Positions 1 through 64,000 of a stretch of DNA of 64,000 bases are shown piece after piece. The position numbers and the translations under genes are program-made. Origin of the DNA: Pseudomonadota bacterium (GTDB taxonomy: Bacteria; Desulfobacterota; Desulfobacteria; Desulfobacterales; RPRI01); the NCBI GenBank assembly GCA_043825875.1, contig JBDRRF010000111.1:1-64000 (forward strand). Direction: 5' to 3'. The notes below the pieces were generated by a model. The model searched no databases and was not told the origin of the DNA. It saw only the letters and a program-made list of their open reading frames with translations. Within the stretch, counting starts at the first letter, position 1. Each line of letters opens with the position of its first letter.

Positions 1-140
1 GCCAGTTTCAAAACGCCCCATTTTGGCCGATCTCTGCGTTGGGCTCAAATTTCAATCCTCGAAATACTCAATGTATTCCTGCGGTTGAAATTTTCTCCCG
101 CCTTGAGCTTGACCAAACTGAAACGTTTTGAAAGTGGCTC
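1..140 (+). mobile_element. MITE family A, copy 1 (first 2 bp cut by window edge)
   Basis: Near-identical to copies at 9619, 12565, 36613, 36899, 48516; ends in CGTTTTGAAAGTGGCTC. Confidence 0.9.
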
Positions 141-501
141 ACTTATCATTGTATAATACGAAAAACTTATTCACCGGAAAAATATCATCTTGGTTTAAAC
201 ATATAATGCTTTTTGAACATGTGTTACTATGCCTTGTTTCATAATCAAATAGTATTTTACTTTCCTTATCGTAGGCAAGTGCAGCGCCACAAAGCATTCC
301 GCAGGCATAACTGCTGCATGATCCTTCCTGTTAATAAATACTCAGCCAGTTATTCCGAATCAAGGCTGAGGTTTGTTTCTGTGTTCACGTCCTTGAAAAA
401 TGCTTCCGATCAGCTTGAACAGTATTTGAACCAGTATAATCTTTATTGGAAATCATAAACACCTGAACCCAATCTGAACGATTTTATGACAATAGCTATA
501 A

Positions 502-2289
502 CTATTCTATGCTATAGCATGCAATTAGATTTGCCCAGCTAACCGCAAGTTTTGTTCCATCCGGGCTATAGTCTAATGACAGCGCAATTGAACTACCAAA
601 TTGTTCAAGAGAAGTTACGATTTCACCGCTTTCCAGGTCCCATATTTTTATTGTTTCATCCCTGCTTGAAGAAGCTAAATATTTCCCATTTGGACTAAAG
701 CATAGTTCCGTGAGCCCCCGTGTATGGCCTTTTAGCTTCTTTATTAATTCTTCTGTTTCAAAATTCCATAAACCTATTTCTTTCTCTTGTATACCAAAAG
801 CCGCAACATATTTTCCATCATTACTAAATGCACGTATTCCTTGAATGTTATTCAATGTCCTCAATAGTTTCCATGTATTTACATCAAATACCTGATTACC
901 GCATACAAAATATTCCCCTTTAGGGCTGAAACACATAGTATATTGTTGATTGTGAGTCATAGTTTTTATGCTACGACCTGATTGAATATTCCAAATTATA
1001 ACTTTAGTATCTTCAGCAGCACTTATGAGATGTTTACTGTCAGGGCTGAAGGCTATTACCAAAACTTTACTCCGATGGCCTCTCAATTTCTTTACGCGAT
1101 TTCCGGTATGAGATTCCCAAATATCTATTGTGTTATTAAAATTTCCTGCAGCTAAATATTTTCCATCAGGACTATAGCTGATAGCGTAGATCCTATCCAT
1201 TTTACCTATAATCCCTTTTCTGGCCCCCTTTATCTCAAGCTTCATTTTACCGGTTTTAGAATCATAGATATTTATCTTTTTGCTATATCCGGAAACACAG
1301 GCGAACTCTTTTCCATCAGGCCTAAACCTTATATCACTATATCCATGATTTTCACCTTTATTTTTAAAAAATATCGAATATCTTTCTCCTTTCTTTAGTT
1401 TCATAATGGCATCTTTTCCTTTTTTTGATATTTCTTCCCTATCTTTTTTAGTTAACAATGTTTCAAGTAAAACAATGTTTTTCTCTTTGATAAGTTTGTT
1501 ACGAAGTAATCTATTTTTTAGATATGTTTTATAGTTGTCAAATGATTTAAGAAATTCCATTCTTTCATTGTCATTATTTTGCCAATTTTCTATTTTGTAA
1601 TCTGCAATACACTTTAATCCAGTCCCTTTTTCTAAATTTATTGTAGCAAATGAAGATCTATCTAACCTTTTTTTTACTCGCTCATAATTTAAAATATTTT
1701 TTTTGATATACGCATTTATATCAGTTTCCTTTGCCTCAAAATAATGAACCCAGTTGCGGTTAAGCGGTTTGTTTAATTTTATTAATATTTCATTTGCTTT
1801 TCTTAAAATAAGATAATCATTTTCCAATTGTTTCATTATATTGATTTGGTTTGATACTACTACATAACTAACTCTGCCGTCATAATGATTGAAATAGACA
1901 TATTCATTATATTGTTTATTTTCTGGCATTAATTGATTCATATAATTGATTAATTCCAATCTTTTCTGAAAAAAATCATGGTTATAATTGTCTGTTATGT
2001 TTCCGTTATCATAATAGACCTTATATCCCAATCCCTTGTCTCTTTTATCAAATAGATATACGAACCATTTATTGTTTTTTATATTTTTTGCAACATAAGT
2101 ATGTTTTGTCTCGGCTTGAAATTCAGGATATTTTTTTTTAAAATAACTAACCGCTGTATGTATTATCTTTTTTTCATCGCTTTTTGATATTTGTCTTCTG
2201 TTTGAGATTACGGAATTGTTATTTGAAAAACTAAAAAACACAAATAAAAGCATGATGATAATTAAAATAGCATTAATGCTTTTTTTCAT
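502..2289 (-). CDS. WD40 repeat protein with N-terminal membrane anchor/signal
   Basis: Hydrophobic N-terminus; C-terminal GH...FSPDGKYLA...IKIWD repeats; very AT-rich. Confidence 0.85.
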   Translation of the reverse strand: MKKSINAILIIIMLLFVFFSFSNNNSVISNRRQISKSDEKKIIHTAVSYFKKKYPEFQAETKHTYVAKNIKNNKWFVYLFDKRDKGLGYKVYYDNGNITDNYNHDFFQKRLELINYMNQLMPENKQYNEYVYFNHYDGRVSYVVVSNQINIMKQLENDYLILRKANEILIKLNKPLNRNWVHYFEAKETDINAYIKKNILNYERVKKRLDRSSFATINLEKGTGLKCIADYKIENWQNNDNERMEFLKSFDNYKTYLKNRLLRNKLIKEKNIVLLETLLTKKDREEISKKGKDAIMKLKKGERYSIFFKNKGENHGYSDIRFRPDGKEFACVSGYSKKINIYDSKTGKMKLEIKGARKGIIGKMDRIYAISYSPDGKYLAAGNFNNTIDIWESHTGNRVKKLRGHRSKVLVIAFSPDSKHLISAAEDTKVIIWNIQSGRSIKTMTHNQQYTMCFSPKGEYFVCGNQVFDVNTWKLLRTLNNIQGIRAFSNDGKYVAAFGIQEKEIGLWNFETEELIKKLKGHTRGLTELCFSPNGKYLASSSRDETIKIWDLESGEIVTSLEQFGSSIALSLDYSPDGTKLAVSWANLIACYSIE

Positions 2290-2375
2290 ATAATCACCAA
2301 TTTATAATATATAGATGCCTTGCTATGTGGGTTTAACATAAGCAGCTTTAAATCGCTTTAAACAACTTTTTGCCT

Positions 2376-2780
2376 TCATTGACTGGTTTCGCTGTTTATA
2401 GCTGATACCTGATCATTAAGTGTCCAGAGATCATAAAGATAACCTATTCCGAGTAAGCCGCCCGTGAGTAGATAAATTATTCCGCTTATCCACTTTCCCA
2501 TATAGAAACGGTGTATGCCAAATAATCCGAGAAAGGTTAAAAGAATCCAGGCAATAGTGTAGTCAAGCTTTCCGCAAGGGAACCTGAGATCGGCCTCGCG
2601 GTCCATAGACGGGATAAGAAAAAGATCGATAATCCAGCCGATAAAGCAAAGCCCTAGAGTGAAAAACCATATTGTCCCCGTAACGGGTTTGCCGTAGTAA
2701 AACCGGTGGCCACCCATGAATCCGAAGATCCAGAGGATGTAGCCGATAGACTTGAGATGTGTGTCGTTTGAATTTTCCAT
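2376..2780 (-). CDS. TM2-domain (NINE) membrane protein, two TM2 repeats
   Basis: Two GxHRFYxGK...GxIxxxTxG motifs. Confidence 0.9.
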   Translation of the reverse strand: MENSNDTHLKSIGYILWIFGFMGGHRFYYGKPVTGTIWFFTLGLCFIGWIIDLFLIPSMDREADLRFPCGKLDYTIAWILLTFLGLFGIHRFYMGKWISGIIYLLTGGLLGIGYLYDLWTLNDQVSAINSETSQ

Positions 2781-2799
2781 GAAGTACTCCTATCTTATA

Positions 2800-3726
2800 T
2801 TATGGCAATTCAGGTGATAGATCCATAAATACTAACTCGGCGAATTTATCCGGCGGCAGAAATCCTTTTCCCCATTTTTCATCAAATGCCTTGGTTGGTT
2901 TTGCGGCAACAACTTCTTCCATTGTTTTACCTTCCTGCATAAGGTTGCTAACATTATCCCGTATTGTGGCCAACATTGAAACGTATTGCTCAAGTTTGGC
3001 TTTATCCGATAATGGGCCATGCCCAGGCACGACTTTGGTATTTTCATCAATCATCGGAAGAATTTGATTAATAACCTTTATCATACCGTTGATTGTCCCA
3101 CCGGAATATATACCGATATACGGATAAAGCCCTTCAAAATAGAGATCGCCCGTGCAAAGTACATTAGCATTTTTAAAATATATTACAGAGTCGCCATCCG
3201 TATGCCCGGCTTCCAGATGAAATACCTTTACTTCTTCTCCATTCATATGAAATGATATTACTTTCTCATACGTAAGCAGCGGCAGAGCTATCTGTGATGC
3301 AGGGGGAACCTTTTTGTTAAATATTTTCATGTCATGCTCTATGCCCATCTGCTTTCGAACATTTTCATGGGCAATAATTGCGGCTCCGGTTTTAGCCACT
3401 GTCTCAATTCCTCCAACATGGTCATAATGCCAGTGGGTAATAATTACAAAACGGACAGGTTTACTGCTTAATTCTGCGATTTTAGAAAGAAGCTTATCAA
3501 CAGAGTCTGCAACTTTAGTATCGATCATCAACGCACCGTCATTACCCACTAAAACAGTACTATTGCCCATGCCGCCGGAATCGGCAAACATATAAATATT
3601 ATCAGCAATTTTCTGGGCAATTACCTTAACCTCGGCCTGATCTTTAGCATACAAAAAAGAAGTAAATAGTAAAACGATAACAAGACTTCCGATTATTGGG
3701 AAAATATTTCTGTGTTTTATTAGCAT
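2800..3726 (-). CDS. Secreted MBL-fold metallo-hydrolase (cyclase-like)
   Basis: THWHYDH, HTDGD, TGD, PGHG motifs; signal peptide. Confidence 0.88.
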   Translation of the reverse strand: MLIKHRNIFPIIGSLVIVLLFTSFLYAKDQAEVKVIAQKIADNIYMFADSGGMGNSTVLVGNDGALMIDTKVADSVDKLLSKIAELSSKPVRFVIITHWHYDHVGGIETVAKTGAAIIAHENVRKQMGIEHDMKIFNKKVPPASQIALPLLTYEKVISFHMNGEEVKVFHLEAGHTDGDSVIYFKNANVLCTGDLYFEGLYPYIGIYSGGTINGMIKVINQILPMIDENTKVVPGHGPLSDKAKLEQYVSMLATIRDNVSNLMQEGKTMEEVVAAKPTKAFDEKWGKGFLPPDKFAELVFMDLSPELP

Positions 3727-3769
3727 ATTGTATCCTCCTTATATAAAACATATTAAACTGTGAAACGAA

Positions 3770-3976
3770 TCATTCTTCGTGCCCGGTAGTATCCGGTTTT
3801 TGTTTTATCTGTTTTCGTTTCTTTGCTGGTGGCAGATAGTTTTCAGAGGTAATGACACTTTTGCCTGTTTTTGATTCCAATTCCAATCGAGCTTTCTTTG
3901 CTATTTTACCACCCTTTTTTCCTGCATCTGCATTTTCTACCATTCCGGTTTAATCCACGCTTTCAGCGATTTGCCT
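3770..3976 (-). pseudogene. C-terminal remnant of a Bro-N/phage antirepressor-like protein
   Basis: Manual translation RQIAESVD*TGMVENADAGKKGGKIAKKARLELESKTGKSVITSENYLPP...; one in-frame stop; upstream part replaced by the MITE; family from recall. Confidence 0.65.
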
Positions 3977-4046
3977 GAGCCAGTTTCAAAACGCCCCATT
4001 TTGGCCGATCTCTGCGTTGGGCTCAAATTTCAATCCTCGAAATACT
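3977..4046 (+). mobile_element. MITE family A, left half only
   Basis: GAGCCAGTTTCAAAACG...CCTCGAAATACT, then unrelated sequence; breaks at the element midpoint. Confidence 0.9.
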
Positions 4047-4912
4047 ATATGATCATCGAGGTATAAAACGCCTTCTGTGCCTTCCCGTAGGAACGGGTTA
4101 ACCCTTTTTATCTGTTCAACAAGTTTTGTTTCGATCAGTTCCTTAACGAGTAATTCGTAATCATCAGAATCTGTGGGATACCTTAGAGTTATTTTGACTG
4201 CATTCCTTGATATCTCCACATAATCAACATAGTGGTGTTTAAACCAGTGAAGCTTTGAATGCACCGATAGATTAAACTTTGAAGTTTCTTTAAAATCAAC
4301 CCGTTTGCACTGCAGGTCTAGTTCATCTGCGATTAGTAGGAGAGCTGCAAGTAATTCACCTCTAAAAGGACGACCTTTTGGGGTATAATGACCATCCCGG
4401 AGTTTTTCTATGACCTTGGCAAAATACTCGCTCGAATGACCCTTGCAGACAAAGGCAATGGGGGCAATATATTCATCATCCAAACTAGCTGGGAGGTGAA
4501 AATCGTCTCTATCAATACTTTTAGCTGCTCGTTTGAGAATTATTTCACTGCTTAACACGGCGTGTTTTTTTCTTACATCATCGTACTCTTTCTCTGACAG
4601 GTTCTCGATAGGGATATCCTCCCATTTAAGAAACTGCATACCTATGTCGTGCAAGTAAGCTGAGGCAAGGAGCACAAACAATTCGTGATTGGATAAACAT
4701 GTATTGCCAGATTCAAGGGGCTTCAGGATCTGACTAAGAATAAAAATAATCTCTCTCGAATGGTCAGTATTATGGTTGGTAAACCAGGGCAGAAGATTAC
4801 TTTTCCACACACCTTCGCAGAATTTCTCGATATCCTGTAGATCGCTGTAAAGCTTGGAATCCATCGACTTTAATCTTGAGACTAACACCAATTCTTCTTC
4901 GTTGTTCATCAT
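3986..4912 (-). pseudogene. HD-domain (HD-CE-like) protein, 3'-truncated and fused to MITE sequence
   Basis: FTNHNTDHS...AYLHDIGM...ADELD motifs; last 19 aa (VFRGLKFEPNAEIGQNGAF) and stop derive from the half MITE. Confidence 0.7.
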
Positions 4913-5004
4913 ATTACAATTACCTCGATCTGGAGATATCGGCTAACATAGCATCCATAAATCTTTATGGTGGTCTGCTCAATAATAAGATATTTTCTGT
5001 TTTT

Positions 5005-5160
5005 GGAGAAAATTATAAAGAACAAAAAGTTAATATAATTTCCCTGAATACACAGCAATCAATTAAATTAATTTGAAAATTTACATAGCCTAATGACAGA
5101 TTTTTTGCAATAATATTTGGGCCATCTGCGAAAGAGATAGTGATTTTATGAGGATTTAAG
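5005..5160. repeat. Diverged ~155-bp intergenic repeat, copy A (upstream of HD gene)
   Basis: Colinear with 5813-5966; exact shared 22-mer GATTTTTTGCAATAATATTTGG at 5099-5120. Confidence 0.75.
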
Positions 5161-5249
5161 ATATCCATATTAAAAGGATTGTAGAAATTCAGACATTCCT
5201 TCTAAACGGCTGGTTCTAATAGATAGGCGTATCTAACCTGATGGCAAAT

Positions 5250-5543
5250 CTACTTGATTCTATCTTTGTAATGTTCGGGATCTCTGTGTAGATGCGCTAC
5301 AGCAGTGATGATAATAGCTTTTGGTTCTATAATATAGAGAAGAGCATAAGGGAAACCCTTTAGAATGCAGCGTCTTGTTTGTTCACCTATTTTCGTCCAG
5401 GCTTCCGGCATAAGCTCTATTCGTTCGATAGCTGCTGCAATTTCCTGAAAGAAGCGAACGCCTAACCCCGGTAATTGGTGGTTGTAGTATCTCACTGCTT
5501 CATCTAATTCATTGTTTGCGGGAGATATAAAACGGATTTTCAA
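5250..5543 (-). CDS. Type II TA toxin, RelE/ParE family
   Basis: 97 aa; ELDEAVRYY...GLGVRF...FPYALLY...AVAHLHRDP pattern; TTG start overlaps antitoxin TGA. Confidence 0.85.
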   Translation of the reverse strand: MKIRFISPANNELDEAVRYYNHQLPGLGVRFFQEIAAAIERIELMPEAWTKIGEQTRRCILKGFPYALLYIIEPKAIIITAVAHLHRDPEHYKDRIK

Positions 5544-5755
5544 ACTTCATACCTCTTTTTAATTTCATCCCAATCAATCGCCTCAAGCTCTCCTCGCTTA
5601 TAAGCTTCATATCGAGCTTCGGATTCGGCAATCCAACTCTTTTCGATATCCGGATCAGGTTTATCAAGGCTGTATAAAATAGCCTCAACCAAACGAATTC
5701 GTTCTATCGGTCGAAGTTCTATCGCCTTTTTTGCTAATTGATCTATTGATTCCAT
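5540..5755 (-). CDS. Addiction-module antitoxin (TIGR02574-like); start moved to MESIDQ
   Basis: ERIRLVEAILYSL...WIAESEARYEAYKRGE...IDWDE pattern; directly upstream of ParE-like toxin. Confidence 0.85.
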   Translation of the reverse strand: MESIDQLAKKAIELRPIERIRLVEAILYSLDKPDPDIEKSWIAESEARYEAYKRGELEAIDWDEIKKRYEV

Positions 5756-5812
5756 AGCATTGCTCCATATTTTTACTGGTAATTCTAAAGTGTTGGAGAT
5801 GTTAACATTAAA

Positions 5813-5966
5813 GGAGAATAGCCAGAATGGTAAAAACAAATATAATTCTCCTGAACAATCATCAATCATTTTAATTAATTTGAAATTATATATAAACTTT
5901 TGAAGGATTTTTTGCAATAATATTTGGAATGATGGTGAAAGAGGTGGTGATCTTATGAGAATTCAG
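5813..5966. repeat. Diverged ~155-bp intergenic repeat, copy B (upstream of TA pair)
   Basis: Colinear with 5005-5160; shared 22-mer at 5906-5927. Confidence 0.75.
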
Positions 5967-6051
5967 AGGTTCAAGTGAAGTTCTTAAGAATTTATGAAAT
6001 ATGTTTTTTGCCTTAAACTGATATATGCGATTAAACTTGGTAAAATTTTTC

Positions 6052-6104
6052 TTGACATAGGTATCAATTGATACCATACTATAAATAAAAGTATCAATTG
6101 ATAC
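6052..6104 (+). promoter_or_regulatory. sigma70 promoter with two palindromic operators (TA autorepression)
   Basis: TTGACA 6052-6057, 17 bp, CATACT; perfect palindromes GGTATCAATTGATACC 6060-6075 and GTATCAATTGATAC 6091-6104. Confidence 0.8.
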
Positions 6105-6148
6105 CAATCAGCTATAATCCTTTATTCAAAGGAGATGCGTTCAATTAA

Positions 6149-6502
6149 ATGCAAAGGCCATCCAAAAGGGAGATCCATCTTAAATTAGAGCGGGCAAAAA
6201 CTATTGTTGAGCATGTGGATATTTTAATAATAGAACCGGATGTAATTGCCGAGGATGCTATTGAATTAGGGTATAGGATTGAAAAACTGAAGGCGATTTT
6301 AATACAGATTTTAGATGAACTTGAGATTCAACATTATGCCGGAGATTATCCTCCACAAAGGTCTTATGAAAGAGAAATATTAAATTCTGAGCTTTTCGCA
6401 TTTAAATGGAAAAGTAAAAGGTTAGGCTGTACAGTCTATCTTAAATTTTGCATAAAGAACGATAAGTTTTATTTGGTTTCATTACACCAAAACAGAGTAT
6501 AG
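6149..6502 (+). CDS. MqsR-like type II toxin
   Basis: 117 aa, C-terminal VYLKF...LVSLH; precedes MqsA-like gene; GGAG RBS. Confidence 0.7.
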   Translation: MQRPSKREIHLKLERAKTIVEHVDILIIEPDVIAEDAIELGYRIEKLKAILIQILDELEIQHYAGDYPPQRSYEREILNSELFAFKWKSKRLGCTVYLKFCIKNDKFYLVSLHQNRV

Positions 6503-6536
6503 GGGTAGCTTGAAACAACGAAGGGAGGAGGGCAAA

Positions 6537-7364
6537 ATGATGAAAGATACCGTTTATTGCCCAAATGATCATGGGGAGATGTCCCTAAAAAAGGTTGAAA
6601 AACAAAAAACATTTAGGGGGATAGACGTTAAATACCGGGTAGAAACTTATGTATGCGATGAATGCGGTATTAGCGTTGGGACGATAGAACAGACTGCTGC
6701 AATACAAAATGCAATAGCTGATGCATATAGAGAGGCAAAAGGTTTATTAACAGGAAAGGAGATAAAAAGAAAAAGAAAAGAGTTAGGTTGGACCCAAAAG
6801 GAACTTGCAAAAAAAGCCGGAGTTGGTGTTGTAAGCATTAAAAGATGGGAGAATGGTATTATACAAACCAAATCGATGAATCAGGCACTCAAGAGCACTT
6901 TTGGGGGGAGGCAAGTTGGAAACCCCTATACCGGTAACAGAGCTGCGATATCGATCCCAAGAATTAAACTGGTAATGATAGCGCTTGAAGAGGAAGTAGG
7001 CTGTAAATTCCTTGTTGATGGGGATAAACTATTATTTGATGTAAAGTATTTGTGGTATGTTGATATGCTTGCATTTAAAGAGATTGGCCAGAGTGTTACC
7101 GGTGCAACCTATGCAGCATTGCCATTTGGGCCACAACTTAATAATTACAACGAACTGATAGACTTAATCAGAGACGCTGATGAAACAAAAGCTGAAACTT
7201 TAACAGAGGAAGAAAAAAGAATAATTGTTAAGGTTGCTGCTGCCTTCCCACGCAAAAAGATGGCTTATGATGCTGCCCACCGAGAGCAAGTTTGGAAAAA
7301 AAGAAACACTGGGGCTTTGATTCCCTATACGGATGCATCAGAGCTTACAGAGATACAAACATAG
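6537..7364 (+). CDS. MqsA-like antitoxin: Zn ribbon + XRE HTH + DUF4065/Panacea-like domain
   Basis: CPNDH...CDECG; WTQKELAKKAGVGVVSIKRWENG HTH; LWYVD...SVTGATYAALPFGP...AHREQVW; GGAGG RBS before ATG 6537. Confidence 0.8.
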   Translation: MMKDTVYCPNDHGEMSLKKVEKQKTFRGIDVKYRVETYVCDECGISVGTIEQTAAIQNAIADAYREAKGLLTGKEIKRKRKELGWTQKELAKKAGVGVVSIKRWENGIIQTKSMNQALKSTFGGRQVGNPYTGNRAAISIPRIKLVMIALEEEVGCKFLVDGDKLLFDVKYLWYVDMLAFKEIGQSVTGATYAALPFGPQLNNYNELIDLIRDADETKAETLTEEEKRIIVKVAAAFPRKKMAYDAAHREQVWKKRNTGALIPYTDASELTEIQT

Positions 7365-7515
7365 TTAGATTGCCTGTGAAAGAGTTGGTGATTTTATAAA
7401 CGCTCCAATGCTCTACCCTGGTTGTGGGCAGTCTGCTTAGAATCCAATAACTCTCTTTTTTGACGGCAGCTTCGGGCCCATCAGTTGCGTGATAGTTTCT
7501 ATCGCAGCAATAATT

Positions 7516-8730
7516 TTATTCCTGAGAAAGCGATCCCATGAAAAGTTGTTTTGCCATCGTATCCAATTGTTTCAGGTTGTCTCCTTCAAGCTCTTGCACA
7601 ACCTTTTCCAAAAACTCGGGTATGTTTATTTGCTGAGGGCATTTTTCCAGGCATTCATCGCACTGCACGCATTGGGAAGCATAACCGGGCTTTCCGGTAG
7701 CAATGCCGCAATTTCTCACAGCATATAGAAATGGTGCTTCATCCGCATTTCCAAACATATGTAAGTCATTATAGGTTTCAAAACATATGGGAATCGAAAC
7801 ATCGGAAGGGCAGGGCAGACAATAGCCACATCCGGTACAGTTGATTTTCATGATATCCACATAAGTGTGGGCTGCACTGTCAATAAGGTCCAATTCATCT
7901 TTTGTAAGAGAGTTTGGCAGCGCTGTATCCGCAATTGCGAGATTTTCATCTATGTGAGATTCTTCGTTCATTCCTGAAAGTACTACTGTAACTTCCGGAT
8001 GGTTCCACACCCAGCGAAGCGCCCATTCCACAGGAGTTCTTTGCTGTTTTGCTTTTTGCCATATGGCGGCTATTTCCGGAGGCGGGACAGGCCTGCCCAG
8101 GTTACCTCCCCGCAAAGGCTCCATGATAATGACTCCCAGATCTTTTGCCGCGGCATACATAAGCCCCTGCTTTCCTGCCTGATTATTTTCATCAAGGTAG
8201 TTATACTGAATCTGGCAGAATTCCCAGGGGTAGGCATCCACAATACGTTTGAAATCATCCAGTATTCCATGAAATGAGAATCCGGCGTTTACTATCCGCC
8301 CATCCTCTTTTGCCTTGTCCAAAAAATCTAAAACATTTAATGTATTGAGTGAATCCCAGAGATATCCGTTCAGACCATGAAGCAGGTAATAGTCAATTCT
8401 GTTGGTATTCAGCTTTTTGAGCTGGGCATCAAGATACCGGTCCATATCCTCTCTTGTTTTGATGATCCAGGATGGAAGTTTTGTGGCAAGTTTTACTTTA
8501 TCCCGGTAACTTTTAACAAGAGCGCGGCCTAAAAACGATTCGCTTTCTCCCCCATGATATGGCCAGGCCGTGTCAACATAATTTACACCTGAATCGATGG
8601 CATGACATATCTGATTTGTCGCACGTTCTTCATCTATCTTTCCGTTTTTTTGAGGAAGGCGCATTGCCCCGAATCCCAATATTGAAAGTCTGTCGCCGTT
8701 CTTTTTTACGGATCTGTAAAGCATTTTCAC
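7516..8730 (-). CDS. Aldo/keto reductase with C-terminal 4Fe-4S dicluster domain
   Basis: LGFGAMRLP, DTAWPYH, LATKLP; CTGCGYCLPCP and CVQCDECLEKCP. Confidence 0.92.
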   Translation of the reverse strand: MKMLYRSVKKNGDRLSILGFGAMRLPQKNGKIDEERATNQICHAIDSGVNYVDTAWPYHGGESESFLGRALVKSYRDKVKLATKLPSWIIKTREDMDRYLDAQLKKLNTNRIDYYLLHGLNGYLWDSLNTLNVLDFLDKAKEDGRIVNAGFSFHGILDDFKRIVDAYPWEFCQIQYNYLDENNQAGKQGLMYAAAKDLGVIIMEPLRGGNLGRPVPPPEIAAIWQKAKQQRTPVEWALRWVWNHPEVTVVLSGMNEESHIDENLAIADTALPNSLTKDELDLIDSAAHTYVDIMKINCTGCGYCLPCPSDVSIPICFETYNDLHMFGNADEAPFLYAVRNCGIATGKPGYASQCVQCDECLEKCPQQINIPEFLEKVVQELEGDNLKQLDTMAKQLFMGSLSQE

Positions 8731-8753
8731 TTCCTTTCGTTTACTCTATTTTA

Positions 8754-9440
8754 CTAAAACTTTGCATTAATAATAGGCATAAACCGCACGCGGCTTTTAT
8801 TTATATGATTTAGGATACCAACCTGTATTCCTTTCATGTCGCTGCATTCATTATAAAGTCCTACTTGAATACCTGTGACGTTGTCTGAATAGTTGAAGAT
8901 TCCAATCTGAATGCCAGTTATACTACTGTTTTGGGCATAATTAAAGTTATAGAGTCCACCTATCTGGATTCCTTTTACTGTGGAGGCAACATTGCCAACC
9001 AGACCAATTTGAATACCTGTAGCATCGTTGGTAACGCCGTTTCCTAAACCGCCTATTTGTATTCCGTAAAGATGATCGGTAGTATTACCAAGACATGCTA
9101 TCTGTATACCTATCCCCATAAAGTCACCGGGATCTCCCGCGGCATTATTCATTATTCCGGCAATTTGTATGCCAGTAAAATTATGGGAACTGTTAACGCC
9201 CAGTCCAAGATCAATTCCGGACACATCGGCATTCCTGCCATAGACCAAATTTAGACGTAATCCAACTATATCCTTGCCCTCATTAAATAGTTGCAGTGGA
9301 TTAAAAACGGCAAACTGAAAAGGCGACCATCCGTTTTCTACAGTTTCAAGTGCCTCCGGCGGACCTTGCCTGGTTTCTGCGCTTGCACCAAATGCAGATA
9401 TAAATACTATTGCCACTATCAGTAAGGTTAAGCGCTTCAT
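8754..9440 (-). CDS. Surface repeat protein (LA_2272-like GxQIGxxN repeats); start moved to MKRLTLL
   Basis: Signal peptide; many G(I/V)Q(I/V)GxxN repeats; C-terminal PIINAKF. Confidence 0.75.
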   Translation of the reverse strand: MKRLTLLIVAIVFISAFGASAETRQGPPEALETVENGWSPFQFAVFNPLQLFNEGKDIVGLRLNLVYGRNADVSGIDLGLGVNSSHNFTGIQIAGIMNNAAGDPGDFMGIGIQIACLGNTTDHLYGIQIGGLGNGVTNDATGIQIGLVGNVASTVKGIQIGGLYNFNYAQNSSITGIQIGIFNYSDNVTGIQVGLYNECSDMKGIQVGILNHINKSRVRFMPIINAKF

Positions 9441-9618
9441 CTTAATCTTCCAACATCCTGGCGGGAAGTTAGGAGGGAAGTTAGTGCACGAGTATTGATA
9501 TATTGACATAATCATTATTTCCCTTTGGTAGCATATTCCTTATTAAGAACTCAAGAACTTAAGATGTGTCCACCCTTGCTCGTTCCGTTAAAAGCCATTA
9601 TTTCCATGATAACCATTC

Positions 9619-9760
9619 GAGCCAGTTTCAAAACGCCCCATTTTGGCCGATCTCTGCGTTGGGCTCAAATTTCAATCCTCGGAGTACTCAATGTATTCCT
9701 GTGGTTGAAATTTTTGCCCGCCTTGAGCTTGACCAAACTGAAACGTTTTGAAAGTGGCTC
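9619..9760 (+). mobile_element. MITE family A, full copy, TSD ATTC
   Basis: 142 bp, 17-bp TIR with one mismatch; ATTC on both flanks. Confidence 0.92.
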
Positions 9761-9783
9761 ATTCTTGTTTTTATATTTGCTCT

Positions 9784-12303
9784 TTATTCCTGTCTTTTTC
9801 TTTTTGATTGCAAGATAACAGCACGCAGAGATTTTTCATCTTTTGCCTTTAACCATTTGTTCGCAAAATAAGGATCCTGAACAATTTGAGCAATAGCAGA
9901 AAGAGCACGAAGATGAAAATTGCGCTCGTCTTTGGTTCCTACCAGCGCAAATACAGCATATACCATGGGGTTTGTTTCTGAAAAATGAATTCCTTCTTTG
10001 CAACGGGCAAGAAGTATGTCGAATTTATGTTCTCCTTCCAATATAATATGCGGTATGGCTATACCCGGACTTATTGCTGTACTGCTTTCTTTTTCTCTTT
10101 CGGACATCAAATTGAAAAGAAGATCAACTTTAATGTCAAGTTCACCGGCCATTTCTTTTGCCATCAATTTAAACAGCTCATCTATGTCTATAGTATGAGG
10201 CATATCGATTACTTTGCACTTTTCAATAAATCTGTCAAAGCGGTCTTTTGAAATAACAGTTTCTTCGCGAATGATTTCTTTTACTTCCGCTTCAAGAAAG
10301 TTAGACGAAAGTTCTTTTGGAGTAACAGTTTCTATAAGATGCAAAAGAGCATATTCTCTGTTTGTATCGAAACGTAAAGATATTTCCTTAAGACTTTTTG
10401 ACAAACCGACAATGGTTACCAAATCACCAATTTCCAGCCTGGTGTATCCATGCGATACAAGCAACTGACCACGACGTCGGACTGATATAATAAGAGTATC
10501 TGCCGGAAGCCTTAAATCACGAAGCGCAATGCCGTGTAAGCTTGGATTCCGAAGCTCAAGCTCAATAGAATCCTGGTTCTCTTCCATTCCGAGTAAAAGT
10601 GATACAGCCATTGGTGAGCGGACAAAATGATCCAGAAGGCTTACAATTGCGGTCGAAGGGTCAACAATTAAAACCCCCAGAGCATGGAATCGTTTAAAAT
10701 TGGTCCGATTATTTAAACGTACTACCAAATTTCTTGTTCCAAAATGTTCATAGGCAAGTTCGCAAATCTTATAATTTTCTTCGTCAGATAGCATGACAAT
10801 AATTGCTTCAGCTTGTTCTGCTTTCAATTGCTCCAGCATTTCTATATTTATTTCCGTTATTGATAAAATTTCAATATCGGAATTGTTGGCATCATTATAA
10901 CCATTACTATTATTGCCTGAGTCATCCAATGTTGCTATTTGAACCTGCCAGCCATGAGATCGTAAAGATCTGGCAAGAGCAAGCGATTGCCCTTCAAGTC
11001 CAAATATTATTGCATTTAAGATACCGTCAAACTCCGGAGTATCTGCACGCGGATGTGCTTCTCCTGCTTCTCTGAGAGCCCATTTAAACATGGGTGGGCC
11101 TATTAACTGGTTTAATACTATAACAGCGATAATTATTGTAGCAAATGGAGTTCCCCATTCCGGAAATTCAACTACTGCTTGTTTAGCAAGACCCAAGCCG
11201 AGTCCGGCCTGGGTTATAAAAGACATCCAGCCGATGCGATTTGCTTTTATAGGGATTTTTGCAAGAACTCCGTACCCAAAAGTTCCGAAAAATGTTGCAA
11301 CCAGACGAACAGCGAATAAAACAAGCGCAATTTGCCAGGTATTGGCCAAAACATCCAGTGATAGTGAAGCACCGGTTAATGTAAAAAAGGCGATGTAAAC
11401 CGGAGGGCCTGCATCATGAAGAATTTTTGAGAACTCCAAGCGGTGTTTACTGTAGTTGGTTGCTATGAAACTAGCGATCATACAAATAAGCAAAGGTTCC
11501 AGAAGTATTTCAAAAGCGAATCTGGCATGAGTAAATTCGCGGATTATATAGGATAATACGAAAACACTGTATCCTGAAAGTATAATACTCCCGGTTTTTA
11601 TAATGCTTTGCATCTGTCTGGACAAAATGTACTGAATAAGTTTTCCGACAAAATACCCCAGCAAAAGTGATACTGACATTTCAACCAAAAATATTACTAT
11701 AAAGCTTAAATCAAAGCTTAAGCCCGTCAAAAGGGAATTAGCTATTGATGAATTTATGGCGTATAGAGTTATTACCACTATATCCAAAATCATTGTAACG
11801 CCAAGAACAGTTTGCGTAAAAGGTCCCTTGGCGCGTAATTCATTAACAATAGCTATGGCCGAAGATGGAGATCGAGTAACCAGAATAGCTCCCGCCAGTA
11901 TGGAAACAGCCAGACGGCCCGCCACCGGCATTTCGCGCATAAATGGTATAAAATCGGATAAAAAGAAAATGGTTACAGTGCAGAATGAGAAAGTGAAAAC
12001 CAAAAGGCCAAGAGTCACTAATGTAATGATTTTAAAACGGCTTTTAAGTTCTTCCAGATACAGTTCGTTGCCGGCAGCAAAAGCTATAAACCCTAAGGAT
12101 ATTTCGTCAACAAAACGTAATTTTTCCGTAGTTTCTATTGAAATGAGCCCTAACATGTAAGGTCCGGCAACAATTCCGGTAAAAAGAAACCCTGTAATTA
12201 AGGGTAGCTCAGCCTTAGCAAAAAAATGTCCTATTTGCTTTGAAGCAAGAGAAATAATTGTAAAACCTGCTAAAAATATTAGTATTTCAATAAAATATTC
12301 CAT
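9784..12303 (-). CDS. Cation:proton antiporter fused to TrkA-N, TrkA-C (RCK) and PTS EIIA domains
   Basis: ~410-aa multi-TM N-terminus; Rossmann-like IIFGL; RCK-C region; EIIA motif REKESSTAISPGIAIPH. Confidence 0.85.
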   Translation of the reverse strand: MEYFIEILIFLAGFTIISLASKQIGHFFAKAELPLITGFLFTGIVAGPYMLGLISIETTEKLRFVDEISLGFIAFAAGNELYLEELKSRFKIITLVTLGLLVFTFSFCTVTIFFLSDFIPFMREMPVAGRLAVSILAGAILVTRSPSSAIAIVNELRAKGPFTQTVLGVTMILDIVVITLYAINSSIANSLLTGLSFDLSFIVIFLVEMSVSLLLGYFVGKLIQYILSRQMQSIIKTGSIILSGYSVFVLSYIIREFTHARFAFEILLEPLLICMIASFIATNYSKHRLEFSKILHDAGPPVYIAFFTLTGASLSLDVLANTWQIALVLFAVRLVATFFGTFGYGVLAKIPIKANRIGWMSFITQAGLGLGLAKQAVVEFPEWGTPFATIIIAVIVLNQLIGPPMFKWALREAGEAHPRADTPEFDGILNAIIFGLEGQSLALARSLRSHGWQVQIATLDDSGNNSNGYNDANNSDIEILSITEINIEMLEQLKAEQAEAIIVMLSDEENYKICELAYEHFGTRNLVVRLNNRTNFKRFHALGVLIVDPSTAIVSLLDHFVRSPMAVSLLLGMEENQDSIELELRNPSLHGIALRDLRLPADTLIISVRRRGQLLVSHGYTRLEIGDLVTIVGLSKSLKEISLRFDTNREYALLHLIETVTPKELSSNFLEAEVKEIIREETVISKDRFDRFIEKCKVIDMPHTIDIDELFKLMAKEMAGELDIKVDLLFNLMSEREKESSTAISPGIAIPHIILEGEHKFDILLARCKEGIHFSETNPMVYAVFALVGTKDERNFHLRALSAIAQIVQDPYFANKWLKAKDEKSLRAVILQSKRKRQE

Positions 12304-12564
12304 TGAGCCCTAATTTTTAACAAGATACTTTTTGTGTCCAAAAAGATATATTACGGACACAATATGTGATTTAAGGAAAGTTACGGTGTGAAAAAAACTG
12401 TTTGCAATATAGCATAGATAGAACAAAACGGTCAAATTATTATGAGTCAGAATATATTGAATATTAACTATAGCAGAAAATTATTGTTCTTGATTATTTT
12501 CAATATCTTGTTAAATTACACGCTGTATGTTTTAGGAATCGTATTACGAAATAGCCAAAATGGT

Positions 12565-12707
12565 GAGCCAGCTTCAAAACGCCCCATTTTGGCCGATCTT
12601 AAGCGTTGGGCTCAAAGTTCAATCCTCGAAATACTAAATGTATTCCTGTGGTTGAAATTTTCGCCCGCCTTGAGCTTGACTAAACTGAAACGTTTTGAAA
12701 GTGGCTC
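12565..12707 (+). mobile_element. MITE family A, full copy, TSD TGGT
   Basis: 143 bp; TGGT on both flanks. Confidence 0.92.
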
Positions 12708-12721
12708 TGGTGAATAGCGTT

Positions 12722-13186
12722 ATGAAGATTCTGTTCGTTTGTACAGCAAATATTTGCCGCAGTTTTATGGCGGAAAATATTTTTAAAAAATTAGCTGCTG
12801 AAAAAGGACTCATTAATATTTCAGTTGTATCGGCCGCAATTCTTGATATGAAAGGGGCGCCTGCAGACCAGAAGGCCATCGAAATACTTAAGGAAAATGG
12901 TATTGACTTTTCAGATCACAAATCAACTCTTCTTACCGAAAATATTGTATCAGAATCGGATAAGATACTTGTTATGACTCACCAACATAAAGAAACTATA
13001 GCAGAAAAATATCCGGATGCAAAGGATAAGGTTTTTCTGCTAAAATCTTTTTCCATAGGCTGCTCAGAGCATAAAGACAATTTTTTTAATGACATCAAAG
13101 ATCCCTATAAACTTCCATATTTTCATTATAGGGATTGTTTTGCAGAAATCTATGTATCCATTGAAGGCTTTATGGGGTGCATATAG
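12722..13186 (+). CDS. Low-molecular-weight phosphatase (PTP/arginine phosphatase family)
   Basis: ILFVCTANICRS P-loop; DPY motif. Confidence 0.9.
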   Translation: MKILFVCTANICRSFMAENIFKKLAAEKGLINISVVSAAILDMKGAPADQKAIEILKENGIDFSDHKSTLLTENIVSESDKILVMTHQHKETIAEKYPDAKDKVFLLKSFSIGCSEHKDNFFNDIKDPYKLPYFHYRDCFAEIYVSIEGFMGCI

Positions 13187-13276
13187 CTTATTAAGTTATT
13201 GAAATAATAGTTCATATATTGCAATGCTTTTAAGCAGCAAGATAACTTTTCTTAAGTAATTATTTTTGTTTTTTTC

Positions 13277-13330
13277 TTGACAAGTATCGGAGAGAAGACT
13301 ATTGTTTTCCCTACTAAGCGGTCGTTCGCT
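13277..13330 (+). promoter_or_regulatory. Putative sigma70 promoter of the TetR/thn cluster with possible operator
   Basis: TTGACA 13277, 17 bp, TATTGT 13300; imperfect dyad CTAAGCGGTCGTTCGCTA downstream. Confidence 0.5.
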
Positions 13331-13390
13331 AAATTCAATAAATATTTCCGGCGTCTGGCTGATAGTTGTTGCAAGGGAGAGCATGTTCAG

Positions 13391-13984
13391 ATGGGAAAAT
13401 CCGATCTTGAAGCTAAAATTTTAGATACAGCAACGGAACTTTTTGCTGAACATGGCTATGTCAAAGCATCAGTTCGTGACATCGCCAAACTGGTAAAAGG
13501 CAGCAATTCTTGTTTGTATGTTTATTTCAAGAATAAAGATGAAATACTTTTTAGAATTATAACCGATGTAGGATCAGAGCTTTTAGATGAACTTAATAAG
13601 GTTATAGGCAAACATGAAGATCCTGTTGAATGTTTGCGTAATATGATAGTTACTCAGATATTGTTTTCAATCAATGCTGCTAAAAAAATGAAAATTTATC
13701 TTGAAGAACAATATCAGTTGCCGCCTTCCTTGAAAGAAAAAGCTCTTGACCAGCACAGGCAGTTGTATGACCTTTATTATAACAAGATTTGCGAGCTTGA
13801 GGATAAAGGGCTTCTGTACCAGAAAATAGATAAGGTTGTAATGACGTTTGGGGTATTTTCAAATATAAATTGGGTGTATAGGTGGTTAAATCCTGTGGGG
13901 CGACTTCCGGTGGAAGAGGTTGCCAGGCAAATGGCAGATATGCTTTTGCGGTCTGTTTTGAAAAATCAGCCATCAGATATATAG
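13391..13984 (+). CDS. thnR: TetR-family regulator
   Basis: ILDTATELFAEHGY..SVRDIAK..LYVYFKNKDEIL HTH; first gene of cluster; symbol by recalled synteny. Confidence 0.8.
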   Translation: MGKSDLEAKILDTATELFAEHGYVKASVRDIAKLVKGSNSCLYVYFKNKDEILFRIITDVGSELLDELNKVIGKHEDPVECLRNMIVTQILFSINAAKKMKIYLEEQYQLPPSLKEKALDQHRQLYDLYYNKICELEDKGLLYQKIDKVVMTFGVFSNINWVYRWLNPVGRLPVEEVARQMADMLLRSVLKNQPSDI

Positions 13985-14085
13985 GGTAAAAGTATTTTAA
14001 AGAATTTTGATTATGAATCAGGTTTTAGAAATTATGCACCATTGTATATTTTTTGGTGCGGATGCTAATTGGGGAGGGATGCAGT

Positions 14086-14868
14086 ATGAACTATGAAAAT
14101 ATCATTTATGAGGTAAAGGACAGTGTCGGATTTCTAACCGTCAATCGTCCCGACAAGCTTAATGCGCTCAATGCAAAGGTTATCGATGAAATTATTCACG
14201 TTCTTGCTGAGGTTAAGAAAAGTGAAGAAGTAAAAGCTCTGGTTGTAACCGGCTCCGGCTCCAAAGCGTTTGTTGCCGGTGCTGACATTCCAGAGATTCA
14301 GGCGGTTGGATTAAAAGATGGCATGGATTTTTCGAGAAGAGGCCAGGAAATGACCCGGAATATTGAAGAGCTTGGCAAGCCAAGTATTGCAGCTGTTAAT
14401 GGATTGGCGCTTGGTGGGGGTTGTGAATTGGCGCTTGGCTGCACATTCAGGATTTTATCAGAAAACGCTAAACTGGGTTTACCTGAACTTGCTTTAGGTG
14501 CTATGCCGGGGTATGGAGGGACACAGCGAATGAGCAGAATGATTGGTAAATCCCGCGCACTTTGGATGATGCTCACAGGGGATATGCTTGATGCCCAGGA
14601 AGCCTTGAGATTAGGAGTTGCTAATAAGGTAGTAAAACCTGAAGAATTGATGGATGTTGCTGCTGAGACTGCAAAAAAGATTGCTAAGAAACCATCATTG
14701 GCTGTTAAGATGGCTATAATGGCGGTAAATCATGGATTTGAAATGGATTTAGAGTCAGGCCTGTTTTTGGAATCTGCTCTGGCCAATGTTCTTTTGGGAT
14801 CAAAGGATAAAGCTGAAGGCATAGCGGCGTTTATGGAAAAAAGGAAACCCATCTTTACAGGCAAATAA
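14086..14868 (+). CDS. thnA: Enoyl-CoA hydratase/crotonase family
   Basis: AFVAGADI, ALGGGCE, PGYGGTQR; symbol by synteny. Confidence 0.8.
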   Translation: MNYENIIYEVKDSVGFLTVNRPDKLNALNAKVIDEIIHVLAEVKKSEEVKALVVTGSGSKAFVAGADIPEIQAVGLKDGMDFSRRGQEMTRNIEELGKPSIAAVNGLALGGGCELALGCTFRILSENAKLGLPELALGAMPGYGGTQRMSRMIGKSRALWMMLTGDMLDAQEALRLGVANKVVKPEELMDVAAETAKKIAKKPSLAVKMAIMAVNHGFEMDLESGLFLESALANVLLGSKDKAEGIAAFMEKRKPIFTGK

Positions 14869-14910
14869 TAATTTTTTGTAATAGTAAATTGATAAAAGGA
14901 GGAGCTTAGT

Positions 14911-16041
14911 ATGTTTACTCAATTTAAGGATTGGTATGTAAATCGGCATGATTATGCCAAAGAATGGAAGGCTAGGACCGGCGGCAAGGTGATGGCTTAT
15001 ATGTGCACCTATGTGCCGGAAGAAATTTTATATGCCGCTGATGTATTGCCTATAAGGGTTTATGGCAGCCATGAGGCCTCAGATCTTACCGAACAACATA
15101 TTTTCGGTATGTATTGTCCTTTCTGCCGTGATTGCGTGGCCCAGGTAATGGAAGGAAGGTATGATTATGCTGATGGAGTAATGATTGCACAGTCCTGTCT
15201 TCATATGAGGCAGGTTTATTCGAGTTGGGAGATACATAAGCCGACTGAGTTCATGTATTATATGCCCTTTCCTATAGCCATAGAAAGTCCACATGCAAGG
15301 CCACATCTTGTTGGAGAATATAAAATATTTATAGAAGCAGTGGAGAAATGGACAGGAAAGAAGATTACAGATGCGGATCTGGACCGTGGAATTGAAATAT
15401 TAAATAAAAACAGAGAATTAATGCGGAAAGTATATGAGTTGCGTCTTCTGGACAACCCACCGTTGACCGGAGTTGAGTGCATGCATATGACTTCTTCCAG
15501 CCAGATGGTGGACAAGAGAGAACATAACAAGGCTTTGGAAAAATTATTGAAAGAATTACCTTCCCGGAAAACGGATCGTGAAACCGGCATTCGGCTTATG
15601 ATTGTAGGAAGTGAATGCGATGATATTGAATTCATGGATATGGTGGAATCTTTAAATTCAACTTTTGTAGCTGATGATCATTGTACAGGAAGCCGCGCTT
15701 TCTGGAACAGTGTTGAGCCGGAGGAAGACAGGCTTCTTGCAATTGCAAAACGTTATCTTGAACGCCCGCCTTGTCCTACCAAGGATGCTACCAAAAACTT
15801 TGTACGGTTTCACCATGTTATGCAGATGGCTGAGGAAGCTAAGGTTGAAGGAGCTGTTATTATTCAGCAAAAGTTCTGCGATCCCCATGAGATAGATATT
15901 CCTCTTTTAAGACAACGATTTGAAGATAAAGGGATTCGCACCTACTTTTTGGAACTGGATGTTACCGTTCCCATAGGACAGTTCAAAATTCGTATAGAAG
16001 CGTTTCTTGAAATGTTAAGAGCGGACGAACTTCCTTTCTAA
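14911..16041 (+). CDS. thnB: Class I aryl-CoA reductase subunit, BzdN-like
   Basis: RHDYAKEWK..GGKV..MCTYVPEEI; QKFCDPH; HAD/BCR family. Confidence 0.85.
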   Translation: MFTQFKDWYVNRHDYAKEWKARTGGKVMAYMCTYVPEEILYAADVLPIRVYGSHEASDLTEQHIFGMYCPFCRDCVAQVMEGRYDYADGVMIAQSCLHMRQVYSSWEIHKPTEFMYYMPFPIAIESPHARPHLVGEYKIFIEAVEKWTGKKITDADLDRGIEILNKNRELMRKVYELRLLDNPPLTGVECMHMTSSSQMVDKREHNKALEKLLKELPSRKTDRETGIRLMIVGSECDDIEFMDMVESLNSTFVADDHCTGSRAFWNSVEPEEDRLLAIAKRYLERPPCPTKDATKNFVRFHHVMQMAEEAKVEGAVIIQQKFCDPHEIDIPLLRQRFEDKGIRTYFLELDVTVPIGQFKIRIEAFLEMLRADELPF

Positions 16042-16097
16042 CTTGACAGTGAAACCGGTTAATTCTTTAGAAATTAATAATTAAGGAGGATATACAT

Positions 16098-17408
16098 ATG
16101 TCTGAAATAAAGAGGTATAAAACAGAGCCTCTGAAATGCTGGGGTAAGGCCAAGGAGTTAAGAGCTAAATATTATCAAGATTACAAAGAGGCACGATCGA
16201 AGGGCGGGATTTGCTGGAGCGGTGGAGCAGAAGCTATAGATGTAATTCCATACGCCTTTGGCGATGATGTTCATGCCTTAACGGCAGAGCCATATGCAGC
16301 TGCTATTGCATTTGATCCAGAGTTTGCCCATAAGTGCGAGTCGGCTCTGGAATCTAAAGGCTGGGCGCGGGATATGTGCGCTTATATGCGTAATTACTGG
16401 GGTTCTGTATTAATCGACGAATATGCTTTTGGTGGCCCTTTTCCAAAACCTGATTTTAATCTTCAATCAGGGTTTTGCTGCACTCATGCCAAATGGTTCC
16501 AGGTGTTAAGTCTGTGGGAAGATGTTCCCTATTTTAATATTGATATTGCGACAATTCCTTTCTGGAAGGAAGAACATCCGCACAGGTTGAAGTATATTGT
16601 TGATCAGATGCAAGAAAGCATTGAATTTATCGAAAAAGTTACCGGCAGAAAATGTGATGACGAGCGCTTGATTGAAGGTGTTTATAATGATTCGCGGACA
16701 ACCTCACTGTGGGCTAAAATCACTGAGCTTAATCAGAATACTCCGGCACCGTTAGATGAAAAATCCATGTACTCTCTTTATGTATTTACTACTCTGGATC
16801 GTGCCAGAGGAGAATTTGTGGAGTTTTACGAAGAACTTTATGCTGAAACAAAAGATCGTGTTGAAAGAGGAATCGCTGCTCTGGCTACCGAGCGTTTCCG
16901 GCTTATGAGTGACAGCCAGCCGCCATGGGCTTTTTTAAGGGTATGGAGATATTTGGAGCAGTTCGGAGTAGTATCTACCGGATCCATATATACTATCGGT
17001 TTGGAAGGAGTTTGGGATATTGCAGACGACTGGAGTTTAACTCCCAGAGAAGATTTAAAGTCGAGAGGCGTAGTTCTGAAAACCAGAGAAGATGCTTTAA
17101 CAGCAATGGCTGATTGGCATATGAGACGACCTATTTACGCTATGTTCTATAATGCCAACTGGAAGAGCCAATTGATGAAACAATATGCAAAACAGTGGAA
17201 TTGTGATGCGGCTATGCTCCATCTGAACAGAGGATGCGAAGGAACTTCTCTTGGAATCATGGAAAACAGAACTGCATTGATTAAAGAAGGACTTCCGGTA
17301 TTGACATATGAAGGTAATATGGGAGATGACCGCGATTTTGATGAAGGCAGAACGGTAGCAAGGATTGATACTTTTATGGAGGGTCTGGGTTTAAACAAGC
17401 TGACCTAG
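16098..17408 (+). CDS. thnC: Class I aryl-CoA reductase subunit, BzdO-like
   Basis: YKTEPLKCWGKAKELR; RDMCAYMRNY; CCTHAKW; HLNRGCEG. Confidence 0.85.
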   Translation: MSEIKRYKTEPLKCWGKAKELRAKYYQDYKEARSKGGICWSGGAEAIDVIPYAFGDDVHALTAEPYAAAIAFDPEFAHKCESALESKGWARDMCAYMRNYWGSVLIDEYAFGGPFPKPDFNLQSGFCCTHAKWFQVLSLWEDVPYFNIDIATIPFWKEEHPHRLKYIVDQMQESIEFIEKVTGRKCDDERLIEGVYNDSRTTSLWAKITELNQNTPAPLDEKSMYSLYVFTTLDRARGEFVEFYEELYAETKDRVERGIAALATERFRLMSDSQPPWAFLRVWRYLEQFGVVSTGSIYTIGLEGVWDIADDWSLTPREDLKSRGVVLKTREDALTAMADWHMRRPIYAMFYNANWKSQLMKQYAKQWNCDAAMLHLNRGCEGTSLGIMENRTALIKEGLPVLTYEGNMGDDRDFDEGRTVARIDTFMEGLGLNKLT

Positions 17409-17431
17409 ATTTTATTTTATAAGGAGGTTTT

Positions 17432-18214
17432 ATGATAACAGCAATAACAGCGGGTATAGATCTCGGAGCAAAGACTGTTAAAGTGGTGATTCTCAAGGGC
17501 AAGGAGGTTATCGGCAGAGGAATAGCCACTACAGGTTTAGACCAGAAAGAGTCGGCCGAGAAAGCATTTAAAGCAGCTCTTAAAGAAGCAAAAATAGATT
17601 TGAAGGATTTAGATAGAGTGGTAGCTACTGGCGTTGGCCGAACGGAAGCACCCCATGCCACCAGCCAGCTTACCGAAGTAGGAGCAGATGCAAAGGGAGC
17701 GAATTTCATTAATTCCGCCGTTCGTACGGTAATTGATGTAGGTGGAGAAGAGGGCCGAGGCATAAAGGTTTCTCCAATAGGTAAGACTGTTGATTTTGCC
17801 ATCAATGAAAAATGCGCAGCCGGGGCTGGCGCTTTTGTCGAAGCTATGGCAAGGGCTTTGGAACGTCCTTTAAAAGATTTTGCCGAGCTTGCCCTTAAAT
17901 CCTCAAAAAGCATACCCATGAATGCTCAGTGCGCGGTATTTGCCGAGTCAGAGGTTGTTTCTCTTATTCATGCTAAAACCGCTCATGAAGACATTTCAAG
18001 GGCAGTCCATGATTCCATTGCCGACCGTATTATCTCAATGGTAAGAAGAGTAGGTATAGAAAAAGAGGTTATGGTGATCGGTGGTGTGGCACAGAATGTA
18101 GGATTTATAAATTCCATTAATAATGGCTTGAAGTTAGAAGTAATAGTTCCTGAGTATCCCGAATATGTCGGAGCATTGGGAGCTGCACTGGTAGCCGCTG
18201 AAAAACAAGAATAG
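17432..18214 (+). CDS. thnD: Class I aryl-CoA reductase ATPase subunit, BzdP-like
   Basis: GIDLGAKTVK; DVGGEE; NEKCAAGAG; CAVFAESE (ASKHA activator). Confidence 0.85.
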   Translation: MITAITAGIDLGAKTVKVVILKGKEVIGRGIATTGLDQKESAEKAFKAALKEAKIDLKDLDRVVATGVGRTEAPHATSQLTEVGADAKGANFINSAVRTVIDVGGEEGRGIKVSPIGKTVDFAINEKCAAGAGAFVEAMARALERPLKDFAELALKSSKSIPMNAQCAVFAESEVVSLIHAKTAHEDISRAVHDSIADRIISMVRRVGIEKEVMVIGGVAQNVGFINSINNGLKLEVIVPEYPEYVGALGAALVAAEKQE

Positions 18215-18227
18215 ATGGAGGACGATC

Positions 18228-19112
18228 ATGGCTGAAGAAGAAAAAAAAGAATATTGGAGATGGCTGGAGTCCCGCTGGACCAGTCCTGATATAGATTGGA
18301 AAAAAGGAAAAGTTATTAGCGCCGGAGTAGATGTTGGGTCTGTAAGTACCCAGGCGGTAATTATGGTCGATGGGCAGTTGTATGCTTTTGCTAATATGAG
18401 AACCGGGTCCGATAGTCCGAACAGCGCCCAAAATGCCTTCAATCGGGCTTTAGAGGATACCAACGGATTAACCGAAAAAGATGTTCATTATTGCGTAGGC
18501 ACCGGCTATGGCCGGGTAAATGTTCCCATGGCTCAAAAAGCAATTACCGAAATTGCCTGCCATGCACGTGGCGCAAATTTCATGTATGGTCCCACAGTTC
18601 GTACAGTGCTTGATATGGGTGGTCAGGATTGTAAGGCGATTCGTATTGACGAAAAAGGAAAAGTCGAATCCTTTTTAATGAATGATAAATGTGCTGCCGG
18701 AACAGGAAGAGGTATGGAGGTGTTTTCCGATCTTTTAACTATTTCTATTAATGACGTGGGCCAAATGTCTATGGAAGTTGAAGAAGAGCCGGAACCGGTT
18801 AGCAGTACCTGCGTAATTTTTGCAAAGACTGAAGCTACTGGGCTCCTCAGAGCGGGATGGCCTAAAAATAAAGTTTTGGCCGCATACTGCCGGGCAATGG
18901 CAGGCAGGGTAAATGAATTGCTTCAAAGAGTTGGTGTGGTAAAAGATTTTGCTATTACCGGTGGAATTGCTAAAAATATAGGAGTTGTATCACGGGTTGA
19001 AAGACTTCTCGATATGAAAGCGCTTCCTCCAAAGTATGATACTCAGTTGGCAGGAGCAGTTGGAGCGGCCTTATTTGCTAAAGGCTTGTATGAAAAAGGC
19101 ATCAAAAAATAA
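18228..19112 (+). CDS. thnE: Class I aryl-CoA reductase ATPase subunit, BzdQ-like
   Basis: EYWRW N-terminus; GVDVGSVS; TGYGR; MNDKCAAGTG. Confidence 0.85.
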   Translation: MAEEEKKEYWRWLESRWTSPDIDWKKGKVISAGVDVGSVSTQAVIMVDGQLYAFANMRTGSDSPNSAQNAFNRALEDTNGLTEKDVHYCVGTGYGRVNVPMAQKAITEIACHARGANFMYGPTVRTVLDMGGQDCKAIRIDEKGKVESFLMNDKCAAGTGRGMEVFSDLLTISINDVGQMSMEVEEEPEPVSSTCVIFAKTEATGLLRAGWPKNKVLAAYCRAMAGRVNELLQRVGVVKDFAITGGIAKNIGVVSRVERLLDMKALPPKYDTQLAGAVGAALFAKGLYEKGIKK

Positions 19113-19128
19113 AGCTTAAGGAGAGAGT

Positions 19129-19455
19129 ATGCTTGCCAATTATGGTTATAAGGATGGGTCAGGCGATTATTTCATAACTATTGATACGGATAAGTGCAAT
19201 GGTTGTGAAAAATGCATAGAGGCTTGCCCGCAGACCGTTTATGAAATGGGTGAAGATGACAGTGACCCTCTTCGTGAGGATCTGGTGGCCAGAGTAACCG
19301 GGGAGCAGCGTAAAAAACTGAAATACACCTGTGCTCCCTGCAAACCCTATCTTAATTCTCTTTCGGGTGCAATAACTGAAGAGACAATGAAAGAGATAGA
19401 AAAGCTGCCATGTGTGTCAGCTTGTGAGGTAAAGGCGATCACTCATTCCTGGTAG
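19129..19455 (+). CDS. thnF: Ferredoxin, BzdM-like
   Basis: ANYGYKDGSGDYFITIDTDKCNGCEKCIEACP...CAPC...CVSAC. Confidence 0.85.
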   Translation: MLANYGYKDGSGDYFITIDTDKCNGCEKCIEACPQTVYEMGEDDSDPLREDLVARVTGEQRKKLKYTCAPCKPYLNSLSGAITEETMKEIEKLPCVSACEVKAITHSW

Positions 19456-19495
19456 TATGACCAAAATTGATCGGTTTTAGGCAAAACACAAATAT

Positions 19496-19582
19496 GACGG
19501 CTTTGTAGAAAGTTCCTGTTTTTAAGTTGTGATTTTTTTATAGCTATTCAACTTTTTATATGAATCTTTTAGCGAAGCCGTC
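19496..19582. repeat. Degenerate short inverted-repeat element with GACGGC ends
   Basis: GACGGCTTTGTAGAAAG ... CTTTTAGCGAAGCCGTC; ends resemble element at 34279. Confidence 0.45.
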
Positions 19583-19899
19583 TGAATTGTGTTTTCTAAC
19601 GAAGTTGGTTGCCGACTATTTCGTAGTTTAATAGAATACTGTCAGCAGTATCAATCAGCTTCCAATATAGTCGGCGGTTCCCTCCATAGATAGCCTGCCG
19701 GTTTTATATGTCGCTGGCCTGTCGATGGGTTTTTTATAGATCCTTTAATTTTGAACTCTGGTAGGACTAATCGGAGAAAAAGGGGTATATCGAGGGTCTT
19801 GTTCTGCTGGTGCTGCAAGGTAGTTTAATATGTTTTTATCCGGTTAATTTGTTAAAAAGAAATATAATTTATATTTATATTTGATTTTGGAGGCAGTAT

Positions 19900-22422
19900 A
19901 TGGCCGAGATTAGTCTGACAATAGACGATAAAGAAGTAATAACCGAGGCAGGAAAAACTGTCCTGCAAGCCGCTTCGGAAGCGGGTATTTATATTCCCAC
20001 CCTTTGTTCTCATCCTAATTTGCCCAATTTTACCACAGCAAAACCAAGTGAGTTTATTTACCGGGGCGAAGAAAAAATTATTACCGAAGAACACTCCGCG
20101 CTTGAAGGCGGTTGTATGCTTTGTCTGGTTCAAACGGAAGGTGAAGAAGGTTTATTCTTCTCATGTCAGACAGAAGCAAAGCCGGGTATGAAAATATCCA
20201 CCAATTCTCCTGAAATTCAGGAAGAAAGACAGAAGGCTCTTGCAGCTATTTTGGTGAACCATCCCCATGCTTGCCTTACATGTGCACAGAGGGAAGGATG
20301 TACGCGTGAGCCCTGCTCCACTAGTGTTAAAGTTGAAGAGCGCTGTTGTATCAATTTCGGCAATTGCGAATTGCAAAAAGTTGCTGAATATATTGGTATC
20401 CCGGAAGATACGGGAAGATATGTTCCTCAAAATTTTCCGATTATAAAAGAAGATCCTCTGTATAACAGAAATCCGAATCTTTGCATAGGCTGCTTGAGAT
20501 GCGTAAGAGCTTGTAATTCTTTAAGAGAAAATGAAGTCTTAGGCTTTGTGGTAAAAGACGGGAAAGTAATAGTCGGTCCTCAAAAAGCTCCTATGCTAAG
20601 AGAGGCTGATTGCAGATTCTGTGGTGCGTGTGTTGAGGTATGCCCCACAGGAGCTCTTACTGATAAAATAAAGATAACGGAATCAAATCGTGAGGAAACT
20701 CTTGTTCCATGCAGGAATACCTGTCCTGCCGGAATAGATATTCCCAGATTTGTTAATTATATAGCAAAAAACGATTTTGACAAAGCAATTGCAGTTGTCA
20801 GGGAAAGAGTGCCTTTGCCTTCTGTTTTGGGTGCGGTCTGTTTCCATCCTTGTGAAGTTAAATGCCGTCGTGGTGAAGTAAACGAGCCGGTTGCCATTTG
20901 TTCTCTTAAGCGCTTTGTTGCGGAAAATGATAATGGGCTTTGGAAAGAAAAAAGGAAAAAGCTTCCTTCAACCGGCAAAAAAGTTGCAATTATCGGTTCT
21001 GGGCCAGCCGGTTTGGTTTCTGCATATTATTTGGCAACGCTGGGGCATGAAATAACAATATTTGAAAAAGAAGATAAACCCGGTGGGATGCTAAGAGCCG
21101 GCATTCCCTATTACAGATTAACGGAAGAAACTCTTCAAAAAGATATAGACAGTATTTTGGAGATAGGGATCAATCTAAAAACAGGTGTTAAGATCGGTGA
21201 TGAACTTAAGCTTGCCGATATAAAAAATGATTATGATGCTGTATTTGTTGCCGTAGGATCTTCTATGAGCAGAAAGCTCCCCATTGAAGGTACGGATGCG
21301 GAAAATGTGCTTTGGGGTGTGGAATTTTTACGTGAAGCAAGCATGCAGCCACTTCCAATAGTAAAAGATCGGGTGGTTGTTATCGGTGGTGGAAATGTAG
21401 CGATTGATGTTGCGATGACTGCTTTAAGGCTGGGCGCAAAAGATGTCCGAATGATTTGCTTGGAAAAGAAAGAAGAGATGCCTGCACATAAATGGGAAAT
21501 CGCCCAGGCGGAAGAAGAAGGAATAAAAATAGATACATCATGGGGACCGAGAAAGATCCTTAATAATAATGGTTGTGTTTCCGGAATAGAACTAATCCGT
21601 TGCGAAAGTGTTTTTGATGATGCCTGCGTATTCAATCCTTCCTTTGACGAAGATGATATCAAAACTATTGAATGTGACAGTGTGATCTTAGCAATCGGAC
21701 AGGCTTCCGATTTATCAATTATCAATGATATACCGGACATTAAAACCTCCAGGGGCATTATCTCAACGGATAAAGACCAATATACAGGCGTAGATGGTGT
21801 TTTTGCAGGAGGAGATGTAGCCATGGCACCCGGTTCAGTTGTGGATGCCGTGAGGATGGGCAGAAATGCATCAGTTGCCATTGATAAATATCTTGGTGGA
21901 GAGGGAAATATTGAAGAAGTACTTACCGAGCCGGAACCAAGAAATCCTAAAATGGGAAAAGCTGAAGGATTTGGTAATTGGTCCAGAGCTGGTGCGACAT
22001 GCATTCCTGTGGAAGAACGTAAAAATAATTTTAATCTTGTTGAGCAGGTATACAGTAAGGAAGAAGCAATCAAGGAAGCAAGCCGTTGCATGCAATGTGA
22101 TTTAAGGCTTGAGATTTGTGGTATAACTTCACCTCCGGAACATTACCTTGAATTCAATGCTGAAAATGTCGGCAATGTTCCTGAAGTATCCGGGGTTTTT
22201 CAGCTTTTAGATAATGATAAAAAAGTAACCACGATTAAAGGCGCAATGAATATTAAAGAAGCGCTTGATGAGGCAATCGAAGGAAATAATGATGCCGCAT
22301 GGTTTGAATGGGAAGCGGATGAAATGTTTACAAAGAGGGAAAGCGAGCTCATTCAGCAATATATGCAAAAATACGGTGAAATGCCCGGAGGCGGTATGGA
22401 CGAGCTTGATGACCTGTTTTAG
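19900..22422 (+). CDS. thnG: FAD/FeS NAD(P)H:ferredoxin oxidoreductase, BzdV-like
   Basis: N-terminal 2Fe-2S and 4Fe-4S motifs; GltD-like CPAGIDIP, GSGPAG, GGGNVA, FAGGD. Confidence 0.82.
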   Translation: MAEISLTIDDKEVITEAGKTVLQAASEAGIYIPTLCSHPNLPNFTTAKPSEFIYRGEEKIITEEHSALEGGCMLCLVQTEGEEGLFFSCQTEAKPGMKISTNSPEIQEERQKALAAILVNHPHACLTCAQREGCTREPCSTSVKVEERCCINFGNCELQKVAEYIGIPEDTGRYVPQNFPIIKEDPLYNRNPNLCIGCLRCVRACNSLRENEVLGFVVKDGKVIVGPQKAPMLREADCRFCGACVEVCPTGALTDKIKITESNREETLVPCRNTCPAGIDIPRFVNYIAKNDFDKAIAVVRERVPLPSVLGAVCFHPCEVKCRRGEVNEPVAICSLKRFVAENDNGLWKEKRKKLPSTGKKVAIIGSGPAGLVSAYYLATLGHEITIFEKEDKPGGMLRAGIPYYRLTEETLQKDIDSILEIGINLKTGVKIGDELKLADIKNDYDAVFVAVGSSMSRKLPIEGTDAENVLWGVEFLREASMQPLPIVKDRVVVIGGGNVAIDVAMTALRLGAKDVRMICLEKKEEMPAHKWEIAQAEEEGIKIDTSWGPRKILNNNGCVSGIELIRCESVFDDACVFNPSFDEDDIKTIECDSVILAIGQASDLSIINDIPDIKTSRGIISTDKDQYTGVDGVFAGGDVAMAPGSVVDAVRMGRNASVAIDKYLGGEGNIEEVLTEPEPRNPKMGKAEGFGNWSRAGATCIPVEERKNNFNLVEQVYSKEEAIKEASRCMQCDLRLEICGITSPPEHYLEFNAENVGNVPEVSGVFQLLDNDKKVTTIKGAMNIKEALDEAIEGNNDAAWFEWEADEMFTKRESELIQQYMQKYGEMPGGGMDELDDLF

Positions 22423-22480
22423 AAACTAAGGGTATGCACATATAATATCAAGTTGATTTAGTATGTTAATATTATGATAC

Positions 22481-22528
22481 AGCGTGTCAAGCTAATTTCT
22501 TGACACGCTAAAAAATATAATCCATATT
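22481..22528 (+). promoter_or_regulatory. Internal promoter candidate with an 11-bp inverted repeat over the -35
   Basis: AGCGTGTCAAG-N7-CTTGACACGCT; TTGACA 22500, 17 bp, CATATT. Confidence 0.5.
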
Positions 22529-22596
22529 CAAATATTATTTAGCGTTTAAGTTCCTTAAGAAAGAAATAATAATATCGAGTTGTTGTGAGGAGCAAA

Positions 22597-23034
22597 ATGA
22601 AGGAAATCTTATATGATGATCTGATTAAAGGTATGCAATTACCTGATATGACTTATTCTTTAACAGATGATGTTATAGATAAATATTTAGAAGCAATTGA
22701 CGATCTCAACCCGCTTTACCTCGATGAAGAGTACGCAAAAAAAACACCATTGAACGGCTGTATTGTTCCGCCCATTTCAATGGCGATTTACAGTACTGTA
22801 AGCAGTGTTATTAAGCCTTTAAATGTAAAAACACCGCCCGGATTGATACATGCAAGGCAAAGATTTGAATTTACAGGATTGGTCAGGCCTGGCGATGAAT
22901 TATTAATTAAAACAATTGTAGAAGACAAATATGAAAAAAAGGGACGAAAATACGTTGTCTTTAAATCAGAAGTATTTAACAAGGATGGTCAAAAGATTGG
23001 TGCAAGCTGGCTAAGTCCCATATGGCCCAAGTGA
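22597..23034 (+). CDS. thnH: MaoC-like dehydratase subunit
   Basis: DDLNPLYLDEEYA..TP; GAGGAG RBS before ATG 22597. Confidence 0.78.
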   Translation: MKEILYDDLIKGMQLPDMTYSLTDDVIDKYLEAIDDLNPLYLDEEYAKKTPLNGCIVPPISMAIYSTVSSVIKPLNVKTPPGLIHARQRFEFTGLVRPGDELLIKTIVEDKYEKKGRKYVVFKSEVFNKDGQKIGASWLSPIWPK

Positions 23035-23055
23035 TATAATATCAGGAGAAGGGGT

Positions 23056-23490
23056 ATGAGTGGTTATATAACTTTTGAAGAATTAAACATTGGGGAAGAT
23101 CTGACTCCGGTAATAAAAAAAATGACGCAGGAAAAGATCAACAGATATGTAAGCATTGCAGAAGATTACAATCCTATTCATACTGATGAGGAATTTGCAA
23201 AGAAAACTCCGTTTAAGGGGATAATTGCTCCCGGGTATCAGACCATGGCTTATATTTCCGAATTAATGAGCCGGGATTTTGGTAATGCCTGGTATACAAG
23301 CGGAAAAATGGATATCAGAATGGTAAAGGTCGTAAGACCTGGTGATTTATTGACTGCCAGAGCTAAAGTAGTAGATAAAAAAGAAGAAGAAGGGAAAAAC
23401 ATTGCGGTTTTTGAAGTACGTTTGACAAATCAAAACAATGAAGATGTAATCATCGGAAATGCAGAGGCAGCGTTTCCTAAAAATAATTAA
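23056..23490 (+). CDS. thnI: MaoC family (R)-specific enoyl-CoA hydratase
   Basis: DYNPIHTDEEFAKKTPFKGIIAPG motif. Confidence 0.8.
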   Translation: MSGYITFEELNIGEDLTPVIKKMTQEKINRYVSIAEDYNPIHTDEEFAKKTPFKGIIAPGYQTMAYISELMSRDFGNAWYTSGKMDIRMVKVVRPGDLLTARAKVVDKKEEEGKNIAVFEVRLTNQNNEDVIIGNAEAAFPKNN

Positions 23491-23610
23491 TTCATTAAAT
23501 TTACTTTCAGATTACTGAAGTATTTCACATATTGTTTTTACGAGACTGAATCGAGACAATTAAGGTCAAACAATTTTGTAATTTAAGTTTAAAAAAAAGG
23601 AGAATTAAAT

Positions 23611-24939
23611 ATGGCAGAACTGTTGGATTATCAGGATGTAGTATTGATTGACGGAGCAAGAACTCCTATTGGAAAGTTTGGAGGCTCTTTAAAGGATTTA
23701 TTGGTATGGCAGATGGGCGCTATGGCTATAAAGGGTGTTGTGGAAAGAACCGGAATAGATCCGGAACTGATTGATGAAGTAATAATGTCACATACCAGAC
23801 AGGATGGGACAGGAACCAACCCTGCCCGTAACATGATGCTTTTTGCCGGCCTGCCTAAAAAGATTCCGGCACATACGGTAAATATGGTTTGTGCTGCCGG
23901 CTTGAAGGCTATACATCTGGCTGTTCAATCAATTCGCACAGGTGAAACCGAAGTGGCGATTGTAGGTGGATCCGAGAGCATGAGCAATATTCCTCATATG
24001 TTAAGGGGTGCCCGCTGGCGTCCTCTTGGAAGATTGAATAATATTTCAATCGATGACGCTTTTTTATATCTTTCAGATAATTACAGCAAACTGACTCCCG
24101 GACTTACCGCCGAACGTTGCAGTGAAAGACACGGACTCACCAAAGAAGAAAATGATCAGATAGGTTATGAGAGCCATGTTAAAGCTGCTAAATCCTGGGC
24201 TGATGGCGTTTTCGACGATGAGGTTTTTCCGGTAGAAATACCGGCTGAACCCGTTAGGGGAGGACATAAACCTTTTACTTTATATTCCGATGAGTGCTAT
24301 AGAAAAGATGCTACTATAGAAGGCATGCGAAAACTTGGTACACCTTTTAAAAAAGACGGAACAATAACTGCAGGAAGCTCATCGGGTATCACCGACGGAG
24401 CTGGAGCTTCATTGATAATGTCACGTAAAAAGGCTGAGGAATTGGGTCTTAAACCTATAGCTTCTTTTGTTGATTTCCTCTTTTACGGACTGGAACCTGC
24501 AGATTTTCCGGATGGACCAGGACTTTCAATTCCGGTAATACTTAAAAGAAACAATATGACTTTAGATGATATGAAGTATGTAGAAATTAATGAGGCTTTC
24601 GGAGCTGTGTGTCTTGCTGCTGAGAAAATGATGAACTGGAAAGATCGCGAAAAGATGAATCCTCATGGCGGCTGTATTGCTCTTGGACATCCAACAGGCT
24701 ACAGCGGTGCTCGTCTGACTTTACATCTTGCCCATACCTTGAATAAAGGTGAATATGGTTTAGCATGCCTTTGTGGTGGTGGCGGCATGGCCGGCAATAT
24801 GATATTAAAGAGTGAAAGAGATCCTGATCAGACATATAAAAAGATTGTTGTGGGTCTTGATGAGAAAACAGGAATGGCTGTTGCAAGAGAGCCATCTGCG
24901 GAAGATCTGGAAAAAATGAAAAATCATGAGATCACCTGA
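23611..24939 (+). CDS. thnJ: Thiolase
   Basis: NMVCAAG, NEAF, GHPTG, CGGGG. Confidence 0.85.
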   Translation: MAELLDYQDVVLIDGARTPIGKFGGSLKDLLVWQMGAMAIKGVVERTGIDPELIDEVIMSHTRQDGTGTNPARNMMLFAGLPKKIPAHTVNMVCAAGLKAIHLAVQSIRTGETEVAIVGGSESMSNIPHMLRGARWRPLGRLNNISIDDAFLYLSDNYSKLTPGLTAERCSERHGLTKEENDQIGYESHVKAAKSWADGVFDDEVFPVEIPAEPVRGGHKPFTLYSDECYRKDATIEGMRKLGTPFKKDGTITAGSSSGITDGAGASLIMSRKKAEELGLKPIASFVDFLFYGLEPADFPDGPGLSIPVILKRNNMTLDDMKYVEINEAFGAVCLAAEKMMNWKDREKMNPHGGCIALGHPTGYSGARLTLHLAHTLNKGEYGLACLCGGGGMAGNMILKSERDPDQTYKKIVVGLDEKTGMAVAREPSAEDLEKMKNHEIT

Positions 24940-24991
24940 TAGAAATATTATATAGGTCGATAAATAAAATATATACCAAGGAGGTTTAAAC

Positions 24992-25846
24992 ATGGCTATA
25001 GAAAAAGTTGCAGTAATAGGTATGGGCCTTATGGGCGCCGGAATCGCTCAGGTTTATGCAGAGGGTGGATGTGATGTATATGTTACTGATATCTCTGAAG
25101 ACTATATAAAAAAAGGAATGGCCAGCATTGATAAGTTTCTGTCCAAATCTGTGGCTAAAGGCAAGATGGATGAAGCTAGAAAGGCGGAAATTTTAGCAAA
25201 GATCAAGCCTATTAAAGATATTAGCGAAGCAAAAGATATTGATCTTGCTCAGGAAGCTGTTCCTGAAGATATGGAGCTTAAAAAGAAAATTCACAAGCAG
25301 CTTGATGAAGTTCTTCCCCCGAATGTTATTCTTGCAATCTGTACCTCGGCTCTTTGCGTTAGTGAAATTGCCGGAGCTACAAAAAGACAGGATAAGGTTA
25401 TCGGAACCCATTTTCACAGTCCTGCCCAGGTTATGAAGATGGTTGAAGTTATTCGCGGATTGAATACTTCTGATGAGACAGTAAAAGATATAAACGATAT
25501 ATTGGTAAAATGCGGCAAGAACGCCATTAATGTAATGGACTCACCCGGATTTATTACCAGCCGTGTATGGTGTCCTTTTGGAATGGCTGCTATCCAGACA
25601 CTTACGGAAGGAATTGCTTCTAAAGAAGATATTGATGCAGCTCTTCAGGAAGGATTCCATCATCCAATGGGTCCGCTTAAACTTATGGACATTATCGGAT
25701 TAGACGTAATGCTGCACGCAGCTTTAGATCTGGAGAAGAATTTTGGGCCTGCCTACTCACCTCCTCCTCTTTTGAAGAGAATGGTTGCAGCAGGTCAGCT
25801 TGGTGTTAAAACAGGTAAGGGATTTTACGATTATCCAAAGAAGTAA
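24992..25846 (+). CDS. thnK: 3-hydroxyacyl-CoA dehydrogenase
   Basis: [24 protein letters not shown]. Confidence 0.87.
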
Positions 25847-25878
25847 TTAATATTTTTTTAATATTGGGGTATTTATTC

Positions 25879-25930
25879 CCCGCCGCTTGCAGGTGTGAAT
25901 TTGCAAGCGGCGGGTCTATTCTGTTTTTTC
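25879..25930 (+). terminator. Strong internal hairpin after thnK (terminator/attenuator or mRNA stabiliser)
   Basis: CCCGCCGCTTGCA-N10-TGCAAGCGGCGGG followed by T-rich tract. Confidence 0.6.
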
Positions 25931-26034
25931 TGATCGTATCCCTTTTGCAAGTCGGGACACAACAGATTAATGATGCTTTTAAAAGTTTTATTTAGTTCGT
26001 CTTAGCATGCTAAATAAATGGGATGTAGAATAAA

Positions 26035-26814
26035 ATGGCTTATAATAATATATTGTATGAGATTGAAGATGGTGTTGCAAAACTGACATTAAATATACCT
26101 GAAAAGATGAATCGCTTAAGCAACGAAACCATGAAAGAAGTAGTTGCCGCTTTAGATGAAGCAAAAGCCGATGATTCGGTAAGAGTTGTTGTTATTGGGG
26201 CTGCAGGCGATCAGGCCTTTTGTGCCGGAGCTAATCTTGCTGATTTTCAAGGTCTATCACCTGTTGAAAGCCGTAAGGTTTTTTCCGCTTTTGCGGATCT
26301 TTCCAGAATTTTTATTAATCTTGGGAAACCATCAATTTCTGCGGTAAATGGACTGGCTCTTGCGGGTGGTTTTGGGTTGGCACTTTATCCTGATATCACG
26401 ATTGCTTCTGAAAATGCAAAATTCGGTCTTCCTGAAATTAATGTCGGAGTCTGGTCTTGCATGGTTTCCGCTTCGCTGCCAAAGCTTGTTGGAAGAAAAA
26501 AAGCTCTGGAATTGCTGATGACAGGCGATATGATTGATGCCAAAGAAGCTGAAAGAATCGGTCTTGTCAATAAAGTTGTTGCTCACGATAAACTGGAAGA
26601 AACCGTTATGGCTCTTGCCAAAAAGATCAGCAAAAAGAGCCCGGTAGTAATGAGCTTAGGACGTGATTCATACTATACAATGCTTGATATGGAATATGAC
26701 AAGGCTGTTAGCTACCTTTTGGAAATTCTGGCAATAATTGTAAGTACCGAAGACTGCCAGGAGGGTGTAACGGCTTTTACTGAAAAAAGAAAACCGGTCT
26801 GGAAGGGAAAATAA
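26035..26814 (+). CDS. thnL: Crotonase-family protein (hydratase/hydrolase)
   Basis: FCAGANL; ALAGGFGL (first catalytic Glu absent); FGLPEI. Confidence 0.78.
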   Translation: MAYNNILYEIEDGVAKLTLNIPEKMNRLSNETMKEVVAALDEAKADDSVRVVVIGAAGDQAFCAGANLADFQGLSPVESRKVFSAFADLSRIFINLGKPSISAVNGLALAGGFGLALYPDITIASENAKFGLPEINVGVWSCMVSASLPKLVGRKKALELLMTGDMIDAKEAERIGLVNKVVAHDKLEETVMALAKKISKKSPVVMSLGRDSYYTMLDMEYDKAVSYLLEILAIIVSTEDCQEGVTAFTEKRKPVWKGK

Positions 26815-26821
26815 AAATAAT

Positions 26822-27619
26822 ATGGCGGAAAAATCGGCAAAAAATGAAGGGGTAGTACTTCTTTCAATACGCGAGCATGTCGCTGTTGTTACGTTAAACC
26901 GTCCTGAAGCAATGAACAGCTTAAACAGCGCTGTCTTTTCCGGTTTGAAAAAGATAATTGATGACATGGAAAAAGACGATGAAATTCGCGCAATTATTAT
27001 AACCGGTGCAGGTGATAAAGCTTTTTGTGCAGGAATTGATCTTCGTGAACGAAAGGGAATGAGCAGCAAAGAGGTTAATTCCTTAAGAAGTGATATAATC
27101 TTTCCATGTTTTAAGAGCCTGGAAGATATGAAAAAACCTTTGATCGGAGCAATAAACGGTCTTTCTCTAGGCGGTGGTGCTGAAATAGCTCTGATGTGCG
27201 ATATAAGAATCGCCTCGAAAAATGCCCGCTTCGGACAGACAGAAGTAAAATGGGCAATTATTCCGGCAGCAGGCGCCTGTCAGCGCTTGCCGGCACTTAT
27301 AGGCTTGGGAAGAGCAAAAGAATTGCTTCTTACAGGAAGAATTATAGATGCAGCAGAAGGAGAGAAGATAGGATTGTTCAATCATATTACAAGTCAGGAT
27401 GACTTGATGCAAAAGTCATATGAGATAGCAGATATGATCGGAGAAAACGGTCCTGTTGCTGTAAGACAGATTAAAAAAGCGGTTGATCTTGGCGCTAAAA
27501 ATGTGCTTGCCCTTGCTTTTGACAGTGAAGCGTCCGAAGCATGTTATCATACCCAGGATCGCCTTGAAGGAATAGCGGCTTTTAATGAAAAGAGAAAGCC
27601 TAAATATAGCGGAATATAA
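26822..27619 (+). CDS. thnM: Enoyl-CoA hydratase family
   Basis: FCAGIDL; LGGGAEIAL; GQTE. Confidence 0.78.
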   Translation: MAEKSAKNEGVVLLSIREHVAVVTLNRPEAMNSLNSAVFSGLKKIIDDMEKDDEIRAIIITGAGDKAFCAGIDLRERKGMSSKEVNSLRSDIIFPCFKSLEDMKKPLIGAINGLSLGGGAEIALMCDIRIASKNARFGQTEVKWAIIPAAGACQRLPALIGLGRAKELLLTGRIIDAAEGEKIGLFNHITSQDDLMQKSYEIADMIGENGPVAVRQIKKAVDLGAKNVLALAFDSEASEACYHTQDRLEGIAAFNEKRKPKYSGI

Positions 27620-27665
27620 CCTTTGTTATAACACAATATGTTAGCAACACAAGGAGGACAAGTTT

Positions 27666-28595
27666 ATGGAAGATATTAAAGCAATAGATATAATGAATTA
27701 TCCCATTCAGGTTAAAAGTATTGTTGATTATGATTTCAACAAATACGAAGAATGGGCGATGATGGCTAAAACTACATTTAAGCCTTTTTTCCCGTTGGGA
27801 CGTTTTCCTAATACGCCGGAAGAGTTGGAACAGCATAAGCACCTTTATGGGACATCATTTTATCCTTTTGAGACTGTAGATAAATTTATTGCTGCAATGG
27901 ATAAGGACGGATACGACAGAGTTTGCATAGCAGCGGTTAAGATGTGGTCTTTCAGAAAAAGTTTCAGCCTGATTTTTGATTTTACTATTGACCAGGTTAA
28001 TGAGATGGTCAAGCAGGGTAAGGGCCGGATAATAGGAGTTGCCGGTTACAATCCATTCAGAATAGATGAAAGTCTTACTGATATTGAAAAATCGGTTAAA
28101 GAATATGGTTTTAAATTTGTTTATGCACATCCGATTACTTTCGGTTTACCTTTTAATGACAAGAAAATGTATCCACTTTATGGCCTTTGCAGCTCACTTA
28201 AAATTCCTGTTTCCATGCAGGTTGGGCACAGTGCTGAACCTCTTCCAAGCTGGGTGGGAAGTCCCATGACAGTTGATGAGGTTGTGATGGATTTTCCGGA
28301 TCTTAAGATAAATCTTTCCCACACTGGTTTCCCATGGATTAATGAATGGATCGATCTGGTCTGGAAACATCCCAATGTTTATGGTGATATTGCAGCATAT
28401 ATGCCCAAAAACCTTGATCCTGAGATAATCAAGTTTATGACAAGCGGAAGAGGGAACAGCAAGGTTATGTGGGGCAGCAATGGTATAGGCTTAACGCATG
28501 GCAAGCACCAACTTATGGAAATGGACATGAAGGATAAATATAAGGAAAATATCCTTCGTAATAATGCCTTAAGGTTTATGGGACTGGATAGCTAA
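27666..28595 (+). CDS. thnN: Amidohydrolase_2 family metal-dependent hydrolase
   Basis: NDKKMYPLY, SHTGFPW, HPNVYGDI, VMWGSN. Confidence 0.75.
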   Translation: MEDIKAIDIMNYPIQVKSIVDYDFNKYEEWAMMAKTTFKPFFPLGRFPNTPEELEQHKHLYGTSFYPFETVDKFIAAMDKDGYDRVCIAAVKMWSFRKSFSLIFDFTIDQVNEMVKQGKGRIIGVAGYNPFRIDESLTDIEKSVKEYGFKFVYAHPITFGLPFNDKKMYPLYGLCSSLKIPVSMQVGHSAEPLPSWVGSPMTVDEVVMDFPDLKINLSHTGFPWINEWIDLVWKHPNVYGDIAAYMPKNLDPEIIKFMTSGRGNSKVMWGSNGIGLTHGKHQLMEMDMKDKYKENILRNNALRFMGLDS

Positions 28596-28615
28596 TTTAA
28601 AGAAGAGGTTAAAAT

Positions 28616-29761
28616 ATGGATTTTCAATTAGATTCTGAACTTGTTCAGATTCAAGATACTGTAAGAAAATTTTGCGAAAAAGAAGTAACTCCGCATGCTG
28701 AAGAATGGGAAAAAAATGAATTTTTCCCTCGTGAAACAATTAGAAAAATGGGTGGGCTTGGTTTTTTTGCTTCCCCGTTTCCGGAACAATACGGCGGTAC
28801 TGAGTTGGGATTTTTAGCCAATATCATTGTCGCCGAAGAACTTGGAAGAGCATCGCTAGGCCTTGCCTGTTGCCTTAATATGCAAAGTGGTACATGCCCG
28901 ATGACTCTTTTGTTAAATGGTAATGAAGAACAAAAGGAGAAGTTTCTTCCTGGAATAATAAGCGGCGAGCTTTTAGGTTGTTTTGCAGTTACAGAACCGA
29001 ATGCTGCAACCGATGTGGCTGGTATAGAAACAAAAGCCATCAAAGACGGGGATCATTATATTTTAAATGGTTCAAAAATGTGGATTACACATTCATCCGT
29101 ATTTGATGTAGGAATTTGTTTTGCAAAAACTGACCCAAGCCAAAGACATAAGGGATTATCTGCGTTTATTATTGAAAAAGGCATGGAAGGTATGACCGGG
29201 ATGGCTGAAAAGGATAAGCTTGGTGTTCGCTCTTCCGATACAGGCCAGATAGTTTTTGAAGATGTGAAGGTACCGAAAGAAAACCTGATTGGTGAAGAAG
29301 GTCAGGGTTTTAAAATTGCGGAAAGTGCCTTAACATACGGAAGAGCAAATATTGCCGGCAGATCTCTTGGAATCGGTCAGGCAGCAGTGGATGCCGCTTT
29401 AAAATATGCAAATGAGAGAGAGCAGTTCGGAAAGAAAATCGGTTTTTTCCAGATGAACAAGCAGATTATTGCAGATATGGTAGCAGAAATCGATGCTTCA
29501 AGATTGCTTGTGTACCGTGCGGCCTGGTTGCAGGATCAAAAAAGGCCAAGTTCAAATGAGAGCACCATTGCAAAATTTTATGCATCTGAAGCAGCGGTTA
29601 GAGCGGTTATCGGAGCAGCTAAGATTCATGGTGCTTACACTTATTCTTCCGAATATCCGGTAGCAAGATTGTACCGTGATGTTATGCTGATGACGGCCGG
29701 TGAAGGAACATCGAATATTCAAAGATTAATAATCGCCAACAATGCGTTAGGCTGGAAGTAA
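28616..29761 (+). CDS. thnO: Acyl-CoA dehydrogenase
   Basis: FAVTEPNAATD; GSKMWIT; REQFGK; GEGTSNIQR. Confidence 0.87.
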   Translation: MDFQLDSELVQIQDTVRKFCEKEVTPHAEEWEKNEFFPRETIRKMGGLGFFASPFPEQYGGTELGFLANIIVAEELGRASLGLACCLNMQSGTCPMTLLLNGNEEQKEKFLPGIISGELLGCFAVTEPNAATDVAGIETKAIKDGDHYILNGSKMWITHSSVFDVGICFAKTDPSQRHKGLSAFIIEKGMEGMTGMAEKDKLGVRSSDTGQIVFEDVKVPKENLIGEEGQGFKIAESALTYGRANIAGRSLGIGQAAVDAALKYANEREQFGKKIGFFQMNKQIIADMVAEIDASRLLVYRAAWLQDQKRPSSNESTIAKFYASEAAVRAVIGAAKIHGAYTYSSEYPVARLYRDVMLMTAGEGTSNIQRLIIANNALGWK

Positions 29762-29770
29762 GCGGTTTAT

Positions 29771-31063
29771 ATGAAATATGGGAATCAACCTAAAACAGGT
29801 AAAATAAGTATTTCAGATGCTATAGGTATGATCAAGAGCGGCCAGCGGGTTTCGTTGAGCCCTGTATGTGCTGAGCCGCTCAATTTAGTTAAAGAACTGA
29901 TTGATCAGAAGGATAGGCTTGAAAATGTTACCCTTTATACCATGATGCCTATGGGGGACTGTGAATATTCCGGTCCGGATATGTTAAAGCACTTTAATGT
30001 AAAAGTGTTTTCCGTTGGTCCCAAATTGATGAAGGCTTTAAATCAAGGTTATGCCGAATATATTCCCTGCCATCTTTCCCAGATACCGTTTTTTTTCAGG
30101 GAACGTCTTATAGAATCTGATATAGCACTTGTTCAGATGTCGACTCCGGACAATCATGGATATTGCAGCCTTGGAGTTAGTGTAAGCTACATCAGGCCGG
30201 TGATAGATAATGCAAAAATTGTTATAGCCGAAATCAATGACCAGCTACCCAGAACTCTGGGTGACTCTATGGTACATATTTCTCAGGTGGATTATATTGT
30301 TGAAACTTCACATCCGATACCGACCATTCCTGTTCCAAAGATTGGAGCCATTGAAACAAAGATAGCCCAAATAACGGCAGATCTTGTTCCGGACGGGGCG
30401 GCAGTCCAGGTTGGGATCGGGAACATAGCGGATGCAATACTTCAGCAACTGACCTCAAAAAAGAATCTGACCATACATACAGGGACTTTTTCGGACGGTG
30501 CTGTGGCATTGGCAAAATCGGGTGCTCTTGACGGCATGAAAGGCCAGCCGGAAAGCGGCAGAATGACTACTACCGAATTAATCGGTACAACCGAATTATA
30601 TGAATTTTGCCATAACAATCCTCTGGTTTCTCTTCGTCCCATAGATTTTACGCATAATATTAACGTGTTGAGTCAGATCAATAATTTGATAAGTGTGACC
30701 GCAGGTATTGAGATAGATCTTTCAGGTCAGGTTAATGCGGAAATGCGTGGTAAAACCCTTGTAAATGGTGTTGGCGGACAGCTTGATTTTGTCCGGGGTG
30801 CAGGAGCATCGTTTGGGGGAAAGTCGATAGTAGTTTTTCCATCCACTGCAAAAAAAGGAGAAATATCCCGGATTGTGCCGAAACTTGGTGCAGGAGTTAC
30901 AGCGACTGTTGGCAGGGCAGATATAGACTATGTAATTACTGAATTTGGTGTTGCGCATCTTAGAGGCAAAACTCTTTCGGAAAGAGCAAGAGAATTGATT
31001 GCTATAGCCCATCCGGATTTTCGAGAAGAACTTAAAAGTGCTTTCAATAAGATAAACAGTTAG
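29771..31063 (+). CDS. thnP: Acetyl-CoA hydrolase/transferase (4-hydroxybutyrate CoA-transferase-like)
   Basis: QVGIG; EIDLSGQVNAE; GVGGQLDF; IAHPDFR. Confidence 0.82.
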   Translation: MKYGNQPKTGKISISDAIGMIKSGQRVSLSPVCAEPLNLVKELIDQKDRLENVTLYTMMPMGDCEYSGPDMLKHFNVKVFSVGPKLMKALNQGYAEYIPCHLSQIPFFFRERLIESDIALVQMSTPDNHGYCSLGVSVSYIRPVIDNAKIVIAEINDQLPRTLGDSMVHISQVDYIVETSHPIPTIPVPKIGAIETKIAQITADLVPDGAAVQVGIGNIADAILQQLTSKKNLTIHTGTFSDGAVALAKSGALDGMKGQPESGRMTTTELIGTTELYEFCHNNPLVSLRPIDFTHNINVLSQINNLISVTAGIEIDLSGQVNAEMRGKTLVNGVGGQLDFVRGAGASFGGKSIVVFPSTAKKGEISRIVPKLGAGVTATVGRADIDYVITEFGVAHLRGKTLSERARELIAIAHPDFREELKSAFNKINS

Positions 31064-31076
31064 GAGGATAAAAGAT

Positions 31077-32441
31077 ATGAAAAAAGTAGTTATTGGTTCC
31101 GGTTCAGCCTTTTGGGGCGATATTTTTGAGCCGGCACTTGAAATGGCGCAAAGCGGCGAAGTCCAGTATATGGGTTTTGATCACCTTGCGGAATTGACCA
31201 TGGCGATATTAAATCGTATGAAAGCAAAAAACCCGGAAGCCGGTTATGTTCCGGATATTATTCCCTGGACTAAAAGACTTCTTCCGGTCACTCAAAAAAA
31301 CGGCATTAAAATGATAACCAATGCCGGAGGCGCTAATCCAGTGCAAGCGGCTTTGGAAGTGGCAAAGGTTGTCAAGGAGTTAAATCTTGCTCCGATGAAG
31401 CTTGGTGTTGTTTCCGGAGATGACATCCTGCCTTATATAAATGATATTCGAGCACAGGGCTGGAAGTTTAAGAATCTGGATACGGGTGAAGAAGACATTG
31501 ATTCCATTGCTGACAGACTTGGCGCCGCCAATGCTTATATTGGCGCTGATCTTATCATAAAAGAGCTTCAAAACGACGCTGATATGATAATTTGCGGCAG
31601 GGTTTCGGATAATGCACTGTATGTAGGTCCTATTATGCACGAATTCGGCTGGGATTATACGGATGAGTATACGGACCGTATTGCTGCTGCTGTTACAGTC
31701 GGCCACATTATTGAATGCTCGGCCTGTGTAAGCGGTGGTATGTCAAATATGTGGAAGGTGTCAGAAAGGCCCTGGGATATTGGCTTTCCGATTGCCGAAT
31801 TTTATGAAAACGGTGATGCTCTTATTACAAAAACCAGTGGATCAGGTGGTATTGTGAATTCATGGACTGTCAAGGAGCATTTGCTTTATGAAATCATTGA
31901 TCCTGCAAATTATCTGATGCCGGATGGTATTGGTGATTTCACTGCTCTGAAATTGCATGATGAAGCCAGAAACCGTGTAATGGTTACAGAGATGAAAGGT
32001 AAAAAACGTCCTGATACTTTGAAAGTTTGTATAGGATTCAAAGATGGATTTATCGGTGAAGGACTGATCTACTTCCCGTCACCTGATGCACTTGCAAAAG
32101 CTCAGTGGGCGGAAAAATGGCTAAGAGAGAGATTTAAAAAACTTGGCATAAACTTCAGAGAACTTCGTATTGATTACATGGGTGTAAACATGCTTCATGG
32201 TGAAGCAGCTGAGGTTGAAGACAGGGATTATAATGAAATAGGTCTTAGAATAGCTGGCCGTACACATACCTATAAAGAAGCGGAAGCCGTACGCAGAGAA
32301 GCAACACATTTATGGACAATGGGACCTGTTGGCTCCAGTTTTGGTGTTCCTATGAATGTCAGACCGGTTATTGCGCTTTGGCCCTCACTTGTTCCGAGGG
32401 ATGCCGTTAAGATCGAAAGTCAGTTAATGGAGGTGAGCTAA
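31077..32441 (+). CDS. thnQ: AtuA (acyclic terpene utilisation) family, large part
   Basis: GSAFWGD; LAELT; TNAGGANP; ANAYIG; GRVSD; GHIIEC. Confidence 0.82.
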   Translation: MKKVVIGSGSAFWGDIFEPALEMAQSGEVQYMGFDHLAELTMAILNRMKAKNPEAGYVPDIIPWTKRLLPVTQKNGIKMITNAGGANPVQAALEVAKVVKELNLAPMKLGVVSGDDILPYINDIRAQGWKFKNLDTGEEDIDSIADRLGAANAYIGADLIIKELQNDADMIICGRVSDNALYVGPIMHEFGWDYTDEYTDRIAAAVTVGHIIECSACVSGGMSNMWKVSERPWDIGFPIAEFYENGDALITKTSGSGGIVNSWTVKEHLLYEIIDPANYLMPDGIGDFTALKLHDEARNRVMVTEMKGKKRPDTLKVCIGFKDGFIGEGLIYFPSPDALAKAQWAEKWLRERFKKLGINFRELRIDYMGVNMLHGEAAEVEDRDYNEIGLRIAGRTHTYKEAEAVRREATHLWTMGPVGSSFGVPMNVRPVIALWPSLVPRDAVKIESQLMEVS

Positions 32442-32443
32442 TT

Positions 32444-32821
32444 ATGAAAAAAGTAAAGCTTACGGAATTGGCTTTTGCCAGATCCGGAGATAAAGGGGAT
32501 GTCAGCAATATTGGATTGATGGCAAAGTCAAAGAATATTTATGAATTTTTATTGACGGTAATAACACCTGAAAGACTTAAGGAATATTTTGGCGGTATGG
32601 TTAAAGGTCCGGCTGAGATATATCCTGTGCCTCATCTCGACAGCTTAGAGATCATTTTACGCCAGGCGCTTGGCGGTGGTGCAACCTGCTCCTTAAGATT
32701 TGACCAGACAGGCAAATCAATGGGTCCTGTTTTGTTGGGAATGCAGGTGCTTGTAAGCGAGGAATTGCTGGAAGAAGCAAGAGCTGTAGATGAAAGCATT
32801 ATAAAGCAATATGCCGTTTGA
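32444..32821 (+). CDS. thnS: AtuA C-terminal-domain protein
   Basis: ARSGDKGDVSNIG; ALGGGAT.SLRFDQTGKS. Confidence 0.8.
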   Translation: MKKVKLTELAFARSGDKGDVSNIGLMAKSKNIYEFLLTVITPERLKEYFGGMVKGPAEIYPVPHLDSLEIILRQALGGGATCSLRFDQTGKSMGPVLLGMQVLVSEELLEEARAVDESIIKQYAV

Positions 32822-32832
32822 TAGCTTAAAGA

Positions 32833-32961
32833 GAGACCTTTGGATAATGTCCGGTTTCGCCGTATTTTAAGGATCATTATAATTTCAACAGCACTAATAC
32901 TGCGTGTTTTTTAAAGAGTAATCAGGCGGAAAATAAAAAGAGGGTGTGATCCAAAGGTCTC
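32833..32961. mobile_element. MITE family B (129 bp)
   Basis: 13-bp perfect TIR GAGACCTTTGGAT/ATCCAAAGGTCTC; AAAGA on both flanks. Confidence 0.65.
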
Positions 32962-33102
32962 AAAGAGTAATATCTTACAGCAGAGTTCTTGTGAAAAATT
33001 ATTCAAGAATGAAATAATATTAGACTTACGGGTGCACGAGGGAGCAAAGGCGCTCTGTATAGAATAATTGACAATTTATGATAGTGGCTTAGGAGGATAA
33101 TA

Positions 33103-34254
33103 ATGGATTTTGAGCTTTCTGAAGAACAGATAATGTTCAGAGACCAGATTCGTAATTTTGCAGAGACTGAAATTGCTCCTTTGGTAGATGAAGCCGAAGA
33201 GAAAGAGGTTACACCTCTGCAACTTTTTCCAATGATGGGAAAACTCGGCTATCTTGGTATTACCTATTCGGAAAAATATGGTGGAGCAGAGGTCGATAAG
33301 ATTACGGAGTGTATTCTGATTGAGGAGTTAAACAAGGTATGCGCCGGTATAGCCGGAGTGGTCAGTACCACCCATTCGGGTCTTGGCACAAGAGCAATAA
33401 ATGATTACGGAACGGAAGAACAAAAGCAGAGATTTCTTGTGCCTGCTATCAAAGGTGAGAAAATAGCCGCTTTTGCATTAACTGAGGCCGATGCCGGTTC
33501 AGATGCTATTGCCCTTCGGACAAGAGCAGTAAAAGACGGCGATGATTATATTATTAACGGCAGCAAGATGTTTATCTCAAACGGCACCTTTTGTGATTTT
33601 GTGCCTGTTGCCTGTTATACTACCGATCCCAAAGAAGTAAAAAAGAGAGGGCAAGGAATAAGCCTTATTGTTGTTGAAAAAGGCATGCCGGGCTTTTCTG
33701 CGACAAAGTTAAAAAAGTCGGGAAATCGCTCTCATGAAACAGCCCAGCTATATTTTGAAGATGTAAGAGTGCCGAAAGAAAATCTGATAGGCGAAGAGGG
33801 TAAGGGCTTGGCTCAGATACTGACAACCCTCAAGTCAGGAAGAATTTCTTATGGTGCAAGAGCAACGGGTATGGCTCAGGCTGCATATGATCTTGCATTC
33901 AAATATGCCCATGAGAGAGAGCAGTTCGGCAAACAGATCGCAAAATTCCAGATCAACACTGTAAAGCTTGTTGATATGGCCATGCATATAGATATCATGC
34001 GGATGATGACCTACCGGGCGGCCTGGATGTACTCAGAGGGAATGAATTGTATGAAAGAGGCTTGCATGCTAAAGATTTATGCAACTGAGAAAGTACAAGA
34101 GCTGATGCTTTTAGCTCTCGATCTGCACGGCGGTTATGGTTATATGCGCGAATATGCGATTGAACGTCTGTGGCGCGATGCCAAGATGTTGAATCTTACT
34201 GAAGGAACCACGCCTATAAACTATATGGCTGCGGCAAGAGAACTTGGTATATAA
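33103..34254 (+). CDS. thnT: Acyl-CoA dehydrogenase
   Basis: FALTEADAGSD; GSKMFIS; REQFGK; HGGYGY; TEGT. Confidence 0.87.
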   Translation: MDFELSEEQIMFRDQIRNFAETEIAPLVDEAEEKEVTPLQLFPMMGKLGYLGITYSEKYGGAEVDKITECILIEELNKVCAGIAGVVSTTHSGLGTRAINDYGTEEQKQRFLVPAIKGEKIAAFALTEADAGSDAIALRTRAVKDGDDYIINGSKMFISNGTFCDFVPVACYTTDPKEVKKRGQGISLIVVEKGMPGFSATKLKKSGNRSHETAQLYFEDVRVPKENLIGEEGKGLAQILTTLKSGRISYGARATGMAQAAYDLAFKYAHEREQFGKQIAKFQINTVKLVDMAMHIDIMRMMTYRAAWMYSEGMNCMKEACMLKIYATEKVQELMLLALDLHGGYGYMREYAIERLWRDAKMLNLTEGTTPINYMAAARELGI

Positions 34255-34278
34255 GCCGTTTATTAAAAAGCTAAGTTA

Positions 34279-34420
34279 GACGGCAAAGTAAAAAGTTTCG
34301 GGCAACTGGTTGTCGGTTATCGGTTAACATGTAGCAGTGAAAAGTGATTTGAAAAACGAATCATAAACAAAGAAACTGTGAATCACAAATTAGCCAGATG
34401 GGATTTTTTACTTTGCCGTC
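34279..34420. mobile_element. MITE-like element family C (142 bp)
   Basis: 16-bp perfect TIR GACGGCAAAGTAAAAA/TTTTTACTTTGCCGTC; no clear TSD. Confidence 0.55.
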
Positions 34421-34539
34421 AATAGAATCAGCTGAGGTGGCGGCAAATAAAATGCCACCCTGCGAAAGATAATAGTAGGGCTGGGTTTTACACCCCGTCG
34501 TATCTTACAGTTTGATTGCATAAGATAAGAGAGGATAAA

Positions 34540-35319
34540 ATGGAGTCACAACTGGTTCACTACGAAATTGAAAACAAGGTGGCCATTGTCAGCCTTGATA
34601 ACCCCCCTATGAATGCTTTGGATGTTCCGACCAAAGAAAGTATCAGAGATGTTTTTACCGAACTCGATGCCAAAAGAAATGAAATCCGTGTAGTCATATT
34701 ACAGGGCGCCAACAAGGCTTTTGCGGCAGGAGCTGATATAAAAGCTTTTCTGGATCTTCAACCGGATACTGCTAAACGGCGTCTTATGAGAAGCCACAGT
34801 ATGTATTCAGTTGTTGAAAACTGTGAATGGCCCGTAATTGCAGCTATACACGGATATTGTCTGGGCGGTGGGCTTGAGCTTGCTCTTTGCTGTGATATAC
34901 GTTATGCAGATGAAACCGCTCAGTTTGGATTCCCGGAAGTTGGTTTGTCGATTTTTCCGGGTAATGGTGGAACAAGACGGGCATTATATGCTACCAACCT
35001 TGGTAGAATGAAAGAGCTTGTTTACACTGGGGAGATGATTAAAGCGGAAGAAGCATTTCGGATAGGTTTGATAGAAAAGGTTGTCCCGGCCGGAACAGCT
35101 CTTGAAAAAGCTAAAGAGCTGGCAGCAAAAATAATGAAAAAAGGACCGCTTGGTGTTGCGGCGGCAAAAAAAGTATTAAACCGTACACGGGATCTTACTT
35201 TAGAGCAAGGTCTGGAACTGGAATCCGATGTTTGGGCAAGTCTTGCAGCAACAGAAGATATGAAAGAAGGGGCACGGGCCTTTGTCGAAAAAAGAAAACC
35301 TGAATATAAATGTAAATAA
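34540..35319 (+). CDS. thnU: Enoyl-CoA hydratase family
   Basis: FAAGADI; LGGGLELAL; FPEV; PGNGGT; GAGG RBS before ATG 34540. Confidence 0.8.
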   Translation: MESQLVHYEIENKVAIVSLDNPPMNALDVPTKESIRDVFTELDAKRNEIRVVILQGANKAFAAGADIKAFLDLQPDTAKRRLMRSHSMYSVVENCEWPVIAAIHGYCLGGGLELALCCDIRYADETAQFGFPEVGLSIFPGNGGTRRALYATNLGRMKELVYTGEMIKAEEAFRIGLIEKVVPAGTALEKAKELAAKIMKKGPLGVAAAKKVLNRTRDLTLEQGLELESDVWASLAATEDMKEGARAFVEKRKPEYKCK

Positions 35320-35334
35320 GAGGAGTAAAGCCTT

Positions 35335-36522
35335 ATGGCAAAAGAGCTAAGAGACGTAGTAGTAGTTGACGCAGTTAGAACGGCCTTTGGTAAGTCGGGA
35401 GAAAAAGGTATTTTCTGGAAGACGAGAGCTGATGATTTGGTTGTTCCCCTGCTGAAGGCTTTAATAGCAAGAAACCCCGGTGTTACTCCGGCTATGATTG
35501 AAGACAGCATCTGGGGCATAACAAATCAGATGAAAGAGCAAGGCGGAACTCTTGGCCGTGTTGCAACCATGCTCGCTGATCTGGGCCAGGAAATTCCAGG
35601 ATGTTCAATAGACAGGATGTGCGCCGGAGGTCTTACGGCAATAGGTTTTGGATTAACTTATATTGCAGCAGGTATGGCTGACTGTCTTATAGCAGGCGGT
35701 GTAGAGCATATGGGGCATCTGCCCATGGGCTTTATGCGTGATCCTCATCCAAGATCATTGGAAGTAATGGGCGGACCCACATCTTTAAATATGGGACAGA
35801 CGGCTGAAAATATTCATGAGCGCTTTCCTGAATTTACAAAAGAAATGGCGGACAGATATGCTGTGGACTGCCAGCGCAAAGCCGACGAAGCAATTAAAGC
35901 CGGCAAGATGAAGGACATGATAATTCCAATAGACGTTGAACTGGAAGACGGGACAAAAATGGTAGCTGATAAGGATCAGCCACCAAGAGCAGGCGCCACT
36001 ATGGAAGGCATGGCAAGTCTGAAAACACCGTTTAAGGAAAACGGAAATGTTACGGCAGGCAATGCATCCGGATTAAATGACGGAGCAGCGGCATCTTTGC
36101 TTATGAGTGAAGAGAAAGCAAAAGCAATGGGTCTTAAACCCAAAATGCGCTGGGTTGCAACTGCAGTTGCTGCCGTAGATCCAACAATAATGGGCACAGC
36201 GCCTGTTCCTGCAACTATTAAAGTTCTTGAAAAGGCCGGGCTGACGATTGATGACATGGATATAATAGAAATGAACGAGGCATTTGCCGTTCAGGCCCTT
36301 TATTTTCTGGACCGCTTTAAAATGAAATGGGATGATCCGAGAGTCAATAAATGGGGTGGAGCAATCGCTTACGGCCATCCATTGGCATCATCAGGCCCTC
36401 GTCTTATTGCTTTTCTTTCCGGATTATTCAAGGAAAATCCGGGTGCTAAATATGGCTTGGCTACCATGTGCGTAGGACGCGGACAGGGCTATTCGGTTAT
36501 ATTTGAGAATTTACAGAGATAG
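35335..36522 (+). CDS. thnV: Thiolase (3-ketoacyl-CoA)
   Basis: DRMCAGG, NEAF, GHP, CVGRGQG. Confidence 0.85.
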   Translation: MAKELRDVVVVDAVRTAFGKSGEKGIFWKTRADDLVVPLLKALIARNPGVTPAMIEDSIWGITNQMKEQGGTLGRVATMLADLGQEIPGCSIDRMCAGGLTAIGFGLTYIAAGMADCLIAGGVEHMGHLPMGFMRDPHPRSLEVMGGPTSLNMGQTAENIHERFPEFTKEMADRYAVDCQRKADEAIKAGKMKDMIIPIDVELEDGTKMVADKDQPPRAGATMEGMASLKTPFKENGNVTAGNASGLNDGAAASLLMSEEKAKAMGLKPKMRWVATAVAAVDPTIMGTAPVPATIKVLEKAGLTIDDMDIIEMNEAFAVQALYFLDRFKMKWDDPRVNKWGGAIAYGHPLASSGPRLIAFLSGLFKENPGAKYGLATMCVGRGQGYSVIFENLQR

Positions 36523-36557
36523 ACGCAAAAATTGTTATAGCGTTTAAATAAGAAAAG

Positions 36558-36603
36558 AACCCCTGTTTGCCAAAAAAAATATGGCAAACAGGAGTTTTGT
36601 TTT
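36558..36603 (+). terminator. Rho-independent terminator ending the thn cluster
   Basis: CCTGTTTGCCA-loop-TGGCAAACAGG followed by T-rich tail. Confidence 0.7.
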
Positions 36604-36612
36604 GAGACAAGC

Positions 36613-36755
36613 GAGCCAGTTTCAAAACGCCCCATTTTGGCCGATCCTCTGCGTTGGGTTCAAATTTCAATCCTCGAAATACTCGATGTATTCCTGTGGT
36701 TGAAATTTTCTCCCGCCTTGAGCTTGACCAAACTGAAACGTTTTGAAAGTGGCTC
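36613..36755 (+). mobile_element. MITE family A, full copy (flanks AAGC/AGGC)
   Basis: 143 bp; TSD has one mismatch. Confidence 0.9.
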
Positions 36756-36898
36756 AGGCAAATATCATTTATCTTTGCTATGAGCAAGATATCAATATAT
36801 GTAAGCACAATTTCATCATTATGATTTTTAGGGCTTATTCTTTCTTTTACGATTTCATGGTCGTTTTTATTTTCTGAATTCCGTTTGTCAATGCATTG

Positions 36899-37040
36899 GA
36901 GCCAGTTTCAAAACGTCCCATTTTGGCCGATCTCTGCGTTGGTTGAAAATTATAATCCTCGAAATACTCCATGTATTCCTGCGGTTAAAATTTTCACCCG
37001 CCTTGACCTTGACCAAACTGAAACGTTTTGAAAGTGGCTC
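36899..37040 (+). mobile_element. MITE family A, full copy, TSD ATTG
   Basis: 142 bp; ATTG on both flanks; several internal substitutions. Confidence 0.9.
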
Positions 37041-37113
37041 ATTGTTATTCACTATTCCATAGAATTATACAAATATGCTACGCTCATTAAATTAAGGTTT
37101 AACAGGTAAAAAC

Positions 37114-38847
37114 ATGTTCAGAATACGAAAAATATCAAATCCATATCTGGATGTTAACATGAAGGCTATGGAAAAAGTTAAAAGCATTATCAGACAACAG
37201 TTTTCCGGAATAAAGGAAGAAAAAATCAATGAGGTACATGAACAGCTCATAAACCCTCTGAAATATAAATACCAGACAACCCTGATAATTGCAGATGATT
37301 TAAATGAAAGCATTCGCGGATTTGCACTCCTGTTATATATGCCTGATCTGAAATTTTGTTTTCTTGATTTTCTAGCCGTACCTCAAGGTAAGGTTTCATC
37401 AGGAGTTGGAGGAGCACTATATGAAAGAATAAGGGAGGAAGCCGGATCAATAGGATCCATAGGAATTTTTTTTGAATGTCTGCCGGATGACCCAAAATTA
37501 TACAAAGACCAGGAATACATACCGCAAAACAAAAAACGCCTTGCTTTTTATGAACGTTATGGCGCAATGCCTATTGCGAACACACTTTATGAAACGGTTG
37601 TAAATCCCGAAGATGACGGCCCTCCATACCTTGTATATGACGGATTGGGGCTTAAAAAAGACATACCGAAAGATATCGCAAAAAAAGTTGTAAGAGCGAT
37701 ACTTGAGCGCAAATACGGCGATTATTGCAATGAAGAGTACGTTCGTAAGGTGCTTGAAAGCATAAAGGATGATCCTGTTAAACTTCGCCCCCCGAAATAC
37801 CACAGGAAGGAAGATCCTTTAGCGGTAAAAGCCATTACTCCCGAAAGAGACAAAATATTTATGGTTATAAACGATAAACACAACATACACCATATAAGAG
37901 AAAGAGGTTACGTAGAATCTCCTGTAAGAATAGCAAGCATTAAAAAAGAACTGGATAAAACCGGATACTTCAGATTAGGAAAAGCTCGGGAATTTCCTGA
38001 AAAATATATACTTGATGTGCATGATATAGGATATGTGAACTATTTTAAAAAAGTATGTAAAAATCTGTTGCCTGGAAAATCTGTATATCCATATGTTTTT
38101 CCAATCAGAAACAGTGCGAGACCGCCCAAGGAGTTATCTGTAAGAGCTGGCTATTATTGTATAGATACCTTTACTCCTCTTAACCGCAATGCCTTCTTTG
38201 CCGCGCGCTGGGGAGTCAATAGCACATTAACTGCCGCAAACGAAATGCTTAATGGATGTAAACGCGCCTACGTACTGACCAGGCCCCCCGGACATCATGC
38301 CGAAAGATTTGTATTCGGCGGGTTTTGTTATTTTAATAATTGTGCCATTGCAGCAAACTATTTAAGCAAGTTTGGAAAGATCGCAATTATAGATATTGAT
38401 TATCATCATGGAAATGGGCAGCAACAGATATTTTATTCTAAAGCCAACGTAATGACCATTTCAATTCACGGCCACCCATCCTTTGCCTATCCTTATTTTT
38501 CGGGATTCAAGGAAGAAAAAGGAGAAGAAGAAGGCCTTGGTTTCAATATTAATTTCCCTCTTGCCGAAACCTTATCATATCAAGAATATAAAGAAGTATT
38601 GATAAAGGCTTTAAAGTCAGTAAGCTCATACAAACCGGATTATTTTATCGTATCACTTGGCCTTGATACGGCAAAAGGCGACCCAACGGGTACATGGAGC
38701 TTTTCGTTTAAAGATTTTGAACAAACCGGACATCTGATAGGTGCCATGAAATTACCCACTTTAATTATTCAGGAGGGAGGCTATAAGAATCAGGCATTGG
38801 GTTCAAATGCCAGAGCTTTTTTTAATGGTTTATTTAAAGCATCATAG
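37114..38847 (+). CDS. GNAT-like domain fused to histone deacetylase/acetylpolyamine amidohydrolase domain
   Basis: N-terminal FLDFLAV...SSGVGGALY...AFYERYG; C-terminal RPPGHHA, GGFCYFNN, DIDYHHGNG, GLD, QEGGY. Confidence 0.85.
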   Translation: MFRIRKISNPYLDVNMKAMEKVKSIIRQQFSGIKEEKINEVHEQLINPLKYKYQTTLIIADDLNESIRGFALLLYMPDLKFCFLDFLAVPQGKVSSGVGGALYERIREEAGSIGSIGIFFECLPDDPKLYKDQEYIPQNKKRLAFYERYGAMPIANTLYETVVNPEDDGPPYLVYDGLGLKKDIPKDIAKKVVRAILERKYGDYCNEEYVRKVLESIKDDPVKLRPPKYHRKEDPLAVKAITPERDKIFMVINDKHNIHHIRERGYVESPVRIASIKKELDKTGYFRLGKAREFPEKYILDVHDIGYVNYFKKVCKNLLPGKSVYPYVFPIRNSARPPKELSVRAGYYCIDTFTPLNRNAFFAARWGVNSTLTAANEMLNGCKRAYVLTRPPGHHAERFVFGGFCYFNNCAIAANYLSKFGKIAIIDIDYHHGNGQQQIFYSKANVMTISIHGHPSFAYPYFSGFKEEKGEEEGLGFNINFPLAETLSYQEYKEVLIKALKSVSSYKPDYFIVSLGLDTAKGDPTGTWSFSFKDFEQTGHLIGAMKLPTLIIQEGGYKNQALGSNARAFFNGLFKAS

Positions 38848-38879
38848 ATTTTTACGGTAATAATAAACCATTAATCAGT

Positions 38880-38897
38880 AACCCCTATGCAGGGGTT
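38880..38897. terminator. Short hairpin between convergent genes
   Basis: AACCCCT-ATGC-AGGGGTT. Confidence 0.5.
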
Positions 38898-38898
38898 C

Positions 38899-39669
38899 TT
38901 ATATTATACTTCTTATAACAATCACAAGCAGCAAAACCACGACTCCTATTATGCCGTATTCGGGATGGGTCACGGTCTCGTTTTTACTGGCAAGAAGGCC
39001 TGGCAGTTCATTGCCAAGCCCATATAAAGCATATACAATCGCATTCCACATCCCGTGAGCAAGTCCGGCAACAAGCAGGGATTTCGACTTATAATACAAC
39101 CCGCCGAATATAAGGCCTACTAAAGAAGTTCCTATAACATACAACAGAATTTCCCATCCTTTAAGTTTATAAAAAATCCCGAAAGGCAAATGCCAGAGAC
39201 CGAAAATAAACGATGCAAAGACAATAGCGTAGAAGGGAGAATAAGTTTCATATAATTCTCTCTGGACTACACCCCGAAAGAAAAGCTCTTCGGTGAAAGT
39301 GGCTATTGTTCCCAATATTATTGCAGATATCGGGATGTTAACCGCTAATTTTAACCAATCCGTTGATGTCATTTCCTTGCCCAGCTTAAGCCCACCCGAC
39401 ATCCATCCTATAGCTAATGTCAAGCCAAGCACTATGGATACCATCAATATTGCTTCCAGGTAATAGGAATGACCTCCCACTATAAAACCCATTTTTGAGA
39501 TAGGTTCATCTCTTCTGAAAAGAAAATGGTATAGTAAACCTAAAAAGCCTACAATAAATGGAATATAAGAGGCTGTTTTATGTCCGAACAGATTTGGCAG
39601 AATAAATGAAAGTAGATAAACAATTAAGATAATAATAGTGATTCGCATAAAGCACCTTCTTTTCATCAC
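38899..39669 (-). CDS. CPBP (Abi/CAAX) intramembrane protease, possible RiPP immunity/processing
   Basis: EELFFRG, FGLWH, AHGMWN; last gene of RiPP cluster. Confidence 0.88.
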   Translation of the reverse strand: MMKRRCFMRITIIILIVYLLSFILPNLFGHKTASYIPFIVGFLGLLYHFLFRRDEPISKMGFIVGGHSYYLEAILMVSIVLGLTLAIGWMSGGLKLGKEMTSTDWLKLAVNIPISAIILGTIATFTEELFFRGVVQRELYETYSPFYAIVFASFIFGLWHLPFGIFYKLKGWEILLYVIGTSLVGLIFGGLYYKSKSLLVAGLAHGMWNAIVYALYGLGNELPGLLASKNETVTHPEYGIIGVVVLLLVIVIRSII

Positions 39670-39693
39670 ATGTTTGTTAAGTCAGCCCTGTCA

Positions 39694-41688
39694 TCAACCT
39701 TTAGTTGGTTTGGCGCCTATCCAGTAACCTGCGGGGTAGTCCGTTGATTTTGGGAAAGGCCTGTAAGGAAGCTCTATTGCCAGAGCCAAAATATGGTCAT
39801 CAATTATTAGCAACAAGTTCTGATCTATTAAAAACTTTACCGCCTTATCAAAATCATTGTTTGAAGCCCCCTCCTTATTAATAAATGTTTTCCTCAATAC
39901 ATCAATTTTTTGAGCCGCATCGCATGCCAGATATATTTTTGCCTCTAGTCCATCTAATTCGTAAATGGTACGAACTGCAACCGGACGGGTATCAATAATA
40001 TATACAACTGAAGACTTTCTTACAATCAGCAGTTCAGGACGATCAGGCTCTTTTCCCCAGAAGAGATTGTTCCATTCTTTTACTGCTCTTTTGACTTTGT
40101 GCAGTCCGGTTCTGGAATTCGTTCCAATAAGGGCAGATAAGATGGGATCATTGTCACGTTTTCTGCGTTTTACATCTTCAAAATAGCTGGATAAATCTAT
40201 TAACTCTTTTTCAGGCAGGCCATAATTGAAAGCAATCAGTGGGTATGGTTTAAGATCCAGCTTGTAGCGGTCTGCATGCCAATAATAATCACTATATCTG
40301 TCATACCTAACCTGATTTACGGAATCCGGTGGCTCCAGGTGAAACAACAGGGGGATAATCTTTGCCATTTCATCATACCATTCATCTTTTTCATCCGGAA
40401 AATCAAACATGATTTTCCAGACGGAACGAATGCCATACTGGCGAGCCCACTTGAGATACTGTATGTTTTGCCAGGCAAAGGTGCCCTTTTTCATAAGGTG
40501 AAGTATTTTACTATGCAGACTCTCAATACCCGGTTGTGTCCAGATGACGCCACCCTCCGACATAATCTTGATATCATCCCGTTTAAGGGTTGTCCGGACC
40601 TCATAAAATATCCGGTATCTACTACCCTGGCAGATAAATTGCTTAAAAAGATCCGGAACATGTGAGGAATGTAACGCATTATCTACAGCCTCTATCCTGT
40701 CTATGTTGTAGCGGTCATGCAATTTTGCTATTTCATTAACGACTTGTTCTACCGGTTTTGCTCTTTGTCCGTCATTTCTTCCGTTCAAACCACAGAACCT
40801 GCATTTTCCCCAGAAGCAACCCCGCGATGTTTCAACAGGCAGGCAGGATACAAGCGTTCGCTTCAATTCCGGAAAACCGGCGAGTGTTGTAAAATACGCA
40901 TCATAATCAGGAGGCGGAATGTTTTTTAGAGATGACAAGGTGGCCCTCGGGAAGGGATCAGGATACAGGCTTGCTTCCTGACAGGCTTTCGGATAGCCTT
41001 TTATCCTGTGTAAAGGGGCAAAAACGCCTTGGGGGATCTCATCCGGGGGTACATCGGCCCCATTCCCTAAGATAGTTTTGACGAGAGGTACTATTAACTC
41101 ATCAGCCTCACCGCTTACTACATAATCCACAAATATAAAATTTTTGTGGGTCGCTACCCCCATGGTGGTTTCGCAATTTGCGCCACCCATCAATGTAACG
41201 ATTTCGGGGCATTTTTCCCGCACCCTTTTAAGCAATGCAAGGCTTGGCAGGTGTTGCTGGAAAGTGGAAGAACACCCGACCATGCGCGGATTTTCTGCGG
41301 CAATACGGTCTGCAATCTCTTCAATATAGCTTTTCGCTGTTTTTTTGACAGCGCGAAGCCGATCCCGAAATGTATCCGGCGGTATATAAGCTGATAACTT
41401 CAACTCTTCGATTAGTTTATCAAGATATATTTCATCAGTATCGGTTTTATCCTCAAATACAAGACTTGAAAAAACCCAATCGGCTATCCCGAATGTGGAA
41501 GATGATTTTTCAATCATCACATAATCTTCTACTTTAACATGGTCACATAAAAGAAGATTGCCATAAAGGATTTGAACCTTGATTTCACTTGATGCCAGAA
41601 TGGAAGAAAGTATTCCAAGTGCCAAGGATGGCCGCTCAAGAGCAGCAAAAGGCATGTTCACCAGAATTATATCACTTGAAATTTTAAT
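39694..41688 (-). CDS. B12-dependent radical SAM RiPP C-methyltransferase (PoyB/C-like) #2; start uncertain
   Basis: VNMPF..PSLALG; TFQQ; GGANC; SGEAD; SRGCFWGKCRFCGLN; QPGIES; frame open upstream of GTG 41661 to 41688. Confidence 0.85.
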   Translation of the reverse strand: MKISSDIILVNMPFAALERPSLALGILSSILASSEIKVQILYGNLLLCDHVKVEDYVMIEKSSSTFGIADWVFSSLVFEDKTDTDEIYLDKLIEELKLSAYIPPDTFRDRLRAVKKTAKSYIEEIADRIAAENPRMVGCSSTFQQHLPSLALLKRVREKCPEIVTLMGGANCETTMGVATHKNFIFVDYVVSGEADELIVPLVKTILGNGADVPPDEIPQGVFAPLHRIKGYPKACQEASLYPDPFPRATLSSLKNIPPPDYDAYFTTLAGFPELKRTLVSCLPVETSRGCFWGKCRFCGLNGRNDGQRAKPVEQVVNEIAKLHDRYNIDRIEAVDNALHSSHVPDLFKQFICQGSRYRIFYEVRTTLKRDDIKIMSEGGVIWTQPGIESLHSKILHLMKKGTFAWQNIQYLKWARQYGIRSVWKIMFDFPDEKDEWYDEMAKIIPLLFHLEPPDSVNQVRYDRYSDYYWHADRYKLDLKPYPLIAFNYGLPEKELIDLSSYFEDVKRRKRDNDPILSALIGTNSRTGLHKVKRAVKEWNNLFWGKEPDRPELLIVRKSSVVYIIDTRPVAVRTIYELDGLEAKIYLACDAAQKIDVLRKTFINKEGASNNDFDKAVKFLIDQNLLLIIDDHILALAIELPYRPFPKSTDYPAGYWIGAKPTKG

Positions 41689-41722
41689 TTATTCACCTCT
41701 TTTTTAAACTGGCTCTTTTGCC

Positions 41723-43768
41723 TCAGATATAATATTGCATATTGTCTATCAGAACATTTCCATTTTTGTTGCAAACATCTTCGCACAGTTCCTCTTGTGC
41801 CGGATTAAAAAGCCCAAGAGGACAGTCCTCCACTTCGGATAGGGGATTTATTTCTTCATCAAAAGCAAGCGATAAAATCCTGTTGTCAATTTTAAGCATG
41901 ATTTTACTATTCAGCATATAATCGATAGCCGAATCGAATTTTTGTGCTGAGAAACCATCGGCTTTATATAATTTTCTTAATTTATCCGGATTTTTTGCAG
42001 CATCACATGCCAGGTATATTGAACTCTGAAGTTCATCTAACTCAACAGATATGTTATTGGTTACGGGACGTGTATCAACGATTTTGACTATCGGATTTTT
42101 TTCCTTAATGAACAGAGCAGGCCTTTCATAATTCTTATCCCAGAAATTAGTTCTCCACTTGCGAATGGCATTTCTTACCATTTCCAACCCATTTCGTGAT
42201 CTTATTCCTATTAAATTGGCAAGTAAGGGAGTGGCCTCTTTCTGGGAACGGTTTGAATCTTCAAAAAAATATGTTTGGGCCATTAAATCAGCAGGCTTTA
42301 GCCTGTAAACCATGCCATAGGATTTAAAAGGTTTCAGCTCCAGATCGAAGTTATCCGGGTGTTTGCAATATTCGCTGTAGCGATCAAATCTAACCTGGTT
42401 TATGGCATCCGGCGGTTCCAGATGAGATAGCAAGGGGATAATTTCAGCCATTTCCTCATACCATTCATCTTGTTCATCAGGAAAGCCAAACATGATTTTC
42501 CATACAGACCGGATTCCATATTGACCGGCCCATTTCAATAATTGTATGTTTTGCCAGGCAGATGACCCCTTTTTCATTATATCAAGCACCTTGCTGTGAA
42601 GGCTCTCTATCCCGGGCTGAATCCAGTTTACTCCCGCTGTATGCAACAACTCAATGTCTTTTCGTTTAAGGAAAGTCCGAACCTCATAGAATATCCTGTA
42701 TTTTTTGGACTGCTTTGTCAGTTTGTCAAATAAGTCCGGCAGATGTTTAGGATGCAATACGTTATCTACCATATCTATACGATCAATGCCGTAACGTTTT
42801 GCCAATGTATTAATTTCAGCAAGTACTCTTTCAGCGGGTTTTATCCGCTGGCCGTCCTTAGACCCGTTCAGGCCGCAAAAACGGCATTTACCCCAGAAAC
42901 ATCCGCGGGAGGATTCTACCGGCAGAGATGAAATAACCGATTTCTTTAACTCCGGCATAGAGTTTAACGTCGCAAAATAATCATCATAATCCGGTATGGG
43001 TGATTTGCTCAGATTTTGAGAATCGGCACGAGGGTAGCCATCTCCGGAATTATCCTTGTTTATTCCAGGATAGCCCGACCGGCGGTGAAGCGGTGCAAAA
43101 ACCCCATAGGGTATTATTTCAGCGGGTATGTTAATTCCATATTTTATGATTGCCTCAACGAGCGGTTTTATCAGGTCATCAGCCTCTCCGCTTACAACAT
43201 AATCAATGAAATCGAAATTTTTGTGGGTTGCCACTCCCATTATAGTCTCGCAATTGGCGCCTCCTATCAATGTAATGATATCGGGGTTTCTTTCCTTTAC
43301 TGTTTTAAGAAGTGCGAGACTTGCTAAATGCTGCTGAAATGTAGATGTGCATGCCAGGATGCGCGGTTTTTCTGAAAGAACAAGCCTTGCAATTTCTTCA
43401 ACAAAAGCTTCTCCCGCTTCCCTGATTGTTAAGATACGTTGCTTAAAAGTGGCTTTGTCCAGACGTTTGAAAAGAGGAACATTGTCTATCAGAGCGTTTA
43501 TATAGTCATCGGAATTTTCATTTGTTTCCGGAAACACCTTCCCGGAAAATATCCAATCCCCAAAGGAGTTTTCAGGCGGGATCTTTTCTACGAGAATATA
43601 GTCTTGTTTTTTGATGGTTTTCAGAAACAGGATGTTGGCATAAAGGTTGGTAACATTGATATTGCCGGCTCTAAGCAAAGACGAAAGAATGCCCAAAGCA
43701 AGTGATGGCCTTTCTATTGCAACAAAAGGCATATTTACCAGCATTATATCAGTTTGTCCTTTAATCAT
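41723..43768 (-). CDS. B12-dependent radical SAM RiPP C-methyltransferase (PoyB/C-like) #1
   Basis: Same motifs as its neighbouring paralogue. Confidence 0.88.
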   Translation of the reverse strand: MIKGQTDIMLVNMPFVAIERPSLALGILSSLLRAGNINVTNLYANILFLKTIKKQDYILVEKIPPENSFGDWIFSGKVFPETNENSDDYINALIDNVPLFKRLDKATFKQRILTIREAGEAFVEEIARLVLSEKPRILACTSTFQQHLASLALLKTVKERNPDIITLIGGANCETIMGVATHKNFDFIDYVVSGEADDLIKPLVEAIIKYGINIPAEIIPYGVFAPLHRRSGYPGINKDNSGDGYPRADSQNLSKSPIPDYDDYFATLNSMPELKKSVISSLPVESSRGCFWGKCRFCGLNGSKDGQRIKPAERVLAEINTLAKRYGIDRIDMVDNVLHPKHLPDLFDKLTKQSKKYRIFYEVRTFLKRKDIELLHTAGVNWIQPGIESLHSKVLDIMKKGSSAWQNIQLLKWAGQYGIRSVWKIMFGFPDEQDEWYEEMAEIIPLLSHLEPPDAINQVRFDRYSEYCKHPDNFDLELKPFKSYGMVYRLKPADLMAQTYFFEDSNRSQKEATPLLANLIGIRSRNGLEMVRNAIRKWRTNFWDKNYERPALFIKEKNPIVKIVDTRPVTNNISVELDELQSSIYLACDAAKNPDKLRKLYKADGFSAQKFDSAIDYMLNSKIMLKIDNRILSLAFDEEINPLSEVEDCPLGLFNPAQEELCEDVCNKNGNVLIDNMQYYI

Positions 43769-43861
43769 ATTCCAATCCTTGATTCAAAATTACTCATAAT
43801 CGGGATTGCCTTTACAGATACTGGTTCAAGATTAAGCCTGGCCGGTCTTGTATTGGTGAGT

Positions 43862-45277
43862 TTATAAGGCATCGTCAAAAATTCCGTTTTGAAAAATTGA
43901 TTGCAAAGTTGCGATGACCGCAAAATAATCTGCGCCGGAGGCAAGCAGTTTCCTGTTAATTTCCATCGTATTCATCTCACCTGATGCGATCATATCACCC
44001 ATCTCCTTTAAAAAATCATGCCCCGAAAAACTTGTTTCCCTATACTTTGAACTAAAACATATCCCATCATTTGTAGAATGGTATTTCAGGTCCTGACGCA
44101 ACTTCAGTACCTTGTCATTTTCAAGATTCGATGAAATATTTTCGGAAACGACTTTCTTTAATATTTGACGGAAATCATCCCCATTTATAAATGTTCCTTC
44201 AAAAAATACTTTATAGCCTGAAGGCCATTTTTCGGAAGCGGGGCAGGGACTGATCAGTTTGATCTTTTTGGTTGCCATGTTGACAACAAAGCCGCTCATA
44301 CAGGCAATTGTACTACCATCGGCTGTTACGGTTGGATCAGCGTTTGAATACAGGTGACGTCCCGCTCTGGCTTTTTTTAGATATAACGGTTTGTTATAAA
44401 GCAATAGTCTGGCATTTACCAATTCTTCCGGGGTGAAATTATCATGAACACGCCTGAGCATAGAGGTTGAGAGAACCGAAAACCGTGTCGAAATGGCATG
44501 AAATCTATTTTGCATATTCAACAGTTCGCGCGTTATCTGCACATTGCGCAAGGGTGCAGCAGTTGTGGTTTGGGGCAGTTCCCCGATAATTTCATGAAAA
44601 TCCTTTATATAATCCAGATAATGTGGATTATCCATAGGCTCGGTAGCCCAGTAGCATACGGATGTCTGACAGGCATCTCCAAAAAGGTCTAACACGGCCT
44701 CCAGCACTGAGCGCCATAATTTTGTATTTTGTTCCGTTCGTTCAAATGCACCCTTGAAATCCTTGGCGGATACACCACAGAAAGGACAGCCCATCGAACA
44801 GCCGTCACTTAATTCAAAGGCAAAAAGAGGATAACTGAATATTTTGGAATGTCCTCCCAGTTCGCTCTCACACCTTTTGCTTTGACGCTGCCGCCAGGCA
44901 TGGAAGCGCGGCTGTTTTTCCGGAGTATCGCCATGTGACCGCATAAGTTCATTTGCATCACAGATTCCCGTAGTCCATTGTGCCCACATTTTGGCAAGAG
45001 GACTGTCCCCCATATCTTCGGCAAGAAGCGGCAGAGGATCGCCCCTATCCCATACGGAGGCCAGGTCCTGAGGGTCAATATCCGCCCCGCATCCGCGGGC
45101 AAATTCCTTTCCTTTGCCGGGGTCTTTTCTTAAGGCATCAAGGAATTTACTATCACCATAAATGCGTTCGATAAGGCGCTTGGTATGAGCAATGGTTTTT
45201 AATTCAACCTCGCTTAATGCAGATAATTTATCTCGGAACAGTTTAAAAACCGATTCGTTTATTTTATTGGATACCAT
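43862..45277 (-). CDS. Radical SAM peptide epimerase (PoyD/OspD-like)
   Basis: AWRQRQ..RC; FELSDGCSMGCPFCG; YWATEPMDNP; PQTTTA; TIACMSGF; GAGAGGA RBS before ATG 45277. Confidence 0.88.
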   Translation of the reverse strand: MVSNKINESVFKLFRDKLSALSEVELKTIAHTKRLIERIYGDSKFLDALRKDPGKGKEFARGCGADIDPQDLASVWDRGDPLPLLAEDMGDSPLAKMWAQWTTGICDANELMRSHGDTPEKQPRFHAWRQRQSKRCESELGGHSKIFSYPLFAFELSDGCSMGCPFCGVSAKDFKGAFERTEQNTKLWRSVLEAVLDLFGDACQTSVCYWATEPMDNPHYLDYIKDFHEIIGELPQTTTAAPLRNVQITRELLNMQNRFHAISTRFSVLSTSMLRRVHDNFTPEELVNARLLLYNKPLYLKKARAGRHLYSNADPTVTADGSTIACMSGFVVNMATKKIKLISPCPASEKWPSGYKVFFEGTFINGDDFRQILKKVVSENISSNLENDKVLKLRQDLKYHSTNDGICFSSKYRETSFSGHDFLKEMGDMIASGEMNTMEINRKLLASGADYFAVIATLQSIFQNGIFDDAL

Positions 45278-45321
45278 TATTCCTCTCAAAAAAAGATAAT
45301 GAACTACCCGCCGTAAAGCAG

Positions 45322-45352
45322 AGCGAGATTACCATCAAATGGTAATCCCGCT
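45322..45352 (-). terminator. Stem-loop between precursor genes and epimerase
   Basis: Minus-strand RNA AGCGGGAUUACCAU-UUG-AUGGUAAUCUCGCU; 14-bp stem, single mismatch is a G-U pair on the sense strand. Confidence 0.65.
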
Positions 45353-45381
45353 ATCCTATTAATCCATAATAACTACAGTGA

Positions 45382-45660
45382 TCAAATAACTCCTACGCAG
45401 ACCGTAACAACAACCCCTGTGACCGTAACGGCTGTGGCATTGCCGGCACCGCCTGCTACCTTTTCGAGATCGTCATCACTTAAGCGGCTCTTGGCCTCTT
45501 CCGCAAATTTCGTCAACTCATCTTTGCTGAATTTATAGCCGTTTTTATTTGCAATAGACACGATTTTGTCCATATCCGAACCTGCAGCAGCTAATTCATC
45601 CTGAAGGTTCTTCTTCCCCTTGACTTCTGTCTGAAACCTCTTAATTTCTTCATTGCTCAT
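45382..45660 (-). CDS. Nif11-type leader RiPP precursor A2; core AGNATAVTVTGVVVTVCVGVI
   Basis: MS.EEIKRF...IA.K.GYKFS..EL...LSDDDLEKVAGG double-glycine leader; GGAG RBS. Confidence 0.92.
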   Translation of the reverse strand: MSNEEIKRFQTEVKGKKNLQDELAAAGSDMDKIVSIANKNGYKFSKDELTKFAEEAKSRLSDDDLEKVAGGAGNATAVTVTGVVVTVCVGVI

Positions 45661-45716
45661 ATCATATCTCCATTTGATTGTTATTGATTACGAGTATTGC
45701 AATCCGGTGATAGACT

Positions 45717-45980
45717 CTATATTGCTGCACCGGCTAGTACTGATACAACGGCGCCGCCTGCTACCTTTTCAAGATCGTCATCACCCAGCGCACCGTCTGC
45801 CTGGCTTGTTTTTTTGGCATCGATTGCGGCTTGAAGCTCTTTCTGTGTGAATTTATAGCCGTGCTTATTGGCACGTTCTACAATTTTAGCCAAGTCACTG
45901 CCGACTTCCACAAGTTCCTTTTGAAGTGCCTTGTTTTTATTTGCTTCGGTTTGGAATCTTTTGATTTCTTCTGCGCTCAT
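45717..45980 (-). CDS. Nif11-type leader RiPP precursor A1; core AVVSVLAGAAI; start moved to MSAEE
   Basis: Paralogous leader ending LGDDDLEKVAGG; AAGGA RBS. Confidence 0.9.
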   Translation of the reverse strand: MSAEEIKRFQTEANKNKALQKELVEVGSDLAKIVERANKHGYKFTQKELQAAIDAKKTSQADGALGDDDLEKVAGGAVVSVLAGAAI

Positions 45981-46096
45981 TTTTATTTTCCTTTTTTTAG
46001 ATGTTGATATTTGTGTTGCATCCATAAGATCGTAACAAGGAGCAACAGTGGGTGTAAAAGCTCTAATTATGTTTAGATATTTTTATCACCTCCTTT

Positions 46097-47290
46097 TTAT
46101 TTATACAGGTTTGATGTTTTCAGGGCCTTTTGGAGATATACAGGTGCATCTTTTGAGGCCAGCTCTTCAAGAGTCAGTAAAGTCAGTGCCAGAAAAATAT
46201 CGGTTCTGTGATTAACATTGTCAGATCCATGCATAAATGCCCTGTCAAAGTGCTCTAAATTTTCAGCCGCATATTTTGCAAGTTTCTGGAGTATTTTAAA
46301 AGCGCCGTCCGATAGCGGCGGGGACCCCCGGTAATTTTCAATCCTGCCCCCTTTCCGGTATTCGGGGAAATTTTCCAGACCGAGAAAGCAAAGGAACCAG
46401 TCTGCCCGAAAGTGCCCTATCGCCGCTGTAATCCCCATATAGTCGGCGATCAATTCGTCTAACAACCGGCTGCGCATGGAAGAGAGAACGTGCCGTGTGA
46501 AGTAGTGGGCGCACTCATGGTCACGCCGGATTATAATCGACAAACGTATCCAGTCTTCTTCGGATAGCCCCATTGCTTTGGCCGGTATGCCGCTGTAATG
46601 GCCGTCGCTAATGATGATAAACCGGTCCTGGTAAAGATCCTTTTGCAAAACGAGACGTTTAAATTCTTCATTCCAGCTTTCTCCGGAAAAATCGAAAGGT
46701 TTATCAGCTTCCCATCTTTTGCGATACCTGCCAACCCTGTCCCAGTTATTGTATCCGGCTATCATGATTGCACCCATGGATTCGGGGATAGGGGCAGGCT
46801 CGTTTTTTTCGGTTAGGGCCTGAACAAGGGCTACAAAATCTTCTCTGGCAGCCGTGATAATGATGGGCACTCGTCCGGCCGCCGTTTGGTGCAGGTTCAA
46901 TCTGAGGTCTTCAGGTTTTTTTAACTTCAGGCCGGTTGCCTGTGAGATTTCTTCAGGATGGATGCCCTTATTCGTGACAGATTTGTAGAATTCCTTTTTG
47001 CTGATTCCCTTTTGAATGGGAAACCAGAGCTGCACCAGCGGGATTTTCAGGGAATCAAAAATGCCTTTGACATCGGCAGATGACAAGTACTCTTCCCAGG
47101 CTAAAATATGAGGCTTATCAGGTAGTGGCAGGTTAAGAGGTAGTGCCAAACTGCTGTGGTCAAACAGGTTCTCGTTATATTTAAGGAGTTCATCTCTCTC
47201 ATTGGGTTTTGCTCCCAATGATATGAGTACAGAATACCGAAAATGGATACGGCTTTTTGCAAAAGAGTTTGTTTTACTGGCTGGTGACAT
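46097..47290 (-). CDS. Uncharacterised HExxH protein (DUF7005-like by recall)
   Basis: GYNNWDR; IRRDHECAHY; DELIADYMG; GGRIENYRG; overlaps SBP gene end. Confidence 0.6.
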   Translation of the reverse strand: MSPASKTNSFAKSRIHFRYSVLISLGAKPNERDELLKYNENLFDHSSLALPLNLPLPDKPHILAWEEYLSSADVKGIFDSLKIPLVQLWFPIQKGISKKEFYKSVTNKGIHPEEISQATGLKLKKPEDLRLNLHQTAAGRVPIIITAAREDFVALVQALTEKNEPAPIPESMGAIMIAGYNNWDRVGRYRKRWEADKPFDFSGESWNEEFKRLVLQKDLYQDRFIIISDGHYSGIPAKAMGLSEEDWIRLSIIIRRDHECAHYFTRHVLSSMRSRLLDELIADYMGITAAIGHFRADWFLCFLGLENFPEYRKGGRIENYRGSPPLSDGAFKILQKLAKYAAENLEHFDRAFMHGSDNVNHRTDIFLALTLLTLEELASKDAPVYLQKALKTSNLYK

Positions 47291-48428
47291 ATTTGAAACT
47301 TCCGTTTTTCACAATTTTTATGGAGATGTCCATGTCCACAATATCGCCGTTTTGGGCAAAGGTGTGAGACCCTGTTACCCCATCCCATTTTTTAAGTTTG
47401 TGAAGCTCATCGGCAATCTTTTGGGGGACGGTGGACTTTGCCTTTTTAATGGCGTATACAAGCAGGTTCACGGTATCATACCCTTGAGCGGCTGAAGAGT
47501 CGGGTTTCACTTTGTATTTTTCTGAAAAATTTTGGATAAAATCATGTGCTTTTTTTATTGGAACTTCCGTATGGAATACTGATCCCACATAGGTATTCTC
47601 GGCGCTCTTACCGGCGATATTGATTAATTCAGGAGTATCGAGCCCCTCTCCACCGATAACTGGAATCATGATACCCAATTTTCTTGCCTCTATCAGAAAA
47701 AGGGACACTTGGGGCGTGACACCGGCCAGAAAAATGGCATCAAAATGGAAATTTTCTTTCCAGTAGTATAAATCCTTTCTGAAAGTTCTTGAGCCGCTCA
47801 AAGAGTCATAATCCACTCGGTCAAGAATGGCTATTCCGGTTTGTTCCGCCTGCGTCTCAAAAGCATTGGCCAATCCCTGGCCATACTCATTATTGGAATG
47901 ATAAATCATCATGTTTTTATAACCCTGTTTTGCACAGAAATCGGCCAGTTCGCTGCCGAAAACGGCATCGCTCGGGATGTTCCGAAAAATAAGCTTAAAA
48001 CCCTGCTGGGTTAATTTGGGGCTTGTGGAACTGGGAGACAGCATGATAAGGCCGTAATACTCATAAATAACCGATGCCGGTATGGATACATAGGAATTAT
48101 AGTGCCCTATGACTGCAATTAGATCCTTATTTTCCGCAAATTGCTGGGCCACGATCTGACCCGCGGATACGGCAGCTTTATCATCTTTCTTGATCACCTG
48201 TATTTTTCGACCGAGTACACCCCCGCTACTGTTAATTTCCTGAACGGCGAATTCTATCCCATCCCACAAACCATCCTGTAGTTCGGACCATGGCGCAGCG
48301 GCTCCAATAATAATATCGCCGGTTGATTTATCGGCACGCCGGGCCCGTTCCTCGGCAAGGTTATCCGCTTGAGTGCAGGCCATCATTACGAAAAAAAGAA
48401 TTGCCGACCCGATGAGTTTTATTTTCAC
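47274..48428 (-). CDS. LivK-like ABC substrate-binding lipoprotein (no cognate permease in window)
   Basis: Lipobox MMAC; EINSSGGVLGRK; VIGHYNS; FRNIPSD; GYD. Confidence 0.85.
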   Translation of the reverse strand: MKIKLIGSAILFFVMMACTQADNLAEERARRADKSTGDIIIGAAAPWSELQDGLWDGIEFAVQEINSSGGVLGRKIQVIKKDDKAAVSAGQIVAQQFAENKDLIAVIGHYNSYVSIPASVIYEYYGLIMLSPSSTSPKLTQQGFKLIFRNIPSDAVFGSELADFCAKQGYKNMMIYHSNNEYGQGLANAFETQAEQTGIAILDRVDYDSLSGSRTFRKDLYYWKENFHFDAIFLAGVTPQVSLFLIEARKLGIMIPVIGGEGLDTPELINIAGKSAENTYVGSVFHTEVPIKKAHDFIQNFSEKYKVKPDSSAAQGYDTVNLLVYAIKKAKSTVPQKIADELHKLKKWDGVTGSHTFAQNGDIVDMDISIKIVKNGSFKYVTSQ

Positions 48429-48515
48429 GATAGTGCCTCCTGCTGCTAACTCTCATACAAACCTTATCATATCCAAATGGAGTGAAATAATGAGAGTATA
48501 ATAAAAAAACTATGC

Positions 48516-48657
48516 GAGCCAGTTTCAAAACGCCCCAGCTTGGCCGATCTCTGCGTTGGGCTCAAATTTCAATCCTCGAAATACTCAATGTATTCCTGTG
48601 GTTGAAATTTTCTCCCGCCTTGAGCTTGACCAAGCTGAAACGTTTTGAAAGTGGCTC
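48516..48657 (+). mobile_element. MITE family A, full copy, TSD ATGC, inserted at the ABC gene stop codon
   Basis: 142 bp; ATGC on both flanks. Confidence 0.92.
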
Positions 48658-51562
48658 ATGCGAGCTGTCTTTTTGCCAGATCAGCGAAAAACCCTTCAAG
48701 GGCCATGAGTTCGTCATAGGTTCCCGTTTCCAGAATTTCACCGTGCTGAAGGACAAAAATTCGGTCCGCGTTGATAATCGTGCTGAGCCGGTGCGCGATT
48801 ACCACACGGGTTACCTGAAGCTTCTCAAGGCTGCGGCTTACGATCGCCTGAGTGTGGTTGTCCAGTGCACTGGTAGCTTCATCAAAAAATAGAATCCTGG
48901 GTCTTCTGACAATTGCCCTGGCTATGATCAATCTTTGTCTCTGGCCTCCGGATAGCGTGCCTCCGCCTGCGCTGACCACCGTGTGCATACCCATGGGCAT
49001 GGCTTCAATGTCTTTATCAACGCCCACCATCCTGGCCGCTGTCCAGGCATCATCAAGAGTAAGGTTGGAGGTTCCGACAATATTTTTAAAAATATCACCC
49101 GGCATTACTTTAGCATTTTGAAGCACAACACCCATCTGGCGCCTTACTTCGCGGATATCAATGGATTCCAAATCCTTACCGTCGTAATAAATAGTGCCGG
49201 CCTCCTGGGTATCAAAGCCGAGCAAAAGCCTCAACAGGGTTGATTTCCCTGATCCTGATCCTCCAACGAGTGCGATAAACTCTCCCGGTGAAATCTGCAT
49301 GGAAACATCTTTTAATATAAGCGGGCCGTCCGGGTTATAACGAAAATATATATTACTGACTTCAATCTCACCGGCCAACTCACCAGGTTTGGCCTTCGTT
49401 TCATCAGACTCCGGTACATTTTCAATTATGGGTTTTATCCTCTCATAAAGAGGGATTATATTTAAAGAGGTCGTGATGGCTGCAGCCATCTGCAGCATAG
49501 CCGCCTGGAAATTACCGTAAGCGGCATTGAATGCCAGAAAATTACCCGTGCTCAATCCGCCTTCGTTTGATTTCCAGATTACCCATGCAAAGATGGCCAT
49601 TGAGGCCACTAAGGGGAAGGCGGCATTAAAGGAAGTTACAACGTTTTGAATCATGCCCGCCTTGTAGGCGAATTTTTTTTTCTCGGCGAAATTTCGTGTC
49701 CACTCGGCAAAAGCACGATCTTCTGTGCCGGAAACCCTAAGCTTGGCAATACCTGTAATAAACTGCAAAACCATGCCTGATATTTTACCTTCAATTTCAG
49801 TCATTTGTCTTTGATAATTTACAATCAGATAACTTGCAAAAACAGTGGAAAGAATGCTGAAAACGGATAATCCAACCCCAATTATGGCTAGCTTCCAATC
49901 GTAATAAAAAAGGAGTACCAGATTAAAAGCAGAAAAAAGACAGGCCAGTATGGCGTTTACGGTAACACCTGAAAGAATCTGCCTTATCTGGTTGATTCCC
50001 ATCGCCCTTTTTGCCAGATCTCCTGCGGTGTAATTGCGAAAAAATGGTACGGGCAAGGCTATGAGTCGATCCCAGAGCGCCGTTTGAACGGTTGAATCCA
50101 TTATTCCCTCTATGCGCAAAAGAGCAATCCCCTTGGTAACATTGAACATGACGGTCGCTACCGCAGATGTTGCCAGAATGATGGAGATCTGCATGAGCTG
50201 GCCCCGAGCAGCTTCGGGTATAATCGTGCCAAAGATAATGCCGGTCATGATCGGTGTGAGCAGACCGAGAAGAGCGCCGATGATTCCCATGAAAACAACT
50301 GTTGCCAAGGTTCCTGAACATCCTTGAAATCCGAACTTCAAAAGGTCGGCTCCCGTAAGAGGTCGTTCCGGAAATGGCCTGTAAAAGCAGAAGGCCTCTG
50401 AATCCAGGGTATCTGCCATCTGGGAAGTTACTTTATTTTGGGTTCCCTTGACCGGATCATGAATATGATATTTTCGTGGCGAGATGGGAATCAATGCTAC
50501 CGGCTGTTTCCCTTCGTTTATAAATGCGAGCAAGGGACCGTGGTCGAAACGCCACCAGGTATCTCTTAAAATGACGCTGCGGATACGAAAACCGGAAGTT
50601 CGGGCAATATCTTCCAGTGAGGTTTTCCGGCTTTCCTCCTCCGGACCCGAGGGTGATCGCACCTTGATATTGAGGGCATTCCCAACCATCTCACAGGCGG
50701 ATAGCAATGCTTCCCCTTCTCCCCTCCTTGGTACGGGTTTTTCCTTTTTTGTCTCAAGAATATCCCCAAGGCGGGAAAAGGAACTCATCAGATTGTAACG
50801 GTCGGATTCGCCTTTTTTCCGGAGACGCTCCTGTTCAGCAATTTCAGTTCGGCCTCTGTTAATATCAATGCATTTCAAAACAAATTGATGGAAGGCTTCA
50901 AGTGCGTGCCATTGGGGATCTTCTAAAAGAAAGGACGACATATCGATCACATTAAAAAGTGCTTCACCGGATGTGACGAGCCATGCCTTTGTGGATAAGG
51001 GGAAAAGGCTTTTGCCTGAAATTTCGGGCCAGTCTTCCCGGCCCATCAATCGGAGTTTGCCTTCTATAAGACTGACCCAAATGGTCTCATCCGGCGTACT
51101 GAAAGTGCTTCCATCCTTATCCGATATCTGAACCCCGATTTCTATATTCTTGAAGTTTCGTGGGAAAATATTGTTATCGCGGATTCCTGACGAAAGTCCG
51201 TCAATCCACATTTCGACAAGGTTTTTGATCGTTTTGCTGTGTGTTGGCTCAATGGCAAGTTCAATAAATCTTGATCTTGCGCATGCTACCAGTGATGTCC
51301 CCGGACCACCCACAGCCATCAGGGATGTGGCCTGACCAAGCTGGTCCACATTCATCCCAAACAGAGCCTCTCCCTTTTTAGCCCGAAAAAGATGAATGCG
51401 GGGGCCGACGGCATCTCCCTTGTCTGTCCGAACGGAAAACACATCCACCTGTCCGGAAAGGACAATAAAGACCTTTTCAATATCGGCAAGAAGAAGAGGC
51501 CGGTTACCTCTTGTTTCGAAGGGGGTGCCTTCTTTTGAAAATATGTCGAGGTTCTCTTTCAA
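48656..51562 (-). CDS. NHLP bacteriocin export ABC transporter permease/ATPase (no peptidase)
   Basis: N-terminal VFIVLSGQVDVF region; WWRFDHGP; FYRPFP; GGSGSGKST, LSGGQRQR, DEATS. Confidence 0.9.
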   Translation of the reverse strand: MKENLDIFSKEGTPFETRGNRPLLLADIEKVFIVLSGQVDVFSVRTDKGDAVGPRIHLFRAKKGEALFGMNVDQLGQATSLMAVGGPGTSLVACARSRFIELAIEPTHSKTIKNLVEMWIDGLSSGIRDNNIFPRNFKNIEIGVQISDKDGSTFSTPDETIWVSLIEGKLRLMGREDWPEISGKSLFPLSTKAWLVTSGEALFNVIDMSSFLLEDPQWHALEAFHQFVLKCIDINRGRTEIAEQERLRKKGESDRYNLMSSFSRLGDILETKKEKPVPRRGEGEALLSACEMVGNALNIKVRSPSGPEEESRKTSLEDIARTSGFRIRSVILRDTWWRFDHGPLLAFINEGKQPVALIPISPRKYHIHDPVKGTQNKVTSQMADTLDSEAFCFYRPFPERPLTGADLLKFGFQGCSGTLATVVFMGIIGALLGLLTPIMTGIIFGTIIPEAARGQLMQISIILATSAVATVMFNVTKGIALLRIEGIMDSTVQTALWDRLIALPVPFFRNYTAGDLAKRAMGINQIRQILSGVTVNAILACLFSAFNLVLLFYYDWKLAIIGVGLSVFSILSTVFASYLIVNYQRQMTEIEGKISGMVLQFITGIAKLRVSGTEDRAFAEWTRNFAEKKKFAYKAGMIQNVVTSFNAAFPLVASMAIFAWVIWKSNEGGLSTGNFLAFNAAYGNFQAAMLQMAAAITTSLNIIPLYERIKPIIENVPESDETKAKPGELAGEIEVSNIYFRYNPDGPLILKDVSMQISPGEFIALVGGSGSGKSTLLRLLLGFDTQEAGTIYYDGKDLESIDIREVRRQMGVVLQNAKVMPGDIFKNIVGTSNLTLDDAWTAARMVGVDKDIEAMPMGMHTVVSAGGGTLSGGQRQRLIIARAIVRRPRILFFDEATSALDNHTQAIVSRSLEKLQVTRVVIAHRLSTIINADRIFVLQHGEILETGTYDELMALEGFFADLAKRQLA

Positions 51563-51612
51563 ATTATTTAATTTCCCACTTGGTTAAATAAACCTTAAAT
51601 ATGGGGAGAAAC

Positions 51613-53817
51613 TTATTGTTCCCCGATTAATTCAGCGTAAGGCCCCTTGATATTGCGCATCTCTTCATGGGTGCCCCTTTGCAAGACCTTTCCCTGGTCA
51701 AGAACGATTATTTCATCACAATCTCTGATTGTGCTTAAACGATGCGCCACAATAATACAGGTACATCCCCGACGCCTGAGATTGTCATCAACGATTTTCT
51801 CTGTATGGGGATCAAGGGCGCTGGTGGCTTCATCCAGGACAAGGATTGTTGGATTATTAACCAGTGCCCTGGCTATTTCCAGTCTCTGGCGTTGTCCACC
51901 GCTAAAGTTATTTCCTCCCTCTTCAACATTGCTCGAATATCCCCCCGCGCGCATTGCAATATCGGGATGGATACAGGCATCTTTTGCAGCATGGATGATT
52001 GTGGATTCCGGAATGGATTCATCCCACATGGCCAGGTTGGAACTAATTGACTCTTCAAACATAAAGATATCCTGATCAACCATGGCTAATGAGTTGCAGA
52101 ATATATCCCGCGGTATTTCATTCATTTTTTTGCCATCAAAAAGGATTTCACCTTCCCAGGATTCATAAAGTCCGGTAATGAGCTTTGCGATGGTTGATTT
52201 GCCGGACCCGGAACCTCCGACCAAAGCTACCCGCATTCCGGGTTTCAAGTTCATGCTGAAATTTTCTATTAATGGTGGAGCCATGCGGCTGTAACCATAA
52301 GTAATATTATTGAGACTCAGATTACCGGATAGTTTTACGGCCAACGAATCCTCTTGTTTCGATTCCTGATCTGAAAAGTTTGGGGGGAGACCTTGCTCAA
52401 TGCTAAAACGATTGTCTACGGGATAACTCTGGACATCATCTAACCGATTCATATCGGCCTGGGTTTCCTGAAGCGTACTGCCTAAATTGACCATATGATT
52501 TACAGGCTGCATAAAGCTGCTCATGAGGCTTTGGAAGGCGACCAGCATACCCATACTCAAATAGCCGTCCATAACACGCGCGCCCCCGACACCCAGAATT
52601 ACTACGGTATTCAGACTTGCAAGAAATGGCGGCACCAGGGAAAGTAGTTGGCTGGAAACGGCCAACTGCTGTTGCGCATTCAGTACCTTGGCCTGATATC
52701 CGGACCACTGGGAGAAAAAATCAGATTCTGACCCGGTGGCTTTCAGTGTTTCGATCATTTGGAGGCCGTTCATAGCGGTTCCAATCATCTTACCCGCCTC
52801 CTGCTGCAAACGCATATTAAGGTCCGTTCGTTTTCGGGATACATATTTCAAAACGGCAAGATTCAAAAGGGCGATAAAGATACCTACAAGGGTAAGCACT
52901 ATGTCGTATTGTAACATCAGGATCGCATAAAACATAATCATGGCAAGATTAATGATATTGGTCGCCAACTCCCCTGAAAGTAAGTGAGCCACCTTGTCAT
53001 TGAGTAATACACGGTCGCCTACCTCTCCCCCAAATCGCTGGGCAAAAAATTCAACCGGTAATCTGAATACATGCCGGAAAAATTTGCTGGAAGAGGTAAG
53101 TGCAAGCTTGGTTTCAAACCTAAGGAGGTAGTACTCCTGAAGCCATGTCAGACCGCCCCGAATAAGGGCGGTTAATCCCATTGCCAGCAGCAATGGCCTC
53201 AGCCAGCCCTCCATGCCGTCGACCAGAATATTATCCACAAAGATCTTGGAAAAGATCGGAATTACGAGCCCTGGAATTACAAGAAAAAGACCGGCAAGAA
53301 CCACAAAGGTGAGTGCTGATTTGGTGCCGACAAAACGTTGACGAAGGGCGCGGAAGAGGCTTTTTTTCTCTCCCCCTTTTTGGAAGTCCTCTGTTGGTTT
53401 AAATATCAGGACGACCCCGGTAAAAGATTGATCGAATTCTTCTACAGAAATTACTCTGGGGCCTACGGCAGGATCATTCAAAAAAGCGCGACCGTTTTTA
53501 ATCCCTTCAAGAACAACAAAGTGGTTGAAATTCCAGAAAACGATCATCGGAAGTTCAAATTCCCTAAGCCCGTCCGGTTCCTTTTTATACCCTTTGGCCT
53601 CAAAACCGTATTTTCGCGCCGCCTTAAGGATGTTACTTGCCTTGCTGCCGTCACGCGAGATGCCGCACTCAATTCTCAGCTTTTCAAGAGGAACAAAGCG
53701 ATGAAAATAGGCCAGAATCATGGCAAGGGATGCCGCACCACACTCCACAGCCTCCATCTGAAGAACCGTCGGTGTTTTTACCCGCTTGTTGCTCCATACT
53801 TTTTTCGGTTCGTCCAT
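51613..53817 (-). CDS. NHLP-family C39 peptidase/permease/ATPase exporter
   Basis: QMEAVECGAA, FWNFNHFVV, NDPA; Walker A/B; FSGGQRQR. Confidence 0.93.
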   Translation of the reverse strand: MDEPKKVWSNKRVKTPTVLQMEAVECGAASLAMILAYFHRFVPLEKLRIECGISRDGSKASNILKAARKYGFEAKGYKKEPDGLREFELPMIVFWNFNHFVVLEGIKNGRAFLNDPAVGPRVISVEEFDQSFTGVVLIFKPTEDFQKGGEKKSLFRALRQRFVGTKSALTFVVLAGLFLVIPGLVIPIFSKIFVDNILVDGMEGWLRPLLLAMGLTALIRGGLTWLQEYYLLRFETKLALTSSSKFFRHVFRLPVEFFAQRFGGEVGDRVLLNDKVAHLLSGELATNIINLAMIMFYAILMLQYDIVLTLVGIFIALLNLAVLKYVSRKRTDLNMRLQQEAGKMIGTAMNGLQMIETLKATGSESDFFSQWSGYQAKVLNAQQQLAVSSQLLSLVPPFLASLNTVVILGVGGARVMDGYLSMGMLVAFQSLMSSFMQPVNHMVNLGSTLQETQADMNRLDDVQSYPVDNRFSIEQGLPPNFSDQESKQEDSLAVKLSGNLSLNNITYGYSRMAPPLIENFSMNLKPGMRVALVGGSGSGKSTIAKLITGLYESWEGEILFDGKKMNEIPRDIFCNSLAMVDQDIFMFEESISSNLAMWDESIPESTIIHAAKDACIHPDIAMRAGGYSSNVEEGGNNFSGGQRQRLEIARALVNNPTILVLDEATSALDPHTEKIVDDNLRRRGCTCIIVAHRLSTIRDCDEIIVLDQGKVLQRGTHEEMRNIKGPYAELIGEQ

Positions 53818-53837
53818 TAAAGAATATCCTTTACAAC

Positions 53838-55109
53838 TTACTCCTTACCCACACCGAGGAAGCTTTTTTTGAATAGGGGAACGATCAGGCTAACGGGACG
53901 TTGTTCGGAAATGGTAACCGATGAATAACAGAGTGTTCCCGTATTGACCTTGATGGGAGGCCCATTAGAGGAAGACCATTTATAGCCGCTGGGAGTTCGT
54001 GGATCAGGAATCAGATCCGCGCGTACTTCTATGGGCGCTCCTCCCTGAGAGAGATTTTGTACCAGCGCTTCGTTTTGAAGATCTCTCATCATACCCTGAT
54101 GTGTAGAAGGAAACTCTGAAACATAAGTTACCATTCCCCGTATGAAGCCGTATTTTTCCTGTTTAACGGTGGATGGAGAGATCTGTGCAGCCATGCCAAG
54201 TCGAATTTTTTTCCCCTGCCTTGGGGGAAAGTACAAGACGGCTTCCAGATTCTTGATATTTTTTCCAATGAGTTCAATGCTGATAAGCGGTATGCCTTTA
54301 CCGACAACGGAACCTTCATCAACAGCAATTTCCAGGATGCGCCCCGTATAGGGACTGACGACTTTAGAGGTATCATTCAGATCATTTTGCAACTGATCAA
54401 TATTCCTTCCCGCCTCGCTTATTTTCTGTTCCATGGCTCTTAGATCTTTTTCCTGCTGGTTTTTGAGTTGCAGCTTTCTGATAGAGATCTGTTGCAGTTT
54501 GTTGAGGTTTTCCCTGTTTTGTTGCAGTGTATTATTTAATTCTTCCTGTGTGTCCATCAGCTGTTGCTTTGTAATCAGGCCCATGTCCATAATGACTTTC
54601 TGGCTCTCAATTTTATTTTCCAGGTATGTAATGCGGACTTTCAGGGTGGCTATGGTGCGGTTCAGATTAGCCTTCTGATTTGACATGGACTCTCTTTCAA
54701 GTTTCATTTCATTTGATCCAAAAACTGCAATTTGCTCACGTTCACCCAAAAGCTCCTGTAAAACAGCCCTGGCTGATTTTATCCGGTCTAAAATTTCGGG
54801 CTGTTCCAGGCGGGCAACGATCTGACCACTGTGAATTATATCATCCACACTAAAATAAAGGTTTTGTACACGGCCTGCGCTATTGGAAACGATTTTAAAT
54901 ACGCCTCCTGATTTCATTAAAATTCCCTGGCCCGCCACTTTATCCGGAATGGTTCCCCAAAACCCCCAGAAGATTGCACAGGCCAGGAGTCCCATCGCGG
55001 CGATGAGCGCAACCCAGCCCTTTGGAGTGGTAATCCTCATCAACTGATCGAGTTGCTCAGGAGAGGATAACCTCTCCAGGGCAACTTTACGAAAGATTTG
55101 ATCGGCCAT
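53838..55109 (-). CDS. NHLP bacteriocin system secretion protein (HlyD-type)
   Basis: IFRKVALERLSSPEQLDQL; TPSGYKWSSSNGP. Confidence 0.92.
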   Translation of the reverse strand: MADQIFRKVALERLSSPEQLDQLMRITTPKGWVALIAAMGLLACAIFWGFWGTIPDKVAGQGILMKSGGVFKIVSNSAGRVQNLYFSVDDIIHSGQIVARLEQPEILDRIKSARAVLQELLGEREQIAVFGSNEMKLERESMSNQKANLNRTIATLKVRITYLENKIESQKVIMDMGLITKQQLMDTQEELNNTLQQNRENLNKLQQISIRKLQLKNQQEKDLRAMEQKISEAGRNIDQLQNDLNDTSKVVSPYTGRILEIAVDEGSVVGKGIPLISIELIGKNIKNLEAVLYFPPRQGKKIRLGMAAQISPSTVKQEKYGFIRGMVTYVSEFPSTHQGMMRDLQNEALVQNLSQGGAPIEVRADLIPDPRTPSGYKWSSSNGPPIKVNTGTLCYSSVTISEQRPVSLIVPLFKKSFLGVGKE

Positions 55110-55134
55110 GGCCTGTGACCCTCCTCAATCTGTT

Positions 55135-56709
55135 CTAACGGTTCTGCTTGTAATCGGGAATTTCAGCCAGTTGTTCCATAGTGATAGTATACTCCCCATT
55201 GTACTCATGCAGCAGTGTTCCTGTTGCAAAACGAAGTTGGAGCAGAGCGCCGGCATATTGCCTATGAGAAACAACATCGGTTAGCAGGGCATTTCTGTAC
55301 TTATCCTCAATTCCCACGACATCAATTACTGTGGATAGCCCTATCTTAAGTTTAAATTTTTCGTTTTCCAGAGCCTTTTTATAGCTGGCAACTGATTTTT
55401 GTGATTCCTGAAGTTCCTTTGTCCTTTGTATGAGGGCATTTATGGCTATGGCAACATCGGAATGGATATTTCTCTCCAGGTCAGTAGATCGAATACGTGC
55501 CTGTTGATAGGAAGATTTTCTCTGATAATAAAGCCCTTTAGGCGCATTGTTTCCGAAAGGATAAACTAAACTGATCATGGCTGAGCCGTTTAAACCCCTT
55601 ACATTTTCCTGAAAAGCATCATAATACCCTGATTCGCTGTCGCTTTCTTCAAGTCCTTGATAGCCCATGCTAAAAGAAAGATCCAGTTGAGGCCGCATAT
55701 TTAGTCTGGCGGCCGAGAGCAGTATCCTGGCGGATTCCTGCAACTTTTTTAACGCTATCAGATCGGCGCGGTTTTCAGTTGATATCTGAAAGAATTTTTC
55801 TCTCTGGCTTATAATTGAAAGTTTCTTTTCAGACAGAAGTTCAGGAAAAATATCAGCAGGAGTGGGAAGCTCAATAATCTTGCTGTATTGAAGACCCATA
55901 GCAATGCCTAATTGCTGATAGTTTTCATACAGATTTTGTTCTCCTTGTATTCGATTGCCTGTTTTTGAAGCCAGATTTGCCCTGAGCTGGTCAAGATCAG
56001 AAGATGGCCGCTCATCAGCTTCTACAAGTTTTTCAACATCTTCTAACAGTTGTTGAGCCCTGGATTCCGTCTCTTTGAGGATTTTGAGATTCATAAAGGC
56101 CGCTAAAAGTGTCCAGTAAGCATTTCCCGTTTCCAGCACGGATGCTGAGACCGTGTGCCTAAGATCCCTTTCAGAAGCTTGAAGCCGGATTTTCGCCGAC
56201 ATCTCTTCAGCCCCTGCGGCTTCTTTGCCGCTACCCTTGAGAAGGGGGAAAATCAAAGCGAAATTGACACTGCTTTTATTTGTGGTTTGAGCGCCAAAAC
56301 TCAGATCATCGTTGCGAGTCATCTGCAGATTTGGTTTTATGGTGATGCCGTTTCTAAGCTTTTTGCTCAAACTCATCGTATATGTGGTCAGATTTTCCAC
56401 ATCTTTTGAACGCCCGTATAACGCCCTGTCTGCGGCTGTCAGAGGTGTGCTGTTGCGGGTACGATTAATATCAGCTATTATGGTCGGGTCGAACTGTCCC
56501 TGAGTTTGTTGCAGCGCCCCTTTGCTGATTTGTACTTCTTCTTCTTGAATTTTTATGGAAGGTTGATGGGAGAGAGTTGTTTTGATGGCATCAATGATAC
56601 TAAGCCCTTTAGATTTTTCCTGAGCAATAATTTGCGCCGGAACAAAAAGCAGCAAAGAAAAAAAGATAAGATAAACAGCTCTGATATAAACTTTTTTCTG
56701 ACTGAGCAT
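55135..56709 (-). CDS. TolC-family outer membrane protein
   Basis: Signal peptide; GQFDP; helical repeats; ENEKFKLKIGLST; LRFATG. Confidence 0.85.
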   Translation of the reverse strand: MLSQKKVYIRAVYLIFFSLLLFVPAQIIAQEKSKGLSIIDAIKTTLSHQPSIKIQEEEVQISKGALQQTQGQFDPTIIADINRTRNSTPLTAADRALYGRSKDVENLTTYTMSLSKKLRNGITIKPNLQMTRNDDLSFGAQTTNKSSVNFALIFPLLKGSGKEAAGAEEMSAKIRLQASERDLRHTVSASVLETGNAYWTLLAAFMNLKILKETESRAQQLLEDVEKLVEADERPSSDLDQLRANLASKTGNRIQGEQNLYENYQQLGIAMGLQYSKIIELPTPADIFPELLSEKKLSIISQREKFFQISTENRADLIALKKLQESARILLSAARLNMRPQLDLSFSMGYQGLEESDSESGYYDAFQENVRGLNGSAMISLVYPFGNNAPKGLYYQRKSSYQQARIRSTDLERNIHSDVAIAINALIQRTKELQESQKSVASYKKALENEKFKLKIGLSTVIDVVGIEDKYRNALLTDVVSHRQYAGALLQLRFATGTLLHEYNGEYTITMEQLAEIPDYKQNR

Positions 56710-56789
56710 ATATTACCCTGAATTAAGCCCAAGATTTAAATTCTTTCAAGTCATTCATAATAAATAGGCTGGAAAAAACATAAACAAAA

Positions 56790-56953
56790 GAGCCACTTTC
56801 AAAACGTTTCAGTTTGGTCAAGCTCAAGGCGGGAGAAAATTTCAACCACAGAAATACATTTAGTATTTCGAGGATAGCGCTTAAGCTTCACTTCGTGCGA
56901 AATTTGAGCCCAACGCTAAGATCGGCTAAAATGGGGCGTTTTGAAACTGACTC
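56790..56953 (-). mobile_element. MITE family A, inverted copy with internal 22-bp net insertion
   Basis: 164 bp; extra AGCGCTTAAGCTTCACTTCGTGC; one TIR mutated; no TSD. Confidence 0.85.
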
Positions 56954-56973
56954 GAGTAATTATTAATTAAATT

Positions 56974-57273
56974 TTATACTTCACCGCCGAGTATAAAACA
57001 TTGCAGAACATCCTTATCATAAGGCTCCCGGAGAAGATTCATCGACCCCCGTAGCACCTTAAAATGTTCCGATTTCATGGAGTTAATAAGGTTTTCATGT
57101 GTATCCCATTCTTCTATAAGAAAGAGCCGGTTCTCATCCTCGTTACTCTGGCAGAAGTCGCAGCGTCGGCATCCCTTTTCCCTTCTTATGGAACCGGACA
57201 GTGAAGTAATCGTTTGTGACAACTCCAAGCGCTTCTCAGGAATAGCCTTCATTTGTGTGATTACAAGCATCAT
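56974..57273 (-). CDS. ABM-family (putative quinol monooxygenase) protein
   Basis: REKGC...DENRLFLIEEW...SEHF; 99 aa. Confidence 0.8.
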   Translation of the reverse strand: MMLVITQMKAIPEKRLELSQTITSLSGSIRREKGCRRCDFCQSNEDENRLFLIEEWDTHENLINSMKSEHFKVLRGSMNLLREPYDKDVLQCFILGGEV

Positions 57274-57284
57274 GTCATTGAGTT

Positions 57285-57300
57285 AGCAAATAGTCTGCCA
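57285..57300 (-). promoter_or_regulatory. sigma54 (-24/-12) promoter
   Basis: Minus strand TGGCAGACTATTTGCT: GG-N10-GC spacing. Confidence 0.65.
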
Positions 57301-57445
57301 ATGGCTGACGATAAGTCAAATGAGTTGGTTAAACAAATGATAACAATGGATTATACTAACAGGAGAAAAGAGCTGGAAAGTATGAAACAAGTTGTTTGGC
57401 CTCAATATTTGGTAGAATATCTATATACTGATGGATATATTTAAA

Positions 57446-57476
57446 GAGAGCCAGACAGCTTATTTATCTGGCTCTC
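57446..57476 (-). terminator. Terminator hairpin downstream of cgs
   Basis: GAGAGCCAGA-N11-TCTGGCTCTC. Confidence 0.65.
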
Positions 57477-57488
57477 AAGTCAATCAAT

Positions 57489-60400
57489 TTAATTGGTAGT
57501 CACTCTCACCTCTACTGAGTGTTCCTGCCGGTCATCAACAAGGGTAATCGTTTTACCCTGTTGCGGGGCCCCATCAACGATCACACTCGGTGTGCTGTCG
57601 CCAGGCTGCGTGCGCAAAACTGCAATGTGGTAGACGGTTTCCCGATACCGGTAATGTAAAGTGAAGCCCTCCCAATCCGCAGGAAAAAGCGGTTTGATAC
57701 TCAGCTTATCCACTTCCAGTTTCAAACCCAGTAGTGATTCCACGATCAGCCGGTACATCCAGCCTGCCGAACCGGTGTACCACGTCCATCCGCCACGGCC
57801 GGTGTGAGGTGAGACAGCATAAACATCAGCCGCAACAACATAGGGTTCGACTTTGTATGTCGCAACCGATTCAGGAGAGTTTGCGTGGTTCACCGGATTG
57901 ATCATTGTCATCAGCTCCCAGGCACGCTGGCTATCACCCAATTTAGCGAAGGCCATCGCCAACCAGATTGCCCCATGAGTGTATTGCCCGCCATTCTCAC
58001 GTACACCGGGGACGTATCCCTTTATATAGCCTGGATTTAAATCGGACTTGTCGAATGGCGGGTCCAGGAGTTGGATCAGCGCCTGGTCCCTGTTGATAAG
58101 ATGTTGATCCGCCGCCGCCATGGCAATGCGCGCACGTTCGGCATCACCGGCACCGGAGAGAACAGACCAGCTTTGCGCAATTGAATCAATCCGGCATTCG
58201 GGGTTGTCCATAGACCCAAGCGGCGAGCCGTCATCGAAGTAAGCGCGTCGGTACCAACCACCATCCCAGCCATGCTGCTCGATGTTTCCGCGCAAGAGGG
58301 CAGACTCTGCTTCGCAGCGTTCGGCAAAGGATAGATCGCCGCGTATTCGGGCAACCTCAACAAATTGCATAAGTACTGCATAAAGGAAAAAACCAAGCCA
58401 TATGCTTTCGCCTTTCCCCTCTATTCCCACCATGTTCATGCCGTCGTTCCAGTCGCCGGAGCCCATGAGCGGCAATCCGTGCTCGCCATAGTTGAGGCCT
58501 CTCAATATGGCTTTTACGCAATGTTCGTACAAACCGGCTGATTCCTGAGACCGGCTGGGCAAATCATAATAGGAATCCTCATTTGTATTTATCTGTCGGC
58601 CCTGAAGAAAGTGGGTGGTCTCATCCAGCACACCATAATCCCCGGTGCTCCGAACGTAGCGGCACATGGCCAACGGCAGCCAGAGGTAATCATCGGAACA
58701 TTGCGTGCGCACCCCGCGGCCAACAGGAGGATGCCACCAGTGCTGCACATCTCCCTCGGAGAATTGACGGCTTGCGGCAAGAAGGAGGTGCTCACGGACG
58801 AGGCGGGGCTCGGTGTGAATGAGCGCCATAACATCCTGCAACTGATCGCGAAAACCGAAGGCGCCACCGGACTGGTAGTAGCCGCTGCGTGCCCATAGTC
58901 TGCACACTATAGTCTGGTACAAAAGCCAGCCGTTGGTCAATAAGTTGAGGGACTGGTCAGGTGTTTCCACGTTCACAGCACCGAGCGTATGTTTCCAGTA
59001 TTGCCAGATCTTTTCTATTGCCTGGTGCGCAGCAGCAGTTCCCCGGAAGCGACGGACCAGGTTACCGGCATCCTCGGCGTTTCGCCCGACACCAAGCCTG
59101 AACACTATTTCGCGCTCCTGACCAGCGGCCAGCTCGAAGGAAACCTGGACCGCAGCACAGGGATCCATTGCAGCTCCCACCCTGTTGGAAAGTCGCACTC
59201 GGGTCATAGCGGCCGGACTGGCTAGCGTACCATTGCGTCCGATAAATTCAGTCCGGTCACCACTTACCGTCCGGGTAGCTTCGTCCACATCGAAAAAGGC
59301 GGTACGGTCGGGAAATTCAGTATTGTAGGGGTTCCGCGCAAAGAGCGCTCCACTGTTGGGGTCAATTTCGGTAATTACATGCATGGTCGATTTGGGTCGC
59401 AGATCTCCCAGAACCCATTCAACAAATCCGGTAGCGGAAAGCCGTCGTGATCTTTCTGACTCGTTTCTCACCTTTAAGACCGTAAACTTGATCGATGCGT
59501 CCATGTCCACGTAAATCCAAACCTCGGAACGGATGCCACGTTCTGTGTGCTCAAAGACGGTGTAGCCGAATCCGTGCCGTGTAACATAGGGCATCAGCCC
59601 ACGGGTTGGCAGCGGCATGGGGGACCAGAAATGGCCGCGCTCTTCATCGCGTAGGTAGAACGCTTCCCCGCTTGTATCGCTCACGGAATCATTGTACCAG
59701 GGAGTGAGGCGGAATTCGTGGGCATTTTCAGCCCAGGTATAGGCAGAGCCGCTCTCCGAGACGACGGCTCCAAAGTGCGGATTCGCAAGTACATTCACCC
59801 ATGGTGCCGGCGTAACCTGATCTGGCGTAGTAGTAATGATGTACTCATGGCCGTCAGGAGTAAATCCTCCAAATCCATTGAAAAACAGCAAATCATGGCG
59901 AGGCATAGCAGAAACTGCTTGGGGGGAAGCACCACCGTGAATTCGGGTTGGTGTAAGGCTTGGTACCATGGATTCCACAAGGTTTCTCCGGTTAATCTGG
60001 TCAGCCAGCATACCCCTGCCGTCAGTTATTATTGCACGGGCGACTGTTTGGAGCAGGATATGTTCCTCGCTCGATATCTGGTCCGCGGGCCTTACGAAAA
60101 TGCCGCCCGGTTGATCCGTCAAATGGGCTCCAGCGCCTTCGGCGATGAGCCCCATGATTTGTTCATGGAGTTGCTGCCTGTAACCGGCGTGATCCTCGTT
60201 CCAGATCACCAGGTCCACAGCCAAACCTTTTAAGCGCCAGTATGTATGTGCTTGTATAAGTTGACGCACCAGTTCAATATTAGCCGGATCTTGAATCCGC
60301 AGGAGTATGATCGGTAAATCACCTGAAATGGCATAGCCCCATAGACCGGATTGCCCACGGTTATTCTTGATAATAACACTTGCGTCGGCGCGCAGGGAAG

Positions 60401-63400
60401 CATTGGCATAGATCACCGAGCCGGCGAGATGTCCATAGAGCTGCGCTTCGCCCTCTGTGGCATTGATTTGCCGTAGAAAGATATCGCTGTGTGTCCATGC
60501 CAGATCAAAAACCCTATCCGCAAGACGCCGGTCCTGGTATTTCTTGACCAGGCTTAAGGCTATTTCGCGAGTCTCACCAATGCCTGAGACAATATTGACC
60601 GTTACCGTTTCTTCAGCATCGAGCGTGATTTGATAACGGATCGAAACAATCGGATCAAGCACGGAGCCATCACTGCCCGAGAGGGGTGATGCATTACTCA
60701 TTGCTTGAGGGTTGGCAACCGTATTTCCGCGTCCGATAAACCGCAAGCGGTCAGTCTCGTAAGAAATTTCTCCTATCTTAGCGCCATGAACTGCCATCAA
60801 GTGAAACATCCATGGAACGTTCTCGCCCTGGGATCTGGGCCGGCGCGTGCAGAGAATTGCCCGTTGTCGCATAAGAATTTCGGTTTGAACAAAAAGATTA
60901 CTAAACGCCGGATGCAATGTATCCGAAGCCGCTGAGGCAAGGACAACCTCCGCATAACTCGTAACATCTATGGACCTGCGTTTTCCGGAACGGTTGATGA
61001 TGGTGATGCGGCGCAGCTCAATGTCATCTTCAGGCGAAACTGCAATTTCCGTATGCATATCAATGTCATGATGGCTACAACGAAACTCAGCTTTTGCCTC
61101 CGAGAATATCGTTTCATACTTATCTGCTTGTTTGAGCGCCGGTTGATAAGCTGTTGACCAGAATTCTCCGCTTCCCATGTCCCGGATGTAACAGAAGGAG
61201 CCCCAATTATCACAGGTAGTGTCTTCACGCCAGCGGGTTACGGCCATATCTTTCCAGCGGCTATACCCGCCGCCGGCGTTAGTGACCATCGTGTGATATC
61301 TGCCGTTTGACAACAGGTGTACTTCCGGTTTTGGAGTGTTCGGACTGCCGAACACGCGTATTGGTGCTTCCGCGTCCAGTGATTCTGTATGGCTTTCGGA
61401 GAGCTCGGCAGAGTGAACAAAAAACGCAGTAGCTTTGGGAATTCTCTCCTGAAGCAACAGCATGGTTGCCTGGAACATGGGTTCCGACTCAAATCGCTTC
61501 TGCATCGGGCGGTCTAAAAGCACATAAGCCAGAGAAAGAAAACTCATGCCCAGATGATGTGCCATGAAGGACTTTACCACTGCTCTTGATTGTCCGCGCG
61601 GTAAACGTGAAGGAGTATAGTCGATTGCTTCATAGAAGCCATATTCACCGATAAATTTCTCAGCTGCAAGTCGCTCAAGATTCAGGCACGCCTCTTTGGG
61701 TGCAACCATCAGCGCCAAAGCCGTGGCGTAGGGTGCAATAACCAGATCATCTGCGAGCCCGCGCTTGATACCTAAGCCGGGTATGCCAAATGCACGATAC
61801 TGGTAATTAAGTTGAACATCGGTTGCGTTGTACCCGGATTCCGAACTGCCCCATGGCACCCCTTGTTTTTTCCCATATTCTATCTGCCGGGCCACCGCCG
61901 CCTTGTATGTCTGGTCTAGTAGTGTGTGTTCGTAGGTTGGCATCACCAAAAGCGGCATAAGGTATTCAAACATCGAGCCACTCCACGAAAGCAGTATTTG
62001 CTCTCTACCGACAGTGGTCAGCAAACGCCCAAGGGCAAACCAACTCTCCTGCGGCAAATGTCCCTGAGCAATCGCTATGAAACTGCAAAATCTTGCTTCG
62101 GAAGCCAGCAGATCGTAGTAACTTGTATCCCGCCGACGTTCACCAACATTGTAACCTATAGCCAGTAGATTGCACGCCTCGTCGTACAGAAAGTCGTATT
62201 TCATAAGGGAAAGTTCGTCGATTTTTTGTGCCACCTCTTCGATAGTCCTGATCCTCGCAACGGCGCTCCGGGTTGCCTCCGCAAGGTAGGGACTGATCAG
62301 GTGCGCCTCTGTATCAAGGTTGGCTAATTGGCGCAACGTTGGGATTTCATCAATATCCGGCATTTCGCTGAGCCTGTCCGGCGAATCCGGCAATGATGTC
62401 CGGGCCGTAAAAAGTATTAGCTCATCGATGGCGGCCCGGCATTGTCCGGCAAGGGCATGCACCCACCAATGTGTCTGGTTTTCGGGTTCTGCATTGACAG
62501 CATTGACACTGGTGATGATCTCCGCAACGGCCGTTGCCAACTCATCAAGGCACAGGCGCAGTGCCACAAGCGTGGTTGGGGGGAAATCTATTGACGATTC
62601 CAGCAATTTTTTGAGTTCAAGGAGTTGGCCTGAAGCAGTTTTGCCATCCATGTCCCCGATGATATTTACAGTATCTCTGATTCCTTCAAACACTCGCGGT
62701 CCCAGAATCGGATCATGAGGTAGAGCGAGCAGACCCTGCCGCAATGTCAATAGGTGGCCTGCAAGGTTTCCGCTGTCCACGGTCGAGATATAGGCAGGTT
62801 GCAGTGGTTGCAGGGATTGAGTGTCATACCAGTTATAGAAGTGGCCTCGGTAACGTTCCAATGCTTCCATCGTATTGAGAGCATTTGTCGTGCGTTCGAT
62901 GAGTTGTCCCGCCGTGATATAGCCGAAGTCGTAGGCAGACAAATTTGAAAGAAGCGATAGGCCCATGTTGGTCGGCGACGTGCGATGCGCAATTACTGTA
63001 ACCGGGTGTTCCTGATAATTGTCAGGGGGCAGCCAATGATCTTCAGGGCCGACGAAGGTTTCGAAAAAGGCCCATGTCCTGCGGGAAAGTTTCCGGAGAA
63101 AAGTGGTCTGGTCAGCCGTCAGTCTTGCTTCCCTATGAGCAACCTGTCGGCTGATCCACCAGGCAACAACAGGGGAGATAAACCAGAGTCCCAGTATAGG
63201 ACCGGCTACTGCCAATGTCATCGGCATAGAAATTGTCAGATAGATAGCTGTTGCACCAGCAAGAATCGGTGCAATCCACATTAATAGGCAAAAAGAACCA
63301 AGCTTCGCACTAATACTGCTATAACGTTCGTCCGACGTGCTCCATTCAAGAAGCCGCTTGTGGGTGATCAGCATCCTCCAGCACGTACGCAAAATCGCAT

Positions 63401-64000
63401 CAAGACTGAAAAACGCCTCATAGGGAAGGCAGATGAGCGTAAATACAGCCTGAGCAATGTGCCGGCCCATGAAGTGAATGCAGGCAGTAAGGTGCTGGCC
63501 CAGAAGCACATCGCCTGGTTTCTGAATTACTTGCAGGAGAGAGGCAATCAAAGAAGGGATCAGGATAATTCCGAGTACCGATAGGGTCCATAACAAGGAC
63601 GCCGGCAAGACCGTCCAGCCCAGCAGCAAAAGGATTGTCAATGCCGCAGGCACGAGACTGCGCCGCAGGTTATCGAATATCTTCCATTGGGACAGCCATG
63701 AGAGCTGATTCTTTTGACGATGCTCATCAGGACTTGGAACATCCGACAGTAACCATTGCAGTAGCTGCCAATCACCGCGTATCCAGCGATGCCGGCGATT
63801 CACATCCGCATTATAGTGGGACGGATATTCCTCATAGACCATCACATCACTCAACAGGCCCGACCGCGCGTAACATCCTTCTAAAAGGTCATGGCTGAGA
63901 ATCCGGTTTTCGGGAAAACGTCCTTTAAGCGTTTGCTCGAAGGCATCAACCTCGTATATCCCCTTACCGATGAATGAGCCTTCGCCAAACAGGTCCTGGT
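57489..64000 (-). CDS. ndvB: Cyclic beta-1,2-glucan synthase (GT84 + GH94 phosphorylase), 5' part outside window
   Basis: Frame open to window end (QDLFGEGSFIGKGIY...SHDLLEG); RWIRGDWQ; SWSGSMFEY; QSGGAFGFRDQLQD; GDWNDG; ENGGQYTH. Confidence 0.92.
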   Translation of the reverse strand, partial: QDLFGEGSFIGKGIYEVDAFEQTLKGRFPENRILSHDLLEGCYARSGLLSDVMVYEEYPSHYNADVNRRHRWIRGDWQLLQWLLSDVPSPDEHRQKNQLSWLSQWKIFDNLRRSLVPAALTILLLLGWTVLPASLLWTLSVLGIILIPSLIASLLQVIQKPGDVLLGQHLTACIHFMGRHIAQAVFTLICLPYEAFFSLDAILRTCWRMLITHKRLLEWSTSDERYSSISAKLGSFCLLMWIAPILAGATAIYLTISMPMTLAVAGPILGLWFISPVVAWWISRQVAHREARLTADQTTFLRKLSRRTWAFFETFVGPEDHWLPPDNYQEHPVTVIAHRTSPTNMGLSLLSNLSAYDFGYITAGQLIERTTNALNTMEALERYRGHFYNWYDTQSLQPLQPAYISTVDSGNLAGHLLTLRQGLLALPHDPILGPRVFEGIRDTVNIIGDMDGKTASGQLLELKKLLESSIDFPPTTLVALRLCLDELATAVAEIITSVNAVNAEPENQTHWWVHALAGQCRAAIDELILFTARTSLPDSPDRLSEMPDIDEIPTLRQLANLDTEAHLISPYLAEATRSAVARIRTIEEVAQKIDELSLMKYDFLYDEACNLLAIGYNVGERRRDTSYYDLLASEARFCSFIAIAQGHLPQESWFALGRLLTTVGREQILLSWSGSMFEYLMPLLVMPTYEHTLLDQTYKAAVARQIEYGKKQGVPWGSSESGYNATDVQLNYQYRAFGIPGLGIKRGLADDLVIAPYATALALMVAPKEACLNLERLAAEKFIGEYGFYEAIDYTPSRLPRGQSRAVVKSFMAHHLGMSFLSLAYVLLDRPMQKRFESEPMFQATMLLLQERIPKATAFFVHSAELSESHTESLDAEAPIRVFGSPNTPKPEVHLLSNGRYHTMVTNAGGGYSRWKDMAVTRWREDTTCDNWGSFCYIRDMGSGEFWSTAYQPALKQADKYETIFSEAKAEFRCSHHDIDMHTEIAVSPEDDIELRRITIINRSGKRRSIDVTSYAEVVLASAASDTLHPAFSNLFVQTEILMRQRAILCTRRPRSQGENVPWMFHLMAVHGAKIGEISYETDRLRFIGRGNTVANPQAMSNASPLSGSDGSVLDPIVSIRYQITLDAEETVTVNIVSGIGETREIALSLVKKYQDRRLADRVFDLAWTHSDIFLRQINATEGEAQLYGHLAGSVIYANASLRADASVIIKNNRGQSGLWGYAISGDLPIILLRIQDPANIELVRQLIQAHTYWRLKGLAVDLVIWNEDHAGYRQQLHEQIMGLIAEGAGAHLTDQPGGIFVRPADQISSEEHILLQTVARAIITDGRGMLADQINRRNLVESMVPSLTPTRIHGGASPQAVSAMPRHDLLFFNGFGGFTPDGHEYIITTTPDQVTPAPWVNVLANPHFGAVVSESGSAYTWAENAHEFRLTPWYNDSVSDTSGEAFYLRDEERGHFWSPMPLPTRGLMPYVTRHGFGYTVFEHTERGIRSEVWIYVDMDASIKFTVLKVRNESERSRRLSATGFVEWVLGDLRPKSTMHVITEIDPNSGALFARNPYNTEFPDRTAFFDVDEATRTVSGDRTEFIGRNGTLASPAAMTRVRLSNRVGAAMDPCAAVQVSFELAAGQEREIVFRLGVGRNAEDAGNLVRRFRGTAAAHQAIEKIWQYWKHTLGAVNVETPDQSLNLLTNGWLLYQTIVCRLWARSGYYQSGGAFGFRDQLQDVMALIHTEPRLVREHLLLAASRQFSEGDVQHWWHPPVGRGVRTQCSDDYLWLPLAMCRYVRSTGDYGVLDETTHFLQGRQINTNEDSYYDLPSRSQESAGLYEHCVKAILRGLNYGEHGLPLMGSGDWNDGMNMVGIEGKGESIWLGFFLYAVLMQFVEVARIRGDLSFAERCEAESALLRGNIEQHGWDGGWYRRAYFDDGSPLGSMDNPECRIDSIAQSWSVLSGAGDAERARIAMAAADQHLINRDQALIQLLDPPFDKSDLNPGYIKGYVPGVRENGGQYTHGAIWLAMAFAKLGDSQRAWELMTMINPVNHANSPESVATYKVEPYVVAADVYAVSPHTGRGGWTWYTGSAGWMYRLIVESLLGLKLEVDKLSIKPLFPADWEGFTLHYRYRETVYHIAVLRTQPGDSTPSVIVDGAPQQGKTITLVDDRQEHSVEVRVTTN

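Follow-up and report, generated by a model that had tools for sequence, protein, structure and literature searches.

The closest described systems are the polytheonamide (poy) and aeronamide (aer) clusters, which also combine a PoyD-family epimerase with PoyB/PoyC-type B12/radical-SAM C-methyltransferases, poy likewise having two C-methyltransferase paralogues. PoyC and PoyB are described as C-methylating Val, Ile and Met, a Cx7Cx2C cluster motif is reported for PoyC, and the characterised proteusins that unite epimerase and C-methyltransferase are presented as membrane-active cytotoxins (PMC11285071); the epimerisation pattern, according to a review, is dictated by core elements that are still undefined. 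For landornamide (osp) from Kamptonema/Oscillatoria, termed a proteusin in a review, the PoyD-type epimerase OspD acts on a short core behind a Nif11-type leader; LanM and a peptide arginase are also encoded in that cluster, but no C-methyltransferase. Peptides with such leaders are linked to a three-gene NHLP/Nif11 export cassette (Haft, Basu and Mitchell 2010, PMC2887384).

The window analysed here, a stretch of 64,000 nucleotides from a groundwater anaerobe, carries on its minus strand (38899..56709) 12 co-oriented ORFs, all intact, as the sequence-only reading had proposed (Table 1). Gaps between the genes measure 20-227 nt, and the genes of the solute-binding protein (SBP) and of the DUF7005 protein overlap by 17 nt. 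Families were assigned with Pfam and NCBIfam profiles, bit scores being compared with the curated cut-offs, and each of the family names previously given was borne out by a score above such a cut-off. The cluster comprises two Nif11-leader precursors, one PoyD-family radical SAM epimerase and two TIGR03975 B12/radical-SAM C-methyltransferases, together with three NHLP/Nif11 export proteins, TolC, a lipoprotein SBP, DUF7005 (HExxH) and a CPBP protease. The claimed lack of LanM, YcaO and N-methyltransferase families held for the 41 ORFs scanned in the window, among which neither the Asn N-methyltransferase (PoyE/AerE) and the further tailoring genes of poy/aer, nor a dehydratase or hydroxylase family, nor a separate cytoplasmic leader protease of a recognised family was found. 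An arginase family was likewise not found in the window with Pfam and NCBIfam, and no regulator was seen within the cluster. A sibling strain, represented by contig L090 (95-97% nucleotide identity), covers 11 of the 12 genes, ending before TolC, and retains every cluster gene that its contig spans.

Table 1. Features of the cluster; bit scores are followed, where given, by the curated cut-off of the family (vs).
Feature	Position	Strand	Evidence
TolC-family outer-membrane channel	55135..56709	-	Pfam OEP 111 bits
HlyD-type adaptor, NHLP/Nif11 bacteriocin export	53838..55109	-	TIGR03794 399 bits vs 156
ABC1, C39 peptidase/permease/ATPase, leader-cleaving exporter	51613..53817	-	TIGR03796 1135 bits vs 853; Peptidase_C39 134 bits
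ABC2, second export ABC permease/ATPase	48656..51562	-	TIGR03797 999 bits vs 709, residues 283-967
Lipoprotein solute-binding protein (SBP), LivJ-like fold	47274..48428	-	Peripla_BP_6 139 bits vs 32
DUF7005 protein, HExxH...ExxxD	46097..47290	-	PF22541 513 bits vs 27; motif HECAH
Precursor A1	45717..45980	-	Nif11 leader ...LEKVAGG + core AVVSVLAGAAI (11 aa); TIGR03798 39.8 bits vs 32.3
Precursor A2	45382..45660	-	Nif11 leader ...LEKVAGG + core AGNATAVTVTGVVVTVCVGVI (21 aa); TIGR03798 53.4 bits vs 32.3
14-bp stem-loop	45322..45352	-	between precursor A2 and epimerase gene
PoyD-family radical SAM peptide epimerase	43862..45277	-	TIGR04517 448 bits vs 325; motif CSMGCPFC
MT1, B12-binding radical SAM C-methyltransferase	41723..43768	-	TIGR03975 591 bits vs 282; B12-binding + Radical_SAM domains
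MT2, B12-binding radical SAM C-methyltransferase, MT1 paralogue	39694..41661	-	TIGR03975 561 bits vs 282; B12-binding + Radical_SAM domains
CPBP (Rce1-like) intramembrane protease	38899..39669	-	PF02517 75 bits vs 22

Both precursors have the long leader with a double-glycine end that is typical of proteusin-type clusters, and a PoyD-family epimerase is encoded beside them. The two leaders end in LxxxxLEKVAGG, with hydrophobic residues at -4, -7 and -12, which is how a review describes Nif11/NHLP leaders that are substrates of C39 exporters (PMC10885120). Nif11 was the only leader family matched in NCBIfam at E<=0.001, an NHLP (nitrile-hydratase-like) leader being absent. The poy/aer precursors likewise have a long, structured leader that ends in GG and a core rich in Val/Ala/Thr, but their leader is of the NHLP type and their cores count 48-49 aa; the core of about 48 residues (one membrane-spanning beta-helix) that marks the poy/aer subfamily is not found here, the cores having 11 and 21 aa, in line with the earlier description of them as short and hydrophobic. 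Val accounts for 9 of 21 residues in A2 and 3 of 11 in A1. Translation of A1 most likely starts from the ATG at 45980 (M16 of the listed ORF), since the Nif11 match begins there and the tblastn match of the sibling from that ATG is 100% identical. Between the two strains A1 differs by seven synonymous and no non-synonymous changes; A2 differs by nine synonymous and eight non-synonymous changes, with all eight replacements in the leader and only three synonymous changes in the core. At the level of this comparison with one sibling strain, purifying selection is shown to act on both cores.

The epimerase, a single-copy gene in the host genome, has the cluster motif Cx3Cx2C. Its start, most likely the ATG at 45277 because its 98% homologue has 471 aa, lies about 100 nt downstream of A2. 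The B12-dependent radical SAM C-methyltransferase characteristic of the poy/aer subfamily is represented by two TIGR03975 proteins, MT1 and MT2, which are 53% identical and form sister branches in the tree; the pair looks like a lineage-specific duplication. Their cluster motif, Cx4Cx2C (CFWGKCRFC in MT1), differs from the canonical Cx3Cx2C as well as from the motif of PoyC. The predicted removal of the leader by a C39 exporter is a further difference from poy/aer, and the two C-methyltransferases, with no LanM or arginase family, set the cluster apart from osp.

The adjacent TIGR03794, TIGR03796 (with C39) and TIGR03797 genes, all above the equivalog cut-offs, constitute an NHLP/Nif11 export cassette, to which DUF7005 is added here, while SBP and TolC also travel along in this phylum. 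The TolC protein matches TIGR01844 weakly, under the family cut-off, and the N-terminal 282 residues of ABC2 match no Pfam family at E<=0.01. In locus L168 (genome G362, same phylum) the order TolC-HlyD-ABC1-ABC2-SBP-DUF7005-precursor is found with identities of 45-73%; a TolC gene precedes HlyD in the same way on a Spirosoma plasmid. Full-length matches in L004 (Desulfarculaceae) are ordered HlyD-ABC1-ABC2-SBP-DUF7005-precursor-epimerase, and a weak TolC-like match (38%, 84 bits) is also present. The N-terminus of the SBP (...FFVMMAC) looks like a lipobox, and SBPs encoded in the equivalent position in L004, L149, L150, L152, L156 and L168 share 41-59% identity with it. In 8 of the 9 independent loci DUF7005 adjoins NHLP export genes; on plasmids of Nostoc, Pseudanabaena and Spirosoma, LanM, TOMM or other RiPP genes lie next to them. 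As far as gene order and sequence similarity indicate, TolC-HlyD-ABC1-ABC2-SBP-DUF7005 forms a conserved unit that exports peptides with Nif11/NHLP leaders, irrespective of their chemistry.

When DUF7005 was compared with solved proteins, no significant structural or sequence match was obtained, Foldseek giving none at E<=0.001. The VIA scores stayed within background: the best Z was 5.0, while thermolysin reached 4.4 (184 aligned, rmsd 5.5), M30 4.1 and M36 4.0. The Atlas rows to Peptidase_M1 had TM values of 0.26-0.37, below the bar. A peptidase role rests for this reason on the motif and on weak fold similarity; DUF7005 would probably be a zincin-like metalloenzyme of the cytoplasm that accompanies the export cassette. 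The term DUF7005 did not occur in the literature searched.

We regard it as likely that the cluster is a functional proteusin-type RiPP operon of two modules, one for export and processing (TolC-HlyD-ABC1(C39)-ABC2-SBP-DUF7005) and one for tailoring (A1, A2, the PoyD-type epimerase and the two B12/radical-SAM C-methyltransferases, followed by the CPBP protein). We infer the chemistry of the products (D-residues, tert-leucine-type methylation, membrane activity) and the oxygen independence of the pathway as follows. The leader would dock each precursor onto the three radical SAM enzymes; the epimerase would turn some core L-residues irreversibly into D-residues, and MT1 and MT2 would methylate unactivated side-chain carbons, most likely converting Val into tert-leucine-type residues. 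The C39 domain of ABC1 would then cleave after GG during export via ABC1/ABC2-HlyD-TolC, releasing two very hydrophobic peptides, an 11-mer and a 21-mer, that most likely target competitor membranes. Protection of the producer would fall to the CPBP protein and perhaps to the SBP lipoprotein, for which this role is a guess. DUF7005 would probably serve the exporter as a cytoplasmic zincin-type peptidase, e.g., in leader disposal, and not in core tailoring. All three tailoring enzymes are predicted to be oxygen-sensitive radical SAM proteins, which, together with CbiC, an enzyme of the B12 pathway (at least this one being encoded in the host genome), would fit an anaerobic producer. That the host is an anaerobic aromatic degrader, as previously suggested, is supported by Bzd-type benzoyl-CoA reductase subunits N, O and Q at 14911-19112, all above the equivalog cut-offs.

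Residues H258, E259, H262, E279 and D283 of the HExxH...ExxxD motif are invariant in 36 DUF7005 sequences, the gene stands directly upstream of the precursors in the window, L004 and L168 and directly after a methyltransferase in L010 and L156, and two of three longer homologues bear FAD-oxidoreductase domains. These features would suit a genuine tailoring or maturation enzyme, for instance a core-trimming second protease or an HExxH oxygenase, and the tailoring set would then be neither minimal nor, possibly, oxygen-independent. We nevertheless judge such a role unlikely, as the same protein (39-56% identity) is found at the NHLP exporters of lanthipeptide, TOMM and other RiPP loci with unrelated cores, and its identity of 52-65% across phyla is more easily reconciled with a partnership with the conserved leader or exporter than with the variable cores. 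Moreover, DUF7005 matched no NCBIfam family at E<=0.001, hence none of the curated HExxH peptide-modifying models that we take this collection to contain. On sequence grounds, DUF7005 and the SBP are best described as export-cassette companions and not as tailoring enzymes specific to the D-residue/methyl chemistry.

No close paralogue of the SBP is encoded in the host genome (next best 26%, over a part); the SBP recurs with such clusters and could be a receptor, and no ABC-type immunity transporter is present. The peptides might accordingly not be antibiotics but self-directed or signalling molecules (e.g., sensed via the SBP) or structural components of the envelope. We give little credit to this possibility, since no sensor kinase or regulator is encoded beside the SBP among the scanned window ORFs, and immunity to bacteriocins is a known role of CPBP/Abi-type proteins. 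What most Nif11 peptides do is indeed described as unknown (Haft 2010, PMC2887384), but the characterised counterparts cited above act as cytotoxins on membranes. Still less probable is a decaying or silent acquisition, with genes present but no product. Among 401 sampled genomes of the phylum, only 2 have a DUF7005 above cut-off, and the next relative of the epimerase after the sibling is 53% identical, which suggests a sporadic occurrence, probably through horizontal acquisition; yet all 12 reading frames are open, and two strains differing by 3-5% of their DNA keep the 11 covered genes and the cores under purifying selection.

Within the reading of a functional operon, a bolder and rather improbable version can be conceived. 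Gramicidin A is a non-ribosomal (NRPS), short and very hydrophobic peptide, rich in Val/Ala/Gly, whose D-residues permit a membrane-spanning beta-helix as a dimer. By functional analogy only, the window peptides might behave similarly and be the smallest proteusins, with alternating D/L and tert-leucine-type residues forming gramicidin-like dimeric beta-helix channels; DUF7005 would then be a new family of zincin peptidases and a general fourth component of NHLP/Nif11 exporters, and the SBP a periplasmic product binder for immunity or as a chaperone. Such peptides would represent a ribosomal counterpart of gramicidin A, produced wholly by oxygen-independent radical chemistry.

The architecture is not singular, as parts of it recur elsewhere. 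Of the 78 genome loci and 77 metagenome loci, 40 and 31, respectively, have at least one TIGR03975-like gene near the epimerase, i.e., within the fetched flank of up to 10 kb on each side, and short (<=25 aa) Val/Ala/Thr-rich cores occur in 23 of the 72 loci with parsed Nif11 precursors, one being the sibling. Desulfomonile-type and related MAG loci (L011, L015, L029, L031, L034, L036 and L079) have the same order of precursor(s), epimerase and two TIGR03975 genes, with 38-42% identity, but their cores, unlike those of the window, are about 40-51 aa long and Glu/Thr-rich; in the tree their methyltransferases form two old clades, whereas the window pair looks like a separate duplication. The literature searches gave no characterised cluster of this type, in agreement with the sequence-only reading, and no paper on a product of a short-core Nif11 precursor, epimerase and C-methyltransferase. 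The cluster is real and looks complete, and its enzymes are of known types; the short-peptide version appears to be new.

The CPBP gene follows MT2 on the same strand at a distance of 24 nt and has a sibling copy of 96%, and its product is a candidate immunity or processing protein. With the window query it was not found in the other 154 epimerase loci; given this lack of conservation among related clusters, the gene may have nothing to do with the peptide. Finally, the stem-loop between A2 and the epimerase gene folds at -29.1 kcal/mol (z -3.36), none of 200 shuffles folding equally well, and is retained in the sibling, where a single stem change converts G-U to G-C; it is possibly an mRNA stabiliser or an attenuator.

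Twelve ORFs, every one on the minus strand, were found to make up the segment 38899–56709, with gaps of 20 to 227 nt between neighbours and a single overlapping pair (17 nt), formed by the lipoprotein solute-binding protein (SBP) and the HExxH protein DUF7005. Families were assigned with Pfam and NCBIfam, comparing bit scores with curated cut-offs, and the assignments bore out the sequence-only reading, which had described twelve co-oriented genes of these same families; its statement that LanM, YcaO and N-methyltransferase were absent also held, since a scan of 41 ORFs of the window matched none of these families. The N-terminal ≈284 residues of the second export ABC protein (ABC2) did not match any Pfam family at E≤0.01. 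In the window's own genome (99.8% complete) the only epimerase gene and the only two Nif11 precursor genes are all located in the cluster.

Features of the cluster (genes in transcription order), of the remaining window and of other loci
Feature	Position	Strand	Family assignment or content
Whole cluster	38899-56709	minus	
TolC		minus	Pfam OEP, 111 bits
HlyD-type adaptor		minus	TIGR03794, 399 vs cut-off 156
C39 peptidase/permease/ATPase (ABC1)		minus	TIGR03796, 1135 vs cut-off 853
Second ABC permease/ATPase (ABC2)		minus	TIGR03797, 999 vs cut-off 709
Solute-binding protein (SBP)		minus	Peripla_BP_6
DUF7005		minus	PF22541, 513 bits vs 27; no NCBIfam family
Precursors A1, A2 (Nif11 leader)	A1 start most likely ATG at 45980	minus	TIGR03798, 39.8 and 53.4 vs cut-off 32.3
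Stem-loop, 14 bp	45322-45352		between A2 and epimerase
PoyD-family epimerase		minus	TIGR04517, 448 vs cut-off 325
RiPP radical SAM C-methyltransferases MT1, MT2		minus	TIGR03975, 591 and 561 vs cut-off 282; each with B12-binding and Radical_SAM
CPBP/Rce1-like intramembrane protease		minus	24 nt downstream of MT2
HDAC-like gene	37114-38847	opposite to cluster	convergent with cluster
ABM-domain gene	56974-57273		upstream of TolC
GH94 ORF	57489-63998	minus	>2100 aa; GH94 supersandwich and catalytic domains, glucoamylase domain; runs past window end
TetR regulator	13277-13984		
bzd set	14053-19112	plus	class I, ATP-dependent; associated genes reach ≈36500
BzdN, BzdO, BzdQ	14911-19112		bzd-type benzoyl-CoA reductase subunits, all above equivalog cut-offs; plus fourth activase-type ATPase
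SocA/Panacea ORF	6510-7364	plus	HTH/MqsA-antitoxin-like N-terminus, SocA/Panacea domain
Third C-methyltransferase of the window's genome	contig C79:281730-283346 (L167:9677-11467)		TIGR03975, 456 bits
Long Nif11-leader proteins (Desulfomonilaceae MAGs)	L006:1032-4898; L006:6066-9605; L027:2780-6616		1179-1288 aa

As regards the cluster bounds, the HDAC-like gene was left out because it is convergent on the other strand, and the ABM-domain gene, considered as a thirteenth member, was dropped because no match was found in any related locus with that query. The large GH94 ORF resembles a cyclic beta-1,2-glucan synthase or phosphorylase and has a GC content of 0.51–0.55 versus ≈0.42 in the remaining window. 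Scanning of 38500–57600 did not reveal any excess of promoters (43 versus 36.9 ± 7.2 in shuffles) or terminators (23 versus 20.8 ± 4.5), and no Rfam family reached the gathering score over 38000–58000, where no cobalamin riboswitch was seen. The DNA was present in groundwater metagenomes from three studies, one of them possibly its source, and no RNA dataset was among the matches listed.

Precursor A1 (...ALGDDDLEKVAGG) is predicted to be cut at GG to release the 11-residue core AVVSVLAGAAI, and A2 (...LSDDDLEKVAGG), cut likewise, the 21-residue core AGNATAVTVTGVVVTVCVGVI. In both leaders hydrophobic residues lie at −4, −7 and −12 ahead of GG, a pattern that a review associates with C39 exporters processing Nif11 and NHLP leaders (PMC10885120). 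A sibling-strain metagenome contig (L090), 95–97% identical to the window in DNA and 91–99% in proteins, carries 11 of the 12 cluster genes, from HlyD (at the first bases of the contig) through CPBP. Compared with it, A1 showed seven synonymous and no non-synonymous differences, and A2 nine synonymous and eight non-synonymous ones, all eight replacements falling in the leader (positions 3–59), with three synonymous changes and no replacement in the 21 core residues. From this pattern, A1 and A2 are real genes and both cores are under purifying selection. The stem-loop between A2 and the epimerase folded better than 200 of 200 shuffles (z −3.36) and is kept in the sibling, where the single stem change turns a G-U pair into G-C; it may act as a processing or attenuation signal.

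Close relatives of the epimerase are few, the best ones after the sibling (98%) being 53, 52, 48 and 46% identical, and of the 7792 candidates in the protein search 297 reached E≤0.001. A single-sequence search of genome contigs did not retrieve any relative; an alignment-based search then succeeded, with 344 relatives in species-representative genomes (78 loci kept) and 289 in metagenomes (77 loci kept), whose neighbouring genes were identified by tblastn with the window's proteins over the fetched flanks. At least one TIGR03975-like gene flanked the epimerase in 40 of 78 genome loci (32 with one, eight with two) and in 31 of 77 metagenome loci (26 with one, five with two, sibling included), these counts being lower bounds because many contigs are short. 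The order precursor-epimerase-MT-MT was also found in seven Desulfomonile-type and related MAG loci.

Nif11 precursors were parsed in 72 loci by a script cutting at the leader-end motif. Long cores (29–78 aa), rich in Ala, Val, Thr and Glu, were present in 48 of them and cores of ≤25 aa, composed of 34% Val and 18% Ala, in 23; both types occurred in five loci, and seven precursors lacked the cut motif. Leaving out the sibling, short cores were thus retrieved from 22 loci, whose records name several phyla, including Acidobacteriota, Planctomycetota, Bacillota and Thermodesulfobacteriota; examples are SSTAETVVVIGVTVVAT in Desulfarculaceae, SAVAVATVAVVVLV and three others in Planctomycetota, TAVGVLTVAVAVVAVAAT in Holophagales and other Acidobacteriota, and VVAGAVEVVAVVVAVAT in L130, a locus that has two MT genes as well. 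The window's cluster therefore belongs to a short-core group that recurs in phylogenetically scattered hosts, and is not unique.

A different arrangement was observed in Desulfomonilaceae MAGs, where proteins of 1179–1288 aa open with a normal Nif11 leader (...NRVVGG) and end with a Val/Ala/Thr-rich hydrophobic C-terminal tail, a PoyD-family epimerase being at most 10 kb away. A Nif11 leader on a protein-sized "core" is unusual.

The two C-methyltransferases MT1 and MT2 are 53% identical and share the motif CFWGKCRFC, with Cx4Cx2C spacing. A quick maximum-likelihood tree (LG+G4) was built on 49 rows, namely the two window proteins and 47 tblastn-derived sequences from genome loci, leaving out matches that covered <80% of the query or contained stops. 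In this tree, whose rows include no characterised PoyB or PoyC sequence, MT1 and MT2 were sisters (SH-aLRT 100), with the caveat that both rows are unusual in amino-acid make-up and might attract each other, and the Desulfomonile-type pairs fell into two separate clades (support 100 and 99). Taken together, the sister position and the split of the Desulfomonile-type pairs suggest that the gene was duplicated independently in the lineage of the window. The third TIGR03975 gene of the same genome is distant from any Nif11 precursor or epimerase, lying after a 1039-aa protein of no family and an 83-aa ORF and before a PDZ-domain protein; it may mark a separate, unrecognised locus of peptide or protein modification.

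Epimerisation by PoyD-type enzymes is irreversible and extends to many residue types, Val, Ala, Thr, Ser and Asn among them, with a pattern set by still undefined core elements (PMC9811515), and PoyC and PoyB methylate the side chains of Val, Ile and Met (PMC11285071). Because the cores in the cluster consist mostly of Val, Ala, Thr and Gly, the products would likely be, by comparison with the characterised families, 11- and 21-mers bearing D-residues and tert-leucine-type methylation, which the C39 domain would cut after GG for export via TolC. The tailoring enzymes, all three of which belong to the radical SAM proteins, suit an anaerobic host, and the genome encodes CbiC, consistent with B12 supply. 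The CPBP gene is kept in the sibling, whereas the same query gave no match in the other 154 loci. Since Abi/CPBP proteins are known bacteriocin immunity factors, a role as immunity protein is a reasonable guess.

The cluster shows the proteusin-type features tested, namely a PoyD-family epimerase and a Nif11 leader that ends in GG. The apparently complete proteusin-like RiPP cluster previously proposed proved real and correctly interpreted. With the polytheonamide/aeronamide subfamily the cluster shares C-methyltransferases, whereas the NHLP leader, the ≈48-residue core and the N-methyltransferase of that subfamily are absent; landornamide, in contrast, has LanM and an arginase and lacks a C-methyltransferase, the reverse of our cluster on each point. 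In the literature searched, with most subscription journals and supplements outside its scope, no characterised product combining a short Nif11 core, an epimerase and C-methyltransferases was found, and supplement lists of genome-mined proteusin clusters could already include relatives. The cluster is not a categorically new system and is one of a family rather than unique, and the 22 further short-core loci therefore offer a family to mine and not a single case.

Polytheonamides and aeronamides, made with an epimerase and C-methyltransferases, are ≈48-residue pore formers difficult to produce and engineer. If the same two chemistries act on 11- and 21-residue cores with three tailoring enzymes, the cluster would provide a compact test bed for site selection by radical SAM epimerases and for the way in which tert-leucine-type residues arise through B12 methyltransferases, and might yield small protease-resistant membrane-active peptides. 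Its main value would be as a compact model in which to study radical epimerisation and C-methylation.

DUF7005 is a widespread and well-conserved protein: of 8000 candidates scored, 2627 reached E≤0.001. The best 120 of these were 52–95% identical, all with PF22541, and their sources include Nostoc and other cyanobacteria, deltaproteobacterial MAGs, Scalindua and Bacillota. NHLP export genes adjoined DUF7005 in all five plasmid matches, and the four annotated plasmid records place RiPP genes of different classes nearby: Pseudanabaena and Spirosoma carry LanM lanthipeptide genes, N. punctiforme has lanthipeptide precursors together with a radical SAM gene, and Nostoc C057 has TOMM genes alongside a "nif11-class radical SAM maturase 3". 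Spirosoma has the order TolC-HlyD-ABC1-ABC2-DUF7005, as in the window. Within the window's phylum DUF7005 is rare, being above cut-off in two of 401 sampled genomes, the window's own and G362, the latter with TolC-HlyD-ABC1-ABC2-SBP-DUF7005-precursor at 45–73% identity (locus L168; core SSAPWVAVGTGAAGAGAAAAAA); the epimerase was not found there with the window protein as query, a negative that does not establish absence, the genome being 97% complete in 710 contigs and the contig ending ≈400 nt past the precursor. A Desulfarculaceae locus (L004) gave full-length matches in the order HlyD-ABC1-ABC2-SBP-DUF7005-precursor-epimerase, plus a weak TolC-like match, and the same genes are combined in L156 as well.

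Leaving out the window and its sibling, DUF7005 lies beside export genes in eight of nine independent loci, the exception being L010. The N-terminus of the SBP (...FFVMMAC) is of lipoprotein type. The protein lacks a close paralogue elsewhere in the genome and is 41–59% identical to the SBPs in the same place of six loci (L004, L149, L150, L152, L156 and L168). Since DUF7005 and SBP recur with the export genes across loci, we read TolC-HlyD-ABC1-ABC2-SBP-DUF7005 as a probable single transferable export module. In its first description the export cassette comprises three genes only (PMC2887384), and the term "DUF7005" did not occur in the literature searched. Through the link to NHLP/Nif11 exporters, a widespread protein of unknown function acquires a role that can be tested, and the assignment of DUF7005 and SBP to the export module is a useful side result of the analysis.

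The slot just upstream of DUF7005 is occupied by the SBP lipoprotein in the window's phylum. In three cyanobacterial plasmid loci (L082, L083 and L087), with an NHLP exporter beside, a cyclic-nucleotide-binding-domain protein follows DUF7005 and a MinD/ParA-family protein often precedes it, which suggests further unrecognised accessory parts of the NHLP export system. A stretch of Nostoc sp. UHCC 0926 plasmid pn1 without annotated features (L089) carries DUF7005 and NHLP export genes and, at a distance of ≈10 kb, two Nif11-type precursors along with a PoyD-like epimerase (35%).

The AlphaFold model of DUF7005 was confident (pLDDT 86, pTM 0.86), and residues H258, E259, H262, E279 and D283 were invariant in 36 sequences. 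An HExxH motif with ExxxD ≈17 residues further on is the arrangement found in gluzincin peptidases. A gluzincin assignment was not confirmed by structure searches: Foldseek on PDB gave no match at E≤0.001; the best hit of the wide VIA search (Z 5.0) lay on a short, 80-residue helical piece; thermolysin (Z 4.4, 184 aligned), M30 (4.1), M36 (4.0) and collagenase G (4.1) stood at background level only in VIA; and Peptidase_M1 clusters in Atlas (TM 0.26–0.37) were below the bar, as were the Atlas feature matches with DUF6866 (0.81–0.84) below the lead level of 0.9. The best PDB sequence-profile match had an E value of only 0.47. Complex prediction with the precursor alignment, run without controls, scored 0.04 versus a mark of 0.32. 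Longer, fused forms numbered only three, two of them with FAD-oxidoreductase domains, and were dropped as a guide to function, three proteins being too few. Our hypothesis, with modest support, is that DUF7005 may be a cytoplasmic zincin-like enzyme serving the exporter, perhaps by disposing of the ≈70-residue leaders.

The suggestion that the host is an anaerobic aromatic degrader was upheld by the scores of the benzoyl-CoA reductase subunits and by their beta-oxidation-type surroundings, with enoyl-CoA hydratases, thiolases, acyl-CoA dehydrogenases and an 840-aa Fe-S/flavin oxidoreductase downstream of the bzd set. Elsewhere in the window, the single ORF with a SocA/Panacea domain may be the antitoxin of a toxin-antitoxin pair.
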